Shown here: positions 1 through 64,000 of the stretch, in pieces
How the letters are laid out: every line of letters begins with the position of its first letter
How positions within the stretch are numbered: position 1 is the stretch's first letter
Assembly (NCBI GenBank): GCA_937879955.1
Contig: CALFMK010000001.1
Location: 5,461-69,460, forward strand
Source: an uncultured bacterium
Lineage (GTDB): Bacteria; Patescibacteriota; Minisyncoccia; Phycocordibacterales; Phycocordibacteraceae
Direction: 5' to 3'
DNA length: 64,000 bases
Position numbers and translations under genes: made by a program
Notes under the pieces: generated by a model
What the model saw: only the letters and a program-made list of their open reading frames with translations
What the model was told of the DNA's origin: nothing
The model's database searches: none

Positions 1-377
1 TTCTTCTGGAACTGCAGGCTGTTGCGGGCCGGCCACAGCGCGAAGCGGGCGATGAGGAAGCCGAAGAGGACGTTGAGGAGCACGAGGCCGAGGAACGAGT
101 ACAGGTACGCCTCGTCCTTCACGGCGTCGATGGTGTCCGGCAGGCTGCTCGTGGTGGTCGCGTTCTCTGCGAGCGCCTGGGCTATCTGCGTCGTGATGGT
201 CTCCACGGTGCGCTCCTGGGCGTAGTGCACGCCCCACACGAACACCACGATCGAGATCAGGGCGAGCACGATCTGCAGCCCGACGACATGGATCGCCGTC
301 TTCACGAACAGGTTGTACCGGTACTTATCGATTAAGTCGGTAACCCACGCCGCGGACGGTTTCGAAGAGAGGGGCAT
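1..377 (-). CDS. sensor histidine kinase, N-terminal fragment (continues beyond window start)
   Basis: Minus-strand frame is open from the ATG at 377-375 to position 1. It is absent from the ORF track because no stop lies in the window. Translation MPLSSKPSAAWVTDLIDKYRYNLFVKTAIHVVGLQIVLALISIVVFVWG...LYSFLGLVLLNVLFGFLIARFALWPARNSL shows two hydrophobic helices flanking a short loop, as in OmpR-partner kinases. It lies directly downstream of the response regulator and overlaps its 3' end. Start codon uncertain. Confidence 0.5.
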   Translation of the reverse strand, partial: MPLSSKPSAAWVTDLIDKYRYNLFVKTAIHVVGLQIVLALISIVVFVWGVHYAQERTVETITTQIAQALAENATTTSSLPDTIDAVKDEAYLYSFLGLVLLNVLFGFLIARFALWPARNSLQFQK

Positions 378-999
378 CTGCATAGGTATCGAGCTTCTTG
401 CGAAGATTCTTCATGTGTACATCAAGCACGTTCGAGAAGCCAGGGAAGTCGAAGCTCCAGACATGGTCGAGGATGCTCTCGCGCGTGAGGGCCTCGTCCG
501 GGTGGCGCATGAAGTACTCGAGGAGCGAGTACTCCTTGAGCGTGAGGGAGAGCGGCTTGCCGCCCTTGGTCACGGTCCGCGCCCCGGAGTCGAGCTCGAT
601 GTCGCGGACGGAGAGCTTCGACGGGAGGCTCTGCTCAGGACGGCGGAGCACCGCGTTGATGCGGGCCACGAGCTCCTCGAACGAGAACGGCTTCGCGAGG
701 TAGTCGTCGGCGCCGGTGTTGAGGAGCTCCACCTTGTACTCGGTCTCGTCGCGGGCCGTGAGGATGATGATCGGGGTCTTCACGCCCTCCTTCCGAGCCT
801 CGCGCGTGATGGTGGCGCCGTCGACGCCCGGGAGCATGAGGTCGAGCAGGATGAGGTCGTACTCGTCCCGGTAGAGGAGGATGCGGGTCTTCGCCTTCTC
901 GCTCTCCGCGATCCAGTCCACGGCGAAGCCCTTCGACTCGAGGCCGCGCTTCAGGCCCTCGGCGAGCTTCGCTTCGTCTTCAACGATGAGTATGCGCAT
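325..999 (-). CDS. OmpR/PhoB-family response regulator
   Basis: Receiver motifs MRILIVEDE, LILLDLMLPGVDG, ILTARD and AKPF, followed by a winged-helix output domain (LTLKEYSLLEYFMRHPDEALTRESILDHVW...VDVHMKNLRKKL...TVRGVGYRL). Confidence 0.92.
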   Translation of the reverse strand: MRILIVEDEAKLAEGLKRGLESKGFAVDWIAESEKAKTRILLYRDEYDLILLDLMLPGVDGATITREARKEGVKTPIIILTARDETEYKVELLNTGADDYLAKPFSFEELVARINAVLRRPEQSLPSKLSVRDIELDSGARTVTKGGKPLSLTLKEYSLLEYFMRHPDEALTRESILDHVWSFDFPGFSNVLDVHMKNLRKKLDTYADAPLFETVRGVGYRLNR

Positions 1000-1050
1000 G
1001 GGTAGAGGATTTATGGCTAATCGCGTATGGGAAGACTCTATCTATTAGAG

Positions 1051-1070
1051 CATGAAGCCTTCATGAAGGA
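1051..1070. promoter_or_regulatory. direct-repeat box CATGAAGCCTTCATGAAGGA (two CATGAAG half-sites 11 bp apart) upstream of the response-regulator gene
   Basis: Lies 52-71 nt upstream of the RR start codon. A 17/20 match in the same orientation occurs at 14977-14996 at the 5' end of the hybrid kinase gene. An 11-bp repeat phase is typical of OmpR-family sites. Confidence 0.4.
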
Positions 1071-1080
1071 TGGTTCAGAA

Positions 1081-1108
1081 AGGAAAAAGACCCGCAGGAG
1101 CGCGGGTC
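1081..1108 (-). terminator. intrinsic terminator (minus strand)
   Basis: Minus strand reads GACCCGCG-CUCCU-GCGGGUC followed by UUUUUCCU. It ends a minus-strand transcript coming from the ORF-free region at 1.1-1.6 kb. Confidence 0.6.
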
Positions 1109-1599
1109 CTCTGAAGGATCAGGAGACGCAGGACGGGATCGCTGGGCGCGACCCCGTCCTGCCGATATTCCTGCGCGGAACGATGCGCACAGGAATCTAT
1201 CGAGGGTGCGAGCCACCTGCCAGAGGCAGACAGCGGTGCCGCTTCCGCTCGGGTGAGGGCACCATACCACATAAAGAAATCCGCCTCACTGATGAGGCGG
1301 ACTGGACAAGGAAAGAGCGGGGAAGCCGGGCGCAGAACGGAAGCTGCTCGCTAGAGGGAGGAACGAGCTTTCTCCATTCTGCGCCGGGCCCGCGCTTGTC
1401 GTCGCTGGCGGGGCTCATTTCGCCGGCGACTGGCGCGTCGTGCCGGAAGATACGAGGGGTACTCCCGGCACGTGCATCCTCCCATAGGCAGGGCGAGCGT
1501 CAAGCGATGCGGGAAGTCGTATCCATTCGCGCACCGCACCACGATTCCCGGGTCCGTCTATGGGTCAAAAAACGGCCTCACGAAAGGCTTTTTCGAAGT

Positions 1600-1780
1600 T
1601 GTGTCTTGCCTCTGTCCGGGAACGTTTCGTGCTGGTTTATGCACAAGGAAGATTGGGTGAAGAGCCCGTATCATACGTAGGTCAACGCAGCCGAATGCAG
1701 TCGGAAGGATGCGGCGGGACGCGCTACGGCGCCCCCGAACGCGGTCCGAAGTGGAGCGAAAACCCTGCCAGCGTCCGAAG
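1600..1780 (+). promoter_or_regulatory. candidate cobalamin (B12) riboswitch in the nrdA leader
   Basis: AAGGAAGAUUGGGUGAAGAGCCCG (1645-) resembles the conserved GGGAAnnnGGUGnnAAnCCnG core. CAGUCGGAAGG resembles the GGGAAGG element. AGCGAAAACCCUGCC (1755-1769) resembles the B12 box AGCCnGGAGACCUGCC. It sits directly upstream of nrdA. Matching was done by eye against the remembered consensus only. Confidence 0.45.
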
Positions 1781-1830
1781 CCAAGGCTGACTTATAAATG
1801 TGCCGTGTAACCTACGGGATTACCTACCAT

Positions 1831-4719
1831 ATGAAGCAGGTCAAGAAGCGGAACGGGAGCATCGTCGACTTCGAGGCGACGAAGATTACTGACGCATTGC
1901 GAAAATCCTTCGCGTATTGCGAGGTCGCGATAGACGAGGCGGGGCTCGAGACGCTCACCAAGGGCGTCCTTGAGGACCTCTCGGCGAAGTTCGGCGACGA
2001 GGCGACTCCCTCCGTGGAGCATGTACAGGACCTGGTAGAGCTCGCGCTCATGGAGGCGGGCTACCTCACCGTGGCGAAGCACTACATCGTGTACCGCTAC
2101 GAGCATGCGAAGGTCCGCGAGGAGAAGAAGCAGGAGACCCTCGAGAAGATCGAGGAGGAGGGTCTCCTCATCACCACCGCGTCCGGGAAGCAGGAGCGCT
2201 TCAACGAGACCAAGCTCCGCCAGACCCTCGAGCATCTCGCGAAGGAGGACCAGATGGCGGGCATCGACATCGACCACATCCTCTCCCAGCTCAAGTACGA
2301 GCTCTATGAGGGTATGACCACGGCCGAGGTGGGGAAGGCGCTCATCATGGTGGTCCGCTCGATGATCGAGCGCGACCCGGCGTACTCGCGCCTGGCCGCC
2401 CGTCTCCTCCTGAACCGTCTCTACGCCGAGGTCTTCGGCACGGAGTTCGACAGCAAGAACCCGTACGATTCCGTCGAGCGCGTGTTCGAGGCGAACATGA
2501 AGCGGCTTGTGGCGAACGGCGACCTCGACGAGCGCATGGCCGAGTTCGACCTGAAGAAGCTCGCGCGCGCGATGAAGCTCGAGAACGACCAGCTCTTCGA
2601 GTACATGGGCCTCGAGATCATGATCAGCCGCTACTGCATGGAGGACCCGAAGGCCAAGCGCACCCTCGAGATCCCGCAGATGCTCTGGATGCGCGTGGCC
2701 ATGGGCCTCGCCATCGCCGAGAAGCCGGAGGACCGCGAGCGCGTGGCGCTCGAGTTCTACGACGCGCTCTCGAACTTCTACTACACCCCGGGCGGCCGCA
2801 CCCTCTTCCAGGCAGGCGCGAAGAAGGCGCAGCTTTCCAACTGCTTCCTCAACACCGTGCCTGATTCCCTCGAGGGCATCTTCAAGTCCATCTCGGACAA
2901 CGCCCAGTACCTGAAGTGGTCGGGAGGCACCGGCACCGACTGGACCCCGGTCCGCGCGACGGGTTCCTTCATCAAGGGTACCGGCGTGCCTTCCCAGGGC
3001 ATCGTGCCGTTCCTCAAGATCGCGAACGACGTGAACCTCGCCATCAACCGCTCCGGCAAGCGCCGCGGCGCCGGCTGCGTGTACCTCGAGACCTGGCACC
3101 ACGACATCGAGGACTTCCTCGAGCTCCGCAAGAACACCGGAGACGAGCGCCGCCGCACGCACGACATCAACACCGCGAACTGGATCCCGGACCTGTTCAT
3201 GAAGCGGGTGCGCGACAACGGCATGTGGACCCTCTTCAGCCCGAGCGAGGTGCCTGACCTCCACGACCTCTACGGCGCAGCCTTCGAGAAGCGCTACATG
3301 GAGTACGAGGCTATGGCGGACGCGGGCGGCATGGAGCTCTGGAAGCGCATCCCGGCGACCGACCTCTGGAAGAAGATGATCGGCATGCTCTTCGAGACGG
3401 GTCATCCATGGATCACCTGGAAGGACCCGATCAACGTCCGCTCCCCGCAGGATCACGCGGGCGTCGTGCACAACTCGAACCTCTGCACCGAGATCACCCT
3501 CAATACGAACGAGGACGAGACCGCCGTCTGTACGATCGGCTCCCTCAACTTCGCGAAGTTCGTCGTTACCGGCGAGGACGGCGTGGCTCGCTTCGACCAC
3601 GAGCTCGTGGCGCGCTACACGCGCATCGCGATCCGCATGCTCGACAACGTCATCGACCTCAACTTCTATCCGACGGAGGACGCACGTCGCGGCAACACCC
3701 GCCACCGTCCGGTGGGCCTCGGCGTCCGCGGCTACCATGACGCGCTCTACGGCCTGAACATCCAGTTCGACTCGCCTGAGGCGCTCAACTTCGCCGACGA
3801 GAGCATGGAGGTCGTCGCGTACTACGCGATCCTCGGCTCGTCCGAGCTCGCGAAGGAGCGCGGCACCTACTCGACCTACAAGGGATCGAAGTGGGACCGG
3901 GACATCTTCCCGCAGGACACCCTCGACCTCCTCGAGAAGGAGCGCGGCGAGTCCGTGAAGCTGAAGCGCGGCGGCAAGCTCGACTGGACCCCGGTCCGCG
4001 AGCACGTGAAGAAGTACGGCATGCGCAACAGCAACACCATGGCGATCGCGCCGACCGCGTCGACCGCGAACCTCGTCGGCTGCATCCCGTGCGTCGAGCC
4101 GATCTACAAGAACATCTACGTGAAGTCGAACAAGGAAGGGGAGTTCGTCGTCGTGAACAAGTACCTCGTCGAGGACCTCAAGAAGGCGAACCTCTGGAGC
4201 GCCGGCATGCTCAACCGCATCAAGTACGCGGACGGCAGCATCCAGGGCATCATCGAGATTCCGCGCGCGCTCCGCGAGAAGTACAAGGAGGTCTTCGAGA
4301 TCGACGGCAAGTGGCTCGTCGAGGCGGCGGCTCGTCGCGGCAAGTGGATCGACCAGTCCCAATCCCTGAACATCTTCTATAACGGAACCTCCGGAAAGGA
4401 CCTCTCCGACATCTACTTCCTCGCGTGGGAGATGGGCCTCAAGACGACCTATTACCTCCGCACCCTCGGCGCGTCCCAGGTTGAGAAGGCGACCGTCTCG
4501 ACCGTTGAGTACGGCTCGACCCACATCCGCGGAGGATCGACCCTCGCTGAGGTCGCTGCTGCGACCGTCGTAGAGGAGGTGGCCGTCGCGGCCCCGGTTA
4601 TCGAGGAGGTGCCCGCGCTCAGCGTCCCGAGCGGATTCTCGGCTGCGGAATGGCAGGCCAAGATGGCTCGCGTCGCCGCAGGCGAGGAGGCGGGCGTGTG
4701 CGAATCGTGCGAAAGCTAA
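1831..4719 (+). CDS. nrdA: ribonucleotide-diphosphate reductase large subunit, class Ia
   Basis: N-terminal ATP-cone (KRNGSIVDFEATKITDAL), a class I catalytic core (NLCTEI region) and a C-terminal Cys pair (CESCES). Followed by nrdB. Start moved from track position 1798 to the ATG at 1831, where the ATP-cone begins. Confidence 0.93.
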   Translation: MKQVKKRNGSIVDFEATKITDALRKSFAYCEVAIDEAGLETLTKGVLEDLSAKFGDEATPSVEHVQDLVELALMEAGYLTVAKHYIVYRYEHAKVREEKKQETLEKIEEEGLLITTASGKQERFNETKLRQTLEHLAKEDQMAGIDIDHILSQLKYELYEGMTTAEVGKALIMVVRSMIERDPAYSRLAARLLLNRLYAEVFGTEFDSKNPYDSVERVFEANMKRLVANGDLDERMAEFDLKKLARAMKLENDQLFEYMGLEIMISRYCMEDPKAKRTLEIPQMLWMRVAMGLAIAEKPEDRERVALEFYDALSNFYYTPGGRTLFQAGAKKAQLSNCFLNTVPDSLEGIFKSISDNAQYLKWSGGTGTDWTPVRATGSFIKGTGVPSQGIVPFLKIANDVNLAINRSGKRRGAGCVYLETWHHDIEDFLELRKNTGDERRRTHDINTANWIPDLFMKRVRDNGMWTLFSPSEVPDLHDLYGAAFEKRYMEYEAMADAGGMELWKRIPATDLWKKMIGMLFETGHPWITWKDPINVRSPQDHAGVVHNSNLCTEITLNTNEDETAVCTIGSLNFAKFVVTGEDGVARFDHELVARYTRIAIRMLDNVIDLNFYPTEDARRGNTRHRPVGLGVRGYHDALYGLNIQFDSPEALNFADESMEVVAYYAILGSSELAKERGTYSTYKGSKWDRDIFPQDTLDLLEKERGESVKLKRGGKLDWTPVREHVKKYGMRNSNTMAIAPTASTANLVGCIPCVEPIYKNIYVKSNKEGEFVVVNKYLVEDLKKANLWSAGMLNRIKYADGSIQGIIEIPRALREKYKEVFEIDGKWLVEAAARRGKWIDQSQSLNIFYNGTSGKDLSDIYFLAWEMGLKTTYYLRTLGASQVEKATVSTVEYGSTHIRGGSTLAEVAAATVVEEVAVAAPVIEEVPALSVPSGFSAAEWQAKMARVAAGEEAGVCESCES

Positions 4720-4767
4720 TAGCTGGCACAAAGGCTGACTTACAAGAAGCGTTAACACTCGCGAACT

Positions 4768-5802
4768 ATGCCCATCAACAAAGGTGCTGCTCCCGTGAAC
4801 ATTAACAACCGCAGGATCATCAACGGCGGAGACGCCGACGTGATGCAGCTCTACCCGATGAAGCACACGTTCGCGTGGGACGCGTACATGGCGGGTAACA
4901 GCAACCACTGGCTTCCGACGGAGATCAGCATGCAGCGCGACATCGAGCAGTGGAAGTCGACGACCGTGCTCTCGGACGACGAGCGCAGGGCGTTCGAGAC
5001 CGTGCTCGGATTCTTCACCACGGCCGATTCGATCGCCGCGAACAACATCGTGCTCGCCATCTACAAGCACATCACGAGCCCGGAGTGCCGCATGTACCTC
5101 CTGCGCCAGGGATACGAGGAGGCGATCCATACGCACGCGTACCAGTACATCGTGGAGTCGCTCGGCATGGACGAGTCGAAAATCTTCAACATGTACCGCG
5201 AGGTGGAGGCGATCTACAACAAGGACAACATGGTGCTGCGCCTCAACGAGGGCATCTTCTCGCCGGACTTCAAGACCGGCACGCTCGAGAACGACCAGCT
5301 CTTCGTGGAGAACCTCTGCGTCTTCTCGCTCATCATGGAAGGCATCTTCTTCTACAGCTCGTTCGCCGTCATGTTCGGCTTCCAGCGCCAGAACAAGCTC
5401 ACGGGCGCCGCGGAGCAGATCCAGTACATCATGCGCGACGAGTCCCAGCACCTTAACTTCGGCGTGAACCTGATTAACACGATCAAGGAGGAGCAGCCTG
5501 AGGTGTGGACCCCTGAGTTCCAGGAGCGCATCATCGGCATGGTGAAGCGCGCGGTGCAGCTCGAGTACGAGTTCGCTACCACGGTCTTCCCGAAGGGCAT
5601 CTTCGGCATGAACGCAGCAGGCTTCAAGCAGTACATCGAGCATATCGCCGACCGCCGTCTCGCGTCGGTAGGCCTTCCGGCGCAGTACAACGTCGAGAAC
5701 CCGTTCCCGTGGATGGGCGAGGCGGTGGACCTGAACAAGGAGAAGAATTTCTTCGAGACCCGCGTGACCGAGTACAAGACGGGCGGGCAGTTGAGCTGGT
5801 AA
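4768..5802 (+). CDS. nrdB: ribonucleotide-diphosphate reductase small subunit, class Ia
   Basis: Di-iron and radical-site motifs FFTTADSI (Asp ligand), EEAIHTHAYQY (ExxH plus Tyr at +7) and MRDESQHLNF. Confidence 0.93.
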   Translation: MPINKGAAPVNINNRRIINGGDADVMQLYPMKHTFAWDAYMAGNSNHWLPTEISMQRDIEQWKSTTVLSDDERRAFETVLGFFTTADSIAANNIVLAIYKHITSPECRMYLLRQGYEEAIHTHAYQYIVESLGMDESKIFNMYREVEAIYNKDNMVLRLNEGIFSPDFKTGTLENDQLFVENLCVFSLIMEGIFFYSSFAVMFGFQRQNKLTGAAEQIQYIMRDESQHLNFGVNLINTIKEEQPEVWTPEFQERIIGMVKRAVQLEYEFATTVFPKGIFGMNAAGFKQYIEHIADRRLASVGLPAQYNVENPFPWMGEAVDLNKEKNFFETRVTEYKTGGQLSW

Positions 5803-5824
5803 TCCTTCTTCCCGTGTTCAAAAA

Positions 5825-5851
5825 AGCGCTCCTTTACGGGAGTGCTTTGTT
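5825..5851 (+). terminator. intrinsic terminator after nrdB
   Basis: AGCGCTCC-TTTAC-GGGAGTGCT hairpin followed by TTGTT. Confidence 0.55.
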
Positions 5852-5863
5852 ATACTAATTCCG

Positions 5864-8257
5864 ATGAAACACGTGGGAAGGCTTCTGGTACTGCTTTTTG
5901 GTGCTTTTATCTTTCCGGGGATGGTCTCTGCAGCCACCTACTACGTTGATGCGACTCTCGGTAATAATTCGAATAACGGCACTGCCGCTAGTACCTCGTG
6001 GCAGACGCTCGCCAAAGTAAACGGCACTACATTCTTGGCTGGCGATAATATCCTCTTTAAGAAGGGAGAGACGTTTACTGGTGTGCTCGTAGCAGGCCAG
6101 AGTGGCACTAATGGGAATCCAATCACGTACGGCTCATATGGGGAGGGTGCGCGCCCAATTATTAATGCCGCTGGAAATAATCATGGATTCGACATCCGGA
6201 CAGGTAAGTCTTATATCAATGTAGCTGGCCTCGAAGTTCGAAACGCGACCTTGAACCAGTTTCTTCTGTTCGCTAATAGTTCGAATATATCGCACGTGTC
6301 CATCCAGGACTCGATAGCTGTAGGGGGAACGAGCGGATTCAATTTACAGGGACCAGGAACGTTTCTAGACATAACAATAAGTAGCAGTACCGCAAGCGGG
6401 TACGCGGGAGGTTCTGCGGTTGGTGTTCGCCTTGGTTCAGGAACCACTTTTGATGGAATTACTCTCGATGGAGTATCGGCGGCTTCTGGAAGTGGGTATC
6501 AGGGCTTCAGTACTGGATCGGGAACCTATTCAAATATTTCGATACTGAACTCATCGTTCACTGGGCATCCATCAAACGGTATTGCGTTTCTGTCTGCAAC
6601 GACGACTAACGTGGTCATTAGGGATACTGTAGCGAGCTTGAATGGAGGAAGTGGGATTTATTTCTTTGGTGTGAAGAGTGGAGTTGAGATTGATAACGTA
6701 ACAGCAAACTCAAATACCCAAAACGGAATAGGATTTGAAGCTGGTGCCATGAATCACATATCAATCGAAGACTCCGAGTTCAACAATAATGGACTTAATG
6801 GAATCGCACTTCTCGGAAGCGGAACCGGAACGTCAACAATCGTTTCTCGGTCGATTGCGTCTGGTAATGATAATGACGGTTTTAATATCTCTGGAAACTG
6901 GCAGAATGTCGTATTCGAGGAAGCGATCGCAAGTGATAATGGTGTAGATGGTATTGGCTCGAACGGAGACGGCTTCAGCTTTCACAACTCGAGCACCGGT
7001 GTAATTAGGAATAGCCAGGCACATAATAATTGGAAGTCAGCCGTAACAAACGTGAATACATCGAGCACGACGGTATATAACAACCTCTTTTCGCATGACA
7101 CCAACGGAACGAATGCCCTCATCACATTCCTAGACAGCGGAAGCCATGCTGCTTACAACAATGTGCTCTATAGCCCTGCACAGGTGGGGTATGGATTGGT
7201 CGCGAATGGTACAACGACACTCATAGCGAGGAATAATATTATTCAAGGTTTTCAGTACGGCGTATCGAAGGGGACGAATGCCTTCTTGGTAGAAGATTAC
7301 AATGACGTTTATGGAGCCAGTACGGCCTCCTACATTGGGCTTACTGGAGGTGTACATTCTATCTCTGTGAATCCAAAGTTTGTCGACGCTGAGGATGATG
7401 ATTTCCGACTACTTCAGTCCTCTCTTGCTATAAATGCAGGTACTACGACGCCCTATGTAACCGATTACCTCGGAAATCCACGCGTCGGCATTCCGGATAT
7501 GGGTGCATATGAGTATCAGGGAATACCTGATATAACAGCACCTTCTATCTACATAATTGCACCAGTGGATCCGGCTACGATATCTGGAACTGTAATTATT
7601 ACCGCATCAGCGACGGATGCTATCGGCGTAGAAGAAGTCGAATTTTTTCTAGATGGAGTATCGCTCGGGGATGATGCATCTGATCCTTATTCATTTTCAT
7701 GGAACTCATCTGCAGTTCCCGATGGCGTATACTCACTTCTCGCAGTTGCACATGATGCTGAAGGGAATTATGCCACCTCCTCTCCTGTCTCCGTCACGGT
7801 CTCGAATGTAATTCAGGAAGCGAGCCATCGCTCTGGTAAGTCCGGTCAGAGTGTCGTACGCACTATCTCTCCGCTCGCAGATTCTGTATTAAATGAAGGA
7901 GAAGCAAAGATATCATCAATAAATCGGCTCATACTCGATAATCGCGCACTTTTTATGCTTGCGCAGGAAAAGGGAATAGTAGTTCCTGAATTCATACTCA
8001 ATATGCTCGATCTCCCTTCGGGCTCGACCATTTCGATATTCTTTAATCGTCCTCTTGCGCTTGGAGCAACTGGCCCAGATGTCACTGCACTCCAGCAGAT
8101 TCTTAAGGATAAGGGCTTCTATGTTTATCAGGAGATAACCGGCTACTACGGACAAGCCACACTACAAGCTGTTGCTGACTACCAGAAGTCACTTGGGCTC
8201 GAATCTCTCGGGTATGTAGGTCCAGCAACAAGGGAAGCCTTGAATGCTGGGATTTGA
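5864..8257 (+). CDS. secreted parallel beta-helix repeat protein with Ig-like module and C-terminal peptidoglycan-binding domain
   Basis: Signal peptide MKHVGRLLVLLFGAFIFPGMVSA. About 400 aa of G/N/S/T-rich repeats (..NGI.F..) typical of right-handed beta-helices. Ig-like segment VEEVEFFLDGVSLGDDASDPYSFSWNSSAVPDGVYSLLAVAHDAEGN. PG_binding_1-like tail GATGPDVTALQQILKDKGFY..GYYGQATLQAVADYQKSLGL. Lies in the low-GC island. Confidence 0.8.
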   Translation: MKHVGRLLVLLFGAFIFPGMVSAATYYVDATLGNNSNNGTAASTSWQTLAKVNGTTFLAGDNILFKKGETFTGVLVAGQSGTNGNPITYGSYGEGARPIINAAGNNHGFDIRTGKSYINVAGLEVRNATLNQFLLFANSSNISHVSIQDSIAVGGTSGFNLQGPGTFLDITISSSTASGYAGGSAVGVRLGSGTTFDGITLDGVSAASGSGYQGFSTGSGTYSNISILNSSFTGHPSNGIAFLSATTTNVVIRDTVASLNGGSGIYFFGVKSGVEIDNVTANSNTQNGIGFEAGAMNHISIEDSEFNNNGLNGIALLGSGTGTSTIVSRSIASGNDNDGFNISGNWQNVVFEEAIASDNGVDGIGSNGDGFSFHNSSTGVIRNSQAHNNWKSAVTNVNTSSTTVYNNLFSHDTNGTNALITFLDSGSHAAYNNVLYSPAQVGYGLVANGTTTLIARNNIIQGFQYGVSKGTNAFLVEDYNDVYGASTASYIGLTGGVHSISVNPKFVDAEDDDFRLLQSSLAINAGTTTPYVTDYLGNPRVGIPDMGAYEYQGIPDITAPSIYIIAPVDPATISGTVIITASATDAIGVEEVEFFLDGVSLGDDASDPYSFSWNSSAVPDGVYSLLAVAHDAEGNYATSSPVSVTVSNVIQEASHRSGKSGQSVVRTISPLADSVLNEGEAKISSINRLILDNRALFMLAQEKGIVVPEFILNMLDLPSGSTISIFFNRPLALGATGPDVTALQQILKDKGFYVYQEITGYYGQATLQAVADYQKSLGLESLGYVGPATREALNAGI

Positions 8258-8284
8258 ATTCTTCTAGAGGACGGCGATAATAAA

Positions 8285-8500
8285 CTATATATAACGTTTA
8301 ATTATCTCAACACTGCCCAAGGTCAGTATGTCTCTACCGACCACTCCGTTCTTACGGGTACTAATTACTTTAATAGCTTCTCGTTCGAGAAAGTACATTA
8401 CCGCAGTGTTCAGAATTAAATTCCTATCCCTCTCCTCTGTAACTAGTAAATCAATCGTTTCAAGGACATCCTCTGGAATATCAAGATTAATTTTAGACAC
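8285..8500 (-). CDS. ribbon-helix-helix (CopG-like) small DNA-binding protein
   Basis: KINLDIPEDVLETIDLLVTEERDRNLILNTAVMYFLERE follows the RHH strand-helix-helix pattern. GTG start, no obvious SD, 23 nt after the upstream ORF. Low GC. Confidence 0.55.
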   Translation of the reverse strand: MSKINLDIPEDVLETIDLLVTEERDRNLILNTAVMYFLEREAIKVISTRKNGVVGRDILTLGSVEIIKRYI

Positions 8501-8523
8501 TGTAAATTCTAAAAATTAAAGCT

Positions 8524-9003
8524 CTAGCTGAACTTCAGCATTTTCGTTTCTAAATTTTCCAGCAATATCTGATAACGCGCATCGAGAGGATTTAACTTGT
8601 AACGTATTTGACGTATAACGATTTTGTATAATTTCCCAACTTGCCCTCGCGTTTCTATACGAATACGGAAGGCTGCTGTCATTCCTGTTGGTATCTTGCA
8701 GTAAACTATCGTGCCTAGGGCAACTTGAGTTATGTTCTCTCCTCGGCATGAAATATCAGTTTTTAATATTGAACTCTGAGCCGTTCCTTCAATCTGATAT
8801 ACAAAACCGGTTGGCTTCTTGCCCGAGGCAACCGAAAGAGGAACGTATAGATCTTTCCGAGGAGCAGTTATGTTAATGATAAATATAAAATTCCCGATTA
8901 CGCGGTCAGGTCCATTAGGAATTCGCGTTCTCCTAAGATTCTCTTCAGTGTCTTTAATATCGACCAAGACATCTTTCTCCGGTGGAATGATTGGTTTATC
9001 CAT
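8524..9003 (-). CDS. hypothetical protein (low-GC island)
   Basis: 159-aa ORF co-oriented with and immediately upstream of the RHH gene. I recognise no motif. Confidence 0.5.
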   Translation of the reverse strand: MDKPIIPPEKDVLVDIKDTEENLRRTRIPNGPDRVIGNFIFIINITAPRKDLYVPLSVASGKKPTGFVYQIEGTAQSSILKTDISCRGENITQVALGTIVYCKIPTGMTAAFRIRIETRGQVGKLYKIVIRQIRYKLNPLDARYQILLENLETKMLKFS

Positions 9004-9116
9004 ATAATCAGATAGCTCTTTGTATAAGATCAGTATGGGTTTAGGAATATGAAAAATATCTCAAAATTGCATAAAGTAATTATGGAGACAGTGGCAGAAA
9101 GCTGATCTAGTCACTT

Positions 9117-9148
9117 CGAAAAGAAGCACCGGACCACATGTCCGGTGC
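9117..9148 (-). terminator. intrinsic terminator (minus strand) after the 9182-9484 gene
   Basis: GCACCGGAC-ATGTG-GTCCGGTGC on the minus strand, followed by TTCTTTTCG. Confidence 0.6.
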
Positions 9149-9181
9149 TAACTAATATGAATCCTATAAGAAAGAGGCAAA

Positions 9182-9484
9182 TTACTTCTTACCCCAGCGC
9201 CATGATGGCTCTTCGCCAAAGCGTAGGCAGATCCGGTAGAGGGAATAGGAAAGAAGGGCGATAACGCCTGTGAACTCTAAGACTCCGAAAATGATGTCCC
9301 GGGCCCCTACATGGCTCTCGACCGCGGCACCGACCCATCCGAAGAATATAAGGAAGGCGAAGGTGAAGAGGAGGGCATAGAAGACCGTCACGGCCCATCC
9401 CTGCCATGAGACAGGGAACCAGCCCCACCCGAATTCCTTCGCCCGGAACCACAGCTTCCGGGCCTTCCTTTTGTGTTCGCTCAT
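9182..9484 (-). CDS. small integral membrane protein
   Basis: 100 aa with two or three hydrophobic helices (WAVTVFYALLFTFAFLIFFGWVGAAV, IIFGVLEFTGVIALLSYSLY). Confidence 0.6.
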   Translation of the reverse strand: MSEHKRKARKLWFRAKEFGWGWFPVSWQGWAVTVFYALLFTFAFLIFFGWVGAAVESHVGARDIIFGVLEFTGVIALLSYSLYRICLRFGEEPSWRWGKK

Positions 9485-9643
9485 GGGCTTATAATACTGT
9501 AAATAGGCCGTTTTATCCAGGCTTGACTCCTAAAAATGAGGGTCTCCTGAACATGAAGAATTGGCTTTCCACGTCTTGACAGTGGTTGTCAACCCTGCTA
9601 CTATGGGCCTTGTCAGGCCGTCCGCAAGGGCGGTCTTTCATTT

Positions 9644-10258
9644 ATGCCAGTTATTGCAGTAGTAGCCCTTATGGGCTTCCTGTTTTTACCGGGTAGCGCA
9701 GGAGCGCCGGCACAAGCGGAGACGATTTCCGCGCCGGTCGCGATAGCGGGGGCGGCTGAAGAGCCTTCCAAACGCCTGGCCACCTCGAAAGAGGCGGCCC
9801 GGACCTACCAGGTAAGTATGACCGCTTACAATGCCGTTCCCGGCCAGACGGATGCCAACCCATTCGTCACCGCGAGCGGCATGGCCTCGAATCACGAGGT
9901 TGTGGCTGCGCGATCGCGCGATATGGCGGCTGAACTCCCGTTCGGCACCGTCATACGCTTCGAGCGCTCGACGAAGGACACGCCTTCGTGCCGTTTCGGC
10001 GAAGTCGAGCACTTGATGGGGTACCGCATCATCGCGGACACCATGCATGAGCGCTGGAGCCACAAGGTGGACGTGCTCTTCGACCAGACCGATACGGTCA
10101 TGGTCGAGGGACGCATCGTCAACCCGGCGCTCGCCCTCGGTATCTGCGACGACGTGACGATCACGGTCGTGGGAACTGTCGATATGACGGATCCGCCGAC
10201 CACGCAGGCCGAGCTCGCGGCGATGTTCGCCACGCCGACCTACGCGATAGCGAAATAA
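9644..10258 (+). CDS. secreted 3D-domain (RlpA/MltA-like double-psi beta-barrel) cell-wall protein
   Basis: Signal peptide, then YQVSMTAYNAVPGQTDANPFVTASG, the hallmark of 3D-domain proteins. TTGACA-N17-TACTAT promoter at about 9583-9611. Confidence 0.75.
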   Translation: MPVIAVVALMGFLFLPGSAGAPAQAETISAPVAIAGAAEEPSKRLATSKEAARTYQVSMTAYNAVPGQTDANPFVTASGMASNHEVVAARSRDMAAELPFGTVIRFERSTKDTPSCRFGEVEHLMGYRIIADTMHERWSHKVDVLFDQTDTVMVEGRIVNPALALGICDDVTITVVGTVDMTDPPTTQAELAAMFATPTYAIAK

Positions 10259-10330
10259 ATGAATCTCCTTCATGAAGAGTCCTGCTCGTAAGAGCCGGGC
10301 TCTTCTTACGTTTGGTATACTGAACCCAGT

Positions 10331-11578
10331 ATGAACATCACCCCGAAGATCCTCGTCGCAGCCGCGCTCATGGCGACGTTCGCGGTCGCAGGCGCTATGC
10401 CCGCTACCGCGCTCGCGGCAAGTAGCAGGTCCTCCTCAAAATCCTCGATAGAGATATCGGGATGGATCCCGTACTGGAGGACGGAGCTCGGCACGAAGGA
10501 CGCGAAGGCGCACATCTCGCAGATGGCAGAGGTGAACCCGTTCGGCTACACGGTGACGAGTACCGGGAATCTGAACGACGCCATGAAGATCGGCGGCGCC
10601 GACTGGCAGAGCCTCATCGCAGCCGCGAAGAAGAAGGGCGTGAAGGTCATCCCGACGGTCATGTGGAGCGATACGGCGTCCATCTATAGCGTCCTCTCGA
10701 ACCCGGTCACGCGCGCGTCGCACGTGAAGGCTATCGCGAAGGCCGTTAAGGACAACGGCTTCGACGGCATCGACATCGACTACGAAGGCAAGACCGCGGA
10801 GACCCGCGTCTACTTCTCTGCGTTCCTCGCCGAGCTCAAGGCCGAGCTCGGCCGCAGCAAGCAGCTCGACTGCACCATCGAGGCCCGCATGCCGCTCGAG
10901 GCGCGCTTCTCGGGAACTCCTCCGGCGAACATCGAGTACGCGAACGACCTCCCGGAGATCAACAAGAGCTGCGATCGCGTGCGCATCATGACCTACGACC
11001 AGCAGACCGCAGACCTGCAGCTGAACGCATCGGCACGCCGCGCAGGCGAGATCTATGCGCCTGTGGCGGACGTGAAGTGGGTGGAGAAGGTCGTTGAGTA
11101 CATGGGCAAGGATATCGACAAGAAGAAGATGGTCCTCGGCGTCCCGACGTACGGCTATATCTACCAGATCATGCCGAACTCGGATGGCAGCGGCTACGGC
11201 TACACGAAGCTCGAGGCCTTCAATCCGGCGTACGCGACGCAGCTCGCGAAGGAGCTCGGCATCACGCCGGAGCGCAACCGCGCGGGCGAGATGTCCTTCA
11301 GCTACGTGCCGAAGGACCAGCCGGCCTCGCTCCCGACGCAGAGCGCGCTCTCGCGGCTCGCGCCGCGGAGCACCTCGTCGGCGAGCCTCGCTGCCGCAGG
11401 TGCCCTCGCGCTTGCGAAGAGCAAGAAGCAGCAGGCCCCGTTCGAGTACATCACCTGGAGCGACGCGGGCGCGATCAAGCAGAAGGTGGACCTCGCGAAG
11501 AAGATGAAGCTCGCGGGCGTGGCGGTCTTCAAGATCGACGGAGGATCCGACCCGAAGATGTGGGACGTGCTGAAGTAG
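10331..11578 (+). CDS. secreted glycoside hydrolase family 18 protein
   Basis: Signal peptide and the GH18 catalytic motif FDGIDIDYEG. TATACT lies 9 nt upstream of the ATG. Confidence 0.85.
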   Translation: MNITPKILVAAALMATFAVAGAMPATALAASSRSSSKSSIEISGWIPYWRTELGTKDAKAHISQMAEVNPFGYTVTSTGNLNDAMKIGGADWQSLIAAAKKKGVKVIPTVMWSDTASIYSVLSNPVTRASHVKAIAKAVKDNGFDGIDIDYEGKTAETRVYFSAFLAELKAELGRSKQLDCTIEARMPLEARFSGTPPANIEYANDLPEINKSCDRVRIMTYDQQTADLQLNASARRAGEIYAPVADVKWVEKVVEYMGKDIDKKKMVLGVPTYGYIYQIMPNSDGSGYGYTKLEAFNPAYATQLAKELGITPERNRAGEMSFSYVPKDQPASLPTQSALSRLAPRSTSSASLAAAGALALAKSKKQQAPFEYITWSDAGAIKQKVDLAKKMKLAGVAVFKIDGGSDPKMWDVLK

Positions 11579-11622
11579 AACGTGAGACACGAGAAAAGCC
11601 CCTGCGCGAGCGGGGGCTTTTC

Positions 11623-11970
11623 CTATTCCGTCGTTTGCTGGATGTCCTGCGTCTGTTCGTCGAGCATGTCGATGAGTGCGGCGTAATAGGTCGGACGCGT
11701 AGCAACCTTCTCTTCCGTAGCTGCGTTAATCGCGCGTATCGCGTCCTCGAGCGTGAATCCGGCAATAGCGGCCCGCGTCTCTTCCTTGCGTGCATCGCTC
11801 CAGAGGGACATATCGGCGCCGGGCCCGTACGTCTCGCCGACCATTCGTCGCACGCTCGCTTCCTTCGCCATGTCCAGAGCGCCGGTCTCTGCGGCCGGAC
11901 TCTCGGAGAGGTTGTCATTCGCTGCGGCATTCGGGAACTGCAGGATCTTTCCGAACGGTCTTCCTTCCAT
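11623..11970 (-). CDS. hypothetical protein
   Basis: Track ORF 11623-12060 trimmed to the internal ATG (MEGRPFGKILQFPN...) because the upstream part overlaps the VanY gene. TAGGAT lies 10 nt upstream. Confidence 0.5.
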   Translation of the reverse strand: MEGRPFGKILQFPNAAANDNLSESPAAETGALDMAKEASVRRMVGETYGPGADMSLWSDARKEETRAAIAGFTLEDAIRAINAATEEKVATRPTYYAALIDMLDEQTQDIQQTTE

Positions 11971-11992
11971 GGGTATGTAAATCCTAGTAGTG

Positions 11993-12874
11993 CTAATCGA
12001 ACAGCTCCGCAAGGTACTCGTCGATGGTGCGCTGGTCGAGGTCGTAGAACCACGCGTCATCGTCGTGCAGCCGCTCGGCGAGGTCCCTGCCTACGAAGCG
12101 CCAGTGCCACGGCTCGTACTGGTAGTACGTGTTGCCCTTGGGGTAGGAGAGCACAAAGCCGTACTTCCAGGCGTTCTTCGTGAGCCATTCGTACTCCTCG
12201 GTCTTGTCGAAGCCAGCGAACGTTCCGCCCACCGTCGTCGTCGTGAAGTCGACGGCGGTGCCGAGCTGGTGCTCGGAGTAGCCCTGATCTGCGGAGAACG
12301 AATTGGCTCCGGACCCGTACTTCACGGTGTAGCCGGACTTGAGCGACGCCTGGTTCGCGAACGAGCGGTACGAGGACGCCACCTTGAGGTCGAGGCCGTC
12401 CTCCTTCGCGTCGTCGAGCAGGTCCTCGAGGAACGGGTCTACGTCGGCATGTATCTCGTACGCGCGTCCCTCCTGGAACGCGTACGCGGCATCGATAACG
12501 GTCAGTCTCGACGGGACGTAGTTCTCGTTCAGGAAGTAGACCTTCGAGTACTTCGCGAGCAGCTCGGGATCGGTCTTCGCGAGCTTCTCGAGGGTCCCTA
12601 CGGTCCCCGAGAGGTCCTTGAGCTGGCTCTCGAACTTACCGTTCTTCTGCTGCTCGCGCCGGAGCTCCCCGGCGAGGCTGATGCTCTCCTCGGTCTTCTC
12701 GCCGAGCTTTCCGGTAAGCTCGGCCTCCTTCGCCTCGGCCGTCGCACGGGCCTCGGTAAGCGCGCTCTTCGCCGCCGCCAGCTCTGACGAGAGGGAATAG
12801 AGGCCGTACATCGCGAACCCTGCGAGCGCGAGGACGACGAGGCCGATGAGTGCGAGAAGGGTGCTGCGGGACAT
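11993..12874 (-). CDS. D-alanyl-D-alanine carboxypeptidase, VanY/M15B family, membrane-anchored with coiled coil
   Basis: N-terminal TM helix, a coiled-coil segment, then M15B motifs SSYRSFANQ, SEHQLGTAVD and EPWHWRF. Confidence 0.85.
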   Translation of the reverse strand: MSRSTLLALIGLVVLALAGFAMYGLYSLSSELAAAKSALTEARATAEAKEAELTGKLGEKTEESISLAGELRREQQKNGKFESQLKDLSGTVGTLEKLAKTDPELLAKYSKVYFLNENYVPSRLTVIDAAYAFQEGRAYEIHADVDPFLEDLLDDAKEDGLDLKVASSYRSFANQASLKSGYTVKYGSGANSFSADQGYSEHQLGTAVDFTTTTVGGTFAGFDKTEEYEWLTKNAWKYGFVLSYPKGNTYYQYEPWHWRFVGRDLAERLHDDDAWFYDLDQRTIDEYLAELFD

Positions 12875-12897
12875 ATGGCTATTCTCTCACAGGTCCC

Positions 12898-14979
12898 CTA
12901 TGCGCGCTCGATAGTAGCGAGAATCTCCTCGATCTCAGCGAGCCCCGCCGGCTTCGTGAGATGGTGGTCGAACCCGGCCTTCCGGGCCTTCTGTATGTCG
13001 GATTCCTGGCCGTAGCCGGTGAGTGCGACGAGCGTCGCGGCGAACCCATCAGCGCGGAGCGCCGTCGCGACCTCGTAGCCCTCCATGTCCGGCAGGCCGA
13101 TGTCGAGCAGGATCACGTCAGGACGGAACGCGGGCGCGCGGGCGATAGCCTCCTCGCCGGTATATGCGGTTTCGGTACGGTTCCCGCGGAGCGTGAGGAG
13201 CTTCGCGAGCGCGTCGGCCGCGGCGCGGTTGTCGTCCACGACGAGGATGCGGAACCCGTCACGCGCCTTTGGCGCTGCTACGGCCCGTGCCCGCACCCCG
13301 ACGGCTCCCTCCTGCGGGAGCGGGATGCGGACGGTGAACCGGCTCCCGTGTCCGGGCCCGTCGCTCTCGGCCTCGATCGTGCCGTCGTGCATCTCCACCA
13401 GGTTCTTGGTAAGCGAGAGGCCGATGCCGAGACCTGCGTGCATCTTGCCGGGCTGCTCGATCTGGAAGAACGGTTCGAAGACGTGCGCAAGGAGCGCGGC
13501 GTCCATGCCGATGCCGGTGTCCGTCACCGTGACGACGGCCTCGGTCCCGTCCGTGCGTGCCACGAGCTCGATACGGCCTCCGGGCTCGGTGTACTTCGCC
13601 GCGTTGTTGAGGAGGTTCACGAACACCTGCTCGAGACGCACGGGATCGGCCTCGAGGCGGATCGCCTCGTCCGGCATGTCGATCGAGAGCTCGTGCTTGA
13701 GGGACGCCATGAGCGGCGCCACGGTACGCTGGCTCCTTGCGAGCACGGTCTGGAGGTCGATGTGCTCCTTCTGGAGGGAGAGCTTCTCGCGGGTGATGCG
13801 CGAGATGTCGAGCAGGTCGTCGAGGAGATGCCGCATGGTCTTCAGGTGGTCGGTCATGCCTTCGGCGAGCTCGCTCGAGCGAGCGGCATCCGGCCGCTCG
13901 AGCTTCATGATCTCGAGCGAGGACATGAGCGGGGCGAGCGGGTTGCGCAGCTCGTGCGCGAGGGTGGCGATGAAGCGGCTCTTCGCCTCGTCCTCACGGC
14001 GGATCCGCTCCACGGCGTCCTCGAGCCTGCGCACGTTGTCGCGCAGGACGTTCGCGGTGTCCTTGCGCTCCTCCGCGATGGAGACGAGCACGAGGAATAT
14101 GAGGGAGAGCACGATCACGAATATCTCGGTCTGCAGGAGGTCGTATCCGAGCGTCCCTGTACCGGACGCGAGGCTGAGGAACGCGGTGCCGCCGAGCGCG
14201 AGCGCGGCGTTCAGGAAGAGCGCGAGCGTCATGAAGCGCGGGCCGATGCGCAGCGCGATCCAGAGGAACGGGATGAGGATAAGGTATACGAGCGGCACCT
14301 GCGCGATCTCGCGGTATGGGGTCCAGTACAGGAGGAGGCCGGTCCCGACGACGGCCGCTATCGCGACCCAGGCCTCGACGAGCTCGCCCTTCGTGCGCTG
14401 GAACCTGAAGCGCGGCAGCCACTTGATGAGGAGCGGCGTCACGACGAGCATGGAGAGGATGTGCCCGATCCACCACGGGATGAAGGTACCCATGAGGCCG
14501 CGGGGCATGGCGCGCTCGGCCAGGGTGAAGGTGAGGGTTCCGAGCGCCGGGATGAGGATGGTGACGAAGAGCGCGACGAACACGAACATGAGGGTGTCGG
14601 GAGCCTTCGAGAAGGTGTTGCGGTATCCGAGCTTCCGGAGGAGCCAGGTGCCCACGCTTGCCTGTATGGCGTTCGCCGCCGCAAGCCCGAGCGCCACGAA
14701 CAGCACGCTCCCGTTCAGGAGCTGGTGCGCGAGAGCTGCCAGGAATACCGCAGGCCAGAGCGCGATGCCGCCGAGGAGGAGTCCGCCGAGCGCGATGCCG
14801 GATGCCGGCCAGATGAGGGCCGGGGCGGTCGGGACGGAGGAATAGATATGCGAGAAGACCTGGGCGCAGAACAGGTACGCGCAGAACAGCAGCGCCATGT
14901 AGAGGAGCGACCGTCCGGAATAGGGGAAGCGAGGCATAGACGGGTGGATGGCGTTCTCCCTAGGATACATTCTTTTCAT
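12898..14979 (-). CDS. hybrid sensor histidine kinase (multi-TM MASE1-like sensor, HisKA, HATPase, C-terminal receiver)
   Basis: About 300 aa of TM helices. H-box LAHELRNPLAPL. ATP-lid boxes NLLNNAAKYT, DTGIGM and GLGIGL. Receiver ILVVDDN..ILLDIGLPDMEG..LTKP. Start could be an internal Met (14970 or 14937). Confidence 0.85.
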   Translation of the reverse strand: MKRMYPRENAIHPSMPRFPYSGRSLLYMALLFCAYLFCAQVFSHIYSSVPTAPALIWPASGIALGGLLLGGIALWPAVFLAALAHQLLNGSVLFVALGLAAANAIQASVGTWLLRKLGYRNTFSKAPDTLMFVFVALFVTILIPALGTLTFTLAERAMPRGLMGTFIPWWIGHILSMLVVTPLLIKWLPRFRFQRTKGELVEAWVAIAAVVGTGLLLYWTPYREIAQVPLVYLILIPFLWIALRIGPRFMTLALFLNAALALGGTAFLSLASGTGTLGYDLLQTEIFVIVLSLIFLVLVSIAEERKDTANVLRDNVRRLEDAVERIRREDEAKSRFIATLAHELRNPLAPLMSSLEIMKLERPDAARSSELAEGMTDHLKTMRHLLDDLLDISRITREKLSLQKEHIDLQTVLARSQRTVAPLMASLKHELSIDMPDEAIRLEADPVRLEQVFVNLLNNAAKYTEPGGRIELVARTDGTEAVVTVTDTGIGMDAALLAHVFEPFFQIEQPGKMHAGLGIGLSLTKNLVEMHDGTIEAESDGPGHGSRFTVRIPLPQEGAVGVRARAVAAPKARDGFRILVVDDNRAAADALAKLLTLRGNRTETAYTGEEAIARAPAFRPDVILLDIGLPDMEGYEVATALRADGFAATLVALTGYGQESDIQKARKAGFDHHLTKPAGLAEIEEILATIERA

Positions 14980-14996
14980 GAAGCCTACATGAAAGG
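14977..14996. promoter_or_regulatory. second copy of the CATGAAG direct-repeat box (CATGAAGCCTACATGAAAGG)
   Basis: 17/20 identity and the same orientation as 1051-1070. Lies at the 5' end of the hybrid kinase gene, in the divergent region shared with the SET gene. Confidence 0.4.
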
Positions 14997-15044
14997 CCCG
15001 CGCCTTGCTACGGAGCCGTGCTTCGCCGTACTATGGGCTCCACT

Positions 15045-15455
15045 ATGACAGCAAAAGGAAAGTACGTACCCGGCGAGTGGACGCTCGCCGTGAAGCGGTC
15101 GAGCGCCGGCCTCGGCCTGTTCGCGGGCGAGCGCATCCCGAAGGGCGCCTGCGTCATCGAGTATGTCGGACGCACGGTATCGAAGGAGGAGAGCGAGACG
15201 AGCAAGAGCAAGTACCTCTTCGAGATCTCGAAGAACAAGACCATCGACGGGAAGCCGAAGATAAACAAGGCGGGGTACATCAACCATGCCTGCAATCCGA
15301 ACTGCGAGACGGAGATAGCGAAAGGCCGCATCTTCGTGATGGCGATCAAGGACATAAAGCCCGGAGACGAACTCACCTACGACTACGGGAAGGAGTACTG
15401 CCTCGAGCACTGCGTCCCGTGCCGCTGCAGCGCGAAGAAGCACCTGTACGGATAG
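15045..15455 (+). CDS. SET-domain protein (putative lysine methyltransferase)
   Basis: GLGLFAGERIPKGACVIEYVG, NHACNPNC, ELTYDY and a Cys-rich tail CLEHCVPCRC. Start set to the ATG at 15045, 10 nt after TACTAT. The track start at 15018 is in the same frame. Confidence 0.8.
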   Translation: MTAKGKYVPGEWTLAVKRSSAGLGLFAGERIPKGACVIEYVGRTVSKEESETSKSKYLFEISKNKTIDGKPKINKAGYINHACNPNCETEIAKGRIFVMAIKDIKPGDELTYDYGKEYCLEHCVPCRCSAKKHLYG

Positions 15456-15468
15456 GTGCCGCGCATGA

Positions 15469-15500
15469 GGAACCCGCGCTTCGCGTGAAGCGCGGGTTCC
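15469..15500 (+). terminator. perfect 14-bp hairpin after the SET gene
   Basis: GGAACCCGCGCTTC-GCGT-GAAGCGCGGGTTCC. No clear U-tract. Confidence 0.45.
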
Positions 15501-15516
15501 GTGCTAGCGTACTCCC

Positions 15517-15741
15517 ATGTACGTGAAAGCGAGAGTACAGGCCGGTGCGAAGGCCGAGTCCCTCCGGCAGGTCTCTGATACGCATTTCGCGATAGCGGTC
15601 AGGGAGAAGGCGGAGCGGAACGAGGCGAACCTGCGGGTGATCGCGCTTGTCGCCGGCCACTTCGGCGTTCCTGCGGGGAAGGTGCGGATCGTGAACGGGC
15701 ATCGAAGCCCGTCGAAGCTCCTCTCCGTCGATACGGACTAG
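15517..15741 (+). CDS. DUF167/YggU-family protein
   Basis: 74 aa. KARVQAGAKAESL...AERNEANLRVIALVAGHFGVPAGKVRIVNGHRSPSK matches the YggU pattern as I remember it. Confidence 0.75.
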   Translation: MYVKARVQAGAKAESLRQVSDTHFAIAVREKAERNEANLRVIALVAGHFGVPAGKVRIVNGHRSPSKLLSVDTD

Positions 15742-16346
15742 CGGATGCGGACGTTCTTCGCGATCGCGCGGACGGTCTCCTCGTCTGCCTCGTCCGCCGA
15801 GAGGTTGAGCGGCGCGCCGATAACGAGCATCTTCGTTGCGGAGGCGCCCGTCGAGAGGACGAACGCGTAGTACGGGCCCTTCTCGACCTCCGTGACGCTT
15901 CCGGTGGCGAGGTCCTTGAGTTCGCCCTTCAGGTAGAGCTCGTAGCCGCTCGCGCCCATGTCCGAGACGAAGGGCGACAGCCGGGTCACGCCCGTGCAGG
16001 AGAAGGAGGCGTCAGGACCGTCTGCGGCGCAGAGGTTCGCGAGCTCGCGCACGGCTGCGTCCGTGAAGGACTCGCCCTCCTTTCCTTCGATGACCTGCAC
16101 GCGCACGTCGGCGACGCTATCGATGCCGCCTTCGATGAGGTGTCCGATCGACGCGATGTCATCGGTGTACTCGAGGATGTCGAGGTCTGCCGGATAGGCG
16201 AGGGAGTATCCGTGATCCGCGTTCTCGTACGCGGTCTCAGGCACCTCCTCCGGCGCAGGCGCGTTCGCCTTCAGGTTGAAGATGAAGCCGCCGAGCGCGA
16301 TGACGAATACGATGCAGATGGCGACGGAGAGGATGCGGTTCAGCAT
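15738..16346 (-). CDS. membrane-anchored/secreted hypothetical protein
   Basis: N-terminal hydrophobic anchor MLNRILSVAICIVFVIALGGFIF. GC-rich codon third positions. Confidence 0.6.
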   Translation of the reverse strand: MLNRILSVAICIVFVIALGGFIFNLKANAPAPEEVPETAYENADHGYSLAYPADLDILEYTDDIASIGHLIEGGIDSVADVRVQVIEGKEGESFTDAAVRELANLCAADGPDASFSCTGVTRLSPFVSDMGASGYELYLKGELKDLATGSVTEVEKGPYYAFVLSTGASATKMLVIGAPLNLSADEADEETVRAIAKNVRIR

Positions 16347-16391
16347 GGATAGGGATTTAGTGCTATGCCGCGAGTATACCGCGGGGCTGTA

Positions 16392-16793
16392 TCAGCGTGC
16401 CACGACGGCGTAGCAGAGCTGCTTGTGCCCGCAGCTTGCCGTCGGCATGATAGAGCCGCTCCTCACGGCATCAGCGAGCTCCGTGCGCGTCGCAGGGATC
16501 GTGAGAGGGATCTGGCACGTGCCATCGTCCGTGCTGGACCAAGTGCCGTTCGCGAGGATGCAGTCGTACTCAGTCTTCGTTTCGCGGCTGAACTCGTAGT
16601 GTCCGGTACCGGACACCTGATCTCCCGTAACATCGAGGGTGCCGGCATAGGTCCGGCCTCCGCCTGAGCTCGTGAGGTCCGCGCTCAGGGTCATGACGAA
16701 CGAGCGGGGAAGGCCGTCGCCCCTGAGGACGACCGCGGCGAGCACGCCGAGCGCGAGGCAGGCGAGGACGATGAGCGGAATGAGTCTCTTCAT
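16392..16793 (-). CDS. secreted hypothetical protein
   Basis: Signal/anchor MKRLIPLIVLACLALGVLAAVVL. 133 aa. Confidence 0.6.
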   Translation of the reverse strand: MKRLIPLIVLACLALGVLAAVVLRGDGLPRSFVMTLSADLTSSGGGRTYAGTLDVTGDQVSGTGHYEFSRETKTEYDCILANGTWSSTDDGTCQIPLTIPATRTELADAVRSGSIMPTASCGHKQLCYAVVAR

Positions 16794-16822
16794 GGCGACA
16801 ATGGTACCGCGTATACGAAGAA

Positions 16823-16845
16823 AGCGCCCTCTGGGGGGCGCTTTT
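16823..16845. terminator. bidirectional hairpin terminator
   Basis: AGCGCCC-TCTGGG-GGGCGCT flanked by an A-run and a T-run. Confidence 0.55.
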
Positions 16846-16849
16846 CCTG

Positions 16850-16963
16850 CTAGCGGACCTTCCGGGCGTCCTTCGCTGCCTGCTTGATAGCGAGACGCTT
16901 CTTGGTCTTCGGAGGACTCTTCCTCGGTTTCTTCGGGCTCACCCCGTGACTGTTTGCTGCCAT
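16850..16963 (-). CDS. possible 37-aa highly basic small protein (below the ORF-track length cutoff)
   Basis: ATG..TAG translates to MAANSHGVSPKKPRKSPPKTKKRLAIKQAAKDARKVR. Has its own TAGTAT box upstream and the 16823-16845 hairpin downstream. No homolog recognised. Confidence 0.3.
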   Translation of the reverse strand: MAANSHGVSPKKPRKSPPKTKKRLAIKQAAKDARKVR

Positions 16964-17033
16964 AGATATGATTTAGGTGTGCTCACACGATACTACGAAA
17001 TAAGGGAAAAAGCTCGGTGGGGGATATGAAAAA

Positions 17034-17056
17034 GGCGAGGACGTTCTGTCCTCGCC
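17034..17056 (-). terminator. intrinsic terminator (minus strand) after 17068-17451
   Basis: GGCGAGGAC-AGAAC-GTCCTCGCC followed by TTTTTC on the minus strand. Confidence 0.6.
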
Positions 17057-17067
17057 CTCTGCCAGCG

Positions 17068-17451
17068 TCAGGTGCTGGGATACTGAACCACGATGCGGTC
17101 GGCGTAGATGTCGATGACGGTCGCCGCGCAGACATTCACGCCCATCTTGGTGAGCACCTTGCCGCCGTTGAACTCGACCTTGATGTCGTACCGGCAGGCG
17201 CCGGAGCCGTCGTCGATATTGGCGATCTTCTGCCGGCCAGCGAACAGGACCGTACCGCCGAGCATGTCTTCCTGCCAGCTGTCCACGCCGACCCGCGAGG
17301 CATAGAACCTCCAGACCGAGACCTGCGCGTGGTTATGCAGCGCCACCTCACGGTCCCTGGCGCCGTCGGATTGGGCCAGGGCGGGCTGGGCGGACAAGGC
17401 AACGGCCGCCAGGATGGCGGCAGCGGATACGAATCGTTGGAACGCTCGCAT
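17068..17451 (-). CDS. secreted hypothetical protein
   Basis: Signal peptide MRAFQRFVSAAAILAAVALSAQPALAQ. Confidence 0.6.
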   Translation of the reverse strand: MRAFQRFVSAAAILAAVALSAQPALAQSDGARDREVALHNHAQVSVWRFYASRVGVDSWQEDMLGGTVLFAGRQKIANIDDGSGACRYDIKVEFNGGKVLTKMGVNVCAATVIDIYADRIVVQYPST

Positions 17452-17533
17452 GATATTCCCTCCTTGGAATATGAAAGATCAATGAAACAACCGTGGGAAT
17501 GTAACACACGTTATAGTGCCTGTCATCAGAAAA

Positions 17534-17557
17534 CCGCCGGGTCCAGGGACCCGGCGG
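17534..17557 (-). terminator. intrinsic terminator (minus strand) after tdk
   Basis: CCGCCGGGTCC-CTG-GACCCGGCGG followed by TTTTCTG on the minus strand. Confidence 0.6.
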
Positions 17558-17564
17558 GGAAGTT

Positions 17565-18164
17565 CTAGAGGGATGGCGGCACGAAGCATCGGCGGCAGCG
17601 CGGCTCGTACTTGTCCGCGTCGCCGATGACGACCGTCGACGTGTCCTTGCTTAGTCGTTGCGAGAACTGTGCTTCGTCACCGCATTCGCAGATAGCCGTG
17701 ACCTTCAGTATGCGGTCCGCGATGGCGCAGAGCCCGGGCATGCCGTTGAACGGCTTCCCGTCCCAGGTCATGTCGAGGCCGGCGATGTAGGCATGCAGGT
17801 CGTCATTCCGTCGTAGGTAGAGGAGCGTTTCGATAGCGCGCCCGAACCAGCCGAGCTGGTCCCCGTCGAGCGGGAAGAACTGGGCTTCGTCGACGATGAG
17901 GACGTCGAAGTCCTCATTGGCGAAGAGCGCGAGAAGTTCTCGCTCGGTCCTGATCTCGTGCGCCGGGAGGAGTCCCGTGCGCGCGGTGGTGCCGTTCTCC
18001 TGGAGCCTTCGCGGCGCGATGCCGTTAGCGATGCGCGTGTCGGTGACCGGCTTCACGGCGAGCACCCTCTTCTTCGCGATGCGCGCGCGTTCCGCCCGCA
18101 GGAGCAGTACCCCGGACTTCCCGGAGAACATGGGCCCCACGATAACCTCGAGCGTTGCTGGCAT
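17565..18164 (-). CDS. tdk: thymidine kinase
   Basis: P-loop GPMFSGKS, DEAQFF and a C-terminal zinc ribbon CECG...CRRC. SD AAGGAGGG upstream. Confidence 0.9.
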   Translation of the reverse strand: MPATLEVIVGPMFSGKSGVLLLRAERARIAKKRVLAVKPVTDTRIANGIAPRRLQENGTTARTGLLPAHEIRTERELLALFANEDFDVLIVDEAQFFPLDGDQLGWFGRAIETLLYLRRNDDLHAYIAGLDMTWDGKPFNGMPGLCAIADRILKVTAICECGDEAQFSQRLSKDTSTVVIGDADKYEPRCRRCFVPPSL

Positions 18165-18227
18165 GGAGCCCTCCTTGTTGATGAACGTCTGGAGGCAATG
18201 ATACAGCTCGCGCCTGACAAAGGAAAA

Positions 18228-18248
18228 GACAGGCCGCGAGGGCCTGTC
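18228..18248 (-). terminator. intrinsic terminator (minus strand) after the VOC-family gene
   Basis: GACAGGCC-CTCGC-GGCCTGTC followed by TTTTCCTTT on the minus strand. Confidence 0.6.
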
Positions 18249-18269
18249 TTTCCGTGTGTGGTCGGGTTG

Positions 18270-18695
18270 CTAGGCAGCCGGTGCCTCTACCATCCACTCG
18301 ATGCCGTACTTGTCGCGGAACATGCCGAAATGCGTGCCCCACGGGCTCTCGCTCATCGGCGCCTCTACCCGTCCTCCTTGCGAGAGGCCGGAGAATATCC
18401 TATCCGCCTCCTCCTTGCTCTCCGCGCTCACCGCTATCTTGCTGCGGTTCTCGCTCTCGCTCACGGTGCCCATGAACGAGGGAACGTCATTCCCCATGAG
18501 CACGTTCCCTGGGCCGATAGGGAGGGCGATGAGGATGATCTTGTCCGCGTCCGCCTCCGATACCGGGAACTCCGGACTCACGAGCTCCTTGAGGCGGAGC
18601 TTCTTGGTGAACTCGCCGCCGAACACCGACTTATAGAACGTGAACGCTTCTTCGGCGTTGCCGTTGAAGTTTATCCAAGGGTTTATGGTTGCCAT
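18270..18695 (-). CDS. VOC/PhnB-like (glyoxalase-fold) protein
   Basis: MATINPWINFNGNAEEAFTFYKSVFGGEF...WGTHFGMFRDKYGIEWMV is the PhnB/3-demethylubiquinone-methyltransferase-like pattern. Start trimmed to the ATG at 18695, 6 nt after TATACT. Confidence 0.8.
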   Translation of the reverse strand: MATINPWINFNGNAEEAFTFYKSVFGGEFTKKLRLKELVSPEFPVSEADADKIILIALPIGPGNVLMGNDVPSFMGTVSESENRSKIAVSAESKEEADRIFSGLSQGGRVEAPMSESPWGTHFGMFRDKYGIEWMVEAPAA

Positions 18696-18769
18696 GCGAG
18701 GAGTATAGCAGGGAGGATTTCGCTCCTGCATGAAGGAAAAAGGACCCTCATGGATCCTTGCGTCCTATC

Positions 18770-18844
18770 TGGCTCCGCGGGCAGGATTCGAACCTGCGAC
18801 CAATCGATTAACAGTCGACCGCTCTACCACTGAGCTACCGCGGA
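18770..18844 (-). tRNA. tRNA-Asn (anticodon GTT), CCA encoded
   Basis: Cloverleaf folded by hand. Acceptor TCCGCGG/CCGCGGA, D-stem GCTC/GAGC, anticodon loop CTGTTAA, T-arm GCAGG-TTCGAAT-CCTGC, discriminator G plus CCA. Confidence 0.95.
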
Positions 18845-18954
18845 ATGCTATGAAGCCCTCCTGGGAGGGCTTTTTCCATACTAGCCGAATTCTCGGATTC
18901 GGCAACGGGTAGGGCCTGGTATGCTTGGTATATATCCCGCTAACCCCATACGCC

Positions 18955-19197
18955 ATGCCTATCCTCTACATACGCCTCGGCTGCCACTACTCCGAGAAGG
19001 TGCTCCATGCGGCAGCCGAGCTCGGCGTGGCCTTCGACCTGAAGACCATCGACAATCCGGAGAGCCTCGCCGAGCTCGTGGCTCGAGGCGGGAAGCAGCA
19101 GGTCCCGTACCTCGTGGACGCCGAGCACGGCGTCGAGATGTACGAGTCCGAGGATATCATCGCCCATCTTCACGCTACCTTTACGTCGGCAGCGTAG
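18955..19197 (+). CDS. glutaredoxin-like thioredoxin-fold protein (monothiol CHYS site)
   Basis: MPILYIRLGCHYSEKV...KQQVPYLVD...MYESEDII follows the Grx/GST-N pattern. Only one Cys at the active-site position. Start trimmed to the ATG at 18955. Confidence 0.65.
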   Translation: MPILYIRLGCHYSEKVLHAAAELGVAFDLKTIDNPESLAELVARGGKQQVPYLVDAEHGVEMYESEDIIAHLHATFTSAA

Positions 19198-19247
19198 GAT
19201 AGGGCGAGGTGCGCCGTCTTATGAGATTCCGTTAAGTACCAGACTCC

Positions 19248-19616
19248 ATGCAGATCCATTTCAAGGGCACGAATTATGAGCTTCCGGCGAACGTAAGCGC
19301 GCTCGCCAAGCGCAAGGTGGACGGCCTCGCGAAGTATCTCGGGAAGGGGAAGGAGAACGCGCGCGCGTACGTCGACCTCGGGAAGGAGACCGAGGCGCAT
19401 CAGAACGGCGCTATCTGGCGCGCGGACATCAACTTCGACATCGATGGCAGCCGCTTCTACGCGAAGGCCGTGGAGGACAGCATCGAGAAGGCCATAGACC
19501 GGTCCGTGAGCGAGCTCGCGAAGGAGCTGCAGACAGCAAGGAAGCGCGAGCAGAGCCTCGCGCGCAAGGGAGGCAGCCTCATCAAGTCACTGATGCGCCG
19601 CGGGCTCACGTCCTAG
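19248..19616 (+). CDS. hpf: ribosome hibernation promoting factor (short HPF/RaiA)
   Basis: MQIHFKGTNYELPANVSALAKRKVDGLAKY...AYVDLGKE...FYAKAVEDSIEKAID is the typical S30AE/HPF fold sequence. Confidence 0.85.
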   Translation: MQIHFKGTNYELPANVSALAKRKVDGLAKYLGKGKENARAYVDLGKETEAHQNGAIWRADINFDIDGSRFYAKAVEDSIEKAIDRSVSELAKELQTARKREQSLARKGGSLIKSLMRRGLTS

Positions 19617-20470
19617 AGCGCATTCCAGCCGGAGGATACGAGACCGCGGTATGCGGTCTCGCTCTTTCCTTCGGGCACCACGAGCTCGGGCGCGAAGACG
19701 CCGTCCTCGAATCGCGCGGTCCTTATCTTCACGCGCAGGCGCTTCCCGTCCTTCTCCATGAAGAAGTACGTGCCCGGGGACTCCGCGTACGCGCGGTATC
19801 GGTTCCAGTTCTCCGTAGCGTCACCCCTGAGCGAGAGCTCGCCCATCTCCTTCCGGATCTTCTTCGTGACGGTGGCCTTGGAATCGTCCTGCGGTACGGG
19901 CACCAGCGTACCCTCCTCGAAGGCTGGGAGGATGTCGGCGAGGAGCGCGGCGCCGATCTGCACGAGGCGCGGACGGAGCTCGCGCGTGGTCTCGTCGGAT
20001 TCTATGGCTACGGTCTTCGACGCGAGCACGTCGCCTGCGTCGAGCGCGTAGACCATCCGCTGAATGGCGACGCCGGTCTCGGTCTCGCCCGCGAGGAGCG
20101 CGCCCTCGACAGGAGAGGCGCCGCGGTACTTCGGGAGGAGGGAATAATGGATATTGAGGATGCCGAGCGGGAACGAGTCGATGAGCGCCTGCGGCAGGAT
20201 CTTGCCGTACGCGACCACGATCGCGTACTCGCAACCGTATCCCTTGAGCTCTTCGATGAGCGCATCGTCCGCCTTCTCGGGCGTGAGGACGGGAAGGTCG
20301 TGCTCGAGCGCCCAGGCCTTGGTCTCGCAGGGCGTGAGCGTCATGCCGCGCCCTCTCGGCGCGTCAGGCGAGGTGACCACGACCGCGGGCACGTAGCCCC
20401 GCTCGACGAGGATCGCGAGGGTATCGCGCGCGACGTAGGGAGTGCCGAAGAAGGCGAAGGGCTTAGGCAT
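19613..20470 (-). CDS. fmt: methionyl-tRNA formyltransferase
   Basis: FFGTPYVARDTLAILVERG..., ILNIHYSLLPKYRGASP, and a C-terminal beta-barrel domain. Overlaps def by 8 nt. Confidence 0.9.
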   Translation of the reverse strand: MPKPFAFFGTPYVARDTLAILVERGYVPAVVVTSPDAPRGRGMTLTPCETKAWALEHDLPVLTPEKADDALIEELKGYGCEYAIVVAYGKILPQALIDSFPLGILNIHYSLLPKYRGASPVEGALLAGETETGVAIQRMVYALDAGDVLASKTVAIESDETTRELRPRLVQIGAALLADILPAFEEGTLVPVPQDDSKATVTKKIRKEMGELSLRGDATENWNRYRAYAESPGTYFFMEKDGKRLRVKIRTARFEDGVFAPELVVPEGKSETAYRGLVSSGWNAL

Positions 20471-20984
20471 GGCGCGCAGGGTCGGTCTCTACTTTATCAG
20501 TGGCATGGTCGATGAAGAGGATGCCGTTCAGGTGGTCGGTCTCGTGCTGGAAGATCTGCGCGAGTAAGCCGCCGCCGCCGCGCTCGAAGGCCGCGCCCTG
20601 CTCGTCGCGGGCTCGTACCGTGGCGCGATTGTGGCGCATGGTCTTGCCGTAGATGCCGCGTACGGAGAGGCAGCCCTCGTCCATCTCGACCCTGCGCTTC
20701 GAGCTCTTCACGAAGACGGGGTTTATGTAGACGCCCACTTCCACCGGATGGTCCGGGTGCCCGTCAGGCGGGGGAGGCACGGTGCGGTCGTAACGCACGA
20801 TGAAGATGCGCAGGCTGATGCCGATCTGAGGCGCCGCGAGCGCGACGCCGTCCTTCTGAGCGTCGAGGGCCTCGGCCATGTCGGCGAGTATGCGGGCGAG
20901 CTCGGGCGTCCCGAAGAGCTCTTCGGGTACGGGTTCGGCTATCTTTCTGAGGACGGGCGCGCCGTCCTGGACGATCTCGGACAT
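20463..20984 (-). CDS. def: peptide deformylase
   Basis: Motifs GVALAAPQIG, EGCLSV and HETDHLNG. TATAGT lies 6 nt upstream of the ATG. Confidence 0.92.
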   Translation of the reverse strand: MSEIVQDGAPVLRKIAEPVPEELFGTPELARILADMAEALDAQKDGVALAAPQIGISLRIFIVRYDRTVPPPPDGHPDHPVEVGVYINPVFVKSSKRRVEMDEGCLSVRGIYGKTMRHNRATVRARDEQGAAFERGGGGLLAQIFQHETDHLNGILFIDHATDKVETDPARHA

Positions 20985-20997
20985 ACGGGGACTATAG

Positions 20998-21235
20998 CAA
21001 AAAAGAAAGCACCGGCCACGAGGGTCGGTGCGGGAAGGTGCGAAAGGGCAAGGGTGCGTCGTCGGAGGACGGTGCCAGGGTTGGTGCGCCAGGCGGGGAA
21101 GGCGTGCGAATCGTTCCCCAACGGTACGTAGCCTCTTCTGTGCGAGTCGCTACTCTCTGACGGTCGACTCCGACGACGCGATGATAGCCTCACATGAGAG
21201 GCGAGGTCCTTGGCAGGGATTATGTACCAACGACC
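20998..21235 (-). ncRNA. candidate structured small RNA or attenuating leader between the 21272-21568 gene and def
   Basis: TTGACT-N16-TATAGT promoter (plus coordinates 21241-21268) right after the upstream stop codon. A 9-bp GC hairpin plus TTTCTTTTTT terminator lies at 20998-21031. No plausible ORF. A perfect 12-bp long-range complement (21056-21067 with 21168-21179) crosses a second helix (21111-21127 with 21224-21233). Confidence 0.35.
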
Positions 21236-21271
21236 TTCTGACTATAGCACTAATATGAATCGAGTCAATGG

Positions 21272-21568
21272 CTAGAACGGCTTGTCCAGCGTCTTGTGCT
21301 TCTCCGGGTCTATCTCCCACCAGAACTTCTTGCTGAAGTTCTTCGCTCTCGAACAGACCGTCTTCAGGTAGTAGAGGTCGTCGGTCGGGATGCCTTCGAG
21401 GATCTTTCCCATGCGGCTCATGGTGAGCTTCGGGAGGCCGTCATGCGCGCGGCTGTGGTTCAGGTGCCGGACGAAGAAGCGCATGAGCTCGCCGCGCTCG
21501 GTCTTGGTGCTCGGCTTCTTGCCGTCCTTGCCGAAGTCCTTCGGGAGGAGGTCCGCGATGCTCTTCAT
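21272..21568 (-). CDS. conserved hypothetical small protein
   Basis: 98 aa, basic, ...DDLYYLKTVCSRAKNFSKKFWWEI. TACAAT lies 6 nt upstream of the ATG. Confidence 0.65.
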   Translation of the reverse strand: MKSIADLLPKDFGKDGKKPSTKTERGELMRFFVRHLNHSRAHDGLPKLTMSRMGKILEGIPTDDLYYLKTVCSRAKNFSKKFWWEIDPEKHKTLDKPF

Positions 21569-21595
21569 AAGGGAATTGTACCAATTCCCGGGACG

Positions 21596-22897
21596 CTACG
21601 CGTGCTCGATTTTCGCGCCGATCGACGTGAGCCTATTCACCAAATCCTCGTATCCGCGGTTGATGCTGTAGACGTTGCGGAGCGTGGAGCGGCCTTCTGC
21701 GGCGAGCATGCCGATGAGGAGGATGGTCGCAGGGCGCAGTGCTGGCGGCGCCACGATCTCGGCGCCGCGCAGGTGCACGGGGCCGTGTATCTGGATGCGG
21801 TGCGGGTCCATGAGGAGCGTGTTCGCGCCGAGGCGGTCGAGCTCGGTGTAGTAGATGGCGCGCTTCTCGTAGACCCAGTCGTGGATCATGGTCTCGCCCT
21901 CGGCCTTCAGCGCCATGACGGCGAAGAACGGGAGGTTGTCGATGTTGAGCCCTGGGTACGGACGCGCATGGATCTTCTCGGGGAAGGCCGTGAGGGTCGA
22001 CGGCTCGATATGGATGTCGGCGAGCTTCGTGATGCCGTTCGCAGATATCGCGTGGCTGTCGACGCTGAACTTCAGTCCCATCTTCTCGAGCACCTCGAGC
22101 TCCACCTCGAGGAACTCGATCGGCGCGTTGCGGATGGTGAGCGCGGAGTTCGTGGTAACGGCGCAGGCGATGAAGAACATGGCATCGATCGGGTCCTCGC
22201 CGATCGCGTAGGTGACGTCGGCGCGGATGTCCTTCTTGCCGGTGATGGTGAGGGTCGTGGTGCCGATGCCTTCAACGGAGACGCCGAGCGCCTTGAGGAA
22301 GCCGCAGACCTCCTGGACCTGGTAGTTCGCGGACGCGTACTTGATGACGCTCGTGCCCTCGATACCTGCGGCTGCCAGCATCGCGTTTATGGTCGCGGTG
22401 TCGCTCGACTCGTAGAGCACTACCTCGGCCGCTGAGAGCCCGTCGTTCGTGATCTGGAAGCTGTCGGTGAGCGCCTCGATCGTGATGCCGAACTTCTCGA
22501 GCGCCCAAAGATGCGAGCGCACGCTCCTGAGACCGAGCGTGCAGCCGCCGGACTGCGGGAGCTCGAACGAAGGGAAGTGATGCACGAGGGAGCCGATGAA
22601 CATGAGGATGCTCCGGGTGCGCACGGCCGCGGCACGGTCGATGCTGTCGAGGTCGATCGTCTCGGGCGGCGTGATGGTCACGTCCTTCCCGTTCCACTCG
22701 ACCGAGACGCCGATGGAGCGGAGCACCTCGATGAGGCGGTTCACCTCCTCGATCTTCGGCATGTTGCGGAGCGTCGTCGTGCCCTTGTTAAGGAGCGACG
22801 CGCCGAGCATGGCCACGGCGCCGTTCTTCGAGCTATTGGTAGTGATGGACCCTGAGAGCGGATGGCCTCCCTCGACGACGAAGTTGTTCTCTGACAT
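21596..22897 (-). CDS. murA: UDP-N-acetylglucosamine 1-carboxyvinyltransferase
   Basis: MSENNFVVEGGHPLSGSITTNSSKNGAVAMLGASLL..., an active-site loop region, and a length of about 433 aa. Start trimmed to the ATG at 22897, 7 nt after TACAAT. Confidence 0.92.
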   Translation of the reverse strand: MSENNFVVEGGHPLSGSITTNSSKNGAVAMLGASLLNKGTTTLRNMPKIEEVNRLIEVLRSIGVSVEWNGKDVTITPPETIDLDSIDRAAAVRTRSILMFIGSLVHHFPSFELPQSGGCTLGLRSVRSHLWALEKFGITIEALTDSFQITNDGLSAAEVVLYESSDTATINAMLAAAGIEGTSVIKYASANYQVQEVCGFLKALGVSVEGIGTTTLTITGKKDIRADVTYAIGEDPIDAMFFIACAVTTNSALTIRNAPIEFLEVELEVLEKMGLKFSVDSHAISANGITKLADIHIEPSTLTAFPEKIHARPYPGLNIDNLPFFAVMALKAEGETMIHDWVYEKRAIYYTELDRLGANTLLMDPHRIQIHGPVHLRGAEIVAPPALRPATILLIGMLAAEGRSTLRNVYSINRGYEDLVNRLTSIGAKIEHA

Positions 22898-22986
22898 GGG
22901 TGGCATTGTAGCAGGCCCCGGACGCGTCCAGCCACAGATTCCATCGGTTTTGCGCACCTCGCCTCACCCGCGGTATGATGGCGCCA

Positions 22987-23997
22987 ATGTCCCTCTTCTC
23001 ACCGCGCATCGGCATCGACCTCGGCACTACCAATGTCCTCGTGTTCGTGCCTGGGAAGGGCGTGGTCCTGAACGAGCCGTCGGTCGTGGCGGTCTCCACC
23101 GAGACGAACAAGGTGGTCGCCATCGGGGTGGAGGCCAAGGCGATGGTAGGCCGCACCCCGGACTCCATCCAGGCGTACCGCCCGATGAAGGATGGCGTCA
23201 TCGCGGACTATCGCGTGACCGAGGCGATGCTCCGCTATTTCATAAAGAAGGCACTCGGCCGGAACCTCTTCAAGCCCACCGTCCTCATCTCCGTGCCTGC
23301 GGGCGTTTCCTCCACCGAGAAGCGCGCCGTGATCGAGGCTGCCGTGAAGGCGGGCGCGGCAGACGCGTACGTCGTGAAGGAGCCGATCCTCGCCGCGATC
23401 GGTGCCGGAATCCCGATCCAGGAACCGATGGGGCGCATGGTGGCTGACATCGGCGGCGGCACCATCGACGTGGCCGTGATCTCGCTCGGCGGCATCGTGG
23501 CGTCCACCTCCGTGAAGGTGGCAGGGAACAAGCTCGACCGCGCGATCATCGACCATGTGAAGAAGCAGTACAACCTCTCCATCGGCGACAAGTCGGCCGA
23601 GGACATCAAGATCCAGATCGGCTCGGCCGTCCCGGTCACCGAGGAGCTCACGATGTCGGTGAAGGGACGCGACCTCCTCTCGGGCCTCCCGCGCACCATC
23701 GAGCTCAAGACCAACGAGGTGGTGCAGGCACTGAACCGCGAGCTGCGCGACATGATGAACGCGGTGCGCAAGGTGCTGCAGGACACGCCGCCTGAGCTCG
23801 CAAGCGACATCATCGACAACGGCATCATCCTTACGGGCGGCACGAGCCAGCTCCGCCATCTCCCCGAGCTCGTGTATAGGCGCACCGGCGTGCAGGCGAA
23901 GCTCGCCGACGACGCCTACTACTGCGTCGTGCGCGGCACGGGCATCGCGCTCAAGCATCTCGATACCTATAAGAAGAGCATCATCTCGAAGCGGTAA
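22987..23997 (+). CDS. mreB: rod-shape-determining protein MreB (copy 1)
   Basis: IGIDLGTTNVLV, actin-fold phosphate and adenosine motifs (DIGGGTIDVAV, ILTGGTSQL). Start set to the ATG at 22987, 7 nt after TATGAT. In-frame ATGs also lie at 22975 and 22978. Confidence 0.9.
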   Translation: MSLFSPRIGIDLGTTNVLVFVPGKGVVLNEPSVVAVSTETNKVVAIGVEAKAMVGRTPDSIQAYRPMKDGVIADYRVTEAMLRYFIKKALGRNLFKPTVLISVPAGVSSTEKRAVIEAAVKAGAADAYVVKEPILAAIGAGIPIQEPMGRMVADIGGGTIDVAVISLGGIVASTSVKVAGNKLDRAIIDHVKKQYNLSIGDKSAEDIKIQIGSAVPVTEELTMSVKGRDLLSGLPRTIELKTNEVVQALNRELRDMMNAVRKVLQDTPPELASDIIDNGIILTGGTSQLRHLPELVYRRTGVQAKLADDAYYCVVRGTGIALKHLDTYKKSIISKR

Positions 23998-24007
23998 CAG
24001 GGAAGAG

Positions 24008-24036
24008 CAAAAGGCCCCGCGCATGCGCGGGGCCTT
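24008..24036. repeat. 29-nt palindromic hairpin element, copy 1 (CAAAAGGCCCCGCGCATGCGCGGGGCCTT)
   Basis: Identical 29-mer recurs at 24403-24431. The core is a perfect 22-nt palindrome. Plausibly also a bidirectional terminator after mreB. Confidence 0.8.
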
Positions 24037-24043
24037 TCCTGAT

Positions 24044-24328
24044 TCAGGCGCCGGTGCCCGTAGCGGCCCGGTACTCCTTCTCGGTCATGACGACGAACCC
24101 GTCCTTCCCGAGCTCGTCCTTCATGCAGCGGACGTAGTAGCGGTCGCGGTCGTCCGGATCGGTCACGGCGGCGAGACAGGTCGCCTTCGCCTTCAGGTAG
24201 GCCGCGGTCGCGACGCTCTGGTCGGTGACGCCGGGCTTCGTGACGTAGACCGCGGGCGGGTCGTACGGCTCGTGCGCGAGCGCGGAGCCGGCCAGAAGGC
24301 AGGCGAGTGTCAAAAGAGCGATGCGCAT
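24044..24328 (-). CDS. small secreted hypothetical protein
   Basis: Signal peptide MRIALLTLACLLAGSALA. 94 aa. Bracketed by the two identical hairpin elements. Confidence 0.55.
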   Translation of the reverse strand: MRIALLTLACLLAGSALAHEPYDPPAVYVTKPGVTDQSVATAAYLKAKATCLAAVTDPDDRDRYYVRCMKDELGKDGFVVMTEKEYRAATGTGA

Positions 24329-24402
24329 TGGTTTCCTCCCTGTGTGCGCGGCCGATCATGTCGGCGTGGGATGCACTATATACCGTTCCGCGCCCGTGGC
24401 CA

Positions 24403-24431
24403 CAAAAGGCCCCGCGCATGCGCGGGGCCTT
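24403..24431. repeat. 29-nt palindromic hairpin element, copy 2
   Basis: Identical to 24008-24036. Confidence 0.8.
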
Positions 24432-24438
24432 CAGTCTT

Positions 24439-24906
24439 TCATCGCCTCTTCCATGAGGTCTTCCGGGTGATGCTGATCCCGTAGCTCAGGTCCTTCTCCA
24501 TCCGCGGCATGAACCGCTCGGAGTACTTCGTGAGCCAGGCGCCGGCGTAGAGGGTGGTCCGGTCGTCGATGACTCGGGTGGCGTAGACGCCCTCGAACCG
24601 CTGCTTGGTCCCTTCGCGGAGGTAGTAGGACTTGCTGCGGGTCGTGAGGTCGACGTTCAGGACCGGGATGCGGACCGTGAACCGGCCGTCGTCGATGCGG
24701 TCGCGGAGCGAGTGCTCCGCGAAGCGGTCGAGGAAGAGCGGATCGGAGGCCGTGTCCGTATACCTCGCGGCGAACCGGTCAGCGAGGCCGGTGTCGAACG
24801 TCTTGGCGCTATAGGCGCGCGGCTCGGGCGTGAGCTTGAGCTGCGCGTGCGCTATGCCGCCACCGATCGTGGCGAGGGCGATGATGCTGAAAAGAGCTGC
24901 GCGCAT
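24439..24906 (-). CDS. secreted hypothetical protein
   Basis: Signal peptide MRAALFSIIALATIGGGIAHA. 155 aa. Confidence 0.55.
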   Translation of the reverse strand: MRAALFSIIALATIGGGIAHAQLKLTPEPRAYSAKTFDTGLADRFAARYTDTASDPLFLDRFAEHSLRDRIDDGRFTVRIPVLNVDLTTRSKSYYLREGTKQRFEGVYATRVIDDRTTLYAGAWLTKYSERFMPRMEKDLSYGISITRKTSWKRR

Positions 24907-24995
24907 TCGAACGTCCTTTCATGCTGGGTGATACGCACTACTTCCATCATAAGACTCCCGAACAGGGTTGGCGTCAATGCGGCCGGGGTGCAAAA

Positions 24996-25023
24996 GGAGT
25001 AGCCCGTTAATACGGGCTACTCC
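24996..25023. terminator. bidirectional hairpin terminator
   Basis: GGAGTAGCCCG-TTAATA-CGGGCTACTCC (11 bp), flanked by AAAA and TTACTTCTT. Confidence 0.6.
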
Positions 25024-25044
25024 TTACTTCTTGCGAGGTGGGCG

Positions 25045-25509
25045 CTACTTCACGCGCGTGAACTCGAGCGAGCCGTTGCCCGAGAGGTAGATCATGGAGA
25101 GGTCGGTCTCCGAGAGGTTCGTGAGCGCGAAGTACATGACCTCCTCGGGGAACTGGAGCTTCAGGACCTTCGCGTCCTTCACGACGGGAAGCTCCGCCTG
25201 CTCCTTCGTCGGGTCCGCCACGAAGCTCCAGGTGCCGCTCACGGTCGCGCTGTCATCGCCCTCGTAGCGGTCGGTGACGGTGCCGTCGGCCGTGAAGCTG
25301 CGGACGAAGCGCGCGTCGTCCGTGCTCTTCCAGGTGCCCTCGATCTTCGCGGCCGTCTCCTCGTTCGGCGTCGCGACATCATTCACGCTCCCGGATGCGG
25401 GGACGTCCTCGCCCATGTCGGCAGGCTTCTGCATGAAGAAGTAATACGCGCCGCCGACCACGATGAGCGCGAGCGCGATGACGATCCCTATAACGACGTT
25501 CCTGTTCAT
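25045..25509 (-). CDS. membrane-anchored hypothetical protein
   Basis: N-terminal TM MNRNVVIGIVIALALIVVGGAYYFF. 154 aa. Confidence 0.6.
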   Translation of the reverse strand: MNRNVVIGIVIALALIVVGGAYYFFMQKPADMGEDVPASGSVNDVATPNEETAAKIEGTWKSTDDARFVRSFTADGTVTDRYEGDDSATVSGTWSFVADPTKEQAELPVVKDAKVLKLQFPEEVMYFALTNLSETDLSMIYLSGNGSLEFTRVK

Positions 25510-25567
25510 ATGCGCGTTCAGGTTAGTTCCTATGGAGACAAGTCTAGCACCGGGGTAGACTGCCTGT

Positions 25568-26260
25568 ATGGCGCACCATGCGTATGTCTACATAGGGGAC
25601 CGCGAGGCAGGGCTCGCTGCCGCGCGCGCGTACGCGGCGGACGCGCTCGGCCTCCATGGGAGCGACAACCCGAACGTCGCCGTGTTCGAGTTCGGGCTCT
25701 TCTCGGTCGACGACGCGAGACGGGTCGCGAGCTTCGCGTCCCAGTCCCAGGCGACCGGCGACCGGAAGCTCATCGTCATCGCGACAGGACGCCTCTTCCA
25801 CGAGGCGCAGAACGCGCTCCTGAAGCTCTTCGAGGAGCCGACCGAGGGTACGACGCTCGTGCTCGTGGTCCCTGCCGAAGGCATCCTCCTGCCGACGCTC
25901 CGCTCGCGGCTCATCAGGCTTCCGGACGCGTCGGGCGGCGCGAACGCGATAGGGGACGTCGCGCAGGAATTCCTCTCCATGGCGAAGGCCGAGCGCGAGA
26001 AGTACGTCGTGAAGCTCGTCGCGCGCTCAAAGTCAGATAAGGACGCGGAGAAGCAGGCGGCCCGCCTCGAGGCGGCGTCCGTGATCGCGGGCGTCATGCG
26101 CGCGGCACATGCGAAGAACATGAAGACGCCCACAAGAGAGCTTGGCCTCCTCCTGCGCGACCTCGACCGGTTCGCACCCATCGTGCACGAGCGCTCCGCT
26201 CCGCTGAAGCTCATCTTCGAGCATCTCGTCCTCGTGATGCCCGAAGGACTGGGGAAGTGA
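25568..26260 (+). CDS. holB: DNA polymerase III delta-prime-like subunit (short form)
   Basis: NALLKLFEEP and LPTLRSRL motifs. Only 230 aa. TAGACT lies 6 nt upstream of the ATG. Confidence 0.7.
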   Translation: MAHHAYVYIGDREAGLAAARAYAADALGLHGSDNPNVAVFEFGLFSVDDARRVASFASQSQATGDRKLIVIATGRLFHEAQNALLKLFEEPTEGTTLVLVVPAEGILLPTLRSRLIRLPDASGGANAIGDVAQEFLSMAKAEREKYVVKLVARSKSDKDAEKQAARLEAASVIAGVMRAAHAKNMKTPTRELGLLLRDLDRFAPIVHERSAPLKLIFEHLVLVMPEGLGK

Positions 26261-26274
26261 TACACTCTCCGCAT

Positions 26275-26829
26275 ATGGCCTCATTCGATTTCAAGACCCT
26301 AGACACCAGCATCAAGGAGACCGAGGAGTGGCTCGTCCGCGAGCTCTCGACGGTGCGCACCGGCCGCGCCACCCCGGCGATCCTCGACACGATAAAGCCC
26401 GAGGTGTACGGCAGCCGCACCCCGATCAACCAGGTCGCGGCCGTCACCATCGAGGACGCGCGCACGCTGCGCATCGTCCCGTGGGACAAGTCCCTCACGA
26501 AGGTGATCGAGCGCGCGATCCAGGACGCCGACCTCGGCATGGGCGTGGGCAGCGACGACCAGGGGCTCCGCGTCTCGTTCCCTGAGCTCACGGCGGAGCG
26601 CCGCACCATGCTCCTCAAGGTAGCCAACGACAAGCTCGAGCAGGCGCGCATCACGCTGCGCGGCCATCGCACCGATACGCTCAAGGCGCTCGACGCTGCG
26701 GAGAAGGAGGGCGGCATGGGAAAGGACGAGCTCGCGCGCCTGAAGGACGAGGTCCAGAAGAAGGTGGATGCCGCCACCGAGGCGCTCGGCGCGCTCGCGA
26801 AGAAGAAGGAAGCAGAGATCGCTGCCTAG
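26275..26829 (+). CDS. frr: ribosome recycling factor
   Basis: LSTVRTGRATPAILD...IPWDKSL...AIQDADLG...RVSFPELTAERR. Start set to the ATG at 26275, 8 nt after TACACT. The track GTG at 26257 overlaps the holB stop. Confidence 0.92.
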   Translation: MASFDFKTLDTSIKETEEWLVRELSTVRTGRATPAILDTIKPEVYGSRTPINQVAAVTIEDARTLRIVPWDKSLTKVIERAIQDADLGMGVGSDDQGLRVSFPELTAERRTMLLKVANDKLEQARITLRGHRTDTLKALDAAEKEGGMGKDELARLKDEVQKKVDAATEALGALAKKKEAEIAA

Positions 26830-26832
26830 GCC

Positions 26833-27915
26833 ATGACGATTCTTATCTTCGTACTCGTTCTCGTCGCGCTCATCGTGGTGCACGAGTTCGGGCATTTCCT
26901 CGTCGCGAAGTGGTCCGGGATGCGCGTGGACGAGTTCGGCCTCGGCTATCCGCCGAAGGCCTGGGGCAAGAAGATCGGCGAGACCGAGTACACCCTCAAC
27001 TGGCTGCCGTTCGGCGGCTTCGTGAAGATATTCGGCGAGGACCCGGAGCCAGGGGAGAAGCCCGCGCCGCGCTCGTTCGGCTCGCGCCCGCGCGTCCTGC
27101 AGGCCGCGGTGCTCGTCGCAGGCATCGCCATGAACCTGTTGTTCGCGTACGTCCTTCTCACGGCGACCCTTTTCGGCGGCACGACCCGCGCGCTCACCGA
27201 CGAGGAGGCGAAGACCGCGCCTGACGCCGTGCTTGCCGTGGCGAGCGTGCTGCCCGAGTCTCCGGCCGCGGACGCTGGCCTCAGGCCTGGCGACTTCATC
27301 CTCTCTGCGACCGCGGGCGAGGACACCTACGAAGGCGCCGACGCGAAGGCGTTCACGTCCTTCGTCGCGGAGCACGGTGCCGAGGAGATCGTCCTCGACG
27401 TGAAGGGAGAGGAGGTCGTCGTGCGTCCTGAGGCGGGCGTCATCGCGGCGGATCCGGAACGCCTCGCGCTCGGCGTCGGGCTCACTGCCGTGGGCACGGC
27501 ATCGATGCCGTGGTATAGGGCGCCTATCGAGGGCGCGGTGCTCACCTGGGAGCTCACGAAGGAGACCGCCGTCGCGCTCGTGCATTTCTTCACCGGCATA
27601 TTCACGCTCTCCGCGGACCTCTCGCAGGTAGCGGGCCCGGTGGGCATCGCGGGTGCGGTCGGCGACGCGTCGAACAACGGCCTCGCGTCCCTCGCCACCA
27701 TCACGGCACTCATCTCCATCAACCTCGCGCTCATCAACCTGCTGCCAATCCCGGCGCTCGACGGCGGACGCCTCCTCTTCGTGATCATCGAGGCGATAAC
27801 CCGCAGGCCTATCAAGCCGTCCTTCGCGAACGCGGTGAACGGCATCGGGTTCTTCCTCCTCGTCGCGCTCATGCTCGTCGTGACCGCGAGCGACATCTTC
27901 AAGATCGTCGGGTAA
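26833..27915 (+). CDS. rseP: RIP metalloprotease RseP (M50 site-2 protease)
   Basis: HEFGHFLVAK (HExxH), a PDZ-like segment with SPAADAGLRPGD, and C-terminal NLLPIPALDGG. Confidence 0.88.
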   Translation: MTILIFVLVLVALIVVHEFGHFLVAKWSGMRVDEFGLGYPPKAWGKKIGETEYTLNWLPFGGFVKIFGEDPEPGEKPAPRSFGSRPRVLQAAVLVAGIAMNLLFAYVLLTATLFGGTTRALTDEEAKTAPDAVLAVASVLPESPAADAGLRPGDFILSATAGEDTYEGADAKAFTSFVAEHGAEEIVLDVKGEEVVVRPEAGVIAADPERLALGVGLTAVGTASMPWYRAPIEGAVLTWELTKETAVALVHFFTGIFTLSADLSQVAGPVGIAGAVGDASNNGLASLATITALISINLALINLLPIPALDGGRLLFVIIEAITRRPIKPSFANAVNGIGFFLLVALMLVVTASDIFKIVG

Positions 27916-27931
27916 AGGAAATGGCCGCTGG

Positions 27932-28174
27932 TTAGGCGGCCATGGGGAGTTCGTGATGCGCTTCGTCGATGCGCTCTTCTCCGTCAAAATCTGGGTCCTC
28001 GAACGGGCAGTACGGATTCAGGTGCTTCTTCCGTACGAGCACGTACCCGTAGCGTCCGTTCTTGCGAATCGTTACGGTGCGCTCATACCTATCCAGGGGA
28101 AAGATCGGATGGTTGCAGCGATCGCAGCGGTGCGTCAGTCTGGCGACGTGCGTGCTGCACGTGGGCTTCGGCAT
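27932..28174 (-). CDS. small Cys-rich (zinc-ribbon-like) hypothetical protein
   Basis: Track ORF trimmed to MPKPTCSTHVARLTHRCDRCNHPIF... (80 aa) with SD GGAAAGGAAG upstream. C-x10-CxxC plus a distal Cys. Confidence 0.5.
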   Translation of the reverse strand: MPKPTCSTHVARLTHRCDRCNHPIFPLDRYERTVTIRKNGRYGYVLVRKKHLNPYCPFEDPDFDGEERIDEAHHELPMAA

Positions 28175-28224
28175 GTGAGCTTCCTTTCCGAGGACGTTGT
28201 AGCACATGGGGAAGTAAAAAGAAG

Positions 28225-28250
28225 GACGCTCTCCTGAAAGGGAGAGCGTC
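28225..28250. terminator. bidirectional hairpin terminator
   Basis: GACGCTCTCC-TGAAAG-GGAGAGCGTC flanked by an A-run and a T-run. Confidence 0.6.
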
Positions 28251-28263
28251 TGTCTTTTTCCGG

Positions 28264-28569
28264 TCACGCGCGCTTCTTCGCTCCCGAGGGAGCGCGGAAC
28301 GGATTCCGGTCGGGGACGAAGAGCAGGACGAGCGCGATGGCGAGGCCTTCGCCGAAGACGATGCCGGCGGTGAACTGGACGAGCTCCGCGAGCGGGAAGT
28401 CGCCGCGGAGCGTCGGGAGGGCCATCCCGACGAACGGGATGAAGAACCCGGCGAGCACGTTCAGGACGAAGGCCGATTTCTTCGCGCGCCGCGGCGTGAC
28501 GGTCGGCGTGCCGAGCGCTGCGCACGAGAGCCCATGCTGCCTTCTGGGCAGCGCTGCATACGAGGTCAT
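28264..28569 (-). CDS. small membrane protein, hypothetical
   Basis: Two hydrophobic helices (FVLNVLAGFFIPFVGMAL, FTAGIVFGEGLAIALVLLFV). Confidence 0.5.
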   Translation of the reverse strand: MTSYAALPRRQHGLSCAALGTPTVTPRRAKKSAFVLNVLAGFFIPFVGMALPTLRGDFPLAELVQFTAGIVFGEGLAIALVLLFVPDRNPFRAPSGAKKRA

Positions 28570-28684
28570 AGCTATTTCTCCCTAGGCTGAAGAGGACGGA
28601 CTGGGACCACTATACTCCTGCCCTGTCCAGTAGGGAACAGCCACTTTTGCGGTGCGCGGGACAGGGCCGTATACTGGACGCACT

Positions 28685-29929
28685 ATGCGCCAGAGTCAGC
28701 TATTCACGAGGACCAGGAAAGACAATCCGTCCGACGAGGAATCGAAGAACGCGCAGCTCCTCATCCGTGCCGGATTCGTCTACAAGGAGATGGCGGGCGC
28801 CTACACGTACCTGCCGCTCGGTCTCCGCACGCTCAACAACCTGAACCGCATCATCCGCGAGGAGATGAACGCGATCGGCGGCCAGGAGCTCGCCATGACC
28901 GCGCTCCAGGACAAGTCGTTGTGGGAGAAGACCGACCGCTGGGACGACGCGAAGGTGGACAACTGGTTCAAGACCGAATTCAAGTCGGGCGGCGAGACCG
29001 GCCTCGGCATCACGCACGAGGAGCCGATCACGCGCATCATGACGGAGCACATCGCCTCGTATCGCGACCTGCCGGTGTACGCGTACCAGTTCCAGAACAA
29101 GTTCCGCAACGAGCTGCGCGCGAAGTCCGGCATCATGCGCGGGAAGGAGTTCCTCATGAAGGACCTCTACTCGTTCTCGAAGGACACGGAGGAGCACGAC
29201 GCCTTCTTCGCGAAGGCGCGCGAGGCGTACCTGAACGTCTTCCGTCGCGCCGGCATCGGAGACCGCACCTACGTCACGTTCGCGTCCGGCGGCATCTTCA
29301 GCGAGTTCTCGGAGGAGTTCCAGACCGAGTCCGAGGCGGGCGAGGACCTCATCTACGTGGACGAGGCGAAGGGCATCGCGGTTAACAAGGAGGTGCTCGA
29401 CGACGCGACCCTCGCGAAGCTCGGCCTTTCTAAGGACGCGCTCGTGGAGAAGAAGGCGATAGAGGCGGGCAACATCTTCAATCTCGGCACCCGCTTCTCG
29501 GAGCCGCTCGGCCTTACCTACACGGCCGAGGACGGCAGCAAGCAGCCCGTCGTGATGGGAAGCTACGGCATCGGTCCGACGCGCCTCATGGGCATCATCG
29601 CGGAGACCCTCTCCGACGATAAGGGGCTCGTGTGGCCGGAGGAGGTCGCGCCGTTCACGTACCATCTCGTCTCGCTCGCCGGCAACGATGATGAACTTGC
29701 TGCGGTCGCGGACGAGCTCTATGCGGACATGGAGAAGAAGGGCATGTCCGTCCTCTATGACGACCGCATTGCTCGCGCCGGCGAGAAGTTCGCGGACGCC
29801 GACCTCATCGGCATCCCGTACCGGATCGTGGTCGGGAAGGAGACGAAGGCGTCAGGACGCGTCGAGCTAGTCTCCCGGGCGACCGGCGAGGTCTCGACGC
29901 TCTCGCGCGAGGAATTACTCAACCGATAG
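28685..29929 (+). CDS. proS: prolyl-tRNA synthetase, bacterial type without INS editing domain
   Basis: MRQSQLFTRTRKDNPSDEESKNAQLLIRAGF..., class II motifs, and a C-terminal anticodon-binding domain. Only 414 aa. TATACT lies 9 nt upstream of the ATG at 28685. Confidence 0.92.
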   Translation: MRQSQLFTRTRKDNPSDEESKNAQLLIRAGFVYKEMAGAYTYLPLGLRTLNNLNRIIREEMNAIGGQELAMTALQDKSLWEKTDRWDDAKVDNWFKTEFKSGGETGLGITHEEPITRIMTEHIASYRDLPVYAYQFQNKFRNELRAKSGIMRGKEFLMKDLYSFSKDTEEHDAFFAKAREAYLNVFRRAGIGDRTYVTFASGGIFSEFSEEFQTESEAGEDLIYVDEAKGIAVNKEVLDDATLAKLGLSKDALVEKKAIEAGNIFNLGTRFSEPLGLTYTAEDGSKQPVVMGSYGIGPTRLMGIIAETLSDDKGLVWPEEVAPFTYHLVSLAGNDDELAAVADELYADMEKKGMSVLYDDRIARAGEKFADADLIGIPYRIVVGKETKASGRVELVSRATGEVSTLSREELLNR

Positions 29930-29933
29930 ACAT

Positions 29934-30995
29934 ATGGCAAAAGGAAACCGCTTCTCGAAGAGCTCGCTCTTCTCCACCGACATCGGCATCGACCTCGGCA
30001 CCGGCAATACGCTCGTGTACGTGCGCGGCCGCGGCATCGTGATATCGGAGCCGTCGGTGGTGACGCTCAACGAGAAGACCGGCCAGATGGTGGCGGTCGG
30101 GAAGGAGGCGAAGGCCATGCTCGGCAAGACGCCGCCGCACATCCGCGCGGTGCGTCCCTTGTCGCACGGCGTCATCTCCGACTTCGAGGTGACGGAGGAG
30201 CTGCTCGCGTATTTCATAAACAAGGCGCAGGGCGGACGCTCCAGGCTCTTCGGGCCAAGAGTGGTGGTGGGCGTGCCGACCGGCGTGACGAACGTCGAGT
30301 CGAGAGCGGTGCGCGACGCGGCGATGACGGCGGGCGCGCGCGAGGTGTTCATCCTCGAGGAGCCGATGGCGGGCGCGATCGGCGCGAAGCTCCCGGTCAT
30401 GGAGGCGGTGGGCACCATGGTGCTCGACATCGGCGCAGGCACTACCGACATCGCGGTCATCGCGCTCGGCGGATCGGTAGCAGGGAAGAGCTCGCAGGTC
30501 GCGGGCGACCGGTTCAACGAGAACATCATCGATTTCGTGCGCAGCGAGTTCCAGCTCGCCATCGGCGAGAAGACCGCCGAGGACACCAAGATCGCCATCG
30601 GCGCGGTGCTCCCGCTCGCGACGCCGCTCGAGAAGGCGATCCGCGGACGCGACCTCGCCACCGGCCTCCCGCGCGAGATCACCCTCAACGACTCACACAT
30701 GCGCGACGCGCTCGCGCCGTCCATGGAAGCGCTCATGGAGGCGATGAAAGAGGTCATCGAGAAGACGCCGCCCGAGCTCCTCTCGGACGTGCTCGAGCGC
30801 GGCGTCACCGTGTTCGGCGGCGGCGCCTTGCTCCGCGGCCTGCCTGAGCTCCTCGCGAAGATGCTCGGCGTGCCGGTGCACGTGGCCTCTGATCCTCTCA
30901 CGGCCGTGGTGCGTGGCACCGGCGTCGTGACGGAGGACCCGCGCCCGTGGAATGACGCATTCATGCATGAAGAAGCGATTCTCCCGAAGGCATAA
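29934..30995 (+). CDS. mreB: rod-shape-determining protein MreB (copy 2)
   Basis: IGIDLGTGNTLV, DIGAGTTDIAV and VFGGGALLRGL. Starts 4 nt after the proS stop and is followed by mreC, mreD and mrdA. Confidence 0.9.
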   Translation: MAKGNRFSKSSLFSTDIGIDLGTGNTLVYVRGRGIVISEPSVVTLNEKTGQMVAVGKEAKAMLGKTPPHIRAVRPLSHGVISDFEVTEELLAYFINKAQGGRSRLFGPRVVVGVPTGVTNVESRAVRDAAMTAGAREVFILEEPMAGAIGAKLPVMEAVGTMVLDIGAGTTDIAVIALGGSVAGKSSQVAGDRFNENIIDFVRSEFQLAIGEKTAEDTKIAIGAVLPLATPLEKAIRGRDLATGLPREITLNDSHMRDALAPSMEALMEAMKEVIEKTPPELLSDVLERGVTVFGGGALLRGLPELLAKMLGVPVHVASDPLTAVVRGTGVVTEDPRPWNDAFMHEEAILPKA

Positions 30996-31755
30996 CTCGT
31001 TCGTCGGCGCGTATCCGTGGGTCGGTCCCGCGCTCATAAGCCTCGTGGCGCTCGTGCTCGTCATGGGCCTCTTCCGCTTCCTCCTCCCGGGCGCGCTTGT
31101 CGCGGTGTCGAAGCCGTTCTGGTCCGCAGGCACCTCGCTCTCCGCGGGCGTCGGGAATGTCGGCTCGTTCTTCACGGACAAGACGAAGCTCGCGAACGAG
31201 CGCGATGCGCTCGCAAGCGAGAACGCCGCGCTGAAGGCTGCCGGCGCGACGAGCGCGGCCCGCATCACGGACCTCGAGCGCCTGCTCGGAGACCGCACGG
31301 AGGCGGGTAACGGCGTCCTTGCGGGTGTCCTCGCGCGTCCGCCCGTATCCCCGTACGACGTGCTCGTCATCGACCAGGGAAGCGATGCGGGCATCAAGGA
31401 GGGCAGCCGCGTGCAGGGGCCGGGCGGCATGCCGCTCGGCGTTATCGAGAGCGTGACGAAGTCGTCCGCGCGCGTCCTCCTGTACTCGGCGCCTGCCAAC
31501 GAGACGGAGAGCTGGATCGGCGAGGCGCGCATCCCCGTGACCGTGGTCGGCGAGGGCGCCGGCAGCCTGAGCGCGGAGGTTGCGCGCGAGGCGGGCGTCG
31601 CCGTGGGCGATCTCGTCTACATGATGGGTCCGGGCGCACGGGCGGTGGGCACGGTCATCGAGGTCGGCAACGACCCGTCCTCGCCGCGCTCGAGGGTCGA
31701 CATCCACCCGCTCCAGAACCCGTTCTCCATCACCTGGGTGACCGTGACGCCATGA
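30967..31755 (+). CDS. mreC: rod-shape-determining protein MreC
   Basis: N-terminal TM, coiled-coil segment ANERDALASENAALKAAG, then beta-rich domains. Its position lies between mreB and mreD. Confidence 0.78.
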   Translation: MKKRFSRRHNSFVGAYPWVGPALISLVALVLVMGLFRFLLPGALVAVSKPFWSAGTSLSAGVGNVGSFFTDKTKLANERDALASENAALKAAGATSAARITDLERLLGDRTEAGNGVLAGVLARPPVSPYDVLVIDQGSDAGIKEGSRVQGPGGMPLGVIESVTKSSARVLLYSAPANETESWIGEARIPVTVVGEGAGSLSAEVAREAGVAVGDLVYMMGPGARAVGTVIEVGNDPSSPRSRVDIHPLQNPFSITWVTVTP

Positions 31756-32006
31756 TCCGCTTCGCAGCCGTAGCCGCCGCCTTCGTCTCGCTCTTCGTAT
31801 TCCCATGGCCGGTCTCGGCCGCCTTCATGCTCGCGGCGAGCCTCTTCCTGCCGCCGGCAGGCATCGCGCTCGGCCTCGTCGCCGACCTTTCGTACTTTGT
31901 CCCGGGTGCGGCCCTCTTTCCGTACCTCTCCGTCTGGGGCGTCGCCTGCACGCTCGCGAGCCTGCTCGTGCATCGTTTCGTGAAGACGCGTATCATCAAC
32001 GGATGA
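31752..32006 (+). CDS. mreD: small polytopic membrane protein, probable MreD
   Basis: 84 aa and entirely hydrophobic. 4-nt overlaps with both mreC and mrdA. Called by position only. Confidence 0.5.
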   Translation: MIRFAAVAAAFVSLFVFPWPVSAAFMLAASLFLPPAGIALGLVADLSYFVPGAALFPYLSVWGVACTLASLLVHRFVKTRIING

Positions 32007-33673
32007 TCCTCAGGCGGCGCAGGCGAAGACGGGGGCTCGAGCTCGATCCGGACGAGATCTTCCTCGATTCCTCGAACACCTCGGGCTTCGACAGGAGCCA
32101 GCTGGAAGGGAGGCTCGAGAAGCCCATCGACCGCACCACGTTCGCGGGCATCGGCATCGTGATAGCGCTCATGTTCACGACCCTGCTCACGCAGGCCGCG
32201 AACCTCCAGATACACCAAGGAGACGAGTACGCGGCGCGCTCGGAGCGCAACCGCCTCCGCCCCCAGGTGCTCTTCGCCGAGCGCGGCGCCATCGTGGACC
32301 GCAACGGCGAGCCGCTCGTCTACAACGAGGAAGGCGAGGACGGGTTCGTGAAGCGCGTGTACGCGTACCCGGGATTCTCGCACCTCCTCGGCTACGTGTC
32401 GTACCCGAAGAAGGACTCCTCGGGCAATTTCTACGAGACGAAGATCGAGGGACTGAACGGCGTGGAGGAGGCGTTCGACCTGGCGCTCTCGGGCGAGAAC
32501 GGCACGCTGCTCGTGGAAGAGGATGCGCACGGCGACATCCAGTCGTCAGGCACCGTGAAGCCTGCCACGAAGGGGCAGACCGTGACGCTCTCGATAGACG
32601 CGCGGGCGCAGCGGGCCTTCGCGCACTCCATCAGCGAGCTCGCCGACCGCATCCCGTTCATGGGCGGCTCCGCCATCCTCATGGACGTGAACACGGGCGA
32701 GGTGCGCGCGCTCGTCTCCTATCCCGAGTACGACCCGAACGTGCTCTCGTCCGGCGGGCCGTCGAACGTGATCGCGGGATACCAGACCAACCCGCGCCGC
32801 GTCTATCTCGACCGCGCGGTCTCCGGCATCTATACGCCAGGCTCGATCGTGAAGCCGATGGAGGCGGCGGGCGCGATCAGTGACGGCGTGGTGACGCCTG
32901 AGTGGGGCATCGTCTCGACGGGTTCCATCTCCATCCCGAACCCGTACAACCCGGACAAGCCGAGCATCTTCAAGGACTGGAAGGCGCACGGCTGGGTGGA
33001 CGCGCGCCGCGCCATCGCGGTCTCCTCCGACGTGTACTTCTACGCCGTGGGCGGCGGGTACGGCGACGTGAAGGGCCTCGGCATCGAGCGCCTCAAGTAC
33101 TGGTTCGAGGCATTCGGCTTCACGAGCCCGACGGGCATCGAGCTCTCGGGCGAGGCCTCGGGCTTCGTGCCGGATCCGGCCTGGAAGGAGGCGAAGTACG
33201 ACGAGCCATGGCGCCTCGGCGACACGTACAACACCTCGATCGGGCAGTACGCGATGCAGATAACGCCGCTCGAGGCCGCGCGCGCGGTGGCGGCGGTCGC
33301 CAACGGCGGGAAGCTCGTTAAGCCCACCCTCATCAAGGACGCGCCGCTCCAGGGGCAGACCATTCCGATCAGCCAGGACGCGCTTAAGGTCGCGCGCGAG
33401 GGCATGCGCCTCGGCGCGGTCGAAGGCACGTCGGTGGGCCTCGCGCCGCTCTCGTTCGTGAAGCTCGCCGGAAAGACCGGCACGGCGCAGCTCGGCGTGA
33501 ACAACGAGTTCTACAACTCGTGGGCGGTGGGGTACTTCCCGTACGACAACCCGAAGTACGTGTACGTGGTGGTGATGGAGCGCGGTCCCTCCACCAACGC
33601 GATCGGCGGCATCTACGCGACGTATCAGGCGCTCGCGGAGCTGCATCGGACGGCGCCGGAGTACTTCGAGTAG
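32003..33673 (+). CDS. mrdA: penicillin-binding protein 2 (elongation transpeptidase)
   Basis: SxxK (GSIVKP), SxD/N (SSDVY) and KTG (KTGTAQ). Start trimmed to the ATG at 32003 (ATGA overlap with the mreD stop). Confidence 0.88.
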   Translation: MILRRRRRRRGLELDPDEIFLDSSNTSGFDRSQLEGRLEKPIDRTTFAGIGIVIALMFTTLLTQAANLQIHQGDEYAARSERNRLRPQVLFAERGAIVDRNGEPLVYNEEGEDGFVKRVYAYPGFSHLLGYVSYPKKDSSGNFYETKIEGLNGVEEAFDLALSGENGTLLVEEDAHGDIQSSGTVKPATKGQTVTLSIDARAQRAFAHSISELADRIPFMGGSAILMDVNTGEVRALVSYPEYDPNVLSSGGPSNVIAGYQTNPRRVYLDRAVSGIYTPGSIVKPMEAAGAISDGVVTPEWGIVSTGSISIPNPYNPDKPSIFKDWKAHGWVDARRAIAVSSDVYFYAVGGGYGDVKGLGIERLKYWFEAFGFTSPTGIELSGEASGFVPDPAWKEAKYDEPWRLGDTYNTSIGQYAMQITPLEAARAVAAVANGGKLVKPTLIKDAPLQGQTIPISQDALKVAREGMRLGAVEGTSVGLAPLSFVKLAGKTGTAQLGVNNEFYNSWAVGYFPYDNPKYVYVVVMERGPSTNAIGGIYATYQALAELHRTAPEYFE

Positions 33674-33764
33674 CCAATTACGACCCGAAACAGGGAAGAT
33701 TGACGCCAGGGTGGCACCCCGTACAATACTCATACCAAACAGCGTTCATTACTGATTCATACCC

Positions 33765-34235
33765 ATGACCGAACAGGATACTGTCGTAAGCCAGGAGAAA
33801 TTCGACGAGATGATAAAGGAGCTCGAGAACCTCAAGACCGTCCGCCGCACCGAGATCGCGGAGAATCTTGAGTATGCTCGCTCTCTCGGCGACCTGTCGG
33901 AGAACGCGGAGTACCAGGAGGCGCGCGAGCTCCAGGCCGCTACCGAGGAGCGCATCCGCAAGCTCGAGGAGCTCGTGAAGCGCGCGAAGATCGTCACGGA
34001 CGGCAAGAAGAAGGACGTCGTGGGATTCAGCTCCACCGTCACGATAAAGAAGGAGGGAAGCAGCGAGTCGCACGAGTACACCATCGTCGGCAGCGAGGAG
34101 GCGGACATGCGCGTGCACAAGCTCTCGCACGTGTCGCCGCTCGGCGCCGCGCTCATGGGCAAGAAGAAGGGGGACGTCTTCACGTTCGAGACGCCGAACG
34201 GGAAGCAGACGTACTCCGTCGAGAAGGTCTCCTAG
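33765..34235 (+). CDS. greA: transcription elongation factor GreA
   Basis: N-terminal coiled coil with ARSLGDLSENAEYQEA, and a C-terminal FKBP-like domain ending ...SHVSPLGAALMGKKKGD. Confidence 0.92.
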   Translation: MTEQDTVVSQEKFDEMIKELENLKTVRRTEIAENLEYARSLGDLSENAEYQEARELQAATEERIRKLEELVKRAKIVTDGKKKDVVGFSSTVTIKKEGSSESHEYTIVGSEEADMRVHKLSHVSPLGAALMGKKKGDVFTFETPNGKQTYSVEKVS

Positions 34236-34255
34236 GCATCCTCGGAGATAAGGGA

Positions 34256-34281
34256 AAGGGCGGTCCTTCGGGACCGCCCTT
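34256..34281. terminator. bidirectional hairpin terminator between greA and the convergent gene
   Basis: AAGGGCGGTCC-TTCG-GGACCGCCCTT. Confidence 0.65.
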
Positions 34282-34290
34282 CGACGTATC

Positions 34291-34671
34291 TCATGCGACG
34301 TTCTTTTTCGCCGTATCGAACCATGTCAGGACCAGGTTCGCGGCGTGCTTGAAGCGCTCGTCCCGCAGGCGGACCAGCGGACGATCGAGGTTCCTCGCCT
34401 CCTCGAGGTCCCGCACGCAGACGTAGCACGGGGCCTGCGGGCACCAGGGCTTCGGAGCGAGGCCGAGGGCCGGGAGTCCGGCGCGTTCGAGCCGCTGGAA
34501 CGGGTGCTTGAGGCCCTTCTTCGCGTACAGGATGGGAATCTCGCCGTCTCTGGGGCCTGCGGCTTCCTTCGCCGTGAGCACGCGGACCTCTAGCTGCGTA
34601 CGCAGGATGAGCTTCAGGATCTCATCGGGCAGCTCATCCTGGTGAGTGACGAACCTGATACTGGCGCACAT
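34291..34671 (-). CDS. hypothetical protein
   Basis: 126 aa. Strong SD GAAGGAGG upstream of the ATG. No motif recognised. Confidence 0.55.
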   Translation of the reverse strand: MCASIRFVTHQDELPDEILKLILRTQLEVRVLTAKEAAGPRDGEIPILYAKKGLKHPFQRLERAGLPALGLAPKPWCPQAPCYVCVRDLEEARNLDRPLVRLRDERFKHAANLVLTWFDTAKKNVA

Positions 34672-34933
34672 GGCGTCCTCCTTCTGTTTCTGGTTGAAAG
34701 AACAAACGAAATCGAGCCCCTGCCGTTTCCGGTCAGAGGCTCGTTTCAGGTTTCTCTCTGCTAGCTCTTGGCTGGGGAAACCTCAAATGAACCTCCGACC
34801 TTCGTAAGAAGGACGTAGGTAATCGTAAAGAGGATTCCCGCGAGCATGCTTATCATGTAGCCCGAGTATAGCGGGACAGGCATGCCTGTCAAAGGAAGGT
34901 TATACACAACTTTCTGTAGGGCGGATGAACCGA

Positions 34934-34979
34934 GTGGGGCAAAGTGTCATATACTGACCTATACGTGGGATGAAGTGGG
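34934..34979 (+). promoter_or_regulatory. phased GTGGG-type repeat array upstream of mraZ (candidate MraZ operator)
   Basis: GTGGG at 34934, 34965 and 34975, with degenerate GTGTC at 34944 and CTGAC at 34954, giving 10-11 bp phasing. MraZ is known to bind TGGGN repeats with about 10-bp spacing in its own promoter. Confidence 0.5.
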
Positions 34980-35025
34980 AACACGTTCCCTTCATCTTTC
35001 TCCCGCCAAAACCCTTCGTATCACT

Positions 35026-35460
35026 ATGTTCATCGGAGAATACCGCCACACTCTGGACGCGAAGAACCGCCTCTCGCTCCCGGCGAAGTTCCGCAAGGAG
35101 CTCGGCTCTTCGGTGATCGTGACGCGTGGTCTCGACCACTGCCTCTTCGTGTACCCGAAGGCGGCATGGAAGAAGGAGGCGCAGAAGTTCGCGGAGCACT
35201 CCTCGGGCGGACAGGCCGGCCGCGCGTTCGCGCGCCTCATGCTCGCGGGCGCGAACGAGGTCGACGTCGATACGGCCGGCCGCGTGCTCGTGCCTGACTA
35301 CCTCAAGACCTACGGCGCCCTCACGGGGAAGTGCGTGGTCGCGGGCGTCTCGGACCGCATCGAGATCTGGGACGAGGCGGCATGGGAGACCTACACGAAG
35401 GAGATCGAGCGCGATGCCGATTCCTTCGCGGAGACCCTCGGGGCCAAGGCGCTCGCATAA
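35026..35460 (+). CDS. mraZ: division/cell wall cluster transcriptional regulator MraZ
   Basis: Two SpoVT/AbrB-like halves, DAKNRLSLPAKFR and DTAGRVLVPDYLK. Start trimmed to MFIGEYRH at 35026. Confidence 0.9.
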   Translation: MFIGEYRHTLDAKNRLSLPAKFRKELGSSVIVTRGLDHCLFVYPKAAWKKEAQKFAEHSSGGQAGRAFARLMLAGANEVDVDTAGRVLVPDYLKTYGALTGKCVVAGVSDRIEIWDEAAWETYTKEIERDADSFAETLGAKALA

Positions 35461-35464
35461 CGGT

Positions 35465-36427
35465 ATGGATATGGCACCGGTACAGCGTCACGACACCGTC
35501 CTCCTCAAGGAGGCGGTCGACGCGCTCGAGGTCACGGCCGGCGACGTCGTCGTCGACGCGACGCTCGGCGGGGCAGGGCACTTCGGGGCGCTCCTCGCGC
35601 TGCTTGGCAAGGAGGGCACGCTCGTCGGCATCGACGCGGACAAGGATGCGCTCGTGCGCGCCCAGGCGGTCGTGGATGCGGTTCCGGAGGACGTCCGTCC
35701 GACGGTGCACCTCGTGAACGGGAACTTCCGCGACCTCGCGGTGATCCTCGACGAGCTCGAGCTCACGCCGACGAAGGTCCTCTTCGACCTCGGCTGGAGC
35801 GCCTTCCACCTCACGAGCGGGCGCGGCTTCTCGTTCCGTACGGACGAGCCGCTCCTCATGACCTACGGCGATCCTGAGGGCGTAACGACGGCAGCCGACC
35901 TCGTGAATCATCTCTCGGAGTCCTCGCTCGCCGATCTGCTCTGGTCGCTCGGCGAGGAGCGCTTCGCCCGGTCCATCGCGAAGTCCATCGTCGCCGTGCG
36001 CGAGGAGAAGCCGATCGAGACCACCGCGGACCTCGTCGCCGCGATCGGCGAGGGCGCGCCGTCCTGGTACCAGCATCGCAAGATCCATCCCGCCACGAAG
36101 ACCTTCCAGGCGCTCCGCATCGCCGTGAACGACGAGCTCGGCGCGCTGCGCGAGGGCCTTTCGGTGGCGCTAGAGCGGGTGCCTGCGGGCGGCCGCGTCG
36201 CCGTCATAACCTTCCACAGCACCGAGGACCGCATCGTGAAGACGATGCTCCGCGAGGCGGTGGACGAGGGGAGAGGGACGCTCGCGTCCCGGAAGCCGGT
36301 GGCGCCGTCGGCTGCCGAGCTCGAGAAGAACCCTCGGGCCCGCAGCGCGAAGCTCCGGACGTTCGTCGCCGGTGCGCCTGCCGTTAAGAACCGTATCAAC
36401 CTGACCTCATTTCCAGCCTATGCCTAA
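35465..36427 (+). CDS. rsmH: 16S rRNA (cytosine1402-N4)-methyltransferase
   Basis: VVDATLGGAGH, FDLGWSAFHL and ITFHSTEDRIVK. Start at the ATG at 35465 within the longer track ORF. Confidence 0.92.
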   Translation: MDMAPVQRHDTVLLKEAVDALEVTAGDVVVDATLGGAGHFGALLALLGKEGTLVGIDADKDALVRAQAVVDAVPEDVRPTVHLVNGNFRDLAVILDELELTPTKVLFDLGWSAFHLTSGRGFSFRTDEPLLMTYGDPEGVTTAADLVNHLSESSLADLLWSLGEERFARSIAKSIVAVREEKPIETTADLVAAIGEGAPSWYQHRKIHPATKTFQALRIAVNDELGALREGLSVALERVPAGGRVAVITFHSTEDRIVKTMLREAVDEGRGTLASRKPVAPSAAELEKNPRARSAKLRTFVAGAPAVKNRINLTSFPAYA

Positions 36428-36698
36428 GCTCGCCATCCCCGTCCTCGGATACTCCATCGCCGCCCTCGTCGCGACGTACCTCGTCCTGATCGTGGCCACG
36501 GTCTCGATGGCGGCATGGCAGACGAACCTCGCCATGGAGGTGCATGAGACCGAGTCGGACATCGCACGCCTCGAGTCCCGCTACTACGACATGGTGGCGC
36601 AGATCGACCGCCGGGACCCGGCGAGCATGGGCTTAGTCGCGCCGAAGGCCGTCTCCTACGCGCCGACGAAGGCCGCGCCGACATTCTCGCTCCGCTAG
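36420..36698 (+). CDS. ftsL: FtsL-like small bitopic division protein
   Basis: 92 aa with a single TM followed by a short coiled-coil-like segment. Its position lies between rsmH and ftsI. Confidence 0.55.
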   Translation: MPKLAIPVLGYSIAALVATYLVLIVATVSMAAWQTNLAMEVHETESDIARLESRYYDMVAQIDRRDPASMGLVAPKAVSYAPTKAAPTFSLR

Positions 36699-36702
36699 TC
36701 CT

Positions 36703-38430
36703 ATGCGCCGGGCGATACGAGGACGGCTCCGCATACTGACCATCGGTCTCGCTGCGGTCGCATTGCTGCTCGTCGTGCGGCTCTATTTCGTACAGGTGGT
36801 GCATGGCAGCGAGTTCGCGCTGCGCGCCGAGCGGCAGTACGTCTCGGCGAGCCAGGAGCTCTACGACCGCGGGACGATCTATTTCACCAGGAAGGACGGG
36901 ACGGTGCTCTCGGCCGCCACGCTCGCGAACGGCTTCACGGTCTCGATGAGCCCGAAGCTCGTGAAGGATCCGGAGGCGGCGTACCTGGCCATCTCCGCGC
37001 TCACGCCGATCGACCGCGACGCGTTCATGGCGTCCGCCGCACGGAAGGAGGATCCGTACGAGGTGGTGGCACGCCGTGTCGACGACGATGCGGGCCGCGC
37101 CATCGAGGCGCTCGAGATTCCAGGCATCTCGGTCTCGCGCGAGCGGTGGCGCTCTTATCCGGGAGAGACGCGCGCCGCGCAGTCCATCGGGTTCGTGGCG
37201 TTCGACGACGACGATACGCTCGCCGGCCGCTTCGGCCTCGAGCGCTACTATAACGACGTCCTGTCCCGGGATTCCGTCGGCGTGTTCGGCAACTTCTTCG
37301 CAGAGCTCTTCGCGAACGTGGACAACGCGACGTCCGAGGCGCGCGAGACCCGCGAAGGCGACCTCATAACCTCCATCGAGCCCGTGGTGCAGGAGAAGCT
37401 CGACCAGGTGCTCGCCTCCGTGAACGCGCAGTACGGCTCCCTCGAGACCGGCGGCATCGTCATGGATCCTGCCACCGGCGAGATCATCGCGCTCGACACG
37501 GCGCCCTCATTCGACGCGAACGACTTCGCGAACGGGGACTCGTCGCATTTCGGAAACCCGCTCGTGGAGCACCGCTACGAGTTCGGGTCGATCGTGAAGG
37601 CGCTCACCATGACCGCGGGGCTCGACTCGGGCGTCGTGACCGCGGACTCGACCTATAACGACACCGGCTGCACGACGCTCAACAACAAGACGTTCTGCAA
37701 CTACGACCTCAAGGCGCGCGGCATAACGCCGATGCAGGAGGTGCTCTCGCAGTCCCTGAACATGGGCGCGTCCTACATCGCGCTCAAGGTCGGGCACGAG
37801 AAGCTGCGGACGTACTTCAAGGACCTCGGCATGGCTACCGAGACCGGCGTCGACCTGCCGAGCGAGATCCGTGGCGACCTCGCGAACATCGAGACGTCCC
37901 CGCGCGACATCGAGTACGCCACGGCCTCCTACGGGCAGGGCATCGCGCAGACCCCGATGCAGATGGTGCGGGCGCTGGGCGCCTTGGCCAACGGCGGACA
38001 GGTGGTGACACCGCACCTCGTCTCGAAGATCCGCCTCGAGTCCGGCATCGAGAAGCAGCTCTCCTGGGGCACGCCCGAGCGCGTCTTCAGCGCGAAGGCT
38101 ACCGAAGAGACCACGCGCATGCTCGTGAAGGTGGTGGACACGAAGCTCGCGAACGGGACCGTGAAGATCCCGGAGATGAGCGTGGCCGCGAAGACCGGCA
38201 CCGCCCAGATCGCGGGCCCGGGCGGCAAGTACGCGGAGGGGAAGTACTTCCACTCCTTCTTCGGGTACTTCCCGGCGTACGACCCGAAGTTCATCATCGT
38301 CCTTTACACGCGCGAGCCGCAGGGCGTACAGTACGCCTCTGAGACGCTGACGCTGCCCTTCATGGATCTGACACACTTCCTCATCAATTATTACGAGATC
38401 CCGCCCGACCGGGCCGACTATCCCGCCTAG
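36703..38430 (+). CDS. ftsI: penicillin-binding protein 3-like (division transpeptidase)
   Basis: N-terminal TM, PBP dimerisation domain, SxxK (GSIVKA), SxN (SLN) and KTG (KTGTAQ). Confidence 0.88.
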   Translation: MRRAIRGRLRILTIGLAAVALLLVVRLYFVQVVHGSEFALRAERQYVSASQELYDRGTIYFTRKDGTVLSAATLANGFTVSMSPKLVKDPEAAYLAISALTPIDRDAFMASAARKEDPYEVVARRVDDDAGRAIEALEIPGISVSRERWRSYPGETRAAQSIGFVAFDDDDTLAGRFGLERYYNDVLSRDSVGVFGNFFAELFANVDNATSEARETREGDLITSIEPVVQEKLDQVLASVNAQYGSLETGGIVMDPATGEIIALDTAPSFDANDFANGDSSHFGNPLVEHRYEFGSIVKALTMTAGLDSGVVTADSTYNDTGCTTLNNKTFCNYDLKARGITPMQEVLSQSLNMGASYIALKVGHEKLRTYFKDLGMATETGVDLPSEIRGDLANIETSPRDIEYATASYGQGIAQTPMQMVRALGALANGGQVVTPHLVSKIRLESGIEKQLSWGTPERVFSAKATEETTRMLVKVVDTKLANGTVKIPEMSVAAKTGTAQIAGPGGKYAEGKYFHSFFGYFPAYDPKFIIVLYTREPQGVQYASETLTLPFMDLTHFLINYYEIPPDRADYPA

Positions 38431-38433
38431 ACC

Positions 38434-39717
38434 ATGAAAACCTTCCTGAAGTCCGTCGTCGCCATGCTCCTCGCGGTCCTCGCGAAAGCGGTTGTGCGCA
38501 AGTACCGCCCGCTCGTCGTGATGGTGACCGGAAGCGTCGGGAAGACCTCCACGAAGGATGCGCTCGCGTCCGTGCTCGCCGCCCGCTACCACCTGCGCGC
38601 GAGCGAGAAGAGCTATAACAGCGAGTTCGGCGTCCCGCTCACGATCCTCGGCAGCAAGAACCCGTGGGAGAAGCCGGCGGCATGGCTGCGTGTGGTCGAG
38701 GAGGCGTTCGCGCTCCTCCTCCTTCCGAACCATTACCCGAAGCTCCTCGTGCTCGAGGTGGGTGCGGACCGTCCCGGCGATCTCGCGCGCATCCTGCGCA
38801 TCGTGCGCCCTGACGCGGTGGTGGTCACGCGCCTGCCGGACGTGCCGGTGCACGTGGAGGCGTACGCGAGTCCGCAGGCCGTGCGCGACGAGGAGTTCAC
38901 GCCTGCCTATGCGCTCATCGCGGGCAGCCCGCTCGTGGTCTCCGCCGACGATCCGAACGCCATGACCATGGCGAGCCTGCTGCCGCTCTCCATTAGCACC
39001 TTCGGCTTCTCGGACGGCAGCGACGTCAGGCTCGAGGGGTACTCGTTCTTCGAGGACGGGGAGGTCTGCGGCATGGAGGCCACGCTCAACGTGCGCGGCA
39101 CCTCCTGCACGCTGCGGGTGCCGGGCGCGCTCGGGAAGAGCCAGCTGTACGCGCCTGCCGCCGCCATCGCCTGCGCGCTCACCCTCGACCTCACGCTCGA
39201 AGAGGCACTCAAGGGTGCGGAGAGCTACGTGCCGCCGGCCGGCCGCGGCCGCATCCTGGCCGGCAAGAACGGCTCGCTCCTCATAGACGATTCCTATAAC
39301 GCCTCCCCGGCCGCGGTCGAGGAGGCGCTTTCCGCGCTCCAGCTCCTGACGGGCCGCAAGCGCCGCATCGCGGTGCTCGGCGACATGCTCGAGCTCGGCC
39401 GGTACTCGGCGGAAGAGCACGAGCGCGTGGGAGCGCTCGCGGCAGGGAAGGTGGACGTGGTGGCCGCGGTAGGGACCCGCTCCCGCGCTACCGCCGCCGC
39501 CGCGATCAGCGCCGGGATGAAGGAAGAGGCCGTGTTCTCGTTCGATACCGCGAAGGACGCGGCAGACATGCTCGAGGGCTTTCTCGAGGAGGGGGACGCG
39601 GTGCTCGTGAAGGGCTCGCAGGGCATCCGTACGGAGCGGGTCGTGGAGCGCCTCCTCAAGGACCCGGCTGACTTGCCGAAACTGGTGCGTCAGGAGCGGG
39701 AGTGGAAGAGGCGATAG
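38434..39717 (+). CDS. murF: UDP-N-acetylmuramoyl-tripeptide--D-alanyl-D-alanine ligase
   Basis: Mur ligase P-loop TGSVGKTSTKD. C-terminal domain DDSYNASP...VLGDMLELG. Confidence 0.88.
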   Translation: MKTFLKSVVAMLLAVLAKAVVRKYRPLVVMVTGSVGKTSTKDALASVLAARYHLRASEKSYNSEFGVPLTILGSKNPWEKPAAWLRVVEEAFALLLLPNHYPKLLVLEVGADRPGDLARILRIVRPDAVVVTRLPDVPVHVEAYASPQAVRDEEFTPAYALIAGSPLVVSADDPNAMTMASLLPLSISTFGFSDGSDVRLEGYSFFEDGEVCGMEATLNVRGTSCTLRVPGALGKSQLYAPAAAIACALTLDLTLEEALKGAESYVPPAGRGRILAGKNGSLLIDDSYNASPAAVEEALSALQLLTGRKRRIAVLGDMLELGRYSAEEHERVGALAAGKVDVVAAVGTRSRATAAAAISAGMKEEAVFSFDTAKDAADMLEGFLEEGDAVLVKGSQGIRTERVVERLLKDPADLPKLVRQEREWKRR

Positions 39718-39771
39718 ATTGACTTTCTATTTTAGATACGTATAGTTCAGGCAGAAGAAAAGGAGCATCAG

Positions 39772-40137
39772 ATGCTTTCAGAAGAAGTGCGCGTACGTCT
39801 GCGCGAGATGGGAGTCTTCCCGACTGACGAGGACATGCATCGGCGAAAGGACGCCAACCCCTTCTTCGAGATCCGGCCTGACAGCGAATCTCCGACCGAG
39901 ACAGAACTGAATCGTCTGACCGCTCTGACCGAGGCCTATCGGGAATGCTTCGGCGACGCCGCGACGATCAGGACGTTCTGGGGCGTGATGGCGAATACCA
40001 TTACGCTTTGGAAGTGTAAGGGTACCTGGCGCATGCGTCGCATGACGTGGACCGACAAGGGAGAGTGGACACCAGCACCGAATGGCGTCAGTATCGAAGA
40101 ACTGTTCCTAAAGGTTGCCCGCGGCACGACCGCCTGA
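39772..40137 (+). CDS. hypothetical protein
   Basis: TTGACT-N16-TATAGT promoter and AAGGAG SD upstream. A long hairpin plus T-run follows at 40130-40179. Confidence 0.55.
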   Translation: MLSEEVRVRLREMGVFPTDEDMHRRKDANPFFEIRPDSESPTETELNRLTALTEAYRECFGDAATIRTFWGVMANTITLWKCKGTWRMRRMTWTDKGEWTPAPNGVSIEELFLKVARGTTA

Positions 40138-40179
40138 CCAGAGAGACCGCACGGCTCTCGGGTCGGGCGGTTTTCTTTT
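40130..40179 (+). terminator. intrinsic terminator after 39772-40137
   Basis: CCGCCTGACCAGAGAG...CTCTCGGGTCGGGCGG imperfect long hairpin followed by TTTTCTTTT. Confidence 0.6.
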
Positions 40180-40189
40180 ATGGAAACGA

Positions 40190-40217
40190 GCAAAGCCGCC
40201 CTTTCGGACGGCTTTGC
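40190..40217. terminator. hairpin just downstream of tRNA-Glu
   Basis: GCAAAGCCG-(10 nt)-CGGCTTTGC. Confidence 0.45.
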
Positions 40218-40221
40218 TGCT

Positions 40222-40296
40222 TGGTGACCTCACGGGGAATCGAACCCCGATTTGATCCGTGAGAGGGATCTGTCCTAGCCGTTAGACGATGAGGCC
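40222..40296 (-). tRNA. tRNA-Glu (anticodon CTC), CCA encoded
   Basis: Cloverleaf folded by hand. Acceptor GGCCTCA/TGAGGTC, D-arm GTCT-AACGGCTA-GGAC, anticodon stem GATCC/GGATC with loop CTCTCAC, T-arm CGGGG-TTCGATT-CCCCG, then A plus CCA. Confidence 0.93.
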
Positions 40297-40409
40297 GTGC
40301 AAGATTTATACCAGATTCCTCTGGGGAATTCAAACCAGTCCAGCACCCTCAGGAGATTGATTTACCCTCGTCGGAGGGTATAGTCCTCGAGGAGAGAGAA
40401 GGAGGAGAG

Positions 40410-40817
40410 ATGCACGATTATTTCGAGATCGTCGTCCCGCGCCAGACGCAGGATCCGATCGCATATATCGAGTTAGCGGAATGGGGAACGGCCACGGTCC
40501 TCTGTGCCCGAAAACGGGTCCGCATCACGTTCGAGATGACCTTCCCGTCGCAGGAGCACATGGACTCGTTCCTCGAAGCGCGTCGCACGCACCGATACGC
40601 GCAGTATGGCGGCCGCATCACGGCGCTCACGCCGACGCACCTGAGCGAGCAAATCCCGTCATCTGAGAGCGAAGATGGGGACAGTCTGGTACTCGGGATA
40701 CGGCAGCTGGCCGAGGTGTTCGGCGTAACGGAGAAGGAGTTCAAGGCGGCGAGGACGCTCGCGGAGTCCGCCATCCTCTCGAAGTACCGTTTCGGAAGAA
40801 GGAGAGCGTCTACCTAA
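40410..40817 (+). CDS. hypothetical protein with possible C-terminal HTH
   Basis: TTGATT-N16-TATAGT promoter and GAAGGAGGAG SD. The C-terminal LGIRQLAEVFGVTEKEFKAAR is HTH-like. Confidence 0.55.
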   Translation: MHDYFEIVVPRQTQDPIAYIELAEWGTATVLCARKRVRITFEMTFPSQEHMDSFLEARRTHRYAQYGGRITALTPTHLSEQIPSSESEDGDSLVLGIRQLAEVFGVTEKEFKAARTLAESAILSKYRFGRRRAST

Positions 40818-40858
40818 TCGACCCCTGCCGCATGGCACGGGGTCGATTTCTTCATGGC

Positions 40859-41686
40859 TCAGCGGTATTCCCGGATCCAGCATCCCATGCCGAGGATCTG
40901 CCGGTAGGTGCCGATCCTCGTCCTCCGGATGGAGAGCGCCATGCCTCGGGTGCCGAGCGCGCGGCCGATGCGCTCGGCAAGCGAGCGCATGTAGGTTCCT
41001 GACGCGCAGGTCACGCGGAGCCGCATGCTAGCGAAGCTGCGATCAGCCATGTCGTCGAACGTGTCCTTCCATGCGGCGCGTATCTCGTCCTGCCTGAAGT
41101 CCCGTCCGAGCGCTTTCGACTCATCGTCGGTGCGTGGTGCCAGATCGAGCATCGCCATGACGCGCTTCTCGAGGTCCTTCGCATCGATCTTCAGGATGTC
41201 GAGATCCGCTATGCGATAGATGGTCTCGGTGTGCGTCGGCATATCGACGGCATCGAGCGTGCCCTCGAGCGCGTGCAGGAAGAGCGGCCTGCCGCCTACG
41301 GTCTTCGACGAGTAGGGCGGGTACGGGATATCCTTCGCGCCCGTTTCCGCCTTGAGCGCCTTCCGGACCGTCCTGCCATCGGGATGGGACGCAGTTCCTG
41401 CGTAGGACGGCATGCCGAGCACGTCCCCCGTGTCAGTCGCCAGATCGAGCAGGACCTCAACCTCGTATTCCTTGTCGAGCCCGAGATATGCCTCCTTGCG
41501 CTTGCACTCGTCGCCGAGCAGCACGAGGAGCGCTCCTTCGGCCATCGGATCGAGCCTGCCGGCGTAGGTGGCCGGGAGGTGCGCGTATCGGGGATTTTCC
41601 CGCTTCCAGTCCTGAAGCGCTTGGAGCGGCGTCTGGCCGATTTTCTTATGGAGTACGATCGGGCCGGTCGGCTGGATGCTCTGCAT
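40859..41686 (-). CDS. truB: tRNA pseudouridine(55) synthase
   Basis: HKKIGQTPLQAL and catalytic YAGRLDPMAEGALLVLLG. Start trimmed to MQSIQPTG at 41686. Confidence 0.88.
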   Translation of the reverse strand: MQSIQPTGPIVLHKKIGQTPLQALQDWKRENPRYAHLPATYAGRLDPMAEGALLVLLGDECKRKEAYLGLDKEYEVEVLLDLATDTGDVLGMPSYAGTASHPDGRTVRKALKAETGAKDIPYPPYSSKTVGGRPLFLHALEGTLDAVDMPTHTETIYRIADLDILKIDAKDLEKRVMAMLDLAPRTDDESKALGRDFRQDEIRAAWKDTFDDMADRSFASMRLRVTCASGTYMRSLAERIGRALGTRGMALSIRRTRIGTYRQILGMGCWIREYR

Positions 41687-41758
41687 GGTGGGTTGATGAT
41701 ACCGGCAACAGCCAGGAAAAGAAAAAGGCCCCGACATGATGTCGGGGCCAATGCTGCC

Positions 41759-42766
41759 TCATATAGGGGCGGAAAGTGCGTAGTCTCCGGTCCTCGTGGT
41801 GCGAAGCGCGCTGAGGCCGTGGCTGTGATAGAGCGCCCTCCATTCGGCATACTCCGCCGCGCTCAGTCCCGGATACTTTGCCAGGACGTAGGGAAGCGGG
41901 ATGCCGCCCTTCTCGACGAGCAGGACGATCACCGCCTTGCGGCGTATGACCCATCGCGTGTCCTGCGCTTCGGACGGGAGGTCCTCGGCGCAGATCTTCA
42001 TTCCCAGGGGGCCCGTGATCGTCTTCTTCGGGTCGAAGCAGACCGTCGGGTTCGCGCTCGGATCGAGCCTGAGCTCGCCGAAGTAGTAGCCGCGGCCCCA
42101 GACGGTCCTGAGCGGAGGGTTACCCGGGAAGAACGCCCCGAGAGCCTTCCGCATCCTGCACGCATGCACGTCGATTATCTTCGGATCGACATGCGTGCCT
42201 TCCTCGTGCCTCGCATCCAGCAGCATCTGCCGCGTATGGATGATCCCGGACTTCGAGATGAGGGTCGTGAGCAGGCGGGCCTCGTCAGGGGTGATGCGCG
42301 CGCGCTGGCCCCCGATGAAGACCTCGTCGAGCCCGTTGATGACGATCGGAACGCCTTCGTGCACGGACTCGAGCTTGGTCGCGACGGATTGCAGCTCGGC
42401 TCCGTCTTCAAGCGCGAGCATGTAGCCCCTCCTGGGATGCGTGCTGATGACCTGCCTTGCGGCGGGGTGGCACGCGGCGAGCCGCATGCGGATATGGTGG
42501 ATATGGGTGTCGATCACCTTATCGAGCGGAGGATGCTCCTTGTTGCCGTCGATGACGCGCTTGAGGCTCGCCTTCGACTGCAGATGGCCACGCCGATCCA
42601 TCATGTAGAGGAAGAGCTTCTGCTCCGAAGGCGTGAACTTGGCGGAGATCTCGTTTACTGAGACCTGGCCGCTCGAGGCGATCTTGAACACCAGCTCTCC
42701 GTACGTAAGCTGGATAGGGTCTCGCTGGGGAGCCGCGTGGGTTCCCGTACGTTCGACGACGCTCAT
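41759..42766 (-). CDS. receiverless regulator with two tandem OmpR/PhoB-type winged-helix domains and a C-terminal DUF1153-like HTH
   Basis: Domain 1: FTPSEQKLFLYMMDRRGHLQSKASLKRVI...VIDTHIHHIRMRL...ISTHPRRGYML. Domain 2: ITPDEARLLTTLISKSGIIHTRQMLLDA...IIDVHACRMRKAL...LRTVWGRGYYF. Tail: RWVIRRKAVIVLLVEKGGIPLPYVLAKYPGLSAAEYAEWRALYHSHGLSALRTTR. Start set to the ATG at 42766 with an AGGAG SD; the track start is 42820. Confidence 0.75.
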   Translation of the reverse strand: MSVVERTGTHAAPQRDPIQLTYGELVFKIASSGQVSVNEISAKFTPSEQKLFLYMMDRRGHLQSKASLKRVIDGNKEHPPLDKVIDTHIHHIRMRLAACHPAARQVISTHPRRGYMLALEDGAELQSVATKLESVHEGVPIVINGLDEVFIGGQRARITPDEARLLTTLISKSGIIHTRQMLLDARHEEGTHVDPKIIDVHACRMRKALGAFFPGNPPLRTVWGRGYYFGELRLDPSANPTVCFDPKKTITGPLGMKICAEDLPSEAQDTRWVIRRKAVIVLLVEKGGIPLPYVLAKYPGLSAAEYAEWRALYHSHGLSALRTTRTGDYALSAPI

Positions 42767-42854
42767 GTACTTGCTCCTAGATACCTTGGTTTCAACGAAT
42801 CCAGAGCCAGTAAATGACAAGAAGGAGGCCGTGTCAATAAATAGGACAATGGAA

Positions 42855-42883
42855 AGAGCCGCCCTTCATGGAAGGGCGGCTCT
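42855..42883 (-). terminator. 13-bp hairpin after the CtrA-like copy 1 gene
   Basis: AGAGCCGCCCTTC-ATG-GAAGGGCGGCTCT. Confidence 0.55.
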
Positions 42884-42912
42884 GCTTGAAGCACGCACTG
42901 CTGATACTGCTC

Positions 42913-43683
42913 TCAGGCCATCGGCGCCGGACTCGGGGCGCCGGAGCCGTTCGTGAAGGCCGGTCTCGCGGCCTCGGCGATCGGAAGATCTTCTGCCATC
43001 ACGCGCTCGTTCGGGTCGCGCAGCACGTAGCCGCGGCCCCAGACGGTCTCGATGTGGTGCCTGCCGCTGTTACCGGAAGCGAGCTTCCTGCGCAGCTTGC
43101 AGACGAACACGTCCACGATCTTGAGTTCCGGCTCGTCCATGCCGCCGTACAGGTGGTTCAGGAACATCTCCTTGGTGAGGGTGGTGCCCTTGCGCAAGGA
43201 GAGGAGCTCCAGTATCTGGTACTCCTTGCCGGTCAGGTGCACGTGCTTCCCGCCGATCTCGACGGTCTTCGCGTCGAGGTTCACGACGATCTCGCCGGTC
43301 TTGATGACCGACTGGGCATGACCCCGCGAGCGCCGCACGATCGCGTGGATGCGCGCGATCATCTCGTCCTTGTGGAACGGCTTGGTCATGTAGTCGTCGG
43401 CGCCGCCCGCGAAGGTCTTCACCTTCATGTCGATCTCGGCGGATCGCGCCAGGATCATGATCGGCGTGTTGACCTTCGCGACCCTGATGGTGCGAAGCAC
43501 GTCGATCGCTGACATGTCGAGCAGGTCGAGACTGAGTACGATCATGTCGTAGTCATATATCTTTGCCAGATCGACGCCCTCCTCGCCCAGGTCGGTCACG
43601 TAGACGTTGAAGCCTTCCGACTTCAGCATCAGCTCGATCGTCTGGGCGGTAGCGCTGTCGTCTTCGATCAGGAGAATACGCAC
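42913..43683 (-). CDS. CtrA-like response regulator paralog with degenerate receiver (Ser at the phospho-acceptor position) and a C-terminal Pro/Ala-rich extension
   Basis: GTG start with a [47 protein letters not shown]... The expected [11 protein letters not shown] reads [12 protein letters not shown], and the conserved T/S reads A ([10 protein letters not shown]). The output domain [52 protein letters not shown]...[11 protein letters not shown] is near-identical to copy 2. Confidence 0.85.
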
Positions 43684-43736
43684 GCTTAGCTCTCCTCTGT
43701 GTCTGTTTGATTATCGGGAACGCATGTCTGGGATTG

Positions 43737-43764
43737 ATGATAGTGATTATCCGGGCATTGTCAA
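43737..43764 (-). promoter_or_regulatory. sigma70-type promoter of CtrA-like copy 1 (TTGACA-N16-TATCAT)
   Basis: -35 at 43764-43759 and -10 at 43742-43737 on the minus strand. Paralogous in sequence to the promoter at 44597-44624. Confidence 0.6.
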
Positions 43765-43800
43765 AAGTAGCGAATGCTCCTGTCCCTCAGGTAAGAAATT

Positions 43801-43826
43801 GGCCGCCCTTCGTGAGAAGGACGGCC
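43801..43826 (-). terminator. hairpin after the canonical ctrA-like gene
   Basis: GGCCGTCCTTC-TCAC-GAAGGGCGGCC on the minus strand, followed by AATTTCTT. Confidence 0.5.
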
Positions 43827-43851
43827 AGGTATCTTCGGATGGGTGATGCTA

Positions 43852-44547
43852 CTACGCCGCGGATACCATCTCGTTCTCGTCGCGCAGCACGTAGCCGCGG
43901 CCCCAGACGGTATCGATGTGATGCTTGCCGCCGTTGCCCGAGCCGAGCTTCTTGCGAAGCTTGCAGATAAAGACGTCCACGATCTTGATCTCGGGAACAT
44001 CGATGCCGCCGTACAGGTGATTCAAGAACATCTCCTTGGAAAGGGCGGTGCCCTTGCGTAGCGACAGGAGCTCGAGCATCTGGTACTCCTTGCCGGTCAG
44101 GTGCACGCGCGTGCCGCCGACCTCGACGGTCTTCATGTCGAGGTTCACGACGATCTCGCCGGTCTTGATGACCGAATGAACGAGACCCTTCGAGCGCCGT
44201 ACGATCGCATAGATGCGAGCCACGAGCTCGTCCTTATGGAACGGCTTGGTCATGTAGTCGTCGGCGCCGAGGTTCAGCGCCTTCACCTTCGTCTCGATGC
44301 GGGTGTCGCCGGTCGAGATCATGACGAGCGTCTCGATCTTCTCGGCGCGGAGCGTCCGGAGAACGTCGAGGCCGTACATGTCAGGCAGGTTAAGGTCGAG
44401 CAGGATCAGGTCGTAGTCGTAGGACCTCGCGAGATCGAGACCCTCCTCGCCCAGGTCGGTCGTCTGGACGCTGAAACCTTCCGACATCAGCATCAGCTCC
44501 ACCGTTTGGGCAGTGGCGCCGTCATCTTCGATCTGGAGAACGCGCAT
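43852..44547 (-). CDS. ctrA: CtrA-type OmpR-family response regulator (canonical receiver)
   Basis: [67 protein letters not shown]...[28 protein letters not shown]...[32 protein letters not shown]...[11 protein letters not shown], ending in ..SAA. It reads along its whole length like alphaproteobacterial CtrA as I remember it. Track ORF trimmed to the ATG at 44547 with an AGGAGG SD. Confidence 0.85.
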
Positions 44548-44596
44548 TATGAAATCCTCCTGTTTCCGTTGTCTGGATGGAACGTGTCTGATTTTG

Positions 44597-44624
44597 ATAC
44601 TACGACTACTCCATGGATTGTCAA
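44597..44624 (-). promoter_or_regulatory. sigma70-type promoter of the canonical ctrA-like gene (TTGACA-N16-TAGTAT)
   Basis: -35 at 44624-44619 and -10 at 44602-44597 on the minus strand. Confidence 0.6.
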
Positions 44625-44647
44625 ACGAGCGCACGTGAGGAATAGGG

Positions 44648-44673
44648 AAAGGCGGCCATGCGTGGCCGCCTTT
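44648..44673 (-). terminator. hairpin terminator after the 44675-44974 ORF
   Basis: AAAGGCGGCC-ACGCAT-GGCCGCCTTT. Confidence 0.6.
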
Positions 44674-44674
44674 G

Positions 44675-44974
44675 CTAGGGAGGTGGGAAGAGCGGCAGCT
44701 GTCGTGCATCCTGCGCCGCTCGCGCTTCGGCGCGCTCACGCTTCTTGCTGTTTCTCGAACGCGTCGCGCCCGCTTTCTTGCCGTACCGCTGACGGAGTCT
44801 CGCGACGAGGCCTTCGGGCGTATCGGCATCGGGCCAGCAGGTGCTGTTCAGGAACTCGTTCGCCTTTTGTACGAGCTCCTTATTCGTGAATCGGTTAAGG
44901 TCCTTCGGGCCGTGCCGCCTCCGGAAGCGCAGGTTCCGCTCGAATGCGTCGAGACGCTCTTCAGGGGACAGCAT
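44675..44974 (-). CDS. hypothetical basic small protein ending in QLPLFPPP
   Basis: 99 aa with GC-rich third positions. Overlaps the upstream ORF by 14 nt. A terminator follows directly. Confidence 0.5.
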
Positions 44975-45176
44975 GCCGTCTCCTTTTCGGGGCGCGTATG
45001 ATGCCGCGATTCCGGAGTTCGGCGAGGACTTCCGCCACGCGTCTCCTTATATCGGGAGCATGGCGGATATTCTTCCCTTCGATTGCCTTGATCGCCGCGA
45101 GCGGCCACCCGACGCTCTTGTCGGAACGCTGCTTCACGCGGATAGTCGCCTCGGTAAGCTCTGCAATGCTTAACAT
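44961..45176 (-). CDS. hypothetical small protein
   Basis: 71 aa. TTGACA-N18-TATAGT promoter and GAGAGGTG SD upstream. Confidence 0.5.
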   Translation of the reverse strand: MLSIAELTEATIRVKQRSDKSVGWPLAAIKAIEGKNIRHAPDIRRRVAEVLAELRNRGIIRAPKRRRHAVP

Positions 45177-45250
45177 CTGACACCTCTCAAAGATCCAGAT
45201 ATCGTGCTGGAAAAACTATACCGAACGGAGAAAGGGCATGTCAAACCTCT

Positions 45251-45706
45251 CTAGGAAAGGAGGGAATCGATCACCGCCTTCACGGCAGCGCCGTCCGCGC
45301 GTCCCTTAATCTCCTGCATGACGGCGCCCGTGAACTTGCCGGCGTCCTTCTTCTCGGAGATCCCGAGCTCTGCCATCTTCGCCTTCACCACGGCCTCGAT
45401 CTCCTCGGTGCTCATCTGCGCAGGGAGGAACGACTCGATCACGGCGAGCTCCTCCTTCTCGGGCGCGGCGAGCTCGTCACGCCCTGCGGCCGTGAACTGC
45501 TCGATGGAGTCCTTGCGCTGGTTCGCTGCGCGCTTCACAACCGCGAGCGCCTCATCGTCCGTGAGGAACTCGTCAGGCTTGCGCTTCTTCGCGACGACCT
45601 CGTTGGTCATCATGGTAGCGAGCGAACGGAGGGTGCGGAGGCGGATTTCGTCCTTTGCGCGCAGCGCATCAGGGATGCCGGCCTTTATGGTCTGATGTAG
45701 GGTCAT
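45251..45706 (-). CDS. yqeY: GatB/YqeY domain protein
   Basis: LRAKDEIRLRTLRSL...AANQRKDSIEQFTAAGRDELAAPEKEELAVIESFLP...MSTEEIEAVVKA is the typical YqeY pattern. Confidence 0.85.
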   Translation of the reverse strand: MTLHQTIKAGIPDALRAKDEIRLRTLRSLATMMTNEVVAKKRKPDEFLTDDEALAVVKRAANQRKDSIEQFTAAGRDELAAPEKEELAVIESFLPAQMSTEEIEAVVKAKMAELGISEKKDAGKFTGAVMQEIKGRADGAAVKAVIDSLLS

Positions 45707-45733
45707 GCGGAAATCGTACCATCCCCGGGCGCG

Positions 45734-46546
45734 TCAGGCACTCCGGTGCGCATAGGACGCGGGTACGCTCGCGTACGCGTCCCTGGTCACGATGACATGG
45801 TCGACGAGCTCGATGCCGAGCAGGCGCCCGGCCTCGATGACCTGTTCCGTGACCCTGAGGTCGGCCACAGAGGGAGCCACTTCTCCGGAGGGATGGTTGT
45901 GGACCAGGATTACGGCTGCGGCCAGGTGTTCAACCGCCGGACGGAACACCTCGCGCGGATGCACGAGGTTCGCGTCGATAGTGCCCATGGAGAGTATCTC
46001 GTCATGGACGACCTTGTAATGCGCGTTCAGGTAGAGGCCGCGCAGGTGCTCCTTCGGCAGCATGCGCATGTCCGCGACATGCTCGAAGACGTCGCGTGCG
46101 GTCCGTACGACCGGCAGCGCCTTGTCGTTGCGCGCGTAGAAGCGGCGCCCGAGCTCGGCGGCAGCGACCACCTGCATGGCCTTGCCGATAGGGAGGCCGA
46201 TCTCCCGTGCGAGGCGCTCCGGATCGGCTTCGTGCATCATGGCGCGCTCGCCATACTCCCGCGTGATGCGGGATGCCATCGAGAGCACATTCTCCTTCTT
46301 GGTGCCGGACGAGAGGAGCACTGCTACGAGCTCGGCGGTGCTGAGCGCCTTGGGCCCGTGCTCGAGCAATCGCTCGCGCGGACGGTCCTCGTCCGGCAGG
46401 TCGTGGATAGTAAGGACATAGGTGCGCTCGGCATCGGACACGAGGGCATCCATCGGCGCGATGGCATAGGGCGTGAGCGTCTCCATGAGGACATCGTACT
46501 GCGCTTCGTGCGGAGCGCCTGAAAAGAAATCCCCAAAAGATTTCAT
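45734..46546 (-). CDS. radC: RadC-family JAMM/MPN protein
   Basis: DRPRERLLEHGPKALSTAELVAVLLSSG (HhH) and the JAMM motif ILVHNHPSGEVAPSVAD. Start trimmed to MKSFGDFF at 46546. Confidence 0.85.
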   Translation of the reverse strand: MKSFGDFFSGAPHEAQYDVLMETLTPYAIAPMDALVSDAERTYVLTIHDLPDEDRPRERLLEHGPKALSTAELVAVLLSSGTKKENVLSMASRITREYGERAMMHEADPERLAREIGLPIGKAMQVVAAAELGRRFYARNDKALPVVRTARDVFEHVADMRMLPKEHLRGLYLNAHYKVVHDEILSMGTIDANLVHPREVFRPAVEHLAAAVILVHNHPSGEVAPSVADLRVTEQVIEAGRLLGIELVDHVIVTRDAYASVPASYAHRSA

Positions 46547-46676
46547 ATTCTCGTTATCTTTTAGACGTCCGATGTCACTGAAATCGGAAACGGACCAACG
46601 GATACAATAAGGAATGCATTCCCGAACGAGGCCCCTGTCCTCAGGGCTCGATTTCTTCGTCGGGTATACTGGCAGC

Positions 46677-49343
46677 ATGAAAGACACGGCAACGTGGCAC
46701 GCCCTTGCGCTATCGGATGCGGCCGAGTACCTGGAGACTGATCATGTGAGAGGGCTCTCGCGTGACGAAGCGGCGAAGCGCCTCCTTCAGGGTGCGAATC
46801 GCATGCCCGAGCCCGAACGGGATGGCTTTCTCATGCGGCTCCTAAAGCAGTTCGCGAGCCCCATAACGCTCGTGCTCGTGGCGGCGAGCATCGCGACCCT
46901 GCTGCTCTCGCACGTGACCGACTCGCTCGTCATCCTCGCTGCGCTCCTCGTGAACGTCGTCATGGGGCTCGTACAGGAGGGGAGGGCCTCCCGCGCGTTC
47001 GAAGCGCTCAAGGAAGGCGAGGCGCGCTTCGCGATGGTGATCCGCGGCGGCGAGCCGCTGCGCATCCCCGCCGAGGAGCTCGTGCCAGGCGATCTCGTCA
47101 TGCTCTCGACCGGGAACGCGGTCCCTGCCGACCTGCGCCTCGTGGAGACGCACGGGCTCTCCGTCAACGAGTCCGCGCTCTCGGGCGAATGGATGGCGGT
47201 CGAGAAGGATACTGAAGGAACGCATGAGGAAGCCCCGCTCGTGGAGCGCACCGGCATGGCGTACGCGGGGACGCTCATCGCAGCGGGCGCGGGTAAGGGC
47301 ATCGTCGTCGCGACCGGAAGCAAGACCGAGCTCGGCAAGATCGCGCTCGAGCTCGGGAAGAAGGACGAGTCCGTCACGCCGCTCATGCGCGACATACGGC
47401 AGGTGGCCCGCCTTATCCTGATCGTCGTCTCCTTCGTTATCGTGGGAATCGTCGCGCTCGGCCTGTTGCGCGGGCTCCCGCTCGACGAGTCCCTGTTCAC
47501 GGCTATCGCGCTCGCGGTGGCGTCCGTCCCCGAGGGGCTCCCGGCCGCGGTGACGGTCGTGCTCGCGCTCGGCATGGAGCGCATCCTCACGTCCGGCGGC
47601 CTCGTCCGCAACCTGCTCGCGGCCGAGACGCTCGGGACGACGAGCATCATCCTCACCGACAAGACCGGTACGCTCACCGAAGGCCGCATGACGCTCGAGC
47701 GGTACGTCGGGAAGTCAGGATCGGCGGGAGCGGCAGACGACACCGAGCCCGCCATGCTCCTCACGGGCGCGGTCCTGGCATCGAACGCGTACGTGGAGGA
47801 GGTCCAGGGCGCCCCGGAGAGCGAGCGGCTCGTGGTGCACGGCAGGCCCATCGAGGCGGCCATCGTCACGGCGGGCCTCGCGTACGGCGTCGAGCAGCAC
47901 GTGCTCCTTTTGGAGCGTCCGCGCATCGACGAGCTGCACTTCGATTCCTCCCGCCGCTTCGGCGGCATGATCGTACGGGAAGGAGGCGTGCCTGTCGCGT
48001 ACGTGACCGGCGCGCCTGAGCTCTTCCTCGCCTCCGTGAAGACGGTGCGGGACGGGGACGGTACGGACCATCCGATCGCGGGCGCGGCCCTTTCGCACTT
48101 CGAGGACGCGCTCTCCGAAGCTGCCGCGAGCGGAAAGCGCGTGATCGCGGTGGCGCGCATCCCTGCGGGAGACGCGTTCCCGTCTGAGGATGCGCTCCCG
48201 GCGTTCCTCGCGACAGGCTCTTTGCTCGGGCTCCTCGTCTTCTCGGACGTCATACGCCCTGAGGCGGCGCGCGCGATACAGGACATGCGCGCGGCAGGCG
48301 CGCGCGTGATCATGCTCACGGGGGACAATCCGGAGACTGCGCTCTCCATCGCGCGCACGGTCGGCATCGCCACGGACGCCGAGGAGCGCGCCTATACGGG
48401 TGCCGAGCTCTCCGGTCTCTCGGATGCCGAGCTCCTCTCTGTGCTGCGCGAGCATGTCGTCTTCGCGCGCGTGGCGCCTGCCGAGAAGCTCCGCATCGCA
48501 ACCGTGCTCAAGGACGCGGGCGAGGTCGTCGCCATGACGGGCGACGGCGTGAACGACGCGCCCGCGCTGCGCTCCGCCGCCATCGGCATCGCGCTCGGCT
48601 CCGGCACCGACGTCGCGAAGGAGGCTTCGGACCTCGTACTCCTCGACAACGGCTTCTCCGTGATAACGGCGGCGATACGCGAAGGGCGCCGCCTGCGTGA
48701 CAATTTCAAGAAGATATTCGCGTACATGCTCTCGACGAACTTCAGCGAGGTCTCGCTCATCGCGTTCTCGCTCATCGTCGGACTGCCGCTCCCGATCCTG
48801 CCGACGCAGATCCTCTGGTCCAACCTCGTGGAGGGCGGGCTCATGAACTTCGCGTTCGCGTTCGAGCCCCTGTATCCGGACGCCATGAAGCGCGGCCCGA
48901 AGGACCCGGAGACCGCGCGCGTGCTCTCGCCGAAGCTCCTCCGGCTCATCGGCGTGGTGGGTACCATAACCTCGGTCACGCTCATCGGCGTCTATACGTA
49001 TCTCATCTATCTCACGGACCTCGCCCTGCCTGAGATCCAGACGCTCATGTTCGTCGCGGTCTCCGTGAACTGCATCTTCATGGCGTTCTCGATGAAGAGC
49101 TTCGGCACGCCGCTCTGGAAGCTCCCGCTCTTCTCGAACATGTTCCTCCTCGTCTCGCTGCTCGGCAGCGCAGCGCTCCTCTTCGCCGCGCTCTACGTCC
49201 CGATGCTCCAGATGCTCGTGCACGTGTCTCCGCCGACCGTGCTTCAGATTCTGATGCTCGTTGGATTCGGCTTCGTGAACCTCGCCACCATCGAGCTCGC
49301 GAAATGGATCGTGTTCATACGCCCGCAGCGGAATCCGGTATAA
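46677..49343 (+). CDS. P-type cation-transporting ATPase (P2-like, Ca2+/Mg2+ type)
   Basis: DKTGTLT, MLTGDN and GDGVNDAPAL. N-terminal cation-ATPase-N segment and 10 predicted TM regions. Start at the ATG at 46677, 6 nt after TATACT. Confidence 0.9.
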   Translation: MKDTATWHALALSDAAEYLETDHVRGLSRDEAAKRLLQGANRMPEPERDGFLMRLLKQFASPITLVLVAASIATLLLSHVTDSLVILAALLVNVVMGLVQEGRASRAFEALKEGEARFAMVIRGGEPLRIPAEELVPGDLVMLSTGNAVPADLRLVETHGLSVNESALSGEWMAVEKDTEGTHEEAPLVERTGMAYAGTLIAAGAGKGIVVATGSKTELGKIALELGKKDESVTPLMRDIRQVARLILIVVSFVIVGIVALGLLRGLPLDESLFTAIALAVASVPEGLPAAVTVVLALGMERILTSGGLVRNLLAAETLGTTSIILTDKTGTLTEGRMTLERYVGKSGSAGAADDTEPAMLLTGAVLASNAYVEEVQGAPESERLVVHGRPIEAAIVTAGLAYGVEQHVLLLERPRIDELHFDSSRRFGGMIVREGGVPVAYVTGAPELFLASVKTVRDGDGTDHPIAGAALSHFEDALSEAAASGKRVIAVARIPAGDAFPSEDALPAFLATGSLLGLLVFSDVIRPEAARAIQDMRAAGARVIMLTGDNPETALSIARTVGIATDAEERAYTGAELSGLSDAELLSVLREHVVFARVAPAEKLRIATVLKDAGEVVAMTGDGVNDAPALRSAAIGIALGSGTDVAKEASDLVLLDNGFSVITAAIREGRRLRDNFKKIFAYMLSTNFSEVSLIAFSLIVGLPLPILPTQILWSNLVEGGLMNFAFAFEPLYPDAMKRGPKDPETARVLSPKLLRLIGVVGTITSVTLIGVYTYLIYLTDLALPEIQTLMFVAVSVNCIFMAFSMKSFGTPLWKLPLFSNMFLLVSLLGSAALLFAALYVPMLQMLVHVSPPTVLQILMLVGFGFVNLATIELAKWIVFIRPQRNPV

Positions 49344-49350
49344 TCAGGGC

Positions 49351-50427
49351 ATGGACGTCATAACCGTAGTCATCATCGTCGCCGTCGTCATGGTCCTGCA
49401 GGGGGTCGGGCTGTACCTGGTCCTGCGGCGCCGGGAGAACGACGCGCCCAAGGAGGACAACGGCGGCCTGCTTCTGATCCAGAACCAGATGGAGAAGCTC
49501 GAGCGCGCGCTCGACACCCGCATGGCCGAGAGCCAGCGCGCCGCGCACGAAGCGATGCGTTCGCAGAACGAGACGATGCGCAGCGCGAACTCCGAGACCG
49601 CGCAGCTCATCAAGGAGATCACGGCGGAGATCACCTCGGTGAAGGAGATCGGCCGCGAGACGGGAAAGTTCGCCGAGCAGCTAAAGTCCCTCCAGGACAT
49701 CCTGAAGAACCCGAAGCAGCGCGGCATCCTCGGCGAGTACTACCTCGAGACCGTGCTCAAGAACGTGCTGCCGCCTGGCATGTTCCAGATGCAGTACCCG
49801 TTCCCGAACGGGGAGATCGTGGACGCGGCGGTGTTCGTGAACGAGAAGGTGGTGCCGATCGATTCGAAGTTCTCGCTCGACAACTACAACCGGTTCATCC
49901 ATGCGGAGGGCGCCGAGCGCACGGCCCTCGAGAAGGCGTTCGTGAACGACCTCAAGCTCCGCATCACGGAGACGGCGAAGTACATCCGCCCGGAGGAGGG
50001 GACCATGGACTTCGCGTTCATGTTCATCCCGTCCGAGGGCATCTACTACGACCTCCTCACGAATCAGGTGGGCGCGGGCGAGGACGAGAACCTCATCCAG
50101 CGCGCGGCCGGGAAGTACAAGGTGATCATCGTGTCGCCGACCTCCTTCCTCGCGTACCTCCAGACCGTCATGCAGGGCCTGAAGGCCCTCCAGATCGAGA
50201 AGCGGGCCGAGGAGATCCAGAAGCGCGTGGGGGAGCTCGGGAAGCATCTCGGCGCCTACGAGACCTACTATCAGAAGCTCGGCGCTTCGCTCGGGACCGC
50301 CGTCTCCCATTACAACGCCGGCTACAAGGAGCTCGGGAAGGTGGAGAAGGACGTGTACCGCATCGCCGAGGAGAAGATCGGGCTCGAGGTGACCTTGCTC
50401 GACAAGCCGTCCGCGGGGGACGAGTAA
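49351..50427 (+). CDS. rmuC: DNA recombination protein RmuC
   Basis: N-terminal TM, a long coiled coil, and the RmuC nuclease-like C-terminal domain (MFIPSEGIYYDLL...). TATAAT lies 6 nt upstream of the ATG. Confidence 0.85.
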   Translation: MDVITVVIIVAVVMVLQGVGLYLVLRRRENDAPKEDNGGLLLIQNQMEKLERALDTRMAESQRAAHEAMRSQNETMRSANSETAQLIKEITAEITSVKEIGRETGKFAEQLKSLQDILKNPKQRGILGEYYLETVLKNVLPPGMFQMQYPFPNGEIVDAAVFVNEKVVPIDSKFSLDNYNRFIHAEGAERTALEKAFVNDLKLRITETAKYIRPEEGTMDFAFMFIPSEGIYYDLLTNQVGAGEDENLIQRAAGKYKVIIVSPTSFLAYLQTVMQGLKALQIEKRAEEIQKRVGELGKHLGAYETYYQKLGASLGTAVSHYNAGYKELGKVEKDVYRIAEEKIGLEVTLLDKPSAGDE

Positions 50428-50491
50428 TTGACGCTTCTCCGCGCCAGTCGCATAGTGCTCCCGGAATGACCGCTTCGGGGGAGGAATAGCC

Positions 50492-50698
50492 ATGAAGCCC
50501 TTACGTGAGGACAGGCAGGAAGCCATACGGGACAAGGGGATCGCCATAGGCTCGATCGTGAGCTTCGCCGCGGGACCCGGGCTTCCGGCGGGCCGCGGGG
50601 AGGTCCTCGGCATCGACGAGGACGATCTCGGGCTCTATATCGAAGGCCGGAAGGACCCGCTCTGTCCGCTCGAGGTCCAGAAGGTCCTCAGTACCTAG
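50492..50698 (+). CDS. hypothetical small protein
   Basis: 68 aa with SD GGGGGAGGAA upstream. A hairpin terminator at 50726-50750 follows. Confidence 0.5.
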   Translation: MKPLREDRQEAIRDKGIAIGSIVSFAAGPGLPAGRGEVLGIDEDDLGLYIEGRKDPLCPLEVQKVLST

Positions 50699-50725
50699 GC
50701 GCCTATTCGCCGAGATGCGCCCCAC

Positions 50726-50750
50726 AGGCCGCCGCTAACCCCGGCGGCCT
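50726..50750 (+). terminator. intrinsic terminator
   Basis: AGGCCGCCG-CTAACCC-CGGCGGCCT followed by TGCTTTCT. Confidence 0.55.
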
Positions 50751-50787
50751 TGCTTTCTAGGGCCTATTTCGGTACTATACGGGGACT

Positions 50788-51117
50788 ATGGAACTCGCAG
50801 TAATCAAGACCGGAGGCAAGCAGTACGTCGTCTCCCCAGGCGCTCTCGTAACCATCGAGAAGCTCGGCCGCGGCATCAACACCGTGGCGCTCAAGAAGGG
50901 AGATACCGTCACCTTCGACGAGGTGCTCATGAAGGATAACGGCACCCTCAGCCTCGGCACTCCGGTGCTCGCGGGCGCGAAGGTAACCGGTACTGTCCAG
51001 TCGGTAGGCCGCAACAAGAAGGTGGAGGTGGTGAAGTACAAGGCGAAGAGCAACTACCTCAAGCGCCGCGGACACCGCCAGCCGCACATCAAGGTCAAGA
51101 TCGACGCGATCGCGTAA
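50788..51117 (+). CDS. rplU: 50S ribosomal protein L21
   Basis: MELAVIKTGGKQYVVSPG...KVEVVKYKAKSNYLKRRGHRQPH. Confidence 0.93.
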   Translation: MELAVIKTGGKQYVVSPGALVTIEKLGRGINTVALKKGDTVTFDEVLMKDNGTLSLGTPVLAGAKVTGTVQSVGRNKKVEVVKYKAKSNYLKRRGHRQPHIKVKIDAIA

Positions 51118-51123
51118 GCACGA

Positions 51124-51145
51124 GCCGCCCGGAAGGGCGGTTTTG
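51124..51145 (+). terminator. intrinsic terminator after rplU
   Basis: GCCGCCC-GGAA-GGGCGGT followed by TTTTG. Confidence 0.65.
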
Positions 51146-51204
51146 CGTTACGCAGGCCTCGTGGCATATTAGGGAAAGCATTTTGTACAACAGGGAGGAA
51201 TACC

Positions 51205-51447
51205 ATGCGTAGCGAGCGGCTCATGAAAGTCATCGCGATCAGGGGGACCGGGGAGGTGAATATGCCCCTCGGTGAGCACAGCCTGCCGGACGATCTCGTG
51301 CCGGGCGTCACGTTCACGCTCACCGACTATCCCGACGTGCAGTTCACGACCATGAACATCGTTCACGGCGTGGTCCGCGGCCGTGTCGCGGTCGACGTCT
51401 ATGATCGCACATTCGCCGGCAAGGGAGCGCAGGGCGTCGCAGCCTGA
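51205..51447 (+). CDS. hypothetical small protein
   Basis: 80 aa with SD GGGAGGAA upstream. A bidirectional terminator lies downstream. Confidence 0.5.
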   Translation: MRSERLMKVIAIRGTGEVNMPLGEHSLPDDLVPGVTFTLTDYPDVQFTTMNIVHGVVRGRVAVDVYDRTFAGKGAQGVAA

Positions 51448-51451
51448 CATC

Positions 51452-51487
51452 AAAACCCCGCTCGGACATCTGTCCGGGCGGGGTTTT
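51452..51487. terminator. bidirectional terminator between 51205-51447 and recR
   Basis: AAAACCCCGC..GGACA-TC-TGTCC..GCGGGGTTTT. Confidence 0.65.
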
Positions 51488-51489
51488 CT

Positions 51490-52095
51490 CTATGTCTCCT
51501 TCCGGTTCTGGAGCGCCGCCGAGAGGGTAGCGGAATCGGCGTACTCGAGCTCGGAGCCCGTGGCGAGCCCGCGGCCGAGCTCGGAGATGAGGATGGGGCC
51601 GCGCAGGGGCGCGAGCAGCTCGCGGACACGGTCCGCGGTGTGCTCGCCCTCAGAAGTCGCCGAGAGCGCGAGGACGATCTCCGAGAGGCCGTTGCGGGAT
51701 CGCTCCTCCACGACGCGCACGAGGTCGCGCTCGCGGATGGCGCCCTTGCCGGAGAGCGTGAGGACGCCGCCGAGGACGAAGTACCGTCCGCGATAGGTGC
51801 CTGCGCGCTCCACGGCTACCAGGTCCTGGTCCTTCTCGAGGATCATGAGGATAGCGTCTTCCCGGCCCTGGTCCGCGCAGTAGTTGCAGAGGGCGTCCGC
51901 GTTCACGGGCGCAAAGCGCATGCACATGCGGCACTGCGCGACGTCCTGCCCGAGGTTCGCGATGAGGTCGGCGAGGCGGTTCCGGTCGCCCTGCGAGACG
52001 GCGAGAAGGTGATAGACGAAGCGCTTCGCCTGGCGGGGTCCGATGCCCGGGAAGCGGTTGAACGCTGCGGAGAGGTCTTCAATCCGGTCGCGCAT
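51490..52095 (-). CDS. recR: recombination protein RecR
   Basis: FPGIGPRQAKRFVYHLL (HhH), Cys4 finger CRMC..CNYC, and a Toprim domain. Confidence 0.92.
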   Translation of the reverse strand: MRDRIEDLSAAFNRFPGIGPRQAKRFVYHLLAVSQGDRNRLADLIANLGQDVAQCRMCMRFAPVNADALCNYCADQGREDAILMILEKDQDLVAVERAGTYRGRYFVLGGVLTLSGKGAIRERDLVRVVEERSRNGLSEIVLALSATSEGEHTADRVRELLAPLRGPILISELGRGLATGSELEYADSATLSAALQNRKET

Positions 52096-52097
52096 GG

Positions 52098-53468
52098 CTA
52101 GAATTCGTCAGCGAGCTCGCCGTAGCCGGTCTTGTCCATCGGCATGAAGCTCGTGCGCTTCTCGTCGAAGTAGAGCTCCACCGAGCCTGTCGGGCCGTTA
52201 CGGTGCTTCTCGATGAGGATCTCGGCGATGTTCGGGCGGTCGCTGTCCTTGTTTATCTTGTCCTCGCGATGGATGAACATAACCACGTCCGCGTCCTGCT
52301 CGATCGATCCCGAGTCGCGGAGGTCGGAGAGGCGGGGCTTGCCGCCGCGCTGCTCCACGGCGCGCGAGAGCTGCGAGAGCGCGATGACAGGCACCTCGAT
52401 CTCGCGGGCGAGCTGCTTCAGGGAGCGGGAGATCTCCGTGACCTGCTGCACCATGGAATCCGACGCCTTCGTGTTGGTCGGCGCCATGAGCTGGAGGTAG
52501 TCCACGACGATGAGGCCGATGCCGCGCTCGCGCTTCAGGCGGCGCGCCACGGCGCGCATGGAAAGGATGTTCTGGGCCGGCTTGTCGTCGATGTAGATCG
52601 GCGCCTTCGAGAGGGTCTCGAGCGCGTCGCGGATCTTCGCGAAGTCGTCCTCGCTGCTGATGGCGCCCGTGCGCATCTTCCAGGAATTCACGAAGGACTC
52701 CGCGGAGAGCATGCGGTCCACGAGCTGCTCCGAGCTCATCTCGAGCGAGAAGATGCCCACCGGCGTGTCGTGCCGCACGGCGACGTTGCGCGCGATGTCG
52801 AGCGCGAACGACGTCTTACCCATGGACGGACGGGCGGCGAGGATGATGAGGTCGGACTTATGGAGTCCGGACATGAGGTTGTCGAGGTCCGGGAAGCCGG
52901 TCGGCACGCCCCGGACGGCGCCCTTGTTCTTCGAGAGCTGCTCGATGCGGTCCCAGGCGTCGTCCACCTTGTCCTTGATGGCTACGAACTTGTGAACGGC
53001 CGACGAGTTGCCGATGGCATAGATCGCTTTCTCGGCCGCGTCGAGCGCTACCGCCGTGTCCACGGAATCGTCATAGGCGGACTCGGTGATCTCGCTCGCG
53101 GTCTCGATGAGGGAGCGCATGATGTGCTTCCGGACCACGAGCTCCGCGTAGTGGTTGAAGTTGCCCGGAGTAGGCGAGGAGCCCGCGAGCTCGGCGAGGT
53201 ACGCGCGTCCGCCGGCGCGCTCGAGCAGCCCCTTCGCGTTCAGGCGCTCGCCCAAGGAGAGCATGTCGATCGGCTCGCCGCGCTCGACGAGCTCGCGCAT
53301 GGTGTCGAAGATGTGGCGGTGCTTGTCCGCGTAGAAGGACTCCGGACGGATGAGGTCCGAGACGTCGTGGATGGCGTCAGGCTTGAGCAGGAGCGAGCCC
53401 AGGAGCGCGCGTTCAGACTCGAGGCTCTGCGGAGGTACGCGGTGGGTGGGGTCGGTAGGGGTGGCCAT
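52098..53468 (-). CDS. dnaB: replicative DNA helicase DnaB
   Basis: PPQSLESERALLGSLLL, Walker A ARPSMGKTSF and the RecA-like core ...LIVVDYLQLM... Confidence 0.93.
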   Translation of the reverse strand: MATPTDPTHRVPPQSLESERALLGSLLLKPDAIHDVSDLIRPESFYADKHRHIFDTMRELVERGEPIDMLSLGERLNAKGLLERAGGRAYLAELAGSSPTPGNFNHYAELVVRKHIMRSLIETASEITESAYDDSVDTAVALDAAEKAIYAIGNSSAVHKFVAIKDKVDDAWDRIEQLSKNKGAVRGVPTGFPDLDNLMSGLHKSDLIILAARPSMGKTSFALDIARNVAVRHDTPVGIFSLEMSSEQLVDRMLSAESFVNSWKMRTGAISSEDDFAKIRDALETLSKAPIYIDDKPAQNILSMRAVARRLKRERGIGLIVVDYLQLMAPTNTKASDSMVQQVTEISRSLKQLAREIEVPVIALSQLSRAVEQRGGKPRLSDLRDSGSIEQDADVVMFIHREDKINKDSDRPNIAEILIEKHRNGPTGSVELYFDEKRTSFMPMDKTGYGELADEF

Positions 53469-53480
53469 GCCCCCATTCTA

Positions 53481-54941
53481 TCAACCGCGCCTCCTGGTGA
53501 CTACGGTCCCGGAAGGGCCGTCTTCAACATGATATCCACTCTCCTCTATGTGGATACGGAGCGCGTCTGACTTCGCGAAATCCCGGGAAATGCGCGCGAT
53601 ATCGCGCTCCTTGAGGAGCGCCTCGATATGGGCAGGGATAGCGGCCTCCTTGGCAAGGAGCGAGAGGCCGAACACGGCGTCCGCGGCCTCGATGACGGCG
53701 AGCTGCTCCTCGCGTCCCATGTCCTCGTCCTTCACGGCCTCCCAGAGGAGCGCGAGCGCGGCGGGGGTGGCGAGGTCATCCCGCAGGAGGGCGATAACGC
53801 GGCGGCTCGCGTCGGACTGCCGGGCCACGCCCTTCGCTTCCGCATGGATGGTGCGTGCGATGCGCTGCAGGCGCTCGAGCGCCGCATCCGCGGCCGCGAG
53901 CGACTCCCAGGTGAACGAGAGCGGGGAGCGGTAATGAGCCTGGAGGAACAGGTAGCGGAGCGCGAGGGGGCTGTAGCCGCGCTCGACGACGTCGGAGACG
54001 TAGTAGGTATTCCCGAGGGACTTCGCGATCTTCTCGCCGTCTATCGTGAGGAACCCGCCGTGCATCCAGAAGCGCGCGAGCGGCTTGTCGAAGGCGGCCT
54101 CGGACTGCGCGATCTCGTTGGTGTGATGGACCGGGATGTGATCGATGCCGCCGGTATGGATGTCGAGCGGCTGGCCGAGGAGGCTGCGTGCCATCGCGGA
54201 GCACTCGATGTGCCAGCCCGGGAACCCGACGCCCCACGGACTCTTCCATTCCTGTTCGCGCCGCGCGCCGCGGGGCGAGAACTTCCAGAGCGCGAAGTCC
54301 GCAGGATGCCTCTTCTCGTCGTTGCCGGCGATGCGGCGGCCGATCTCCGCGAACGCCTCTTCGCGCATCTTCGCGCCCGAGTGGTCCAGCACGCCGTAGG
54401 CAGGGAACTGCTTCGTATCGAAATAGATGCCGTCGGAGGTGCGATAGGTATAGCCGCGCTGCTCGAGCCGCTTCACGATGTCGATCTGCTCCTCGATGTA
54501 GTCGGTGGCCTTCGGGAAGCTGATGTCGTCGACGTCCACGCCGAGCATGCGGACGTCGTCGAGGTACATCTTCGTGTAGCGCGCGGCGATGTCCTGCGCG
54601 CGGAGCCCCTCCTTCTTCGCGCCCATCTCCATCTTGTCCTCGCCGTCGTCCGCGTCCGAAACGAGGTGGCCGACGTCCGTGATGTTTATCACGCGGCGCA
54701 CGTGATAGTCCGCGCTCTTGAGCGTGCGGGCGAGGAGGTCGGAGAACACGACGGCCCGCATGTTCCCGATGTGCTGCTTGCTGTAGACGGTGGGTCCGCA
54801 GGAGTAGAGCGTCACGGACCCGGCGCGTATCGGGGAGAAGATCTCCTTCTTCCCGGAAAGGGTATTCGTGAGGAGGACGGGCGCGTCGCTCCGGGCAGGC
54901 TCGCTCGCACGAGGACGGAAGAGGGAGGCGAGCCAGTTCAT
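53481..54941 (-). CDS. cysS: cysteinyl-tRNA synthetase
   Basis: CGPTVYSKQHIGNMR (HIGH-type), WHIECSAM, and the KMSKS-equivalent GEKIAKSLGN. Confidence 0.93.
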   Translation of the reverse strand: MNWLASLFRPRASEPARSDAPVLLTNTLSGKKEIFSPIRAGSVTLYSCGPTVYSKQHIGNMRAVVFSDLLARTLKSADYHVRRVINITDVGHLVSDADDGEDKMEMGAKKEGLRAQDIAARYTKMYLDDVRMLGVDVDDISFPKATDYIEEQIDIVKRLEQRGYTYRTSDGIYFDTKQFPAYGVLDHSGAKMREEAFAEIGRRIAGNDEKRHPADFALWKFSPRGARREQEWKSPWGVGFPGWHIECSAMARSLLGQPLDIHTGGIDHIPVHHTNEIAQSEAAFDKPLARFWMHGGFLTIDGEKIAKSLGNTYYVSDVVERGYSPLALRYLFLQAHYRSPLSFTWESLAAADAALERLQRIARTIHAEAKGVARQSDASRRVIALLRDDLATPAALALLWEAVKDEDMGREEQLAVIEAADAVFGLSLLAKEAAIPAHIEALLKERDIARISRDFAKSDALRIHIEESGYHVEDGPSGTVVTRRRG

Positions 54942-55043
54942 GCCCGTATTCTACCCTAGAGTCCCTGGCGTTTGACAGGCCTCCTTGGCAGGAGCACTCT
55001 ACGGAAAGCACCTTGTCCTTACGTAGTTTCTGAGGAGGTAGAG

Positions 55044-55589
55044 ATGAATACGCTTGTCGAAGAGCGGCCCGTCGCGGCCGCCGAGCCCATCCAGGTCCTC
55101 GAGCGCGTCGGTCCGGTCGTCACGCTCCCTGAGGTCCAGAACTCTCACATGTCCGGCCTCTTCTCCGTGAGCGGCGTCGAGCCCGTCCCGTTCTCTGAGA
55201 TCTGCAAGGCGTTCAAGAGGTTGATGCCGAGCCAGTCGAGCGCCCCGTCGATAACGGTCAGCGCGCGGCGCCTCACCGGCGGGTGGACCGACGAGGAGGT
55301 CATCGCGGCGCTCAGGAGCGCAGGCTCCTCGCCGTATGTCGCGCTGATTCACGTGTACGAGTACCTGAAGCATGCCGAGCGCCGGCCGGCCGATCTCGAG
55401 GTCGACCGCCGTCCCCACTGGCATATCTTCTACTACAGGACGGACCATCCTGACCCGAAGAAACGGGAAGACTGGGTGATCCGCGCGCTCTGGCAGGAAG
55501 GCGGCTGGTCCATGGCCGCGGGCCGTACGGACGCGGAGAGGCCCTGGGACGAGGACGAGGAGATACTCGTCATCGCTCCTGACTCCTGA
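55044..55589 (+). CDS. hypothetical protein
   Basis: Start at the ATG at 55044 with SD GAGGAGG. 181 aa. No motif recognised. Confidence 0.55.
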   Translation: MNTLVEERPVAAAEPIQVLERVGPVVTLPEVQNSHMSGLFSVSGVEPVPFSEICKAFKRLMPSQSSAPSITVSARRLTGGWTDEEVIAALRSAGSSPYVALIHVYEYLKHAERRPADLEVDRRPHWHIFYYRTDHPDPKKREDWVIRALWQEGGWSMAAGRTDAERPWDEDEEILVIAPDS

Positions 55590-55645
55590 ACGAAAGAAGG
55601 CCCGCATCTCTCCGGAGAGATGCGGGCCTTTTCCTTATTCTTTAG

Positions 55646-56563
55646 CTACAGCCACTTCTTCAGCTTGAAGAACGCGAGGAGCGCGAGGCCCGTGAGCGTC
55701 ATGATGCCGAGGATGATCCAGAAGCCGTTCTGTCCGTGCACGACAGGCATGTACTCCGCGTTCATGCCGAATACGGACGCGATGAGGGTGAGCGGCACCC
55801 CGACGAACGCCATCACCGTGAGGGTCTTGGTCACCTGGTTCTGGCTCGCCGAGAGGAGGGAGTCGTTGGTGATGCGGAGCTCCTGCGCCACGGCGCGATA
55901 CGAGGACACGAGCCCTGCGGCGTGGGTGCGCCTCGCCTCGATATGCGCGGCATGCTCCTCGAAGGCGGTGCCGAAGAAGACCGGCGTTGAGAGCGCCGCG
56001 AGGAAGTCCGCGAGCGGCTCCTTGTGACGCGAGAGGGAGGTCTCGAACCGCAGGAGGATGCGGCCGGTCTCGGAGATCGGACGGACCGTCTCCTGTTCCT
56101 TGCCGGAGAAGATGTCGCGCTCGATGCGCTCGAGCCGGTATCCGGCCTGCTCGATGTCCTCGCTGATGGAGGCGTAGAGGCGGCTCATGACGCGCTCGAG
56201 CAGCTCGCCGGTGCGCAGCAGGCCGCCGCGCAGCTCGAGCATCTCCTCGGCCTCGAGCACCTTATGCAGGTTATGGAGCGACTCGATGCTCTCGTACCTG
56301 GCGGTTATGAGGAAGTGCTTGCCGACGATGAAGTCGATCTCCTGGGAGCGGGTGCCGTCCTCGGAGCCCGCGATCGGGAAGTGCAGGATGAGATAGGTGT
56401 AGCCCGGGAAGGAGATGGAGAGCGGGTAGGCGGTCGGCGTCGAGATCTCCTGGTGGATGCGCTCGTCGATGTCGAACTCCCGCATCACCTCGCTCACTTC
56501 CTCGTCGGTCGGGCACTCAAGGTCGACCCAGACGGTCTTGCCGCGCGTATGCCTGGTTATCAT
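55646..56563 (-). CDS. corA: CorA-family magnesium/cobalt transporter
   Basis: C-terminal two TM helices with the GMN motif (ASVFGMNAEYMP). Confidence 0.88.
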   Translation of the reverse strand: MITRHTRGKTVWVDLECPTDEEVSEVMREFDIDERIHQEISTPTAYPLSISFPGYTYLILHFPIAGSEDGTRSQEIDFIVGKHFLITARYESIESLHNLHKVLEAEEMLELRGGLLRTGELLERVMSRLYASISEDIEQAGYRLERIERDIFSGKEQETVRPISETGRILLRFETSLSRHKEPLADFLAALSTPVFFGTAFEEHAAHIEARRTHAAGLVSSYRAVAQELRITNDSLLSASQNQVTKTLTVMAFVGVPLTLIASVFGMNAEYMPVVHGQNGFWIILGIMTLTGLALLAFFKLKKWL

Positions 56564-56650
56564 GCCAGTAAGTATACGCGCTCCGCGTACGTCTTAAGCG
56601 GCATAGCCTCTCGCATCAGTGGATATGCGCGGCATGATAGAATTTCTCCC

Positions 56651-57922
56651 ATGAACCCATTCGAAGAATCCGAGGCGCCGATCCGCTCCTCCAGCCCGTT
56701 ACCGAAGATCGCGAAGCTCGGCATCGCGTCCGCGCTCATGCTCGCCGTCGGATTCATCGGCGGCATCTCGGTAGGCGCCGCGAACGCGAGCAACCTGATC
56801 GCGAACGTGCCGCTGCTCGGCGACGGGCTCGACGCGACCCCGGACGCCGATGCCGACCTCACGGACTTCTGGAAGGCATGGAACACGCTCGACTCGCGGT
56901 TCGTCGAGACGCACTCGACCTCGAGCCTTCCGACATCGGAGAACAAGATCTGGGGCGCTATCCAGGGTCTCGCCGCATCGTACGGCGACCCGTACACGAT
57001 ATTCATGCCGCCGTCGGAAGCGAAGCAGTTCCAGGACGATATCCGGGGCGACTTCTCGGGCGTAGGCATGGAGCTCGGCGTGAAGGACGGCGTCCTCACC
57101 GTCATCGCACCCTTGAAGGGTACGCCGGCAGAGCGCGCAGGCCTCCGCTCCGGCGACATGATCATCGCGATCGACAAGGCCTCCACCGACGGCCTCTCGA
57201 CCGACGAGGCGGTGAAGCTCATCCGCGGCGAGAAGGGCACGACCGTCACCTTCACCATCATCCGGGACGGCAAGTCGTCCGAGATACCTGTCGTGCGCGA
57301 CACCATCGTCGTGCCGACCATCGAGACGGAGACCAAGGACGGCGTGTTCGTCATCTCCTTCTACAGCTTCACGGCTAACTCGAGCCAGCTCTTCGCGAAG
57401 GCTATCGCCGAGTTCCGCGCTTCCGGCTCTAAGAAGCTCGTCATCGACCTGCGCAGCAATCCGGGCGGCTACCTCGAGTCCGCGGTGGCTATAGCGGGCC
57501 ACTTCCTCCCGAAGGGAGCTAGCGTCGTCACCGAGGACTATAAGGGGAAGGGGAATCAGGAGAACGTCGTGCATCGCAGCCGCGGCATCGGCGGCTTGCC
57601 TGAGGGCGCGAAGGTCGCGATCCTCATCGATCAGGGCTCCGCGTCAGCGTCCGAGATCCTCGCGGGAGCGCTGCAGGACGCGCACGTAGCGACGCTCATC
57701 GGCACTCGCTCGTTCGGAAAGGGCTCGGTCCAGGAGCTCGTCGATATCAACGGCGGCGCGCTCAAGGTCACGATCGCGCGCTGGCTCACCCCGAGCGGCC
57801 GTTCCATCTCCGACGGCGGCCTCACGCCTGACATCGAGGTCGAGTACACCGCGAAGGACCGCGATGCGGACGCCGATCCGCAGATGGACCGCGCGATACG
57901 GTTCCTGAACACGGGGAAGTAG
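56651..57922 (+). CDS. carboxy-terminal processing protease (S41)
   Basis: N-terminal TM, PDZ (GTPAERAGLRSGDMIIAID), S41 core (DLRSNPGGYL, GSASASEILAGAL, GKGSVQ). Start at the ATG at 56651, 7 nt after TAGAAT. The upstream part of the track ORF is antisense to corA. Confidence 0.88.
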   Translation: MNPFEESEAPIRSSSPLPKIAKLGIASALMLAVGFIGGISVGAANASNLIANVPLLGDGLDATPDADADLTDFWKAWNTLDSRFVETHSTSSLPTSENKIWGAIQGLAASYGDPYTIFMPPSEAKQFQDDIRGDFSGVGMELGVKDGVLTVIAPLKGTPAERAGLRSGDMIIAIDKASTDGLSTDEAVKLIRGEKGTTVTFTIIRDGKSSEIPVVRDTIVVPTIETETKDGVFVISFYSFTANSSQLFAKAIAEFRASGSKKLVIDLRSNPGGYLESAVAIAGHFLPKGASVVTEDYKGKGNQENVVHRSRGIGGLPEGAKVAILIDQGSASASEILAGALQDAHVATLIGTRSFGKGSVQELVDINGGALKVTIARWLTPSGRSISDGGLTPDIEVEYTAKDRDADADPQMDRAIRFLNTGK

Positions 57923-57938
57923 GTTCTGCATCGCAGTA

Positions 57939-57962
57939 ACAGCCCCGCATACGCGGGGCTGT
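57939..57962 (+). terminator. hairpin after the S41 protease gene
   Basis: ACAGCCCCGC-ATAC-GCGGGGCTGT. Confidence 0.5.
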
Positions 57963-58052
57963 TCTATTGACGTTATCTAGATATAGAGGTATAACCATCC
58001 CAGACGTTCTCTCCATGAATGGTCATGAGAGACAGATCGATGGGAGGAATAC

Positions 58053-58412
58053 ATGCTCCGTTCGCTTCAAGACCTGGAAACCGGGATCATCATCCCCGAT
58101 ACGGTCGCGTACCACGTCCGCGCGTTCGACATCGTCGGCCGCTGGACGGGCCGCGACATCGACGGCGCGATGCACGCCCGGTCCCTGATTCGGATCACGG
58201 ATCCGGACATCATCGCGCTGATCCGCGACGACGACCTGCTCGATCGCAGCGGCATGCCGAACCTGATCCCGCAGGACGATATCCTGGCCCTGAGCCTGGT
58301 CTACTCGCGCAACGACCGCGGCATCACGACCGATCGCGCGAGCATGACCTCGCGGATCCCGTGGACGGGCGGCCGCCTGTTCGTGCTCGCCGCCGGCGCC
58401 TGTCCGAACTGA
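58053..58412 (+). CDS. hypothetical protein
   Basis: TTGACG-N16-GTATAA promoter-like boxes and SD GGGAGGAA. 119 aa. Confidence 0.5.
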   Translation: MLRSLQDLETGIIIPDTVAYHVRAFDIVGRWTGRDIDGAMHARSLIRITDPDIIALIRDDDLLDRSGMPNLIPQDDILALSLVYSRNDRGITTDRASMTSRIPWTGGRLFVLAAGACPN

Positions 58413-58508
58413 CGGCGTCCTGACCCGCATACAAACCCCGGCTACCAAGGTAGCCGGGGTTTTCTCTGTCGTTGCGCGGCCCTATCTTTGCCGGTAGGAT
58501 GGTCCTAT

Positions 58509-58934
58509 ATGAAAGTCGTACTACTCAAAGACGTGAAGAATACGGGCCGTGCGGGAGCGGTCATCGAGTGCTCTGACGGGCACGCGCAGAACTTCCTCAT
58601 ACCGCGCGGCATGGCCGCGCTCGCGACGCCCGCGAACCTCAAGCAGGCCGAGCTCCGCCTCAAGCAGGAAGGCGAGCGCAAGGCGCTCGACGTGAAGCTC
58701 ATCCAGGACCGCCTCGCCGCGCTCGCGGAGGAGCGCATCGTCATCCTGAAGAAGACGAACGAGAAGGGTCACCTCTACGACGCGGTCGACGCGGCGGATA
58801 TCGCGAAGGCGACGCAGCTTCCGGTAGAGGCCATCAAGCTCGAGAAGCCGTTCAAGGAGGTCGGCACGTTCGACGTCCCGGTAGCGCTCGGAGAGAGTTT
58901 CGGGAAGCTCTCCATCACGGTCGAGGCCGAGTAA
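58509..58934 (+). CDS. rplI: 50S ribosomal protein L9
   Basis: MKVVLLKDVKNTGRAGAVIECSDGHAQNFLIPRGMA. Start at the ATG at 58509, 9 nt after TAGGAT. Confidence 0.92.
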   Translation: MKVVLLKDVKNTGRAGAVIECSDGHAQNFLIPRGMAALATPANLKQAELRLKQEGERKALDVKLIQDRLAALAEERIVILKKTNEKGHLYDAVDAADIAKATQLPVEAIKLEKPFKEVGTFDVPVALGESFGKLSITVEAE

Positions 58935-58996
58935 GAGAAGGGAGATAAAAGATAACGGCGTCCCATGCGGGACGCCGTTCTTTTGTGCCTGCGCGG

Positions 58997-59419
58997 CTAC
59001 CGCCTGCGGCCCATCCTTCCGGCGACGAAGCCGAGAAGCAGGGAGAGCAGGATGACGAACGCGCACCAGCCAACCCACCCGAGATTGTAGTGCCGCTTGA
59101 AGTAGTTCGTGTCGCCGACCCGCAGCTTCAGCTGGTCGACCTCGGCGCTCAGTGCGCTGATCCGGGCCTTCTGGTCCCTGATCATCGCATCCTTCGCGTC
59201 CATGGCCGACTTCGCCTTGTCGGCTTTCGCGCAGATGCTCTGCGCGCTTTCGCCGGGCCTGACGAAGTACTCGGCGTTCTCGAACAGGATCGCCGTGTTC
59301 GCGACGAGTCCCGTCGGCGAGAGCCCCTGCGCGGCGAACCGTTCCTCGCAGGTCTTCGCATTCGCGGCGGATGCCGCGAATGCCATGATCGCTACTGCGA
59401 CCACCATCCTGTACTTCAT
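58997..59419 (-). CDS. secreted coiled-coil protein with C-terminal membrane anchor
   Basis: Signal peptide MKYRMVVAVAIMAFAASAANA, coiled coil (ARISALSAEVDQLKLR), C-terminal TM WVGWCAFVILLSLLLGFVAG. SD GGGAGGGG and a TTGAAC-N16-CATAAT promoter. Confidence 0.55.
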   Translation of the reverse strand: MKYRMVVAVAIMAFAASAANAKTCEERFAAQGLSPTGLVANTAILFENAEYFVRPGESAQSICAKADKAKSAMDAKDAMIRDQKARISALSAEVDQLKLRVGDTNYFKRHYNLGWVGWCAFVILLSLLLGFVAGRMGRRR

Positions 59420-59518
59420 GGAACCCCTCCCTAGAGAAAACAATGATCCGGTGCAGCCGGATGTCTGGGAGCATTATGCATTAAAATTCAATATGTTCAA
59501 TGCTTGGCATAGAAAGAG

Positions 59519-59544
59519 AAAAACCGCCCAGAGAGGCGGTTTTT
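59519..59544. terminator. bidirectional terminator downstream of rpmA
   Basis: AAAAACCGCC-CAGAGA-GGCGGTTTTT. Confidence 0.7.
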
Positions 59545-59558
59545 CGGAGGAGGATGGC

Positions 59559-59837
59559 TTATGCCGGCACGACGTCCACGACCTTCTTCTGGACGACGCG
59601 TCCGTCGAAGTTGGTCTTGCGGCGGCTGCGAAAGAGGACCTTGCCCGCGATCATCGAGTAGAGGGTGTGGTCATGGCCGACCTTCACGTTGTGGCCTGCC
59701 TCGATCTTGGTGCCGCGCTGGCGCACGATAACCATGCCCGGGCGCGCTGCCTGGCCGTCATAGAGCTTAACGCCCAGGAACTTTGGTCCTGAGTCGCGCC
59801 CGTTCTTAGTCGATCCTCCGGCTTTTGTGTGTGCCAT
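59559..59837 (-). CDS. rpmA: 50S ribosomal protein L27
   Basis: [24 protein letters not shown]...RQRGTK...G.D.TL. Confidence 0.93.
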
Positions 59838-59860
59838 ACTGCTATACTTTTTAGGTTGCT

Positions 59861-60289
59861 ATGACTATATCAGAGGAGCAGGTACAGGGCAAGGCGTATA
59901 TAGGCCGTATACCCCCGGATATCCTCATCCTCCTGGTGCTCGTGCTCTCCTCGACCCTGGCGTTCGGGCTCGGGATCCTGGCAGGGAAGGATATGGCAAA
60001 GACGGACGGGAAGGACGGATTCTGGATAGAACAGCTCCCGGAACAGCCCGGAAGTGCTGCGGGAGGGCCTGCCGCGGCCATCGAGGCCGTTACGCCCGCG
60101 AAGGCTGCCGAGCCGGCACCGGCTCCTGGGCCCCAGGTCTACATGGCCTCGAAGAACGGCACTAAGTACTACCTGCCGTCCTGCGGGTCCGCGAAGCGCA
60201 TTAAGGAGGAGAACCGGATCTGGTTCGCTACCAAGGACGAGGCGGAGGCGGCAGGGTACGGCCCGGCGGCGAACTGCCCGGGGCTCTAG
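59861..60289 (+). CDS. membrane-anchored protein with small C-terminal Cys-containing domain
   Basis: TM ILILLVLVLSSTLAFGLGILAG, a Pro/Ala linker, then YMASKNGTKYYLPSCGSAKRIKEENRIWFATKDEAEAAGYGPAANC. This resembles the small metal-binding module often found at the C-terminus of CPR ComEA-like proteins. Confidence 0.6.
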   Translation: MTISEEQVQGKAYIGRIPPDILILLVLVLSSTLAFGLGILAGKDMAKTDGKDGFWIEQLPEQPGSAAGGPAAAIEAVTPAKAAEPAPAPGPQVYMASKNGTKYYLPSCGSAKRIKEENRIWFATKDEAEAAGYGPAANCPGL

Positions 60290-60303
60290 GGTAGAATAGG
60301 CGC

Positions 60304-60909
60304 ATGATAGTCCTCGACGTCGAAGGGACCGGGCTCGACCCGCAGAAGCATTCCATCGTATCCATCGGCGCGCTCGACCTCGACGATCCCACGAACCAGT
60401 TCTACGAGGAGTGCCAGGTGTGGGACGGCGCGGAGATCGAGGATGCGGCGCTCATGGTTAACGGCTTTGCGCGCGAGGAGATAACCGGACAGGGAACCCG
60501 AAAGCAGACCGAGGCTGAGCTCATCGCGTCCTTCGTCACGTGGGCCATGGATCGCCCGAAGGACCGCACGCTCGCGGCGCAGAACGTCACGTTCGACCGG
60601 TTGTTCGTCGAGGCGGCGTGCAGGCGCGCCGGGATCGAGTGCCCGTTCGCGCACCGGACGCTCGACGTGCACAGCCTCGTGTGGCTGCACATGGTCTCGA
60701 ACGGGAAGGTGCCGCCGACGAAGAACGCGCACTCGGGCATCGATCTCGGGTTCGCGCTCAACTACGCCGGGCTCCCTGAAGAGCCCCGGCCGCACAATGC
60801 ACTCACAGGCGCCTTCTGCCATGCCGAAGTGATATCGCGCATAGCGTATACTAAGAAACTACTACCAGACTTCAGCGACTTCGACATTCCATGGGAGACG
60901 AACCGATAA
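60304..60909 (+). CDS. DEDD-family 3'-5' exonuclease (DnaQ-like)
   Basis: Exo I VLDVEGTGL, Exo II AQNVTFDRLF, Exo III PHNALTGAFCHAE. TAGAAT lies 6 nt upstream of the ATG. Confidence 0.8.
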   Translation: MIVLDVEGTGLDPQKHSIVSIGALDLDDPTNQFYEECQVWDGAEIEDAALMVNGFAREEITGQGTRKQTEAELIASFVTWAMDRPKDRTLAAQNVTFDRLFVEAACRRAGIECPFAHRTLDVHSLVWLHMVSNGKVPPTKNAHSGIDLGFALNYAGLPEEPRPHNALTGAFCHAEVISRIAYTKKLLPDFSDFDIPWETNR

Positions 60910-61685
60910 TCACGACGCCGACGACGAGCCTCTATACCCCTGACGAAGGGGAGCCGAAGGCCGAGCGCAACCGCGAGATGGGCAACGTGCTCACGCGCGC
61001 CATCGAGGAAGGGAAGCATGTGGTCCCGGAGAATCCGGCGCCCTTGGTGTGCAAGCCGGCGCAGCTCGAGAGCTGGCGGGTGTTCAAGATCATGGCAGAG
61101 TTCGTGGACGGCTTCGAGATCCTCAAGAAGTACGGACTCGCCGCGACCTTCTTCGGCAGCGTCCGCCTCACGCCCGAGGACCGCTACTACCAGGAAGCAT
61201 CCGCGCTCGCGGGCCTCATGGCGAAGGCAGGCTACGCGATCATCACGGGCGGGTCGGCCGGCATCATGGAGGCGGGGAACAAGGGCGCGCACGACGCGGG
61301 CGGCTCCTCGGTCGGCCTCAACATCCGTCTCTCGGACAGCCAGGCGTACAACGGCTACCTCACCGATTCCTTCACCTTCGACCACTTCTTCGTGCGCAAG
61401 GTGATGCTCGCGTTCGCGTCCGAGGTATACGTGTACTTCCCGGGTGGCTTCGGTACGCTCGACGAGTTCTCGGAGATCGTCACGCTCGTACAGACGAAGA
61501 AGATAAAGCCGGTGCCGATCGTCCTCTACGGGAAGGAGTTCTGGGACCCGATCGTCGAGCTCTTCAAGACGCATCTCCTCGGGAAGTACAAGACCATCAG
61601 CGAGGAGGACATGGACCTCTTCCATGTCGTGGACTCGGTGGACGAGGCGTTCGCGTATATCCAGAAGAACGTCACGGCCTGCTAG
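60891..61685 (+). CDS. LOG-family (TIGR00730) nucleotide phosphoribohydrolase-like protein
   Basis: ITGGSAGIMEAGNKGA and YFPGGFGTLDEF motifs. Confidence 0.85.
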   Translation: MGDEPIITTPTTSLYTPDEGEPKAERNREMGNVLTRAIEEGKHVVPENPAPLVCKPAQLESWRVFKIMAEFVDGFEILKKYGLAATFFGSVRLTPEDRYYQEASALAGLMAKAGYAIITGGSAGIMEAGNKGAHDAGGSSVGLNIRLSDSQAYNGYLTDSFTFDHFFVRKVMLAFASEVYVYFPGGFGTLDEFSEIVTLVQTKKIKPVPIVLYGKEFWDPIVELFKTHLLGKYKTISEEDMDLFHVVDSVDEAFAYIQKNVTAC

Positions 61686-61694
61686 CGCATCACC

Positions 61695-61856
61695 ATGGGA
61701 CTCGACTATAGCCAGAAGCGCCTCGTCTCCGCGCCGCTCCATCACCGGGGGCGCGAGAGCGCGCACACCAAGCGCCTTAAGCTCTACGCGTTCCTCACGG
61801 GCCTCATGAGCACCTGCATATCGCTCGCGCAGCTGGTTATCACGGCGATGAAATAG
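61695..61856 (+). CDS. possible 53-aa tail-anchored small protein (below the ORF-track cutoff)
   Basis: MGLDYSQKRLVSAPLHHRGRESAHTKRLKLYAFLTGLMSTCISLAQLVITAMK. Codon third positions are almost all G/C. Paralogous C-terminus to the next ORF. Confidence 0.35.
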   Translation: MGLDYSQKRLVSAPLHHRGRESAHTKRLKLYAFLTGLMSTCISLAQLVITAMK

Positions 61857-61886
61857 GCGTGCTATCCTAGTACCCATACATTCCTT

Positions 61887-62006
61887 ATGGCACGCCGAGC
61901 AAAGAAACATTCCAAGGGACCGGGGCTCGAGGTCTACGCGTTCTGGACCGGGTTCGCGAGCACTATCATCAGCCTCCTGCACGTGCTCATCGTGGCGAGC
62001 AAGTAG
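61887..62006 (+). CDS. possible 39-aa tail-anchored small protein
   Basis: MARRAKKHSKGPGLEVYAFWTGFASTIISLLHVLIVASK. Shares the (L/V)YAF.TG..ST.ISL...(L/V)I.A.K pattern with the previous ORF. Confidence 0.35.
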   Translation: MARRAKKHSKGPGLEVYAFWTGFASTIISLLHVLIVASK

Positions 62007-62010
62007 CGCC

Positions 62011-62130
62011 ATGGCAGAGAATAAGCCTGCACCATCGTTCCGTGACCCGAAGCGCGGCATGAGCGCGTTCTCGAGCAAGGGCGTGAAGAAGCCTGTACGC
62101 GCGTCGTATTTCGGAAAGAAGGCGCGATAG
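62011..62130 (+). CDS. possible 39-aa basic small protein
   Basis: MAENKPAPSFRDPKRGMSAFSSKGVKKPVRASYFGKKAR. Followed 8 nt later by a strong terminator. Confidence 0.3.
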   Translation: MAENKPAPSFRDPKRGMSAFSSKGVKKPVRASYFGKKAR

Positions 62131-62138
62131 GGAAGGGA

Positions 62139-62166
62139 AAAGCCGGAGTAGGGATGCTCCGGCTTT
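62139..62166 (+). terminator. intrinsic terminator closing the LOG / tiny-ORF transcription unit
   Basis: AAAGCCGGAG-TAGGGATG-CTCCGGCTTT followed by T. Confidence 0.65.
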
Positions 62167-62182
62167 TACGTAGGTGGATGCG

Positions 62183-62368
62183 TCATCGGGTGCGGCCGCT
62201 GTAGGTGAGCACGCCGGCGATTATGATCGCGACGGTGACAGTCCGTCCGGCGATCTGTACGACAGGGTCCGGATGGAGATTCGCCGCGAGCGAGCAGAGC
62301 AGCATCACGAGAGCGACGGTGTACAGAATGATCGAGATACCCCTACTTTCAGGACTATGACGCGACAT
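62183..62368 (-). CDS. small membrane protein, hypothetical
   Basis: 61 aa with two hydrophobic helices (ISIILYTVALVMLLCSLAA, VTVAIIIAGVLTY). Confidence 0.4.
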   Translation of the reverse strand: MSRHSPESRGISIILYTVALVMLLCSLAANLHPDPVVQIAGRTVTVAIIIAGVLTYSGRTR

Positions 62369-62554
62369 GGCACGGACCTTTCCTAAAGAGCGATACCGAG
62401 CTCTTCCGCTAGTATGCGCTCCGCCGGGGATTTGTTAAGCAGAAAGGCACTCGACTTTATCTTTTCTTTATCTCTCGTACATACACTGAGCCGGGTAGTT
62501 CTTTCATCCTGCAAGGTCGCCCGTAGCGACTGCGCATGAATACCCGCATAGGGG

Positions 62555-62586
62555 AGAGCGAACCGTCCGTCAGGGCGGTTCGCTCT
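62555..62586 (+). terminator. 13-bp hairpin in the 62.4-62.6 kb ORF-free region
   Basis: AGAGCGAACCGTC-CGTCAG-GGCGGTTCGCTCT followed by TT. Confidence 0.45.
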
Positions 62587-62648
62587 TTAGTGGTGTAATA
62601 TTTTAGCCCTAAACACGGTACGCGCACGGTGCTATAGTCGAGGTATCT

Positions 62649-63014
62649 ATGCCTTGGCCACGAGTGGGGGACTGGTTGGAGAGGATCAGTAAATCGAACG
62701 CGCTCTATCCGCTCCTCATAGCGCTATGCCTCTCCGTCGCGTTCGCCGGTACGGTCATAGCATTCGTACCGAACGTTCTCATCCAGGTCATCGTCTGTAT
62801 ACCAGTGCTGATGATCGTATTCCAGATCGTCCGGAGCTTCGAGTACTTCTCCAAGAACAACCCGGACATGCTCCGGACCGAGACGCATGTGATCCAGCAG
62901 CGCGTCCTCGAGATGATGGGGGACGAGTCCGGCGTCGTGCACGCGACTGCGGCCGACCTGGTAGCCATAACGAATCCTGCGAATACCCAGGATAGAATCG
63001 AAAACCATGGCTAA
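62649..63014 (+). CDS. membrane protein, hypothetical
   Basis: 121 aa with two TM helices (LYPLLIALCLSVAFAGTVIAFV, IQVIVCIPVLMIVFQIV). TATAGT box upstream. Confidence 0.5.
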   Translation: MPWPRVGDWLERISKSNALYPLLIALCLSVAFAGTVIAFVPNVLIQVIVCIPVLMIVFQIVRSFEYFSKNNPDMLRTETHVIQQRVLEMMGDESGVVHATAADLVAITNPANTQDRIENHG

Positions 63015-63294
63015 CATCTATCTTATCGCCGTAAAGAATGATGATTCCTTCAATGTTAAGGAATTCCATAAATTTGTTAAGGAAAAACTCTATCCTGAGC
63101 ATGTGGGCGGTTGGTGGCATTACGTTTCTGGACCAACCTATCTCGTTAAGTCGGAAACACTTGATGCTAAGGGAATATCCGAAATCATCACCCAGTTCAC
63201 TGGCAAGCAGAGTCATCTTGTTACCAAGATCGATCTAGAAGATATCGAAGGAATGTTGCCGGCTCGCGCATGGGACTGGCTCGGACTCTACTAA
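63007..63294 (+). CDS. hypothetical protein (low-GC island)
   Basis: 95 aa. Overlaps the previous gene by 8 nt. AT-rich codon usage. Confidence 0.5.
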   Translation: MANIYLIAVKNDDSFNVKEFHKFVKEKLYPEHVGGWWHYVSGPTYLVKSETLDAKGISEIITQFTGKQSHLVTKIDLEDIEGMLPARAWDWLGLY

Positions 63295-63512
63295 TGGAGC
63301 ACATCACACTTCAAGAGTATGAAGATACTGATGGAACGAGGATGGAGCTCGGTATCCAGTATGACGAAGCTACCTACCAGTTCATCGTTTCCGGAACGCC
63401 AATTAATGGCAATGGGGCGTATGAGGCAGGGAAGACGCCCATTTTCGCATCCTTCCCGACCCTCGAAGAAGCAAGGATGTTCGTAGAAAAGAGTTTCACT
63501 AAGATCTCCTAG
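63294..63512 (+). CDS. hypothetical protein (low-GC island)
   Basis: TAATG stop/start overlap with the previous gene. MEHITLQEYEDTDG... (72 aa). The track start at 63270 is in the same frame. Confidence 0.45.
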   Translation: MEHITLQEYEDTDGTRMELGIQYDEATYQFIVSGTPINGNGAYEAGKTPIFASFPTLEEARMFVEKSFTKIS

Positions 63513-63571
63513 GAATCTTCGGTTTATTTTTTCTCCAGGATTCCTTTATCCGGGGCTGGTAGGGTTCGGAT

Positions 63572-64000
63572 ATGGCAATGGTAGAAGAAAATCTGATACT
63601 TTCCCTCTTGAAGAAAGAGTTTCCGAAGGCGCCCGAACAGGTATTGAGACAATGGCTTGCTCCAGCTGTTAAGAAGGACGGTTGGCCACCGACCGGACTT
63701 CATTGGATCGGTGTATTGGGGAAAAGGGATCTGGATTTCTGGAAAAAGAAGGAATGGTCCCTTAAGGACGTTAACCTCGAAGAAGCTTCCTGGGATTACG
63801 ATACTAGGTACGCGGCAGAAAAGGTGCTCGAAGGGTTTGTTGCATCTCAAGAATCTGAAGTCCTCTTCTCTGATTCTCATGAGAAGCAGAAGGTCATACG
63901 AGCACTTAAGCACCTTTCAGTCGAAGGAAGCTTCTTCGAGCCGATAACCGCATTTCTCGTAGAAAACGAATCTGGTGGCTACTCGCTCGTAGACGGATTC
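63572..64000 (+). CDS. hypothetical protein, N-terminal fragment (runs off window end); possibly ParB/Srx-like
   Basis: Open frame from the ATG at 63572 to the window end (143 codons), so it is absent from the track. It ends ...GGYSLVDGF, reminiscent of the ..LIDG(H/F)HR motif of ParB-like nuclease domains, but the motif is cut by the window edge. Confidence 0.4.
   Translation, partial: MAMVEENLILSLLKKEFPKAPEQVLRQWLAPAVKKDGWPPTGLHWIGVLGKRDLDFWKKKEWSLKDVNLEEASWDYDTRYAAEKVLEGFVASQESEVLFSDSHEKQKVIRALKHLSVEGSFFEPITAFLVENESGGYSLVDGF

Follow-up and report, generated by a model that had tools for sequence, protein, structure and literature searches.

In this stretch of DNA conserved genes probably start by default on leaderless or near-leaderless mRNAs, which would be the usual route of their expression in a Paceibacterota genome, while the interiors of operons do without SD sequences and SD is found almost only on newcomer units. 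The window (the whole stretch analysed, 64,000 nt) is, from its sequence, part of a high-GC genome of the Paceibacterota (Parcubacteria, CPR), that is, of an uncultured, ultra-small bacterium; its MurA matches, at 60–87% identity, only MAGs of Paceibacterota, Parcubacteria and Kaiserbacteria. Its 73 genes were sorted by start signal into 27 leaderless-type, 18 SD, 13 coupled internal and 15 unclassified ones. The genes were tabulated by manual curation, with the start signals known; against the resulting bias, annotation-free and orthologue tests were added, the latter by footprinting in up to 160 related loci (80 + 80; GC range 30–70%).

An earlier note had listed 17 genes with a TAnnnT box 6–10 nt before the ATG. 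All 17 boxes are present on the correct strand (minus for genes 18695, 20984, 21568 and 22897), and the spacings were right for all but rplI, where it is 8 nt and not 9. Ten additional genes bring the leaderless-type starts to 27, and in 27 of 27 the start codon is ATG:

5851..5866 (+), beta-helix/PG-binding gene: TATACT, 7 nt, ATG; terminator-like hairpin directly 5′; within low-GC island
9482..9496 (-), 100-aa orphan membrane protein: TATTAT, 6 nt, ATG; additional
10316..10333 (+), GH18: tggTATACT, 9 nt, ATG; A at box+7 gives AGT-ATG; terminator 10287-10310 abuts box
15029..15047 (+), SET-domain gene, near-leaderless: TACTAT, 10 nt, ATG; box in 30% of orthologues
15505..15519 (+), DUF167: tgcTAGCGT, 6 nt, ATG; box in 35% of orthologues; additional
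16791..16806 (-), 133-aa secreted orphan: TACCAT, 7 nt, ATG; terminator directly 5′; additional
18693..18707 (-), VOC/glyoxalase: tgcTATACT, 6 nt, ATG; abutted by tRNA-Asn terminator 18759-18740
20982..20996 (-), def: tgcTATAGT, 6 nt, ATG; box in 55/70 orthologues (79%); Pfam position 1 is residue 1
21566..21580 (-), conserved 98-aa gene (21568), internal: tggTACAAT, 6 nt, ATG; 27 nt past murA stop; box in 21/53 orthologues (40%)
22895..22910 (-), murA: tgcTACAAT, 7 nt, ATG; box in 73/77 orthologues (95%)
22974..22989 (+), mreB: TATGAT, 7 nt, ATG; box in 68/78 orthologues (87%)
25556..25570 (+), holB: TAGACT, 6 nt, ATG; box in 43/60 orthologues
26261..26277 (+), frr, internal: TACACT, 8 nt, ATG; 14 nt past holB stop; box in 48/59 orthologues (81%)
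28670..28687 (+), proS: TATACT, 9 nt, ATG (ACT-ATG); box in 44/49 orthologues (90%)
31991..32005 (+), PBP2/mrdA, internal: TATCAT, 6 nt, ATG; ATGA overlap with upstream stop; box in 34/35 orthologues (97%); additional
41684..41701 (-), truB: TATCAT, 9 nt, ATG; abutting terminator 41749-41727; box in 5/5 orthologues; additional
45704..45718 (-), yqeY, internal: tggTACGAT, 6 nt, ATG; box in 7/9 orthologues; additional
46484..46498 (-), radC: TACGAT, 6 nt, ATG; additional
46665..46679 (+), P-type ATPase: TATACT, 6 nt, ATG; box in 9/9 orthologues; Pfam Cation_ATPase_N 1-67 covers residues 7-72
49339..49353 (+), rmuC, internal: TATAAT, 6 nt, ATG; 7 nt past ATPase stop; box in 9/9 orthologues
50773..50790 (+), rplU (L21): TACTAT, 9 nt, ATG (ACT-ATG); terminator 50726-50750 upstream; box in 19/21 orthologues (90%)
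53466..53480 (-), dnaB, internal: TAGAAT, 6 nt, ATG; 12 nt past cysS stop; box in 24/36 orthologues; additional
54939..54953 (-), cysS: TAGAAT, 6 nt, ATG; identical box in sister strain L161; additional
56561..56576 (-), corA: TATACT, 7 nt, ATG; back-to-back with S41 protease gene; box in 18/18 orthologues; additional
56638..56653 (+), S41 protease: TAGAAT, 7 nt, ATG
58495..58511 (+), rplI (L9): TAGGAT, 8 nt, ATG; Pfam L9_N 1-46 covers residues 1-46; box in 9/13 orthologues
60292..60306 (+), exonuclease, internal: TAGAAT, 6 nt, ATG; 14 nt past upstream stop; box in 14/15 orthologues (93%)

For 720 ATGs that open ORFs of 80 codons or more, a box end was counted 14 times at 6 nt and 11 times at 7 nt upstream, other positions having about 2.3 each; TANNNT-N6-ATG occurs 17 times in the window versus 7.1 ± 2.8 in shuffles, 14 of the 17 being at predicted gene starts, and the 6–7 nt peak recurs in the 80 + 80 related loci, which span 30–70% GC. 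The leaderless boxes have G at -2 in 21 of 26 and at -1 in 18 of 26, a TGn extension precedes the box at 11 of 26 starts, and a -35 is usually absent. An A stands exactly 7 nt past the box in 47–53% of cases at spacings of 8, 9 and 10 nt and in 44% at 11 nt. Intrinsic terminators abut the boxes of 10331, 18695, 41686 and 50788. Among up to 160 related loci, most of the well-sampled conserved genes keep the box in 67–100% of their orthologues, with moderate or low values for cysS (48%), the 21568 gene (40%), DUF167 (35%) and SET (30%); the box is nearly absent in orthologues of coupled genes (fmt 2%, recR 6%, mreD-like 0%). The spacing mode of 6 nt, the A at box+7 independent of the distance to the ATG, the TGn/GG extension, the abutting terminators, the absence at coupled internal genes and the conservation among orthologues together support the box as a sigma-70 -10 element and not a ribosome-binding site. 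The proposal that these genes have leaderless mRNAs thus draws support from the promoter properties of the box, from which the transcription starts are predicted; spacings of 8–10 nt probably give mini-leaders of 2–4 nt.

murA and mreB lie back-to-back with a gap of 89 nt.

Pfam profiles start at, or a few residues from, the leaderless ATG; since this puts the family N-terminus there, the true start is not further downstream. That several annotated starts lie too far upstream, as had been claimed, holds in the public gene calls for the source contig (591,393 bp) for murA, called at 22906 (3 codons before the leaderless ATG, a start that overlaps the box at its 3′ end), and for mreB, called at 22975 (4 codons upstream, within the -10 box), but not for proS and def, which are called at the leaderless ATG. 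For the S41 protease, the longest-ORF start (56024) would mean a 540-nt overlap with corA.

The SD sites that had been reported are all present, with GGAGG-like cores and the end of the purine run 2–7 nt before the start codon, those of 28174 and 45176 being weaker. TTGACA-type -35 boxes, likewise reported at such genes, were found before 39772, 40410, 43683, 44547, 45176, 50492 and 59419, and also before 24328. The SD starts are:

17449..17465 (-), 127-aa secreted orphan: SD AAGGAGGG; 0 homologues in 160 loci
18162..18176 (-), thymidine kinase: SD AAGGAGGG; 0 homologues in related loci
24326..24341 (-), 94-aa secreted orphan: SD AGGGAGG; -35/-10 promoter 24402-24375
24904..24920 (-), 155-aa secreted orphan: weak SD GAAAGGA
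28172..28189 (-), 80-aa orphan: weak SD GGAAAGGAAG
28567..28583 (-), 101-aa orphan: SD AGGGAG
34669..34685 (-), 126-aa orphan: SD AGAAGGAGG
39719..39774 (+), 121-aa orphan: TTGACT-16-TATAGT promoter, ~20-nt leader, SD AAAAGGAG, ATG
40357..40412 (+), 135-aa orphan: TTGATT-16-TATAGT promoter, leader, SD GAAGGAGGAG, ATG
42764..42778 (-), wHTH + SciP-like regulator: SD AGGAG
43681..43764 (-), CtrA homologue: TTGACA-16-TATCAT promoter, leader, SD AGAGGAGAG, GTG
44545..44624 (-), second CtrA homologue: TTGACA-16-TAGTAT promoter, leader, SD AGGAGGA, ATG
45174..45244 (-), 71-aa orphan: TTGACA-18-TATAGT promoter, leader, SD GAGAGGTG, ATG
50428..50494 (+), 68-aa orphan: TTGACG-17-CATAGT promoter, leader, SD GGGGGAGGAA, ATG
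51192..51207 (+), 80-aa orphan: SD AGGGAGGAA
55032..55046 (+), 181-aa orphan (55044): SD GAGGAGG
58042..58055 (+), 119-aa orphan: SD GGGAGGAA
59417..59500 (-), 140-aa secreted orphan: TTGAAC-16-CATAAT promoter, leader, SD AGGGAGGGG, ATG

These SD genes are taken to be genuine: the SD peak is seen without any annotation, and orphan 55044, with one homologue only among 5.8e9 proteins (93% identical), retains its SD in the sister strain at a dN/dS of 0.24. The CtrA homologues 43683 and 44547 share 86% identity with Caulobacter CtrA and pass the CtrA equivalog cut-off; the two CtrA copies and the SciP-like regulator are read as recent imports, and so, possibly, is the thymidine kinase.

A Pfam match was obtained for 24 of 27 leaderless genes versus 4 of 18 SD genes (p = 1.6e-5). 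Homologues in five or more of the 160 related loci were seen for 20 of 23 leaderless genes, as against 0 of 14 SD genes (p = 1e-7); SD genes also have lower codon scores and are shorter. Across the clade, leaderless sites exceed the control by 372 at conserved and by 46 at orphan genes, SD sites by 34 and by 117, respectively. A full -35/-10 promoter precedes 8 of 18 SD genes versus 2 of 27 leaderless ones, which supports a difference in putative promoter architecture, -35 plus -10 in the former and mostly an extended -10 alone in the latter. The split between housekeeping and orphan genes drawn in the earlier note stands in that the two classes differ significantly, but its axis is conserved versus lineage-specific or imported; GH18, SET, VOC and one gene of the low-GC island are also leaderless. 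As 3 of the leaderless genes are orphans and one lies in that island, the split by gene age is a tendency, not a rule. Outside both classes are 28 of the 73 genes, namely the 13 SD-less coupled internal ones and 15 with SD-less leaders or ambiguous starts; these 15 mostly have SD-less leaders of 15–35 nt (e.g., greA, rpmA, grx, hpf, mraZ, nrdAB).

Within operons, no SD was found before any of the 20 genes in the window with a same-strand gap of at most 30 nt, and at 525 tight junctions clade-wide SD-like motifs occur in 8% versus 10% in the control window. The coupled junctions are:

12872..12900 (-), hybrid kinase to VanY gene, loosely coupled: 23-nt gap without SD; ATG preceded at 6 nt by non-canonical GAGAAT
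20463..20470 (-), def to fmt: ATGCCTAA overlap, no SD; fmt orthologues have box in 2%, SD in 11% (background)
26827..26835 (+), frr to M50 protease: TAG-gcc-ATG, no SD
29927..29936 (+), proS to second mreB: TAG-acat-ATG, no SD
30952..30995 (+), mreB2 to mreC: overlap -44 nt; no SD at functional distance
31752..31755 (+), mreC to 84-aa mreD-like gene: ATGA overlap
35458..35467 (+), mraZ to rsmH: TAA-cggt-ATG, no SD
36420..36427 (+), rsmH to ftsL-like gene: ATGCCTAA overlap
36696..36705 (+), junction to ftsI-type PBP: TAG-tcct-ATG, no SD
38428..38436 (+), junction to Mur ligase: TAG-acc-ATG, no SD
52093..52100 (-), dnaB to recR: TAG-cc-ATG, no SD
60891..60909 (+), exonuclease to LOG-family gene: overlap -19 nt
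61683..61697 (+), junction to 53-aa ORF: TAG, 9 nt, ATG, no SD

Most interior starts lie -44 to +9 nt from the upstream stop (with one gap of 23 nt), which is consistent with translation of these genes of conserved operons by termination-reinitiation coupling without SD; other operon-interior genes would have their own leaderless promoter, embedded in the last part of the gene before them. The leaderless genes would be driven by a housekeeping-sigma -10, (T/C)G(G)-TAnnnT, in most cases lacking a -35, the box+7 position being the A of the ATG at a spacing of 6 nt and lying 1–4 nt upstream of it at 7–10 nt. Ribosomes may then bind the 5′-terminal AUG directly, with no need for SD; for leaderless mRNAs elsewhere such direct binding is established and is 70S/IF2-dependent. 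Canonical SD (A/G-GGAGG) would be limited to stand-alone units with a -35/-10 promoter and a leader of 20–45 nt, which appear to encode short, fast-evolving, lineage-specific proteins or recent imports.

Leaderless starts of this kind are already known (GeneMarkS-2 “group C”; Actinobacteria, Deinococcus). What looks undescribed so far is that they occur in a Paceibacterota lineage, that operon interiors are free of SD and that SD is restricted to newcomer genes. From the distribution of leaderless and SD units, the two classes would above all divide the old core genome from newcomers and, secondarily, may separate two promoter and 5′-end architectures.

The MurA protein encoded in the window matches only MAGs of Paceibacterota, Parcubacteria, Kaiserbacteria and the 'Patescibacteria group' (60–87% identity), and the window, with a GC content of about 63%, is therefore assigned to a high-GC member of the CPR. 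Of Rfam families it contains two tRNAs and nothing else. Genes were predicted with a self-trained codon model, after which 73 starts were curated and every gene was annotated against Pfam; the starts fall into four classes, for which "box" denotes the hexamer TAnnnT and SD a Shine-Dalgarno motif.

Start classes of the 73 curated genes
Leaderless-type: 27 genes; box 6–10 nt before the ATG; 10 new relative to the earlier note; 7 with the box in the 3'-terminal part of the preceding gene
SD-led: 18 genes; GGAGG-like core upstream of the start; own transcription unit
Coupled without SD: 13 genes; stop-start distance -44 to +9 nt in 12, a 23-nt gap in one
Unclassified: 15 genes; SD-less leaders of about 15–35 nt, or ambiguous

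All 17 leaderless starts claimed in the earlier note have TAnnnT upstream of the ATG on the right strand, and the spacings given there are correct except for rplI, where the distance is 8 nt and not 9; every SD site listed is present as well. The curated set extends the leaderless class, also into operons:

Leaderless starts beyond the earlier list (10): 9484, 15517, 16793, 32003, 41686, 45706, 46486, 53468, 54941, 56563
Internal leaderless starts (7): 21568, 26275, 32003, 45706, 49351, 53468, 60304

The spacing between box and ATG is 6 nt in 13 of these genes (14 including PBP2 at 32003, which was reclassified after the count), 7 nt in six, 8 nt in two, 9 nt in four and 10 nt in one; all 27 start with ATG, and the AUG is predicted to be 5'-terminal. 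Both signals also emerge free of annotation. Among 720 ATGs opening ORFs of at least 80 codons, with positions 12–60 nt upstream as control, the box ends 6 nt upstream of the ATG in 14 cases and 7 nt upstream in 11, against about 2.3 per control position; the box-to-start distances, the plotting of which the earlier note had proposed, thus do peak at 6–7 nt. The annotation-free SD peak amounts to 8 and 11 against about 2.3.

Among the 73 curated genes the most frequent stop codon is TAG (33 TAG, 20 TAA, 20 TGA), and ATG stands at 72 of the 73 starts, a count partly biased by curation; each of these two features is unusual at 63% GC. The region around 5800–9600 forms an island of low GC (about 53%) and atypical codon usage, the beta-helix gene in it having a GC3 of 0.43 as against about 0.88 elsewhere. 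Both its first gene and the orphan 9484 have a leaderless-type box, and imported genes can therefore also gain leaderless architecture.

The SD-led genes are, without exception (18/18), stand-alone first or only genes with an upstream gap of at least 54 nt; their consensus, (A/G)GGAGG, is enriched 5–7 nt before the start. A consensus scan detected a full -35/-10 promoter at 8 of the 18, as opposed to 2 of the 27 leaderless genes. The SD genes are shorter (median 126 vs 250 aa, p = 0.0016) and score lower in codon usage (p = 7.5e-4; 6e-5 without the two leaderless genes of the low-GC island); GC is equal between the classes. Pfam matches were obtained for 4 of the 18 (thymidine kinase and the regulator block) versus 24 of the 27 (p = 1.6e-5), and in regions covered by relatives none of 14 SD genes, but 20 of 23 leaderless ones, has a homologue in at least five loci (p = 1e-7). 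Scans of ten SD orphans against PHROGs and NCBIfam gave nothing significant. For the largest orphan, 55044 (181 aa), a set of 5.8 billion proteins yields one homologue, which is 93% identical and belongs to the sister strain; since the SD is conserved at that locus, together with the divergent leaderless box of cysS, and dN/dS is 0.24, the gene is real and evolves fast. The top-scoring promoter of the window is TTGACA-16-TATACT (11/12; 34865–34892, minus strand), which is divergent from mraZ and some 190 nt away, on the upstream side, from the SD-led orphan 34671; this distance (34672–34865) indicates either an extended leader or a small gene or RNA missing from the annotation.

The same dichotomy was examined clade-wide in close relatives, with the signal called first and homologues sought afterwards; excess is over the control spacing.

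Start signals and homologues in close relatives
Leaderless box: 718 sites vs 286 control; excess 372 with homologues in three or more further loci, 46 without homologue
SD: 421 sites vs 268 control; excess 34 with homologues in three or more further loci, 117 without homologue

The regulator block among the SD genes consists of the following features.

41759–44547, minus strand: block with two tandem CtrA homologues, 43683 and 44547
43764–43737 and 44624–44597, minus strand: promoters of the two homologues
42766: gene with wHTH domains and a SciP-like domain at the C-terminus

Both homologues pass the NCBIfam equivalog cut-off for CtrA of 350 bits (43683 with 380, 44547 with 361), and 43683 is 86% identical to CtrA of Caulobacter vibrioides at the amino acid level and about 80–85% at the nucleotide level. 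The block is flanked by the CPR core genes truB, yqeY and radC and is absent from the 160 related loci that served as comparison DNA; it looks like a recent import from Alphaproteobacteria of the order Caulobacterales, which may be the host lineage of the organism. The DNA upstream of Caulobacter ctrA does not align to the upstream regions of either window copy, so that this comparison does not show co-transfer of promoter and SD with ctrA. A CtrA-box regulon was considered and found no support within the window: TTAA-N7-TTAA has no match at up to one mismatch in the whole window (1.97 expected), and TTAACCAT has one (0.2 expected).

The reading preferred here, which we regard as likely, is that conserved genes of this genome are transcribed from -35-less extended -10 promoters into leaderless mRNAs or mRNAs with leaders of 2–4 nt. 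Genes inside operons would depend on reinitiation or on leaderless promoters embedded there, SD-less G-poor leaders would serve a minority of the conserved genes, and an SD together with a canonical promoter would be the mark of a newcomer gene. Transcription starts, 70S-type initiation and reinitiation we infer here from established knowledge of leaderless translation. The split into leaderless and SD-led genes drawn in the earlier note is confirmed as an observation, and its interpretation is supported with refinements, the transcription starts being predicted ones. A further-reaching version, less likely than not, is that in the Paceibacteria clade around this genome the entire core is translated without SD–anti-SD pairing, by way of leaderless 5'-AUG starts, reinitiation at junctions and G-poor SD-less leaders, and that the SD would persist as an adaptor only of new-born or imported genes.

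Overlapping with the preferred reading is the more doubtful proposal that the classes represent two regulatory regimes and not gene age, SD leaders being used where post-transcriptional or conditional control is needed, as for regulators and for secreted or interaction proteins, and the constitutive core being leaderless. It agrees with the presence of response regulators and four signal-peptide proteins among the SD genes, the -35-containing promoters of which are typical targets of activators and repressors, and with the fact that riboswitches and sRNAs have no 5'UTR to act on in a leaderless mRNA. However, the SD genes are overwhelmingly orphans lacking homologues even in sister genera, and regulators without SD exist, such as the response regulator gene 999 and the hybrid kinase gene 14970.

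The box could also be a non-SD ribosome-binding or enhancer element on leadered mRNAs, like the A/T-rich 'group B' motifs of Bacteroidetes, being itself A/T-rich and located at about an SD-like distance from the start; this is very unlikely in view of its properties. It has the A at position 2, the T at position 6 and the purine about 7 nt downstream that characterize a sigma-70 -10 element, and its 5' context, (T/C)G(G), with G at -2 in 21 and at -1 in 18 of 26 cases and TGn in 11 of 26, is that of an extended -10. A -35 hexamer is not conserved in the leaderless class, where the best matches reach 1–4 of 6 positions. In related genomes the seventh nucleotide after the box is A in 47–53% of cases at spacings 8, 9 and 10 and in 44% at spacing 11, with A at about 10–35% at other spacer positions, and at spacing 6 it is the A of the ATG itself; because the A at box+7 is found whatever the distance of the ATG, it is the box and not the ATG that appears to set the start point. 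At spacing 9 the usual sequence is ACT-ATG, corresponding to a 3-nt leader. At 10331, 18695, 41686 and 50788 intrinsic terminators directly abut the box and thus leave no room for another promoter or leader.

Against a ribosome-binding element speaks furthermore that the box is missing from coupled internal genes, in the window (0/13) as well as in orthologues of such genes (fmt 2%, recR 6%, mreD-like 0%), which in GeneMarkS-2 is what separates a promoter from a ribosome-binding site (PMC6028130). Seven short-gap genes of the window do have a box, and there it is conserved (frr 81%, PBP2 97%); these boxes are read as internal promoters. In a footprinting of up to 160 related loci, scored for a box at 5–10 nt, it is retained in murA (95%), mreB (87%), def (79%), holB (72%), proS (90%), rplU (90%), corA (100%), the exonuclease (93%), dnaB (67%) and rplI (69%), and less often in cysS (48%), the 98-aa gene g21568 (40%), DUF167 (35%) and SET (30%); the bases flanking it diverge among orthologues while the box stays. 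Five independent lines, namely context, the A at box+7, terminators, absence at coupled genes and footprinting, point to the box being a promoter. Divergent leaderless promoters stand back-to-back in the gaps 22898–22986 (murA/mreB) and 56564–56650 (corA/S41 protease), which at 87–89 nt are nearly all promoter. The mreB at this site (22987–23997) is one of two MreB paralogues; the other (29934–30995) is coupled to proS, and downstream of it come mreC, an mreD-like gene and PBP2, a full rod-shape module in a CPR genome.

It is scarcely credible that the starts are mis-assigned, with the box-proximal ATG in a 5'UTR, the true start downstream and the mRNAs leadered. Start calling is error-prone in high-GC genomes and the public calls for murA and mreB do differ, but they err in the upstream direction: on the source contig murA is called from 22906, overlapping the 3' end of the box, and mreB from 22975, inside the -10 box; relative to the leaderless ATG this adds 3 codons to murA and 4 to mreB, which confirms the remark of the earlier note that several track starts lie too far upstream; the public calls of proS and def coincide with the leaderless ATG. 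Profile positions of Pfam align near the N-termini of the leaderless proteins (position 1 to residue 1 in def and L9, 1 to 2 in the exonuclease, 3 to 7 in MreB, 1 to 8 in MurA and 1 to 7 in ATPase_N), so that starting downstream would truncate domains, and orthologue alignments extend to residues 1–5 with the ATG conserved.

Just as implausible is a split that follows operon position, leaderless for first and SD-led for internal genes, independent of gene age and function, although this is the standard model of GeneMarkS-2 group C, where internal and leadered first genes use ribosome-binding sites (PMC6028130). The SD genes here are themselves first or only genes, mostly with promoters of their own, and in the window an SD is lacking at all 20 genes that begin no more than 30 nt after a same-strand neighbour. 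At 525 tight junctions from about 100 close relatives, GGAG/GAGG occurs at 4–12 nt in 8% as compared to 10% in the control window, that is, at background, while 20% of these junctions have a leaderless box; the clade-wide modes of the stop-start distance are -4, -1 and +1 to +4. In contrast to the group C rule that non-leaderless genes use an SD, even the leadered first genes are divided into 18 with and about 15 without. Many internal genes have their own leaderless promoter, and the SD is confined to lineage-specific stand-alone genes, again unlike group C. More distant loci do show junction SD enrichment (16% vs 5%), and distant metagenome loci anchored on CysS are heterogeneous (L127, L128, L148 and L151 vs L118 and L153), some having strong leaderless-box enrichment and zero SD and others SD and zero box, which suggests that the initiation mode switches from lineage to lineage. 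In four loci of relatives (L013, L021, L028, L036) several unrelated genes, orthologues of def, proS, hpf and g21568, share the string T(T)TCTAACGGG directly before the ATG, perhaps as a start cassette peculiar to the lineage or as another kind of initiation signal.

Chance or composition, by which a motif as loose as TAnnnT would fall beside ATG in a GC-rich genome, is effectively refuted by the 17 cases of TANNNT-N6-ATG in the window against 7.1 ± 2.8 in dinucleotide shuffles, 14 of the 17 being at predicted gene starts, by the sharp positional peak, which recurs at the same position in 80 genome loci (43–65% GC) and 80 metagenome loci, and by retention of the box at 67–100% in most well-sampled genes while its flanks diverge.

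A minority of conserved genes (greA, rpmA, grx, hpf, mraZ) have SD-less, G-poor leaders, greA and grx toggling between leaderless and leadered in relatives. Seven of the 15 unclassified genes have a stop triplet, mostly TAA, 10–13 nt ahead of the ATG; TAA, often within CTAAC, occurs at this distance at 999, 4768, 16346, 18955, 19248, 25509 and 59837, and the predicted transcripts of 16346 and 25509 begin with AUAG. In hpf (19248) and its orthologues a mini-ORF of 3–7 codons ends about 11 nt before the start (about 19221–19235 in the window). As a general mechanism such mini-uORFs were rejected: genes other than hpf show no consistent frame with an upstream ATG, and TAA has no clade-wide peak at 10–13 nt, CTAA being weakly enriched. 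Two intergenic stretches stand out for their lack of a credible ORF.

20998–21268, minus strand: strong TTGACT-16-tgcTATAGT promoter, then about 235 nt with no credible ORF, ending in a terminator that abuts the leaderless box of def
1000–1830: 830 nt between the response regulator gene (999) and nrdA (1831), with several terminator-like hairpins

The former folds better than its shuffles (z = -3.1, 0/200). A search of this 21.0–21.3 kb unit against Rfam at a permissive threshold returned a chance DnaX match only, and blastn of three non-coding stretches including it against the 160 related loci returned no match; it may be a lineage-specific small RNA. The latter has no credible ORF and no Rfam match. 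Both nrd genes are preceded by an identical AAGGCTGACTTA(T/C)AA string (regions 1000–1830 and 4720–4768).

The leaderless transcriptomes of Mycobacterium tuberculosis and M. smegmatis reportedly have a TANNNT -10 with little or no -35, as does the class described here; transcription is said to start at the A or G of the start codon, and a quarter to a third or more of the transcripts to be leaderless. The polarity is reversed, however: in M. tuberculosis leaderless genes are reportedly enriched for toxin-antitoxin and non-growth functions and ribosomal and housekeeping genes tend to have an SD, whereas here it is L21, L9, aminoacyl-tRNA synthetases, def, frr, murA, mreB and dnaB that are leaderless, with SDs at the accessory genes. 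Deinococcus deserti, for which we know of no report of SDs restricted to orphan or imported genes, resembles the present organism in that leaderless is the majority mode for ordinary genes, with a -10-like motif just before the ATG, although the phylum differs. About 60% is leaderless there (de Groot 2014, cited in PMC6028130).

Frequent leaderless transcription defines group C of GeneMarkS-2, with 90% for Actinobacteria and 97% for Deinococcus-Thermus (Lomsadze et al. 2018, PMC6028130); in the passages covered this group is named for Actinobacteria, Deinococcus-Thermus, Proteobacteria and Firmicutes, and CPR or Patescibacteria are not mentioned. Common to group C and the window are a Pribnow-type box 6–8 nt (about -10) before the first genes of operons and the need for a dual start model, promoter box versus SD, as gene finders otherwise misplace starts (PMC6028130). 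Haloarchaea (such as Haloferax volcanii, group D, majority leaderless and with many SD-less leadered mRNAs) are alike in having leaders without SD and a core translation that for the most part does not depend on the SD, but they differ in having archaeal TATA/BRE promoters about 26 nt upstream and other initiation machinery. Coupling by termination-reinitiation or 70S scanning has reportedly been described, and as in model bacteria the coupled genes here have stop-start overlaps (ATGA, ATGCCTAA) or gaps of 2–9 nt; in model bacteria an SD within the upstream gene usually assists coupling, whereas SDs are not enriched at the junctions here.

About half of the Parcubacteria have lost the anti-SD motif from 16S rRNA, which implies SD-independent initiation, the mechanism on the mRNA side being left open (Tsurumaki et al. 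2022, PMC9297842). Unlike those, the present organism presumably retains a functional anti-SD, given the enrichment of GGAGG ahead of 18 starts; neither the window nor the 161 related loci contain rRNA. Leaderless architecture itself is well known (group C; mapped in Mycobacterium and Deinococcus). A literature search on leaderless genes gave nothing for Parcubacteria and incidental hits only for Patescibacteria, CPR and Saccharibacteria (reference lists, YchF, protein secretion); the architecture in Parcubacteria or CPR, SD-free operon interiors and the confinement of SDs to lineage-specific or imported genes thus appear undescribed in the searchable literature.

Gene finders that expect an SD misplace starts in such genomes, and N-termini, signal-peptide prediction and protein-family boundaries are thereby affected across a very large uncultured radiation. 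The start architecture offers an mRNA-side explanation for the reduced SD–anti-SD system and ribosome components reported in Parcubacteria, and for future work in CPR genetics the leaderless promoters, about 15 bp long, provide ready-made expression parts. If SD-led cassettes with a -35 mark newcomers, recent gene gain in CPR genomes could be recognized cheaply from start architecture; an example is the CtrA/SciP module, which gives a hint of the donor lineage and perhaps of that of the host. Should the further-reaching version of the preferred reading be true, this clade would represent an intermediate state that explains the loss of the anti-SD in about half of the Parcubacteria, and start architecture could be used to tell the age and foreign origin of genes in the CPR.

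Follow-up and report, generated by a model that had tools for sequence, protein, structure and literature searches.

The window (the whole 64 000-nucleotide stretch of DNA analysed here) belongs to a CPR bacterium of the Paceibacterota, as its DnaB is 87–90% identical to those of Ca. Paceibacterota MAGs. Genes for PBPs, a Mur ligase and VanY in the window indicate that this host has a peptidoglycan wall. Next to nrdB lies a short segment of foreign composition, which encodes a large β-helix protein and two small proteins. The features of this segment are as follows.

5851 to ~9114, no strand assigned: low-GC genomic island of 3.3 kb, flanked by two convergent host genes, nrdB and the gene of a 100-residue membrane protein
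5851–5856, plus strand: TATACT, a hexamer resembling a −10 element and ending 7 nt ahead of the ATG, as in a leaderless-type start (direct reading of the sequence)
5864–8257, plus strand: coding sequence of a 797-residue, predicted secreted β-helix/Ig/PG-binding protein (open reading frame, Pfam, homologues, AF2 model)
5864–5932, plus strand: Sec-type signal peptide, residues 1–23, with predicted cleavage after VSA (translation read directly)
5933–7519, plus strand: right-handed parallel β-helix, residues 24–552, with an N-cap YYVDAT...GETF and a choice-of-anchor-Q C-cap D-x-GAYE
6866–7102, plus strand: polar stripe D338, D362, N367, D369, H374, R382, K391 and H411/D412, a candidate active or metal site (conservation, model)
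7541–7801, plus strand: Big_7 Ig-like spacer module, residues 560–646 (Pfam, match to PDB entry 9kvu)
7811–7915, plus strand: disordered linker, residues 650–684 (pLDDT ~28–29)
8060–8248, plus strand: PG_binding_1 three-helix peptidoglycan-binding domain, residues 733–795 (Pfam)
8285–8500, minus strand: open reading frame of 71 residues (GC3 0.36), 80% identical to its counterpart in the sister genome described below
8524–9003, minus strand: open reading frame of 159 residues, a rare conserved all-β protein (Ig-like sandwich)
9125–9149, minus strand: terminator-like hairpin of the host gene at 9182–9484, taken as the island's right-hand boundary

The GC content of the island is 0.447, compared with 0.634 in the remainder of the window. 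The contrast is sharper at third codon positions, where the β-helix gene has a GC3 of 0.43 against 0.92 in its neighbours, and the island reading frames together range from 0.36 to 0.43 against 0.72–0.92. None of 80 related nrdB loci carries the β-helix gene downstream of nrdB, and in the closest high-GC relative the same slot is occupied by a secreted subtilase + Ig protein. A donor-type homologue (P0002; 62% identity) has a GC content that fits that of its own Paceibacterota genome. The island was thus recently imported from a Paceibacterota lineage of lower GC content, and the horizontal acquisition proposed in the first-pass annotation holds, on the evidence of GC3, of the 80 loci that lack the gene and of an exchanged allele in a sister genome.

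This sister genome (L201) is an independent Logan assembly from run SRR14271336. Its flanks are 97–100% identical to those of the window, and an island with the same gene order stands at the same position; along the alignment the DNA identity of 0.91–1.0 drops at 5800 to ~0.5, and at 9200 it is back at 0.98. Its β-helix allele (P0004) is just ~50% identical to the 797-residue protein and the Ig module has been replaced altogether (4% identity over residues 556–650). The region of the polar stripe is 57–70% conserved, compared with 42–63% in the helix body (residues 118–330); the N-cap and the stripe region are the most conserved parts and the helix body, the Ig module and the linker the variable ones. 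Near-identical flanks and the same layout around a divergent allele with an exchanged Ig module establish that the locus is real and hypervariable. In exact look-ups against the contig index, the 100-residue host protein alone had a match; the 797-residue protein, NrdB, the 159-residue product and a 204-residue product had none.

Annotation with Pfam and PHROGs revealed no integrase or transposase within 5851–9114, a search for direct or inverted repeats flanking the island gave only matches of chance size, and the nearest tRNA is at 18770. No PADLOC defence model matches any island reading frame. Among the homologues, P0018 (locus L203) adjoins a tyrosine recombinase/integrase and the homologue at locus L202 adjoins a HigB/RHH toxin–antitoxin pair. 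The 71-residue product has no significant match in Pfam, PHROGs or PADLOC, and a reading of it by eye as a ribbon-helix-helix protein found no support in Pfam or in its resemblance to the RHH protein at locus L202. Neither small reading frame qualifies as a conserved partner (LnbY-like, immunity or chaperone) of the β-helix gene, as among the homologue loci both were found only at that of the sister genome.

The main reading frame starts with ATG and has exactly the span given in the first-pass annotation. An exact twin of the protein is recorded in the database on a 591 kb contig and graded homologues follow at 62, 48, 46, 45 and 39% identity, which together show that this is not a chance reading frame. 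The contig of the twin and the DnaB assignment also agree with the earlier suggestion of a small-genome organism. The proposed order of signal peptide, β-helix, Ig-like module and C-terminal PG_binding_1 domain is upheld by the AlphaFold2 (AF2) model and by domain calls that all exceed their curated cutoffs (Pfam gathering thresholds, NCBIfam): Beta_helix (PF13229) at 51.6 bits (cutoff 25.9), Big_7 (PF17957) at 67.5 bits (cutoff 24.1; E = 1.6e-18; residues 560–625), PG_binding_1 (PF01471) at 51.6 bits (cutoff 23; E = 1e-13; residues 736–793) and the NCBIfam choice-of-anchor-Q C-cap motif at 32.2 bits (cutoff 25; residues 513–552). Scanning a genome collection returned distant matches to the C-cap motif only. 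By direct reading of the translation, the N-terminus (MKHVGRLLVLLFGAFIFPGMVSA, with ATYY following the predicted cleavage site) is a Sec signal peptide; its residues 2–16 form a helix of low pLDDT in the model, and the junction SAATYYVDAT is kept in homologues.

The AF2 monomer model has a mean pLDDT of 86.9 and a pTM of 0.69. It displays an uninterrupted right-handed, three-stranded parallel β-helix over approximately residues 25–520 with pLDDT above 90; the β-helix anticipated from the sequence is therefore present, at a length of ~500 residues and not the ~400 first estimated. It is followed by the Ig sandwich (560–646), the disordered segment (650–684), short helices (685–714) and the three-helix bundle of the PG-binding domain (733–795; helices 738–749, 764–776 and 787–795), the interval between the Ig and PG-binding domains containing merely ~30 residues of low-confidence helix. 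The Ig module matches PDB entry 9kvu with 40% identity and a TMt of 0.85 and is nearest to modules from secreted polysaccharide-degrading enzymes (9kvu, CbhA). The PG_binding_1 domain matches PDB entries 4lpq (1.3e-9) and SleB (6tci; 1.6e-5); this domain is compatible with attachment to the wall of its own cell or of another, and does not specify which.

Inspection of the sequence upstream of the ATG at 5864 revealed no Shine–Dalgarno sequence, in agreement with the leaderless start, seven nucleotides behind TATACT, that had been described for this gene. A TANNNT element at −11 to −13 precedes 13 of the 64 genes of the window, compared with ~1 expected by chance. In another Paceibacterota genome (locus L001), the gene of the nearest homologue starts with the same TATACT-N7-ATG arrangement, and the leaderless start, which had been taken as a sign of domestication, is therefore no evidence for it. 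Given this identical arrangement and a codon usage wholly without amelioration, the promoter most likely arrived together with the gene. A literature search on leaderless promoters in Parcubacteria returned nothing.

Structure matches place the helix in the superfamily of polysaccharide lyases, hydrolases and tailspikes, as had been predicted. In the Foldseek comparison of the model, which the first-pass annotation had suggested, ranks 1–4 are all GH136 structures and stand above every tailspike. A profile of the family gives the same order: it matches GH136 TnX (7v6m) with E = 5e-25 (profile positions 3–525 against 7–577) and LnbX (5gqc) with E = 4e-22, followed by AlgE4 (5.5e-8) and the PL31 lyase PsAly (8.4e-8). 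The solved relatives detectable by sequence (GH136, AlgE epimerases and one PL31 lyase) are all enzymes. No lyase family model is passed by the 797-residue protein, which has no match at E ≤ 1 to Pel9A-like_beta_helix (PF22842), an assignment that is precomputed for the alleles P0004 and P0006.

Within the polar stripe, D338, D369 and H374 do not vary among 19 homologues, and K391 is at least 90% conserved. DSSP assignment on the model puts these residues on four consecutive coils, all in the turn that leads into the third strand. At position 367 the 797-residue protein has Asn where 16 of the 19 homologues have Asp; if Asp367 were catalytic, an allele with Asn at this position could be inactive. 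The conserved D362 and D369 are seven residues apart, and the acid/base and nucleophile of GH136 (D568 and D575 in ErLnb136) have the same spacing (PMC7335108). The full-length family profile aligns NGvDG..GaD.GDG with NGDGQPWDADYGDG of TnX at low HMMER posteriors, and a profile of the stripe segment alone recovered no GH136 and reached, weakly, only the generic coil motif of AlgE4. The search for catalytic residues proposed earlier has thus yielded a conserved stripe, and a firm residue equivalence with the GH136 Asp pair was dropped. Chemistry of the AlgE type was likewise rejected: the catalytic Tyr149 of AlgE4 aligns with Asp338, so the AlgE4 catalytic set is not conserved. As judged from the homologues and the model, the Asp/Asp/His/Lys stripe argues for catalysis.

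We consider it reasonably probable that the 797-residue protein is a secreted, wall-tethered surface enzyme that cleaves polysaccharide with its β-helix and is cargo of the recently imported island. The protein would be exported by the Sec pathway and would remain attached to a peptidoglycan wall by the PG_binding_1 domain at its C-terminus, while the 35-residue flexible linker and the Ig spacer would hold the ~500-residue β-helix off the wall. A polysaccharide chain most likely lies bound along the side of the helix and would be cleaved at the stripe formed by D338, D362, D369, H374, K391 and H411/D412. Cleavage could proceed either by hydrolysis with an Asp pair, as in its distant relatives in GH136, or by metal-assisted β-elimination with a Lys/His base, as in the PL9 and PL31 lyases. 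The gene arrived within the 3.3 kb island from the lower-GC lineage, and the island occupies a hot spot downstream of nrdB. That near-identical strains have different alleles at this position is consistent with diversifying selection acting on the glycan target of a surface enzyme. Attachment to, or degradation of, a host surface is a plausible candidate role.

A less probable reading, to be taken seriously nonetheless, is that of a non-catalytic adhesin or spacer, in which a ligand on the host surface would be bound by the β-helix as a rigid platform, in the manner of autotransporter passengers or of PfbA, which is sortase/LPXTG-anchored and non-catalytic. The PG-binding domain would then anchor the protein to its own wall, and the exchange of alleles would reflect changing binding specificity or evasion of immunity or phages. 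Against such a role, the invariant D338, D369 and H374 and the near-invariant K391 are gathered on one face, in a region that exceeds the rest of the helix in conservation; this would be unusual in a purely structural helix, and every solved relative within reach of sequence comparison is an enzyme.

The first-pass annotation had described the protein as tailspike- or depolymerase-like; as a statement of origin, namely capture of a phage tailspike or depolymerase from a prophage of which the island would be a remnant, this is very improbable. No PHROG matches the β-helix (endolysin families match the PG-binding module alone), tblastn against 50 697 phage genomes returned only cap and PG-binding fragments covering 13 and 8% of the protein, the island DNA matches nothing in the phage collection and IMG/VR contains distant relatives only. 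The signal peptide leads directly into the helix cap, with no virion-attachment domain, and Pfam, PHROGs and PADLOC detect no phage structural or phage-like gene in the island. The closest homologues sit among housekeeping genes of Paceibacterota chromosomes, and the nearest characterized family, ranked above every tailspike by Foldseek and by profile, is the cellular GH136.

Still less probable is a bona fide exo-glycosidase of GH136, of the lacto-N-biosidase type, even though GH136 structures give the top profile and Foldseek matches over the full length of the helix, the N- and C-cap motifs are shared and two Asp residues stand seven positions apart. The NCBIfam LnbX model (NF047897) scores 39.4 bits against a cutoff of 2500, and over residues 22–106 alone; the alignment of the catalytic region has low posteriors, and the segment-only profile misses GH136. 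GH136 enzymes are inactive without their partner GH136-I/LnbY (PMC8106489, PMC7335108), and no such partner, adjacent or fused, occurs here or at the six homologue loci L001, L082, L084, L086, L202 and L203, which also share no conserved neighbouring gene; here the neighbours are nrdB and the two unrelated minus-strand reading frames. The lineage, moreover, would seem to have no obvious milk or mucin glycan niche. Least probable of all is an assembly or binning chimera, in which the low-GC segment would be foreign to the genome: the abrupt jump in composition (GC3), the source in a metagenome-assembled genome and the lack of a match to the exact protein in the contig index would fit one, but the independent assembly reproduces flanks, gene order and position, and host sequence bounds the island on both sides within one contig.

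A life attached to other cells is assumed for CPR bacteria (Patescibacteria), but few of the molecules by which they select a host and open its surface are known. The locus provides a concrete candidate, a predicted secreted, wall-tethered β-helix with what appears from the model to be an enzyme-like conserved site, encoded by a gene that is exchanged among Paceibacterota lineages and differs between strains whose flanks are 97–100% identical. Should different alleles go with different hosts or glycans, the locus would serve as a marker of, and a handle on, host specificity in an uncultured phylum. The family could also bring a new activity into the GH136-related clade. Were the protein no more than an adhesin or a scavenging enzyme, its gene would be an ordinary accessory one. 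A more far-reaching reading, which we regard as speculative and rather unlikely, makes the family a partner-independent sister of GH136 and the cellular counterpart of a phage receptor-binding depolymerase: a wall-anchored, glycan-cleaving 'key' with which an episymbiont would recognize and open the surface polysaccharide of its host cell. Strains would exchange the specificity region of this key by recombination at a hot spot reserved for it, which would make the locus a determinant of host range.

Among known systems, the GH136 enzymes (LnbX of Bifidobacterium longum, TnX, BsaX and ErLnb136; 5GQC, 7V6M, 7V6I and 6KQS) share the right-handed β-helix, the N-cap YYV..G.D.N.GT....P..TL..(V/I)N......GD.(V/I)L...G..F and the C-cap SPAINAG...D..GN...G.PD(I/L)GA.E; in the central region, which aligns with low confidence, there are also two Asp residues seven positions apart. 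The identity is only 14–19%, and the 797-residue protein differs in its C-terminal Big_7 and PG_binding_1 modules, in having no LnbY/GH136-I partner and in its host, a member of the Paceibacterota and not one of the gut Actinobacteria or Clostridia. Lyases and epimerases of the pectin-lyase fold were also compared (PL9 Pel9A, 1RU4 and 5OLQ; PL31 PsAly, 6KFN; PL6; AlgE4, 2PYG). PL9 enzymes of the Pel9A type bind Ca2+ through a cluster of Asp residues and use a Lys as catalytic base; the conserved positions of the 797-residue protein include D338, D362, D369 and K391.

Phage tailspikes, capsule depolymerases and the β-helical tail proteins of Gram-positive phages (φ29 gp12, Andhra gp15, K1 lyase) also use a β-helix to recognize or cleave surface polysaccharide, PG-binding modules occur in phage lysins too, and the way in which close relatives trade the specificity region as a module is similar to the swapping of receptor-binding proteins; the sequence relationship, however, is limited to generic caps, and the context here is a cellular chromosome. 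PfbA of Streptococcus pneumoniae, whose PDB entries (4MR0, 3ZPP) call it an adhesin and a cell-wall surface anchor family protein, differs from the 797-residue protein, which has a non-covalent PG-binding domain at its end and a conserved acidic/basic stripe. In Paceibacteria, secreted proteins with PG-binding domains are highly expressed and have been proposed to function in host attachment (PMC10936435). The proteins described for Paceibacteria that parasitize archaea (Kuroda et al., 2024, mBio, PMC10936435), compared here by their description, share with the 797-residue protein the phylum-level lineage, secretion and the combination of PG-binding and Ig-like modules, and a role at the cell–cell interface has been proposed for them.

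The ORF at 5864–8257 on the forward strand starts with ATG and encodes 797 residues, exactly as read in the first-pass annotation, and the domain architecture assigned to it there agrees with three Pfam domains scoring above their gathering thresholds. By direct reading of the translation, residues 1–23 (MKHVGRLLVLLFGAFIFPGMVSA) are predicted to be a Sec signal peptide. A confident AlphaFold2 model (mean pLDDT 86.9), for which 29 homologues were used as input, contains the expected beta-helix, but at a length nearer to 500 residues than the 400 originally stated.

Features of the 797-residue protein
Beta_helix domain (Pfam, 51.6 bits)
Residues ~25–520, unbroken right-handed beta-helix (AlphaFold2, pLDDT >90)
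Residues 513–552, choice-of-anchor-Q motif (NCBIfam), the C-terminal cap usual for such beta-helices
Residues 560–625, Big_7 domain (Pfam, 67.5 bits)
Residues 560–646, Ig sandwich (AlphaFold2)
Residues 650–684, disordered linker (AlphaFold2)
Residues 685–714, a few low-confidence helices (AlphaFold2)
Residues 736–793, PG_binding_1 domain (Pfam, 51.6 bits)
Residues 733–795, peptidoglycan-binding three-helix bundle (AlphaFold2)

Structure searches confirmed the fold without picking out a single family: the matches included the epimerase AlgE4, phage K1 lyase, the non-catalytic adhesin PfbA, PL9 and PL6 lyases and GH141, GH110 and GH136 hydrolases. The first four Foldseek ranks are GH136 lacto-N-biosidase structures (E values of 5e-14 to 4e-12), followed by Pel9A, which upholds the earlier description of the fold as enzyme-like; tailspikes matched at 1e-6 to 1e-4. 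A helix-domain profile built from nine family members aligned end to end with the GH136 enzyme TnX (E = 5e-25; profile 3–525 against chain 7–577), and also matched LnbX (4e-22), AlgE4 (5.5e-8) and the PL31 alginate lyase PsAly (8.4e-8), with the similarity residing chiefly in the N- and C-caps. To judge by these profiles, sequence is more discriminating than structure search for kinship of the helix. In GH136, the acid/base and nucleophile aspartates lie seven residues apart (D568/D575 in ErLnb136; PMC7335108) and a helical partner is needed, which may be LnbY or a GH136-I domain fused to the enzyme (PMC8106489, PMC7335108). The studied family has a conserved pair, D362/D369, with the same spacing, a candidate equivalent in a segment that HMMER aligned to TnX NGDGQPWDADYGDG with low posteriors; a profile restricted to this segment does not recover GH136. 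Neither this locus nor six homologue loci contain a partner gene or domain, and the score against the curated NCBIfam LnbX model is far below its cutoff (39 bits versus 2500). We therefore do not file the protein as GH136. On sequence grounds, the family is best described as uncharacterised and distantly related to GH136.

A tailspike origin, as put forward in the first-pass annotation, finds no support in the predicted signal peptide at the N-terminus or in the viral searches, in which PHROGs matched only the peptidoglycan-binding module, tblastn against 50 697 phage genomes reached no more than 13% and 8% of the protein, the island DNA had no match in phage genomes and IMG/VR held only distant relatives, mostly matched in the N-cap. 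The protein could be an enzyme or a non-catalytic scaffold or adhesin. D338, D369 and H374 do not vary among 19 homologues and conservation of K391 is at least 90%, with D362, R/K382 and H411/D412 likewise well conserved. The model places all of these residues in the turn that precedes the third strand, on four successive coils (strands 340–342, 369–373, 392–396 and 420–422), so that they form one line on one face of the helix, the layout of active sites in beta-helix proteins. The same fold also serves adhesins, PfbA among them; the protein passes no curated enzyme family model, and residue 367 (codon 6962–6964), within a GxDGDG motif, is Asn here and Asp in 16 of the 19 homologues, a substitution that could affect activity. 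P0004, the allele of the sister genome, has Asp at this position. The stripe region (57–70% identity) and the N-cap (72–79%) are the best conserved parts, whereas the helix body (118–330; 42–63%), Ig module and linker are variable or replaced. Weighing these arguments, we predict, with somewhat better than even confidence, that the beta-helix is catalytic; Asp-pair hydrolysis and metal-assisted beta-elimination are both candidate chemistries.

The suggestion of a small-genome, possibly episymbiotic host is right at the level of lineage, because DnaB is 87–90% identical to proteins named Candidatus Paceibacterota, the housekeeping genes of the window are the reduced set usual for such organisms, accompanied by genes for wall synthesis (MraW, two PBPs, a Mur ligase and VanY), and a database entry identical to the studied protein lies on a 591-kb contig. 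In composition the gene is foreign to this host, with a GC of 0.47 and a GC3 of 0.43 against 0.90–0.92 in the flanking nrdA, nrdB and GH18 genes. It belongs to a low-GC block (~5851 to 9114) bounded by terminator-like hairpins, that of nrdB on one side and that of the gene for a 100-aa membrane protein (o100) on the other, which also holds two minus-strand ORFs.

8285–8500 (−), 71-aa ORF, GC3 0.36
Within the island (−), 159-aa ORF, GC3 0.38

The 71-aa ORF resembled a ribbon-helix-helix protein by eye, but has no significant Pfam match and shows no similarity to the RHH antitoxin beside the homologue P0006. The island adjoins a conserved host cluster of secreted and wall-active proteins (9644–12874): a 204-aa signal-peptide protein (o204; weak phrog_24247 match, 3D-domain-like motif by eye only), a chitinase-like GH18 enzyme and a VanY D,D-carboxypeptidase. 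A second lower-GC stretch at ~62400–64000 (0.44–0.55 versus ~0.63; ORFs of 121, 95 and 80 aa) may be another island running past the window end.

None of 80 metagenomic loci with related NrdB (56–90% identical) has a beta-helix gene after nrdB. Several have the host order without the island: L124 (nrdB, o100, o204, GH18, VanY) and L127, L128, L130 and L132, in which o204 follows nrdB within a few hundred bases. L121, the closest relative of high GC (NrdB 90%), has the slot filled by a gene of native GC for a secreted 593-aa subtilase (1195–2976, forward strand; Peptidase_S8 and a bacterial surface Ig-like domain), and the site seems to attract various secreted hydrolases as a hot spot. The sister genome (L201), an independently assembled contig from another sequencing run retrieved by way of an identical copy of the 100-aa host protein, has the same order at the same site (nrdA, nrdB, beta-helix/peptidoglycan-binding gene, 71-aa ORF, 159-aa ORF, o100), which rules out an assembly chimera. 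DNA identity is 0.97–1.00 in nrdB to ~5500, 0.91–0.92 to ~5800, about 0.5–0.7 across the beta-helix gene, 0.78–0.90 over the two small ORFs and 0.98–1.00 from 9200 on, and the island begins and ends where GC content shifts. The proteins agree with this profile (NrdB 99.4%, o100 100%, 159-aa ORF 84%, 71-aa ORF 80%), and the island is therefore real; P0004 is 47–78% identical by region, with an 87-aa insertion and a replaced Ig module. A different allele has thus been re-supplied at the locus in one of two otherwise nearly identical genomes. Alien GC3, absence from the 80 related loci and this allele swap together bear out horizontal acquisition. A second variable spot lies only 1 kb away from the island: between the 204-aa gene and GH18, L201 has an additional low-GC insert of ~1.2 kb (3983–4790) with two ORFs, one of 153 aa (UCP014422) and one of 97 aa, and the corresponding site in the window lies between ~10270 and ~10268–10330.

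The closest homologue (P0002; 62% identity) comes from a genome of ~49% GC and agrees with it in composition (gene 0.489, flank 0.496); AtpA of that genome is 86–87% identical to Patescibacteria/Paceibacterota proteins. The exchange was therefore within the phylum, from a lower-GC lineage. Homologues occupy parts of Paceibacterota chromosomes that vary: P0002 and P0003 are flanked by ddl and yceG/ATP synthase, and P0009 by a Mur ligase gene and yqeY, in a genome that shares synteny with the window. P0018 adjoins a tyrosine recombinase (L203 8598–9707, minus strand; Arm-DNA-bind_3 and Phage_integrase) and P0006 a HigB-like toxin/RHH_1 antitoxin pair (L202 2616–3110, minus strand), neighbours that point to small mobile islands as carriers. 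Window positions 35126–50427 are syntenic with GCA_964567265.1 (core proteins 42–65% identical; MraW, small ORF, PBP, Mur ligase ... YqeY, P-type ATPase, RmuC); the stretch in between varies, with three paralogous OmpR-type response regulators and TruB in the window, and a beta-helix/peptidoglycan-binding paralogue beside an 801-aa GDSL/SGNH hydrolase in the other genome.

The gene has TATACT at 5851–5856, 7 nt before the ATG, and no Shine–Dalgarno sequence ahead of the ATG. A TANNNT hexamer 6–7 nt ahead of the start codon occurs in 13 of 64 window genes, dnaB and cysS included, with about one expected by chance, so the comparison with leaderless host genes was sound. The domestication read from it was not, as the same TATACT-N7-ATG precedes P0002 in the genome to which that homologue belongs, and codon usage of the window gene shows no amelioration at all. 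Most likely the promoter came along with the gene, and it would work because donor and recipient share transcription and translation habits. The host pattern is a (G)GTAnAAT-like TANNNT exactly 6 nt before ATG, as at the starts of 52098–53468 (−), 53481–54941 (−), 49351, 60304 and 45251–45706 (−), among others. The hexamer stands at −12 in nine window genes and at −11 to −13 in 13 of 64, and other host genes have GGAGG Shine–Dalgarno sites.

Following Sec export and signal-peptide cleavage, the C-terminal domain would dock non-covalently to peptidoglycan, either that of the organism itself, which has its own wall genes (PBPs, Mur ligase and VanY), or that of a bacterial partner; the modelled linker and Ig spacer would hold the helix outward, and the helix may then bind a polysaccharide and cleave it at the stripe. 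The allele swap suggests diversifying selection on the target, which fits specificity for host-surface or environmental glycans and equally fits an adhesin. The protein is of a known kind, secreted surface proteins that join a carbohydrate-active or adhesive beta-helix to a module for wall binding, and its interest lies mainly in the exchange of alleles between strains of a CPR organism. The functional idea is not new, because an attachment role was proposed earlier for secreted Paceibacteria proteins with peptidoglycan-binding domains (PMC10936435); what is new is the family of the beta-helix, the fact that it is distantly akin to GH136 yet lacks the partner, and its hypervariable island.

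Follow-up and report, generated by a model that had tools for sequence, protein, structure and literature searches.

The window (the whole 64-kb stretch of DNA analysed here) carries def (20463-20984) and fmt (19613-20470), both on the minus strand and both confirmed by Pfam, and directly upstream of def, on the same strand, lies a unit that runs from a promoter of its own to an intrinsic terminator (Table 1). The promoter, TTGACT-N16-TATAGT at 21268-21241 (-), matches the consensus at 10 of 12 positions and has a TG before its -10. Its TTGACT begins 3 nt past the stop codon of a 98-aa ORF (21272-21568), as an earlier note on this DNA had reported, and the promoter is recovered on the minus strand by our scan. 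From the usual spacing of 6-8 nt, transcription is predicted to start at about 21234-21236. The same note had described a 9-bp GC hairpin with a tail at the far end: hairpin and U-tract are indeed present, but the stem (GCACCGACC-CUCGU-GGCCGGUGC, 21031-21009 (-)) consists of 8 pairs and one A.C mismatch, and because of this mismatch it is missed by a strict terminator scan.

The roughly 225-235 nt between promoter and terminator are noncoding. The two overlapping ORFs in the unit, of 84 and 76 aa, have no Pfam match, and the homologous spacers of relatives vary in length from 138 to 360 nt, which agrees with the previous statement that the segment holds no plausible ORF. Folded as RNA, the whole unit reaches a minimum free energy (MFE) of -91.2 kcal/mol (z = -3.6), and none of 200 dinucleotide shuffles is as stable.

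Table 1. Features of the RNA unit, of the adjoining def promoter and of the probable second copy in the window.
Feature	Positions	Strand	Basis or remark
-35 hexamer TTGACT of the RNA promoter	21263..21268	-	Promoter scan
Extended -10 TGCTATAGT of the RNA promoter	21241..21249	-	Promoter scan
H1, 5' hairpin	21204..21236	-	MFE fold and RNAalifold consensus
H2, small GC hairpin GCCUC-UCAUGU-GAGGC	21187..21202	-	Folds; optional in the family
P3, long helix, 5' arm GCGUCGUCGGAG	21168..21179	-	Pair probability 1.00
P3 interior, branched and variable	21068..21167	-	100 nt here; 22-100 nt in relatives
P3, long helix, 3' arm CUCCGACGACGC	21056..21067	-	Pair probability 1.00
Single-stranded C/U-rich tail	21032..21055	-	Unpaired in MFE folds
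Intrinsic terminator	20999..21031	-	Hairpin 21031-21009 and U-tract UUUCUUUUUU 21008-20999
def promoter and start	20982..20999	-	TG 20999-20998, TATAGT 20996-20991, ATG 20984-20982
Probable second family copy	1270..1478	-	R2 match 1270-1385, E 5.7e-5; fold z = -7.9; terminator found

The central element of the fold is P3, i.e. the perfect 12-bp pairing that had been pointed out between 21056-21067 and 21168-21179, which is contained in the MFE fold with a pair probability of 1.00. A consensus fold of five full-length relatives (RNAalifold) independently returns H1, P3 and the terminator. The loop of H1 reads CAUAAUCCC in the window and often GGUGUAAUGAAC or AUAAUC in relatives, and its pairing is kept between the window and the closest relative (locus L161) by four double changes (UUGG/CCAA to CAGG/CCUG, and GGUC/GACC to UCUC/GAGA). 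The stems of H2 differ among relatives (GCCUC/GAGGC, CGUCUC/GGGACG, GGCCC/GGGCC, and GCCU/AGGC), and H2 is missing in L165. The least conserved part is the interior of P3, where a GAGCGAC-like motif is common to one subgroup; L003 and L166 have no more than a plain hairpin there.

Other elements of the structure first proposed for the segment hold less well. A helix between 21111-21127 and 21224-21233 was thought to cross P3, as in alternative structures or a pseudoknot; this pairing consists of two 5-bp blocks with a 7-nt bulge between them, both blocks are broken in L161, and the 5' partner instead forms H1 and is kept there by compensatory changes. A 6-bp local hairpin (21144-21149 with 21165-21170) that would overlap P3 is possible, with 5 of its 6 pairs kept in L161, but it appears in neither the MFE fold nor the consensus fold. 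Partition-function folds of 26 members give P3 a probability of at least 0.97 wherever the routine picked it, and the terminator one of 0.64-1.00, the low values being those of bulged stems, which are crudely scored. Since both are highly probable, nothing competes with the terminator, and neither the mutually exclusive structures nor the pseudoknot that had been suggested find support in our analysis.

By its Def protein, the window belongs to a high-GC lineage of Patescibacteria/Paceibacterota. We collected 174 def-region loci by means of Def (80 from genomes, 80 from metagenomes, and 14 through exact-protein look-ups), of which about 26 distinct ones, all in Paceibacteria and with Def identities of 62-88%, have a homologous unit in front of def. 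These share a layout of promoter, H1, H2 (sometimes absent), P3, a single-stranded pyrimidine-rich stretch, and terminator. A regular expression detects a near-consensus -35/-10 pair in the corresponding position at 15 or more of the 26 loci, visual inspection shows one at most of the rest, and every member closes with a GC hairpin and a U-run that abut the -10 of def. Neither blastn nor nhmmer finds any similarity between the window RNA and 80 related loci; it took synteny, layout, and a covariance model to reveal the homology of the family.

The orthologous spacers covary in P3. Among 14 homologues, 93% of the cells in the two arms are paired and 9 of 13 pairs have changed on both sides, figures for related sequences whose arms were anchored by hand on the conserved GUGCCG/CGGCAC-like base, which favours paired columns. 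Hand anchoring was used because plain MAFFT misaligned the 5' arm. None of 500 shuffles reaches the observed covariation score, and when the partner arm is slid by 1-3 columns, the share of paired cells falls to 33-50%. The alignment also holds 10 G.U or U.G cells, each of which would be an A.C mismatch if read on the other strand, and the constraint therefore acts on the minus-strand RNA and not on the DNA.

A covariance model (hereafter R2) was built from 18 members, with the window and L161 left out. In the constructs used for modeling, the P3 interior was replaced by GAAA, and the models therefore align P3 only where the interior is short. Searched against the whole 64-kb window, R2 has its best match at 20998-21071 (-), with an E-value of 6.8e-6, and it also recovers L161, L093, and L170, all three left out of the model, upstream of def. 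Weak matches extend to ordinary terminators, for example at L009 and at 23967-24034 of the window; we rejected the L009 match as a family member, as it is an ordinary mreB terminator. Overall, we consider it quite probable that the segment belongs to a real family of structured RNAs under selection.

The second-best match of R2 in the window (1270-1385, also on the minus strand) includes a 13-bp helix, CCCCGCUCUUUCC, and a terminator. The surrounding segment folds into two hairpins (the first with the stem GUGCCGG...CCGGCAC), a long helix of 14 bp, a tail with CCCCGCUCUUUCC, and the terminator. It occupies part of an 800-nt spacer that is flanked by the genes for a response regulator (325-999, -) and a ribonucleotide reductase (1798-4719, +), 20 kb away from the def-linked RNA and upstream of a different leaderless gene. 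Rfam has no match at this locus. On the strength of one R2 match and of the layout, we regard it as a probable second copy, and given its position away from def, the family is probably multicopy and not tied to def. The same spacer contains a further structured and terminated unit at 1076-1262 (z = -6.0).

The unit and the def promoter meet at a single nucleotide, i.e. the final U of the terminator tract is the T of TG-C-TATAGT (20999-20991), and in every family member the 3' arm of the terminator and the U-tract extend over that part of the def promoter which comprises its -35 and spacer. As had been noted, a TATAGT stands 6 nt before the def ATG (20996-20991), which is the geometry of a leaderless mRNA. 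An extended -10 at 6-8 nt before the def ATG recurs in almost every one of about 170 related loci, low-GC Paceibacteria among them. It is also kept in relatives that have no RNA at this position, namely L167 and L168 (80% Def identity), L007 and L087, L016 and L092, L009, L089, and L090. Judged from this conserved leaderless promoter, the RNA is predicted to be dispensable for the expression of def.

The gene upstream of the RNA changes from locus to locus, being either the 98-aa ORF, as in the subgroup of the window, or an ORF of about 600 aa, which we take to be PriA from the known gene order priA-def-fmt, while RNA and def stay adjacent. This linkage may reflect the overlap between terminator and def promoter. 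All confirmed homologues outside the window adjoin def, which may reflect the collection of the loci by means of Def, but a role in cis would predict the same arrangement. With a promoter and a terminator of its own, a separate def promoter, loss of the RNA in close relatives, and a probable paralogue, the reading of the segment as an independent small RNA, which the earlier note had offered as one of its options, gains support, and we consider it likely that the RNA functions independently of def-fmt.

Sequence conservation within the family is concentrated in the base of P3 and in the 3' tail. The tail carries the motif G[CUA][CU]C[CUA]UU, with GCCCUUU at 21049-21043 in the window and GCUCUUUC as the commonest form; it mostly lies 2-6 nt past P3 and is aligned by the leave-out model R2. 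Within 30 nt after P3, the motif is present in 19 of 22 members, compared with 3.5% of 33-nt windows drawn at random from these loci, an enrichment whose P-value is optimistic and only indicative because the motif was defined post hoc and the sequences are related. Pairing of the H1 loop with the tail into a pseudoknot is possible with 5 bp in L163 alone and is not conserved.

The genome uses both canonical AAGGAGG Shine-Dalgarno sites and leaderless starts, and the GCUCUUU form of the motif can pair with AAGGAGC with one wobble. Complements of the tail within the 64-kb window do not rise above the background level. The fmt start region was considered as a cis-encoded target and rejected, its complementarity having a z of about 0. 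The best non-self complement lies at 63436-63485, where there is no credible gene start. That the RNA works by base-pairing through its C/U motif is a possibility to which we give about one chance in three.

Our leading interpretation, held tentatively and at a little under even odds, is that the segment is the gene for a stable, highly structured, trans-acting small RNA of about 225-235 nt that belongs to an uncatalogued family of high-GC Paceibacteria. Transcription would proceed from its own sigma-70-type promoter, supplemented by read-through from the 98-aa gene, and would end at the intrinsic terminator that physically overlaps the leaderless def-fmt promoter. The RNA would then act in trans as other small RNAs with C/U-rich motifs do, the exposed pyrimidine motif pairing with purine-rich, Shine-Dalgarno-like sites in mRNAs (as in cuckoo/CcsR, LhrC, RsaE/RoxS, and the csRNAs). 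The rigid helices would serve as a stabilizing scaffold or as a site for protein binding.

In its organization, the closest analogue is the ccaF1-CcsR locus, a likeness in possible working and not in membership. The cuckoo/CcsR small RNAs consist of two to four adjacent hairpins with CCUCCUCCC in each loop (PMC4615179), and CcaF1 is a small protein encoded upstream of them that binds them and aids their maturation (PMC8034643). CcsR1-4 (cuckoo, alpha-r14) of Alphaproteobacteria resemble the RNA described here in having several hairpins, stems that vary freely, and a conserved, short, pyrimidine-rich motif of anti-Shine-Dalgarno type (PMC4615179). They also occur in several genomic copies, often in tandem, immediately behind a gene for a small conserved protein, the transcript of which enters them (PMC4615179, PMC8034643). 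By contrast, the cuckoo motif CCUCCUCCC sits in hairpin loops and is absent from our RNA, in which the motif is GCUCUUUC-like and occupies the single-stranded linker between P3 and the terminator. Moreover, the CcsR RNAs arise by processing of a 3' UTR whereas this RNA has its own promoter, the phylum is different, the protein encoded next to this RNA is not a DUF1127 protein, and the RNA has no Rfam match.

A second comparison is with small RNAs of Gram-positive bacteria. LhrC1-5, RsaE/RoxS, and the streptococcal csRNAs are 90-150 nt long and made of simple hairpins, with the motifs UCCC, CCCC, and CCUCC. They are genes that run from promoter to terminator and have siblings, as the RNA studied here probably does; they also expose C/U motifs that pair with Shine-Dalgarno regions and act without Hfq, in which this RNA would resemble them. 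The RNA of the window and its homologues differ from them in length (140-360 nt), in the long covarying helix, in the branched interior, and in the motif itself.

The alternative that survives best, though we judge it unlikely, is that the RNA binds a protein and does not pair with mRNAs, the base of P3 and the adjacent GCUCUUUC motif forming the site of an RNA-binding protein for titration (a sponge), delivery, or maturation. The pattern of conservation is typical of such a site, as it is concentrated in the base of a helix and in the flanking single strand, at a fixed spacing of 2-6 nt. One candidate binder is the small, basic 98-aa protein, which is encoded directly upstream in many loci. 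There is no terminator between its ORF and the RNA, and its mRNA must therefore run through the RNA. The protein belongs to a family of 333 homologues restricted to Patescibacteria, basic and helical, with invariant R, K, and W positions, and is modeled as a four-helix bundle (pLDDT 77.5); CcaF1, which binds the CcsR RNAs encoded downstream of it and helps to mature them, provides a precedent (PMC8034643). However, the 98-aa gene persists without the RNA in L167, L087, L007, L089, L090, and L092, the RNA stands behind the ORF of about 600 aa instead in L005, L006, L083, L088, L012, and L013, and adjacency is the sole link between the two. As gene and RNA do not strictly co-occur, the partnership is only a lead.

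It is also possible, and in our view quite unlikely, that the segment has no role in trans and is a structured 3' UTR or terminator-insulator, which would end upstream transcription and its own before the def promoter and thereby protect or tune that promoter. Occlusion or interference at the def promoter would then be the point of control, and the helices would have been selected for RNA stability or for efficient termination. The overlap of the terminator 3' arm and U-tract with the -35 and spacer region of def in every member fits this explanation, as does the absence of any terminator after the upstream ORF and before the RNA, and the linkage of RNA and def survives a change of the upstream gene. 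A terminator alone would suffice for such a task, however, leaving 200-360 nt of covarying structure, a conserved motif, and a strong promoter unexplained; in addition, close relatives manage without the module, and a probable copy stands at an unrelated locus.

The earlier note had also raised the idea of a riboswitch or attenuator leader of def-fmt, and a cis-regulatory leader of this kind, in which a metabolite, a tRNA, or a protein would switch transcription between termination at 21009-21031 and read-through, now appears improbable. In its favor, the RNA is co-oriented with def and lies directly upstream of it in all loci collected, an intrinsic terminator comes after the structured RNA, and in read-through transcripts the def AUG would be preceded by U-rich sequence without structure. 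Riboswitch and T-box leaders are likewise structured RNAs of about 200 nt with a terminator, co-oriented with and directly upstream of an operon for metabolism or translation. Such leaders have a conserved junction core and alternate between terminator and antiterminator, and neither is seen in this RNA, in which no pairing rivals the terminator, nor is there conservation of the crossing helix that had been proposed. The conserved nucleotides sit in the P3 base and in the 3' tail and not in the junctions or loops of a sensor; the region that should hold a ligand pocket, i.e. the P3 interior, varies more than any other part, and two members have only a plain hairpin there. Unlike in these leaders, the spacing between P3 and the terminator also varies, from 17 to about 60 nt, with an extra hairpin in L015 and L104. 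Finally, a separate leaderless promoter precedes def, mRNAs made by read-through would be devoid of a Shine-Dalgarno site, close relatives do without the RNA, its probable copy is upstream of an unrelated gene, and even at E-values up to 10 Rfam returns no riboswitch, T-box, or leader.

At gathering thresholds, Rfam 15 finds two tRNAs only in the whole window. At E-values up to 10, the region 20900-21350 has chance matches only (DnaX, 15.9 bits vs 35), and at E-values up to 5 nothing is found in the spacers of 13 homologous loci. The spacer thus matches no family at either gathering or permissive thresholds.

It is extremely improbable that the segment is a very divergent housekeeping RNA (6S, SRP, RNase P, or tmRNA) that the Rfam models missed, since neither the window nor the 13 homologues match at permissive thresholds, the 5' and 3' ends are unpaired and a central bubble is absent, L003 and L166 have a plain 20-bp hairpin that is not 6S-like, the SRP helix-8 motif and the conserved regions of RNase P are absent on reading of the sequences, and the RNA is missing at this locus in close relatives and probably present in two copies here. 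What the segment shares with 6S RNA (ssrS) is a structured RNA of about 200 nt that evolves fast while its synteny is kept, and a predicted strong promoter where 6S is strongly expressed; in E. coli, 6S RNA is linked to the one-carbon/folate gene ygfA. Unlike in 6S, however, its 5' and 3' ends form no closing stem, and it has no central bubble and no Rfam match. The H1 loop UGUAAU resembles UGUNR, the motif of the SRP Alu domain, but this reading was rejected in view of the lack of an S domain and of a model match; in SRP RNA, helix 8, with a GNAR tetraloop and conserved symmetric and asymmetric loops, is the Ffh-binding site.

Several further candidates were examined and set aside. By layout or for lack of partner genes, 6S, RNase P, tmRNA, retron RNA, omega-RNA, C/D-box RNA, and a K-turn were rejected. 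Mimicry of the acceptor stem of tRNA-fMet, suggested by a C x A mismatch at the P3 base, was dropped as well, this position being G-C in 6 of 14 members. Mimicry of 16S helix 45 plus the anti-Shine-Dalgarno sequence by the P3 3' arm and the tail is unsupported in local alignments against shuffles (mean z 0.19, with only 2 of 22 members at P < 0.05), for which the 16S query was a generic 3' end.

Known regulators are very few in Patescibacteria (CPR), whose genomes measure about 0.6 Mb, and in the literature searched no lineage-specific regulatory RNA is described for them. A covarying RNA family with its own promoter, and probably with more than one copy per genome, would offer a concrete entry into RNA-based regulation in these uncultivated bacteria and is a candidate for a new Rfam family. 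The analysis also corrects the idea of a riboswitch for the formyl-methionine pathway, which is attractive and unsupported, and documents that, throughout the group, def is leaderless and preceded by an extended -10 promoter. As a long shot, we consider a CPR-specific set of sibling small RNAs, each with an anti-Shine-Dalgarno-like motif beside a rigid helix and perhaps working with the 98-aa protein, that would shift translation between Shine-Dalgarno-led and leaderless mRNAs. If true, this would be a first post-transcriptional regulatory system described for Patescibacteria.

Across close relatives, the gene order around the structured small RNA is kept: a gene of the MurA/AroA family (EPSP-synthase-like), a 98-aa ORF, the RNA, def and fmt, followed beyond fmt by convergent S30AE and glutaredoxin genes. 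In nearly every Paceibacteria locus analysed, whether of high or low GC, the def ATG stands 6–8 nt 3' of the end of an extended -10 (TGnTAnnnT), and by its sequence def is arranged as a leaderless gene. A leaderless-type arrangement is also seen at many first genes of the window—e.g. the 98-aa ORF, whose ATG is preceded by TGGTACAAT and then 6 nt—and strong AAGGAGG sites are present at other window genes.

Coordinates of the features discussed (window positions unless a homologous def locus, L, is named)
Feature	Position	Strand	Remarks
Conserved gene order	17565-21568; L161, L164-L166, L169-L173		
def, extended -10 to ATG	20982-20999	-	about 2985-3003 in most of ~170 related loci
Terminator after S30AE (hibernation factor) gene	19639-19671	+	perfect 10-bp stem, then CUCUUUCCUU
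tRNA, anticodon GUU	18773-18844		just beyond S30AE/glutaredoxin genes in the listed order
OmpR-type response regulator gene	325-999	-	divergent; borders spacer
Non-coding spacer	1000-1797		800 nt
Ribonucleotide reductase gene	1798-4719	+	borders spacer
Longer RNA versions	L081:480-839; L085:2696-2987; L093:2697-2967; L010:2688-2981; L169:1253-1487		235-360 nt

The spacer between the response regulator and ribonucleotide reductase genes carries, on its minus strand, two or three tandem terminated units that are strongly structured (z -7.9 and -6.0 for fold stability against shuffles) and have no match in Rfam. Directly 3' of the first unit's terminator lies TGTGGTATGGT, which reads as the extended -10 of the next unit.

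C-interrupted U-tracts seem to be usual in this genome. These tracts are similar to the tail motif of the RNA family, and are a possible source of false matches to its covariance model.

In some relatives the RNA is longer and has the appearance of two modules, one after the other. The first comprises a long helix and then a CUUU-type motif, and is followed by a hairpin resembling H1 (a hairpin of the RNA), then by another long helix and, last, by the terminator. This two-module appearance suggests that the longer versions arose by internal duplication.
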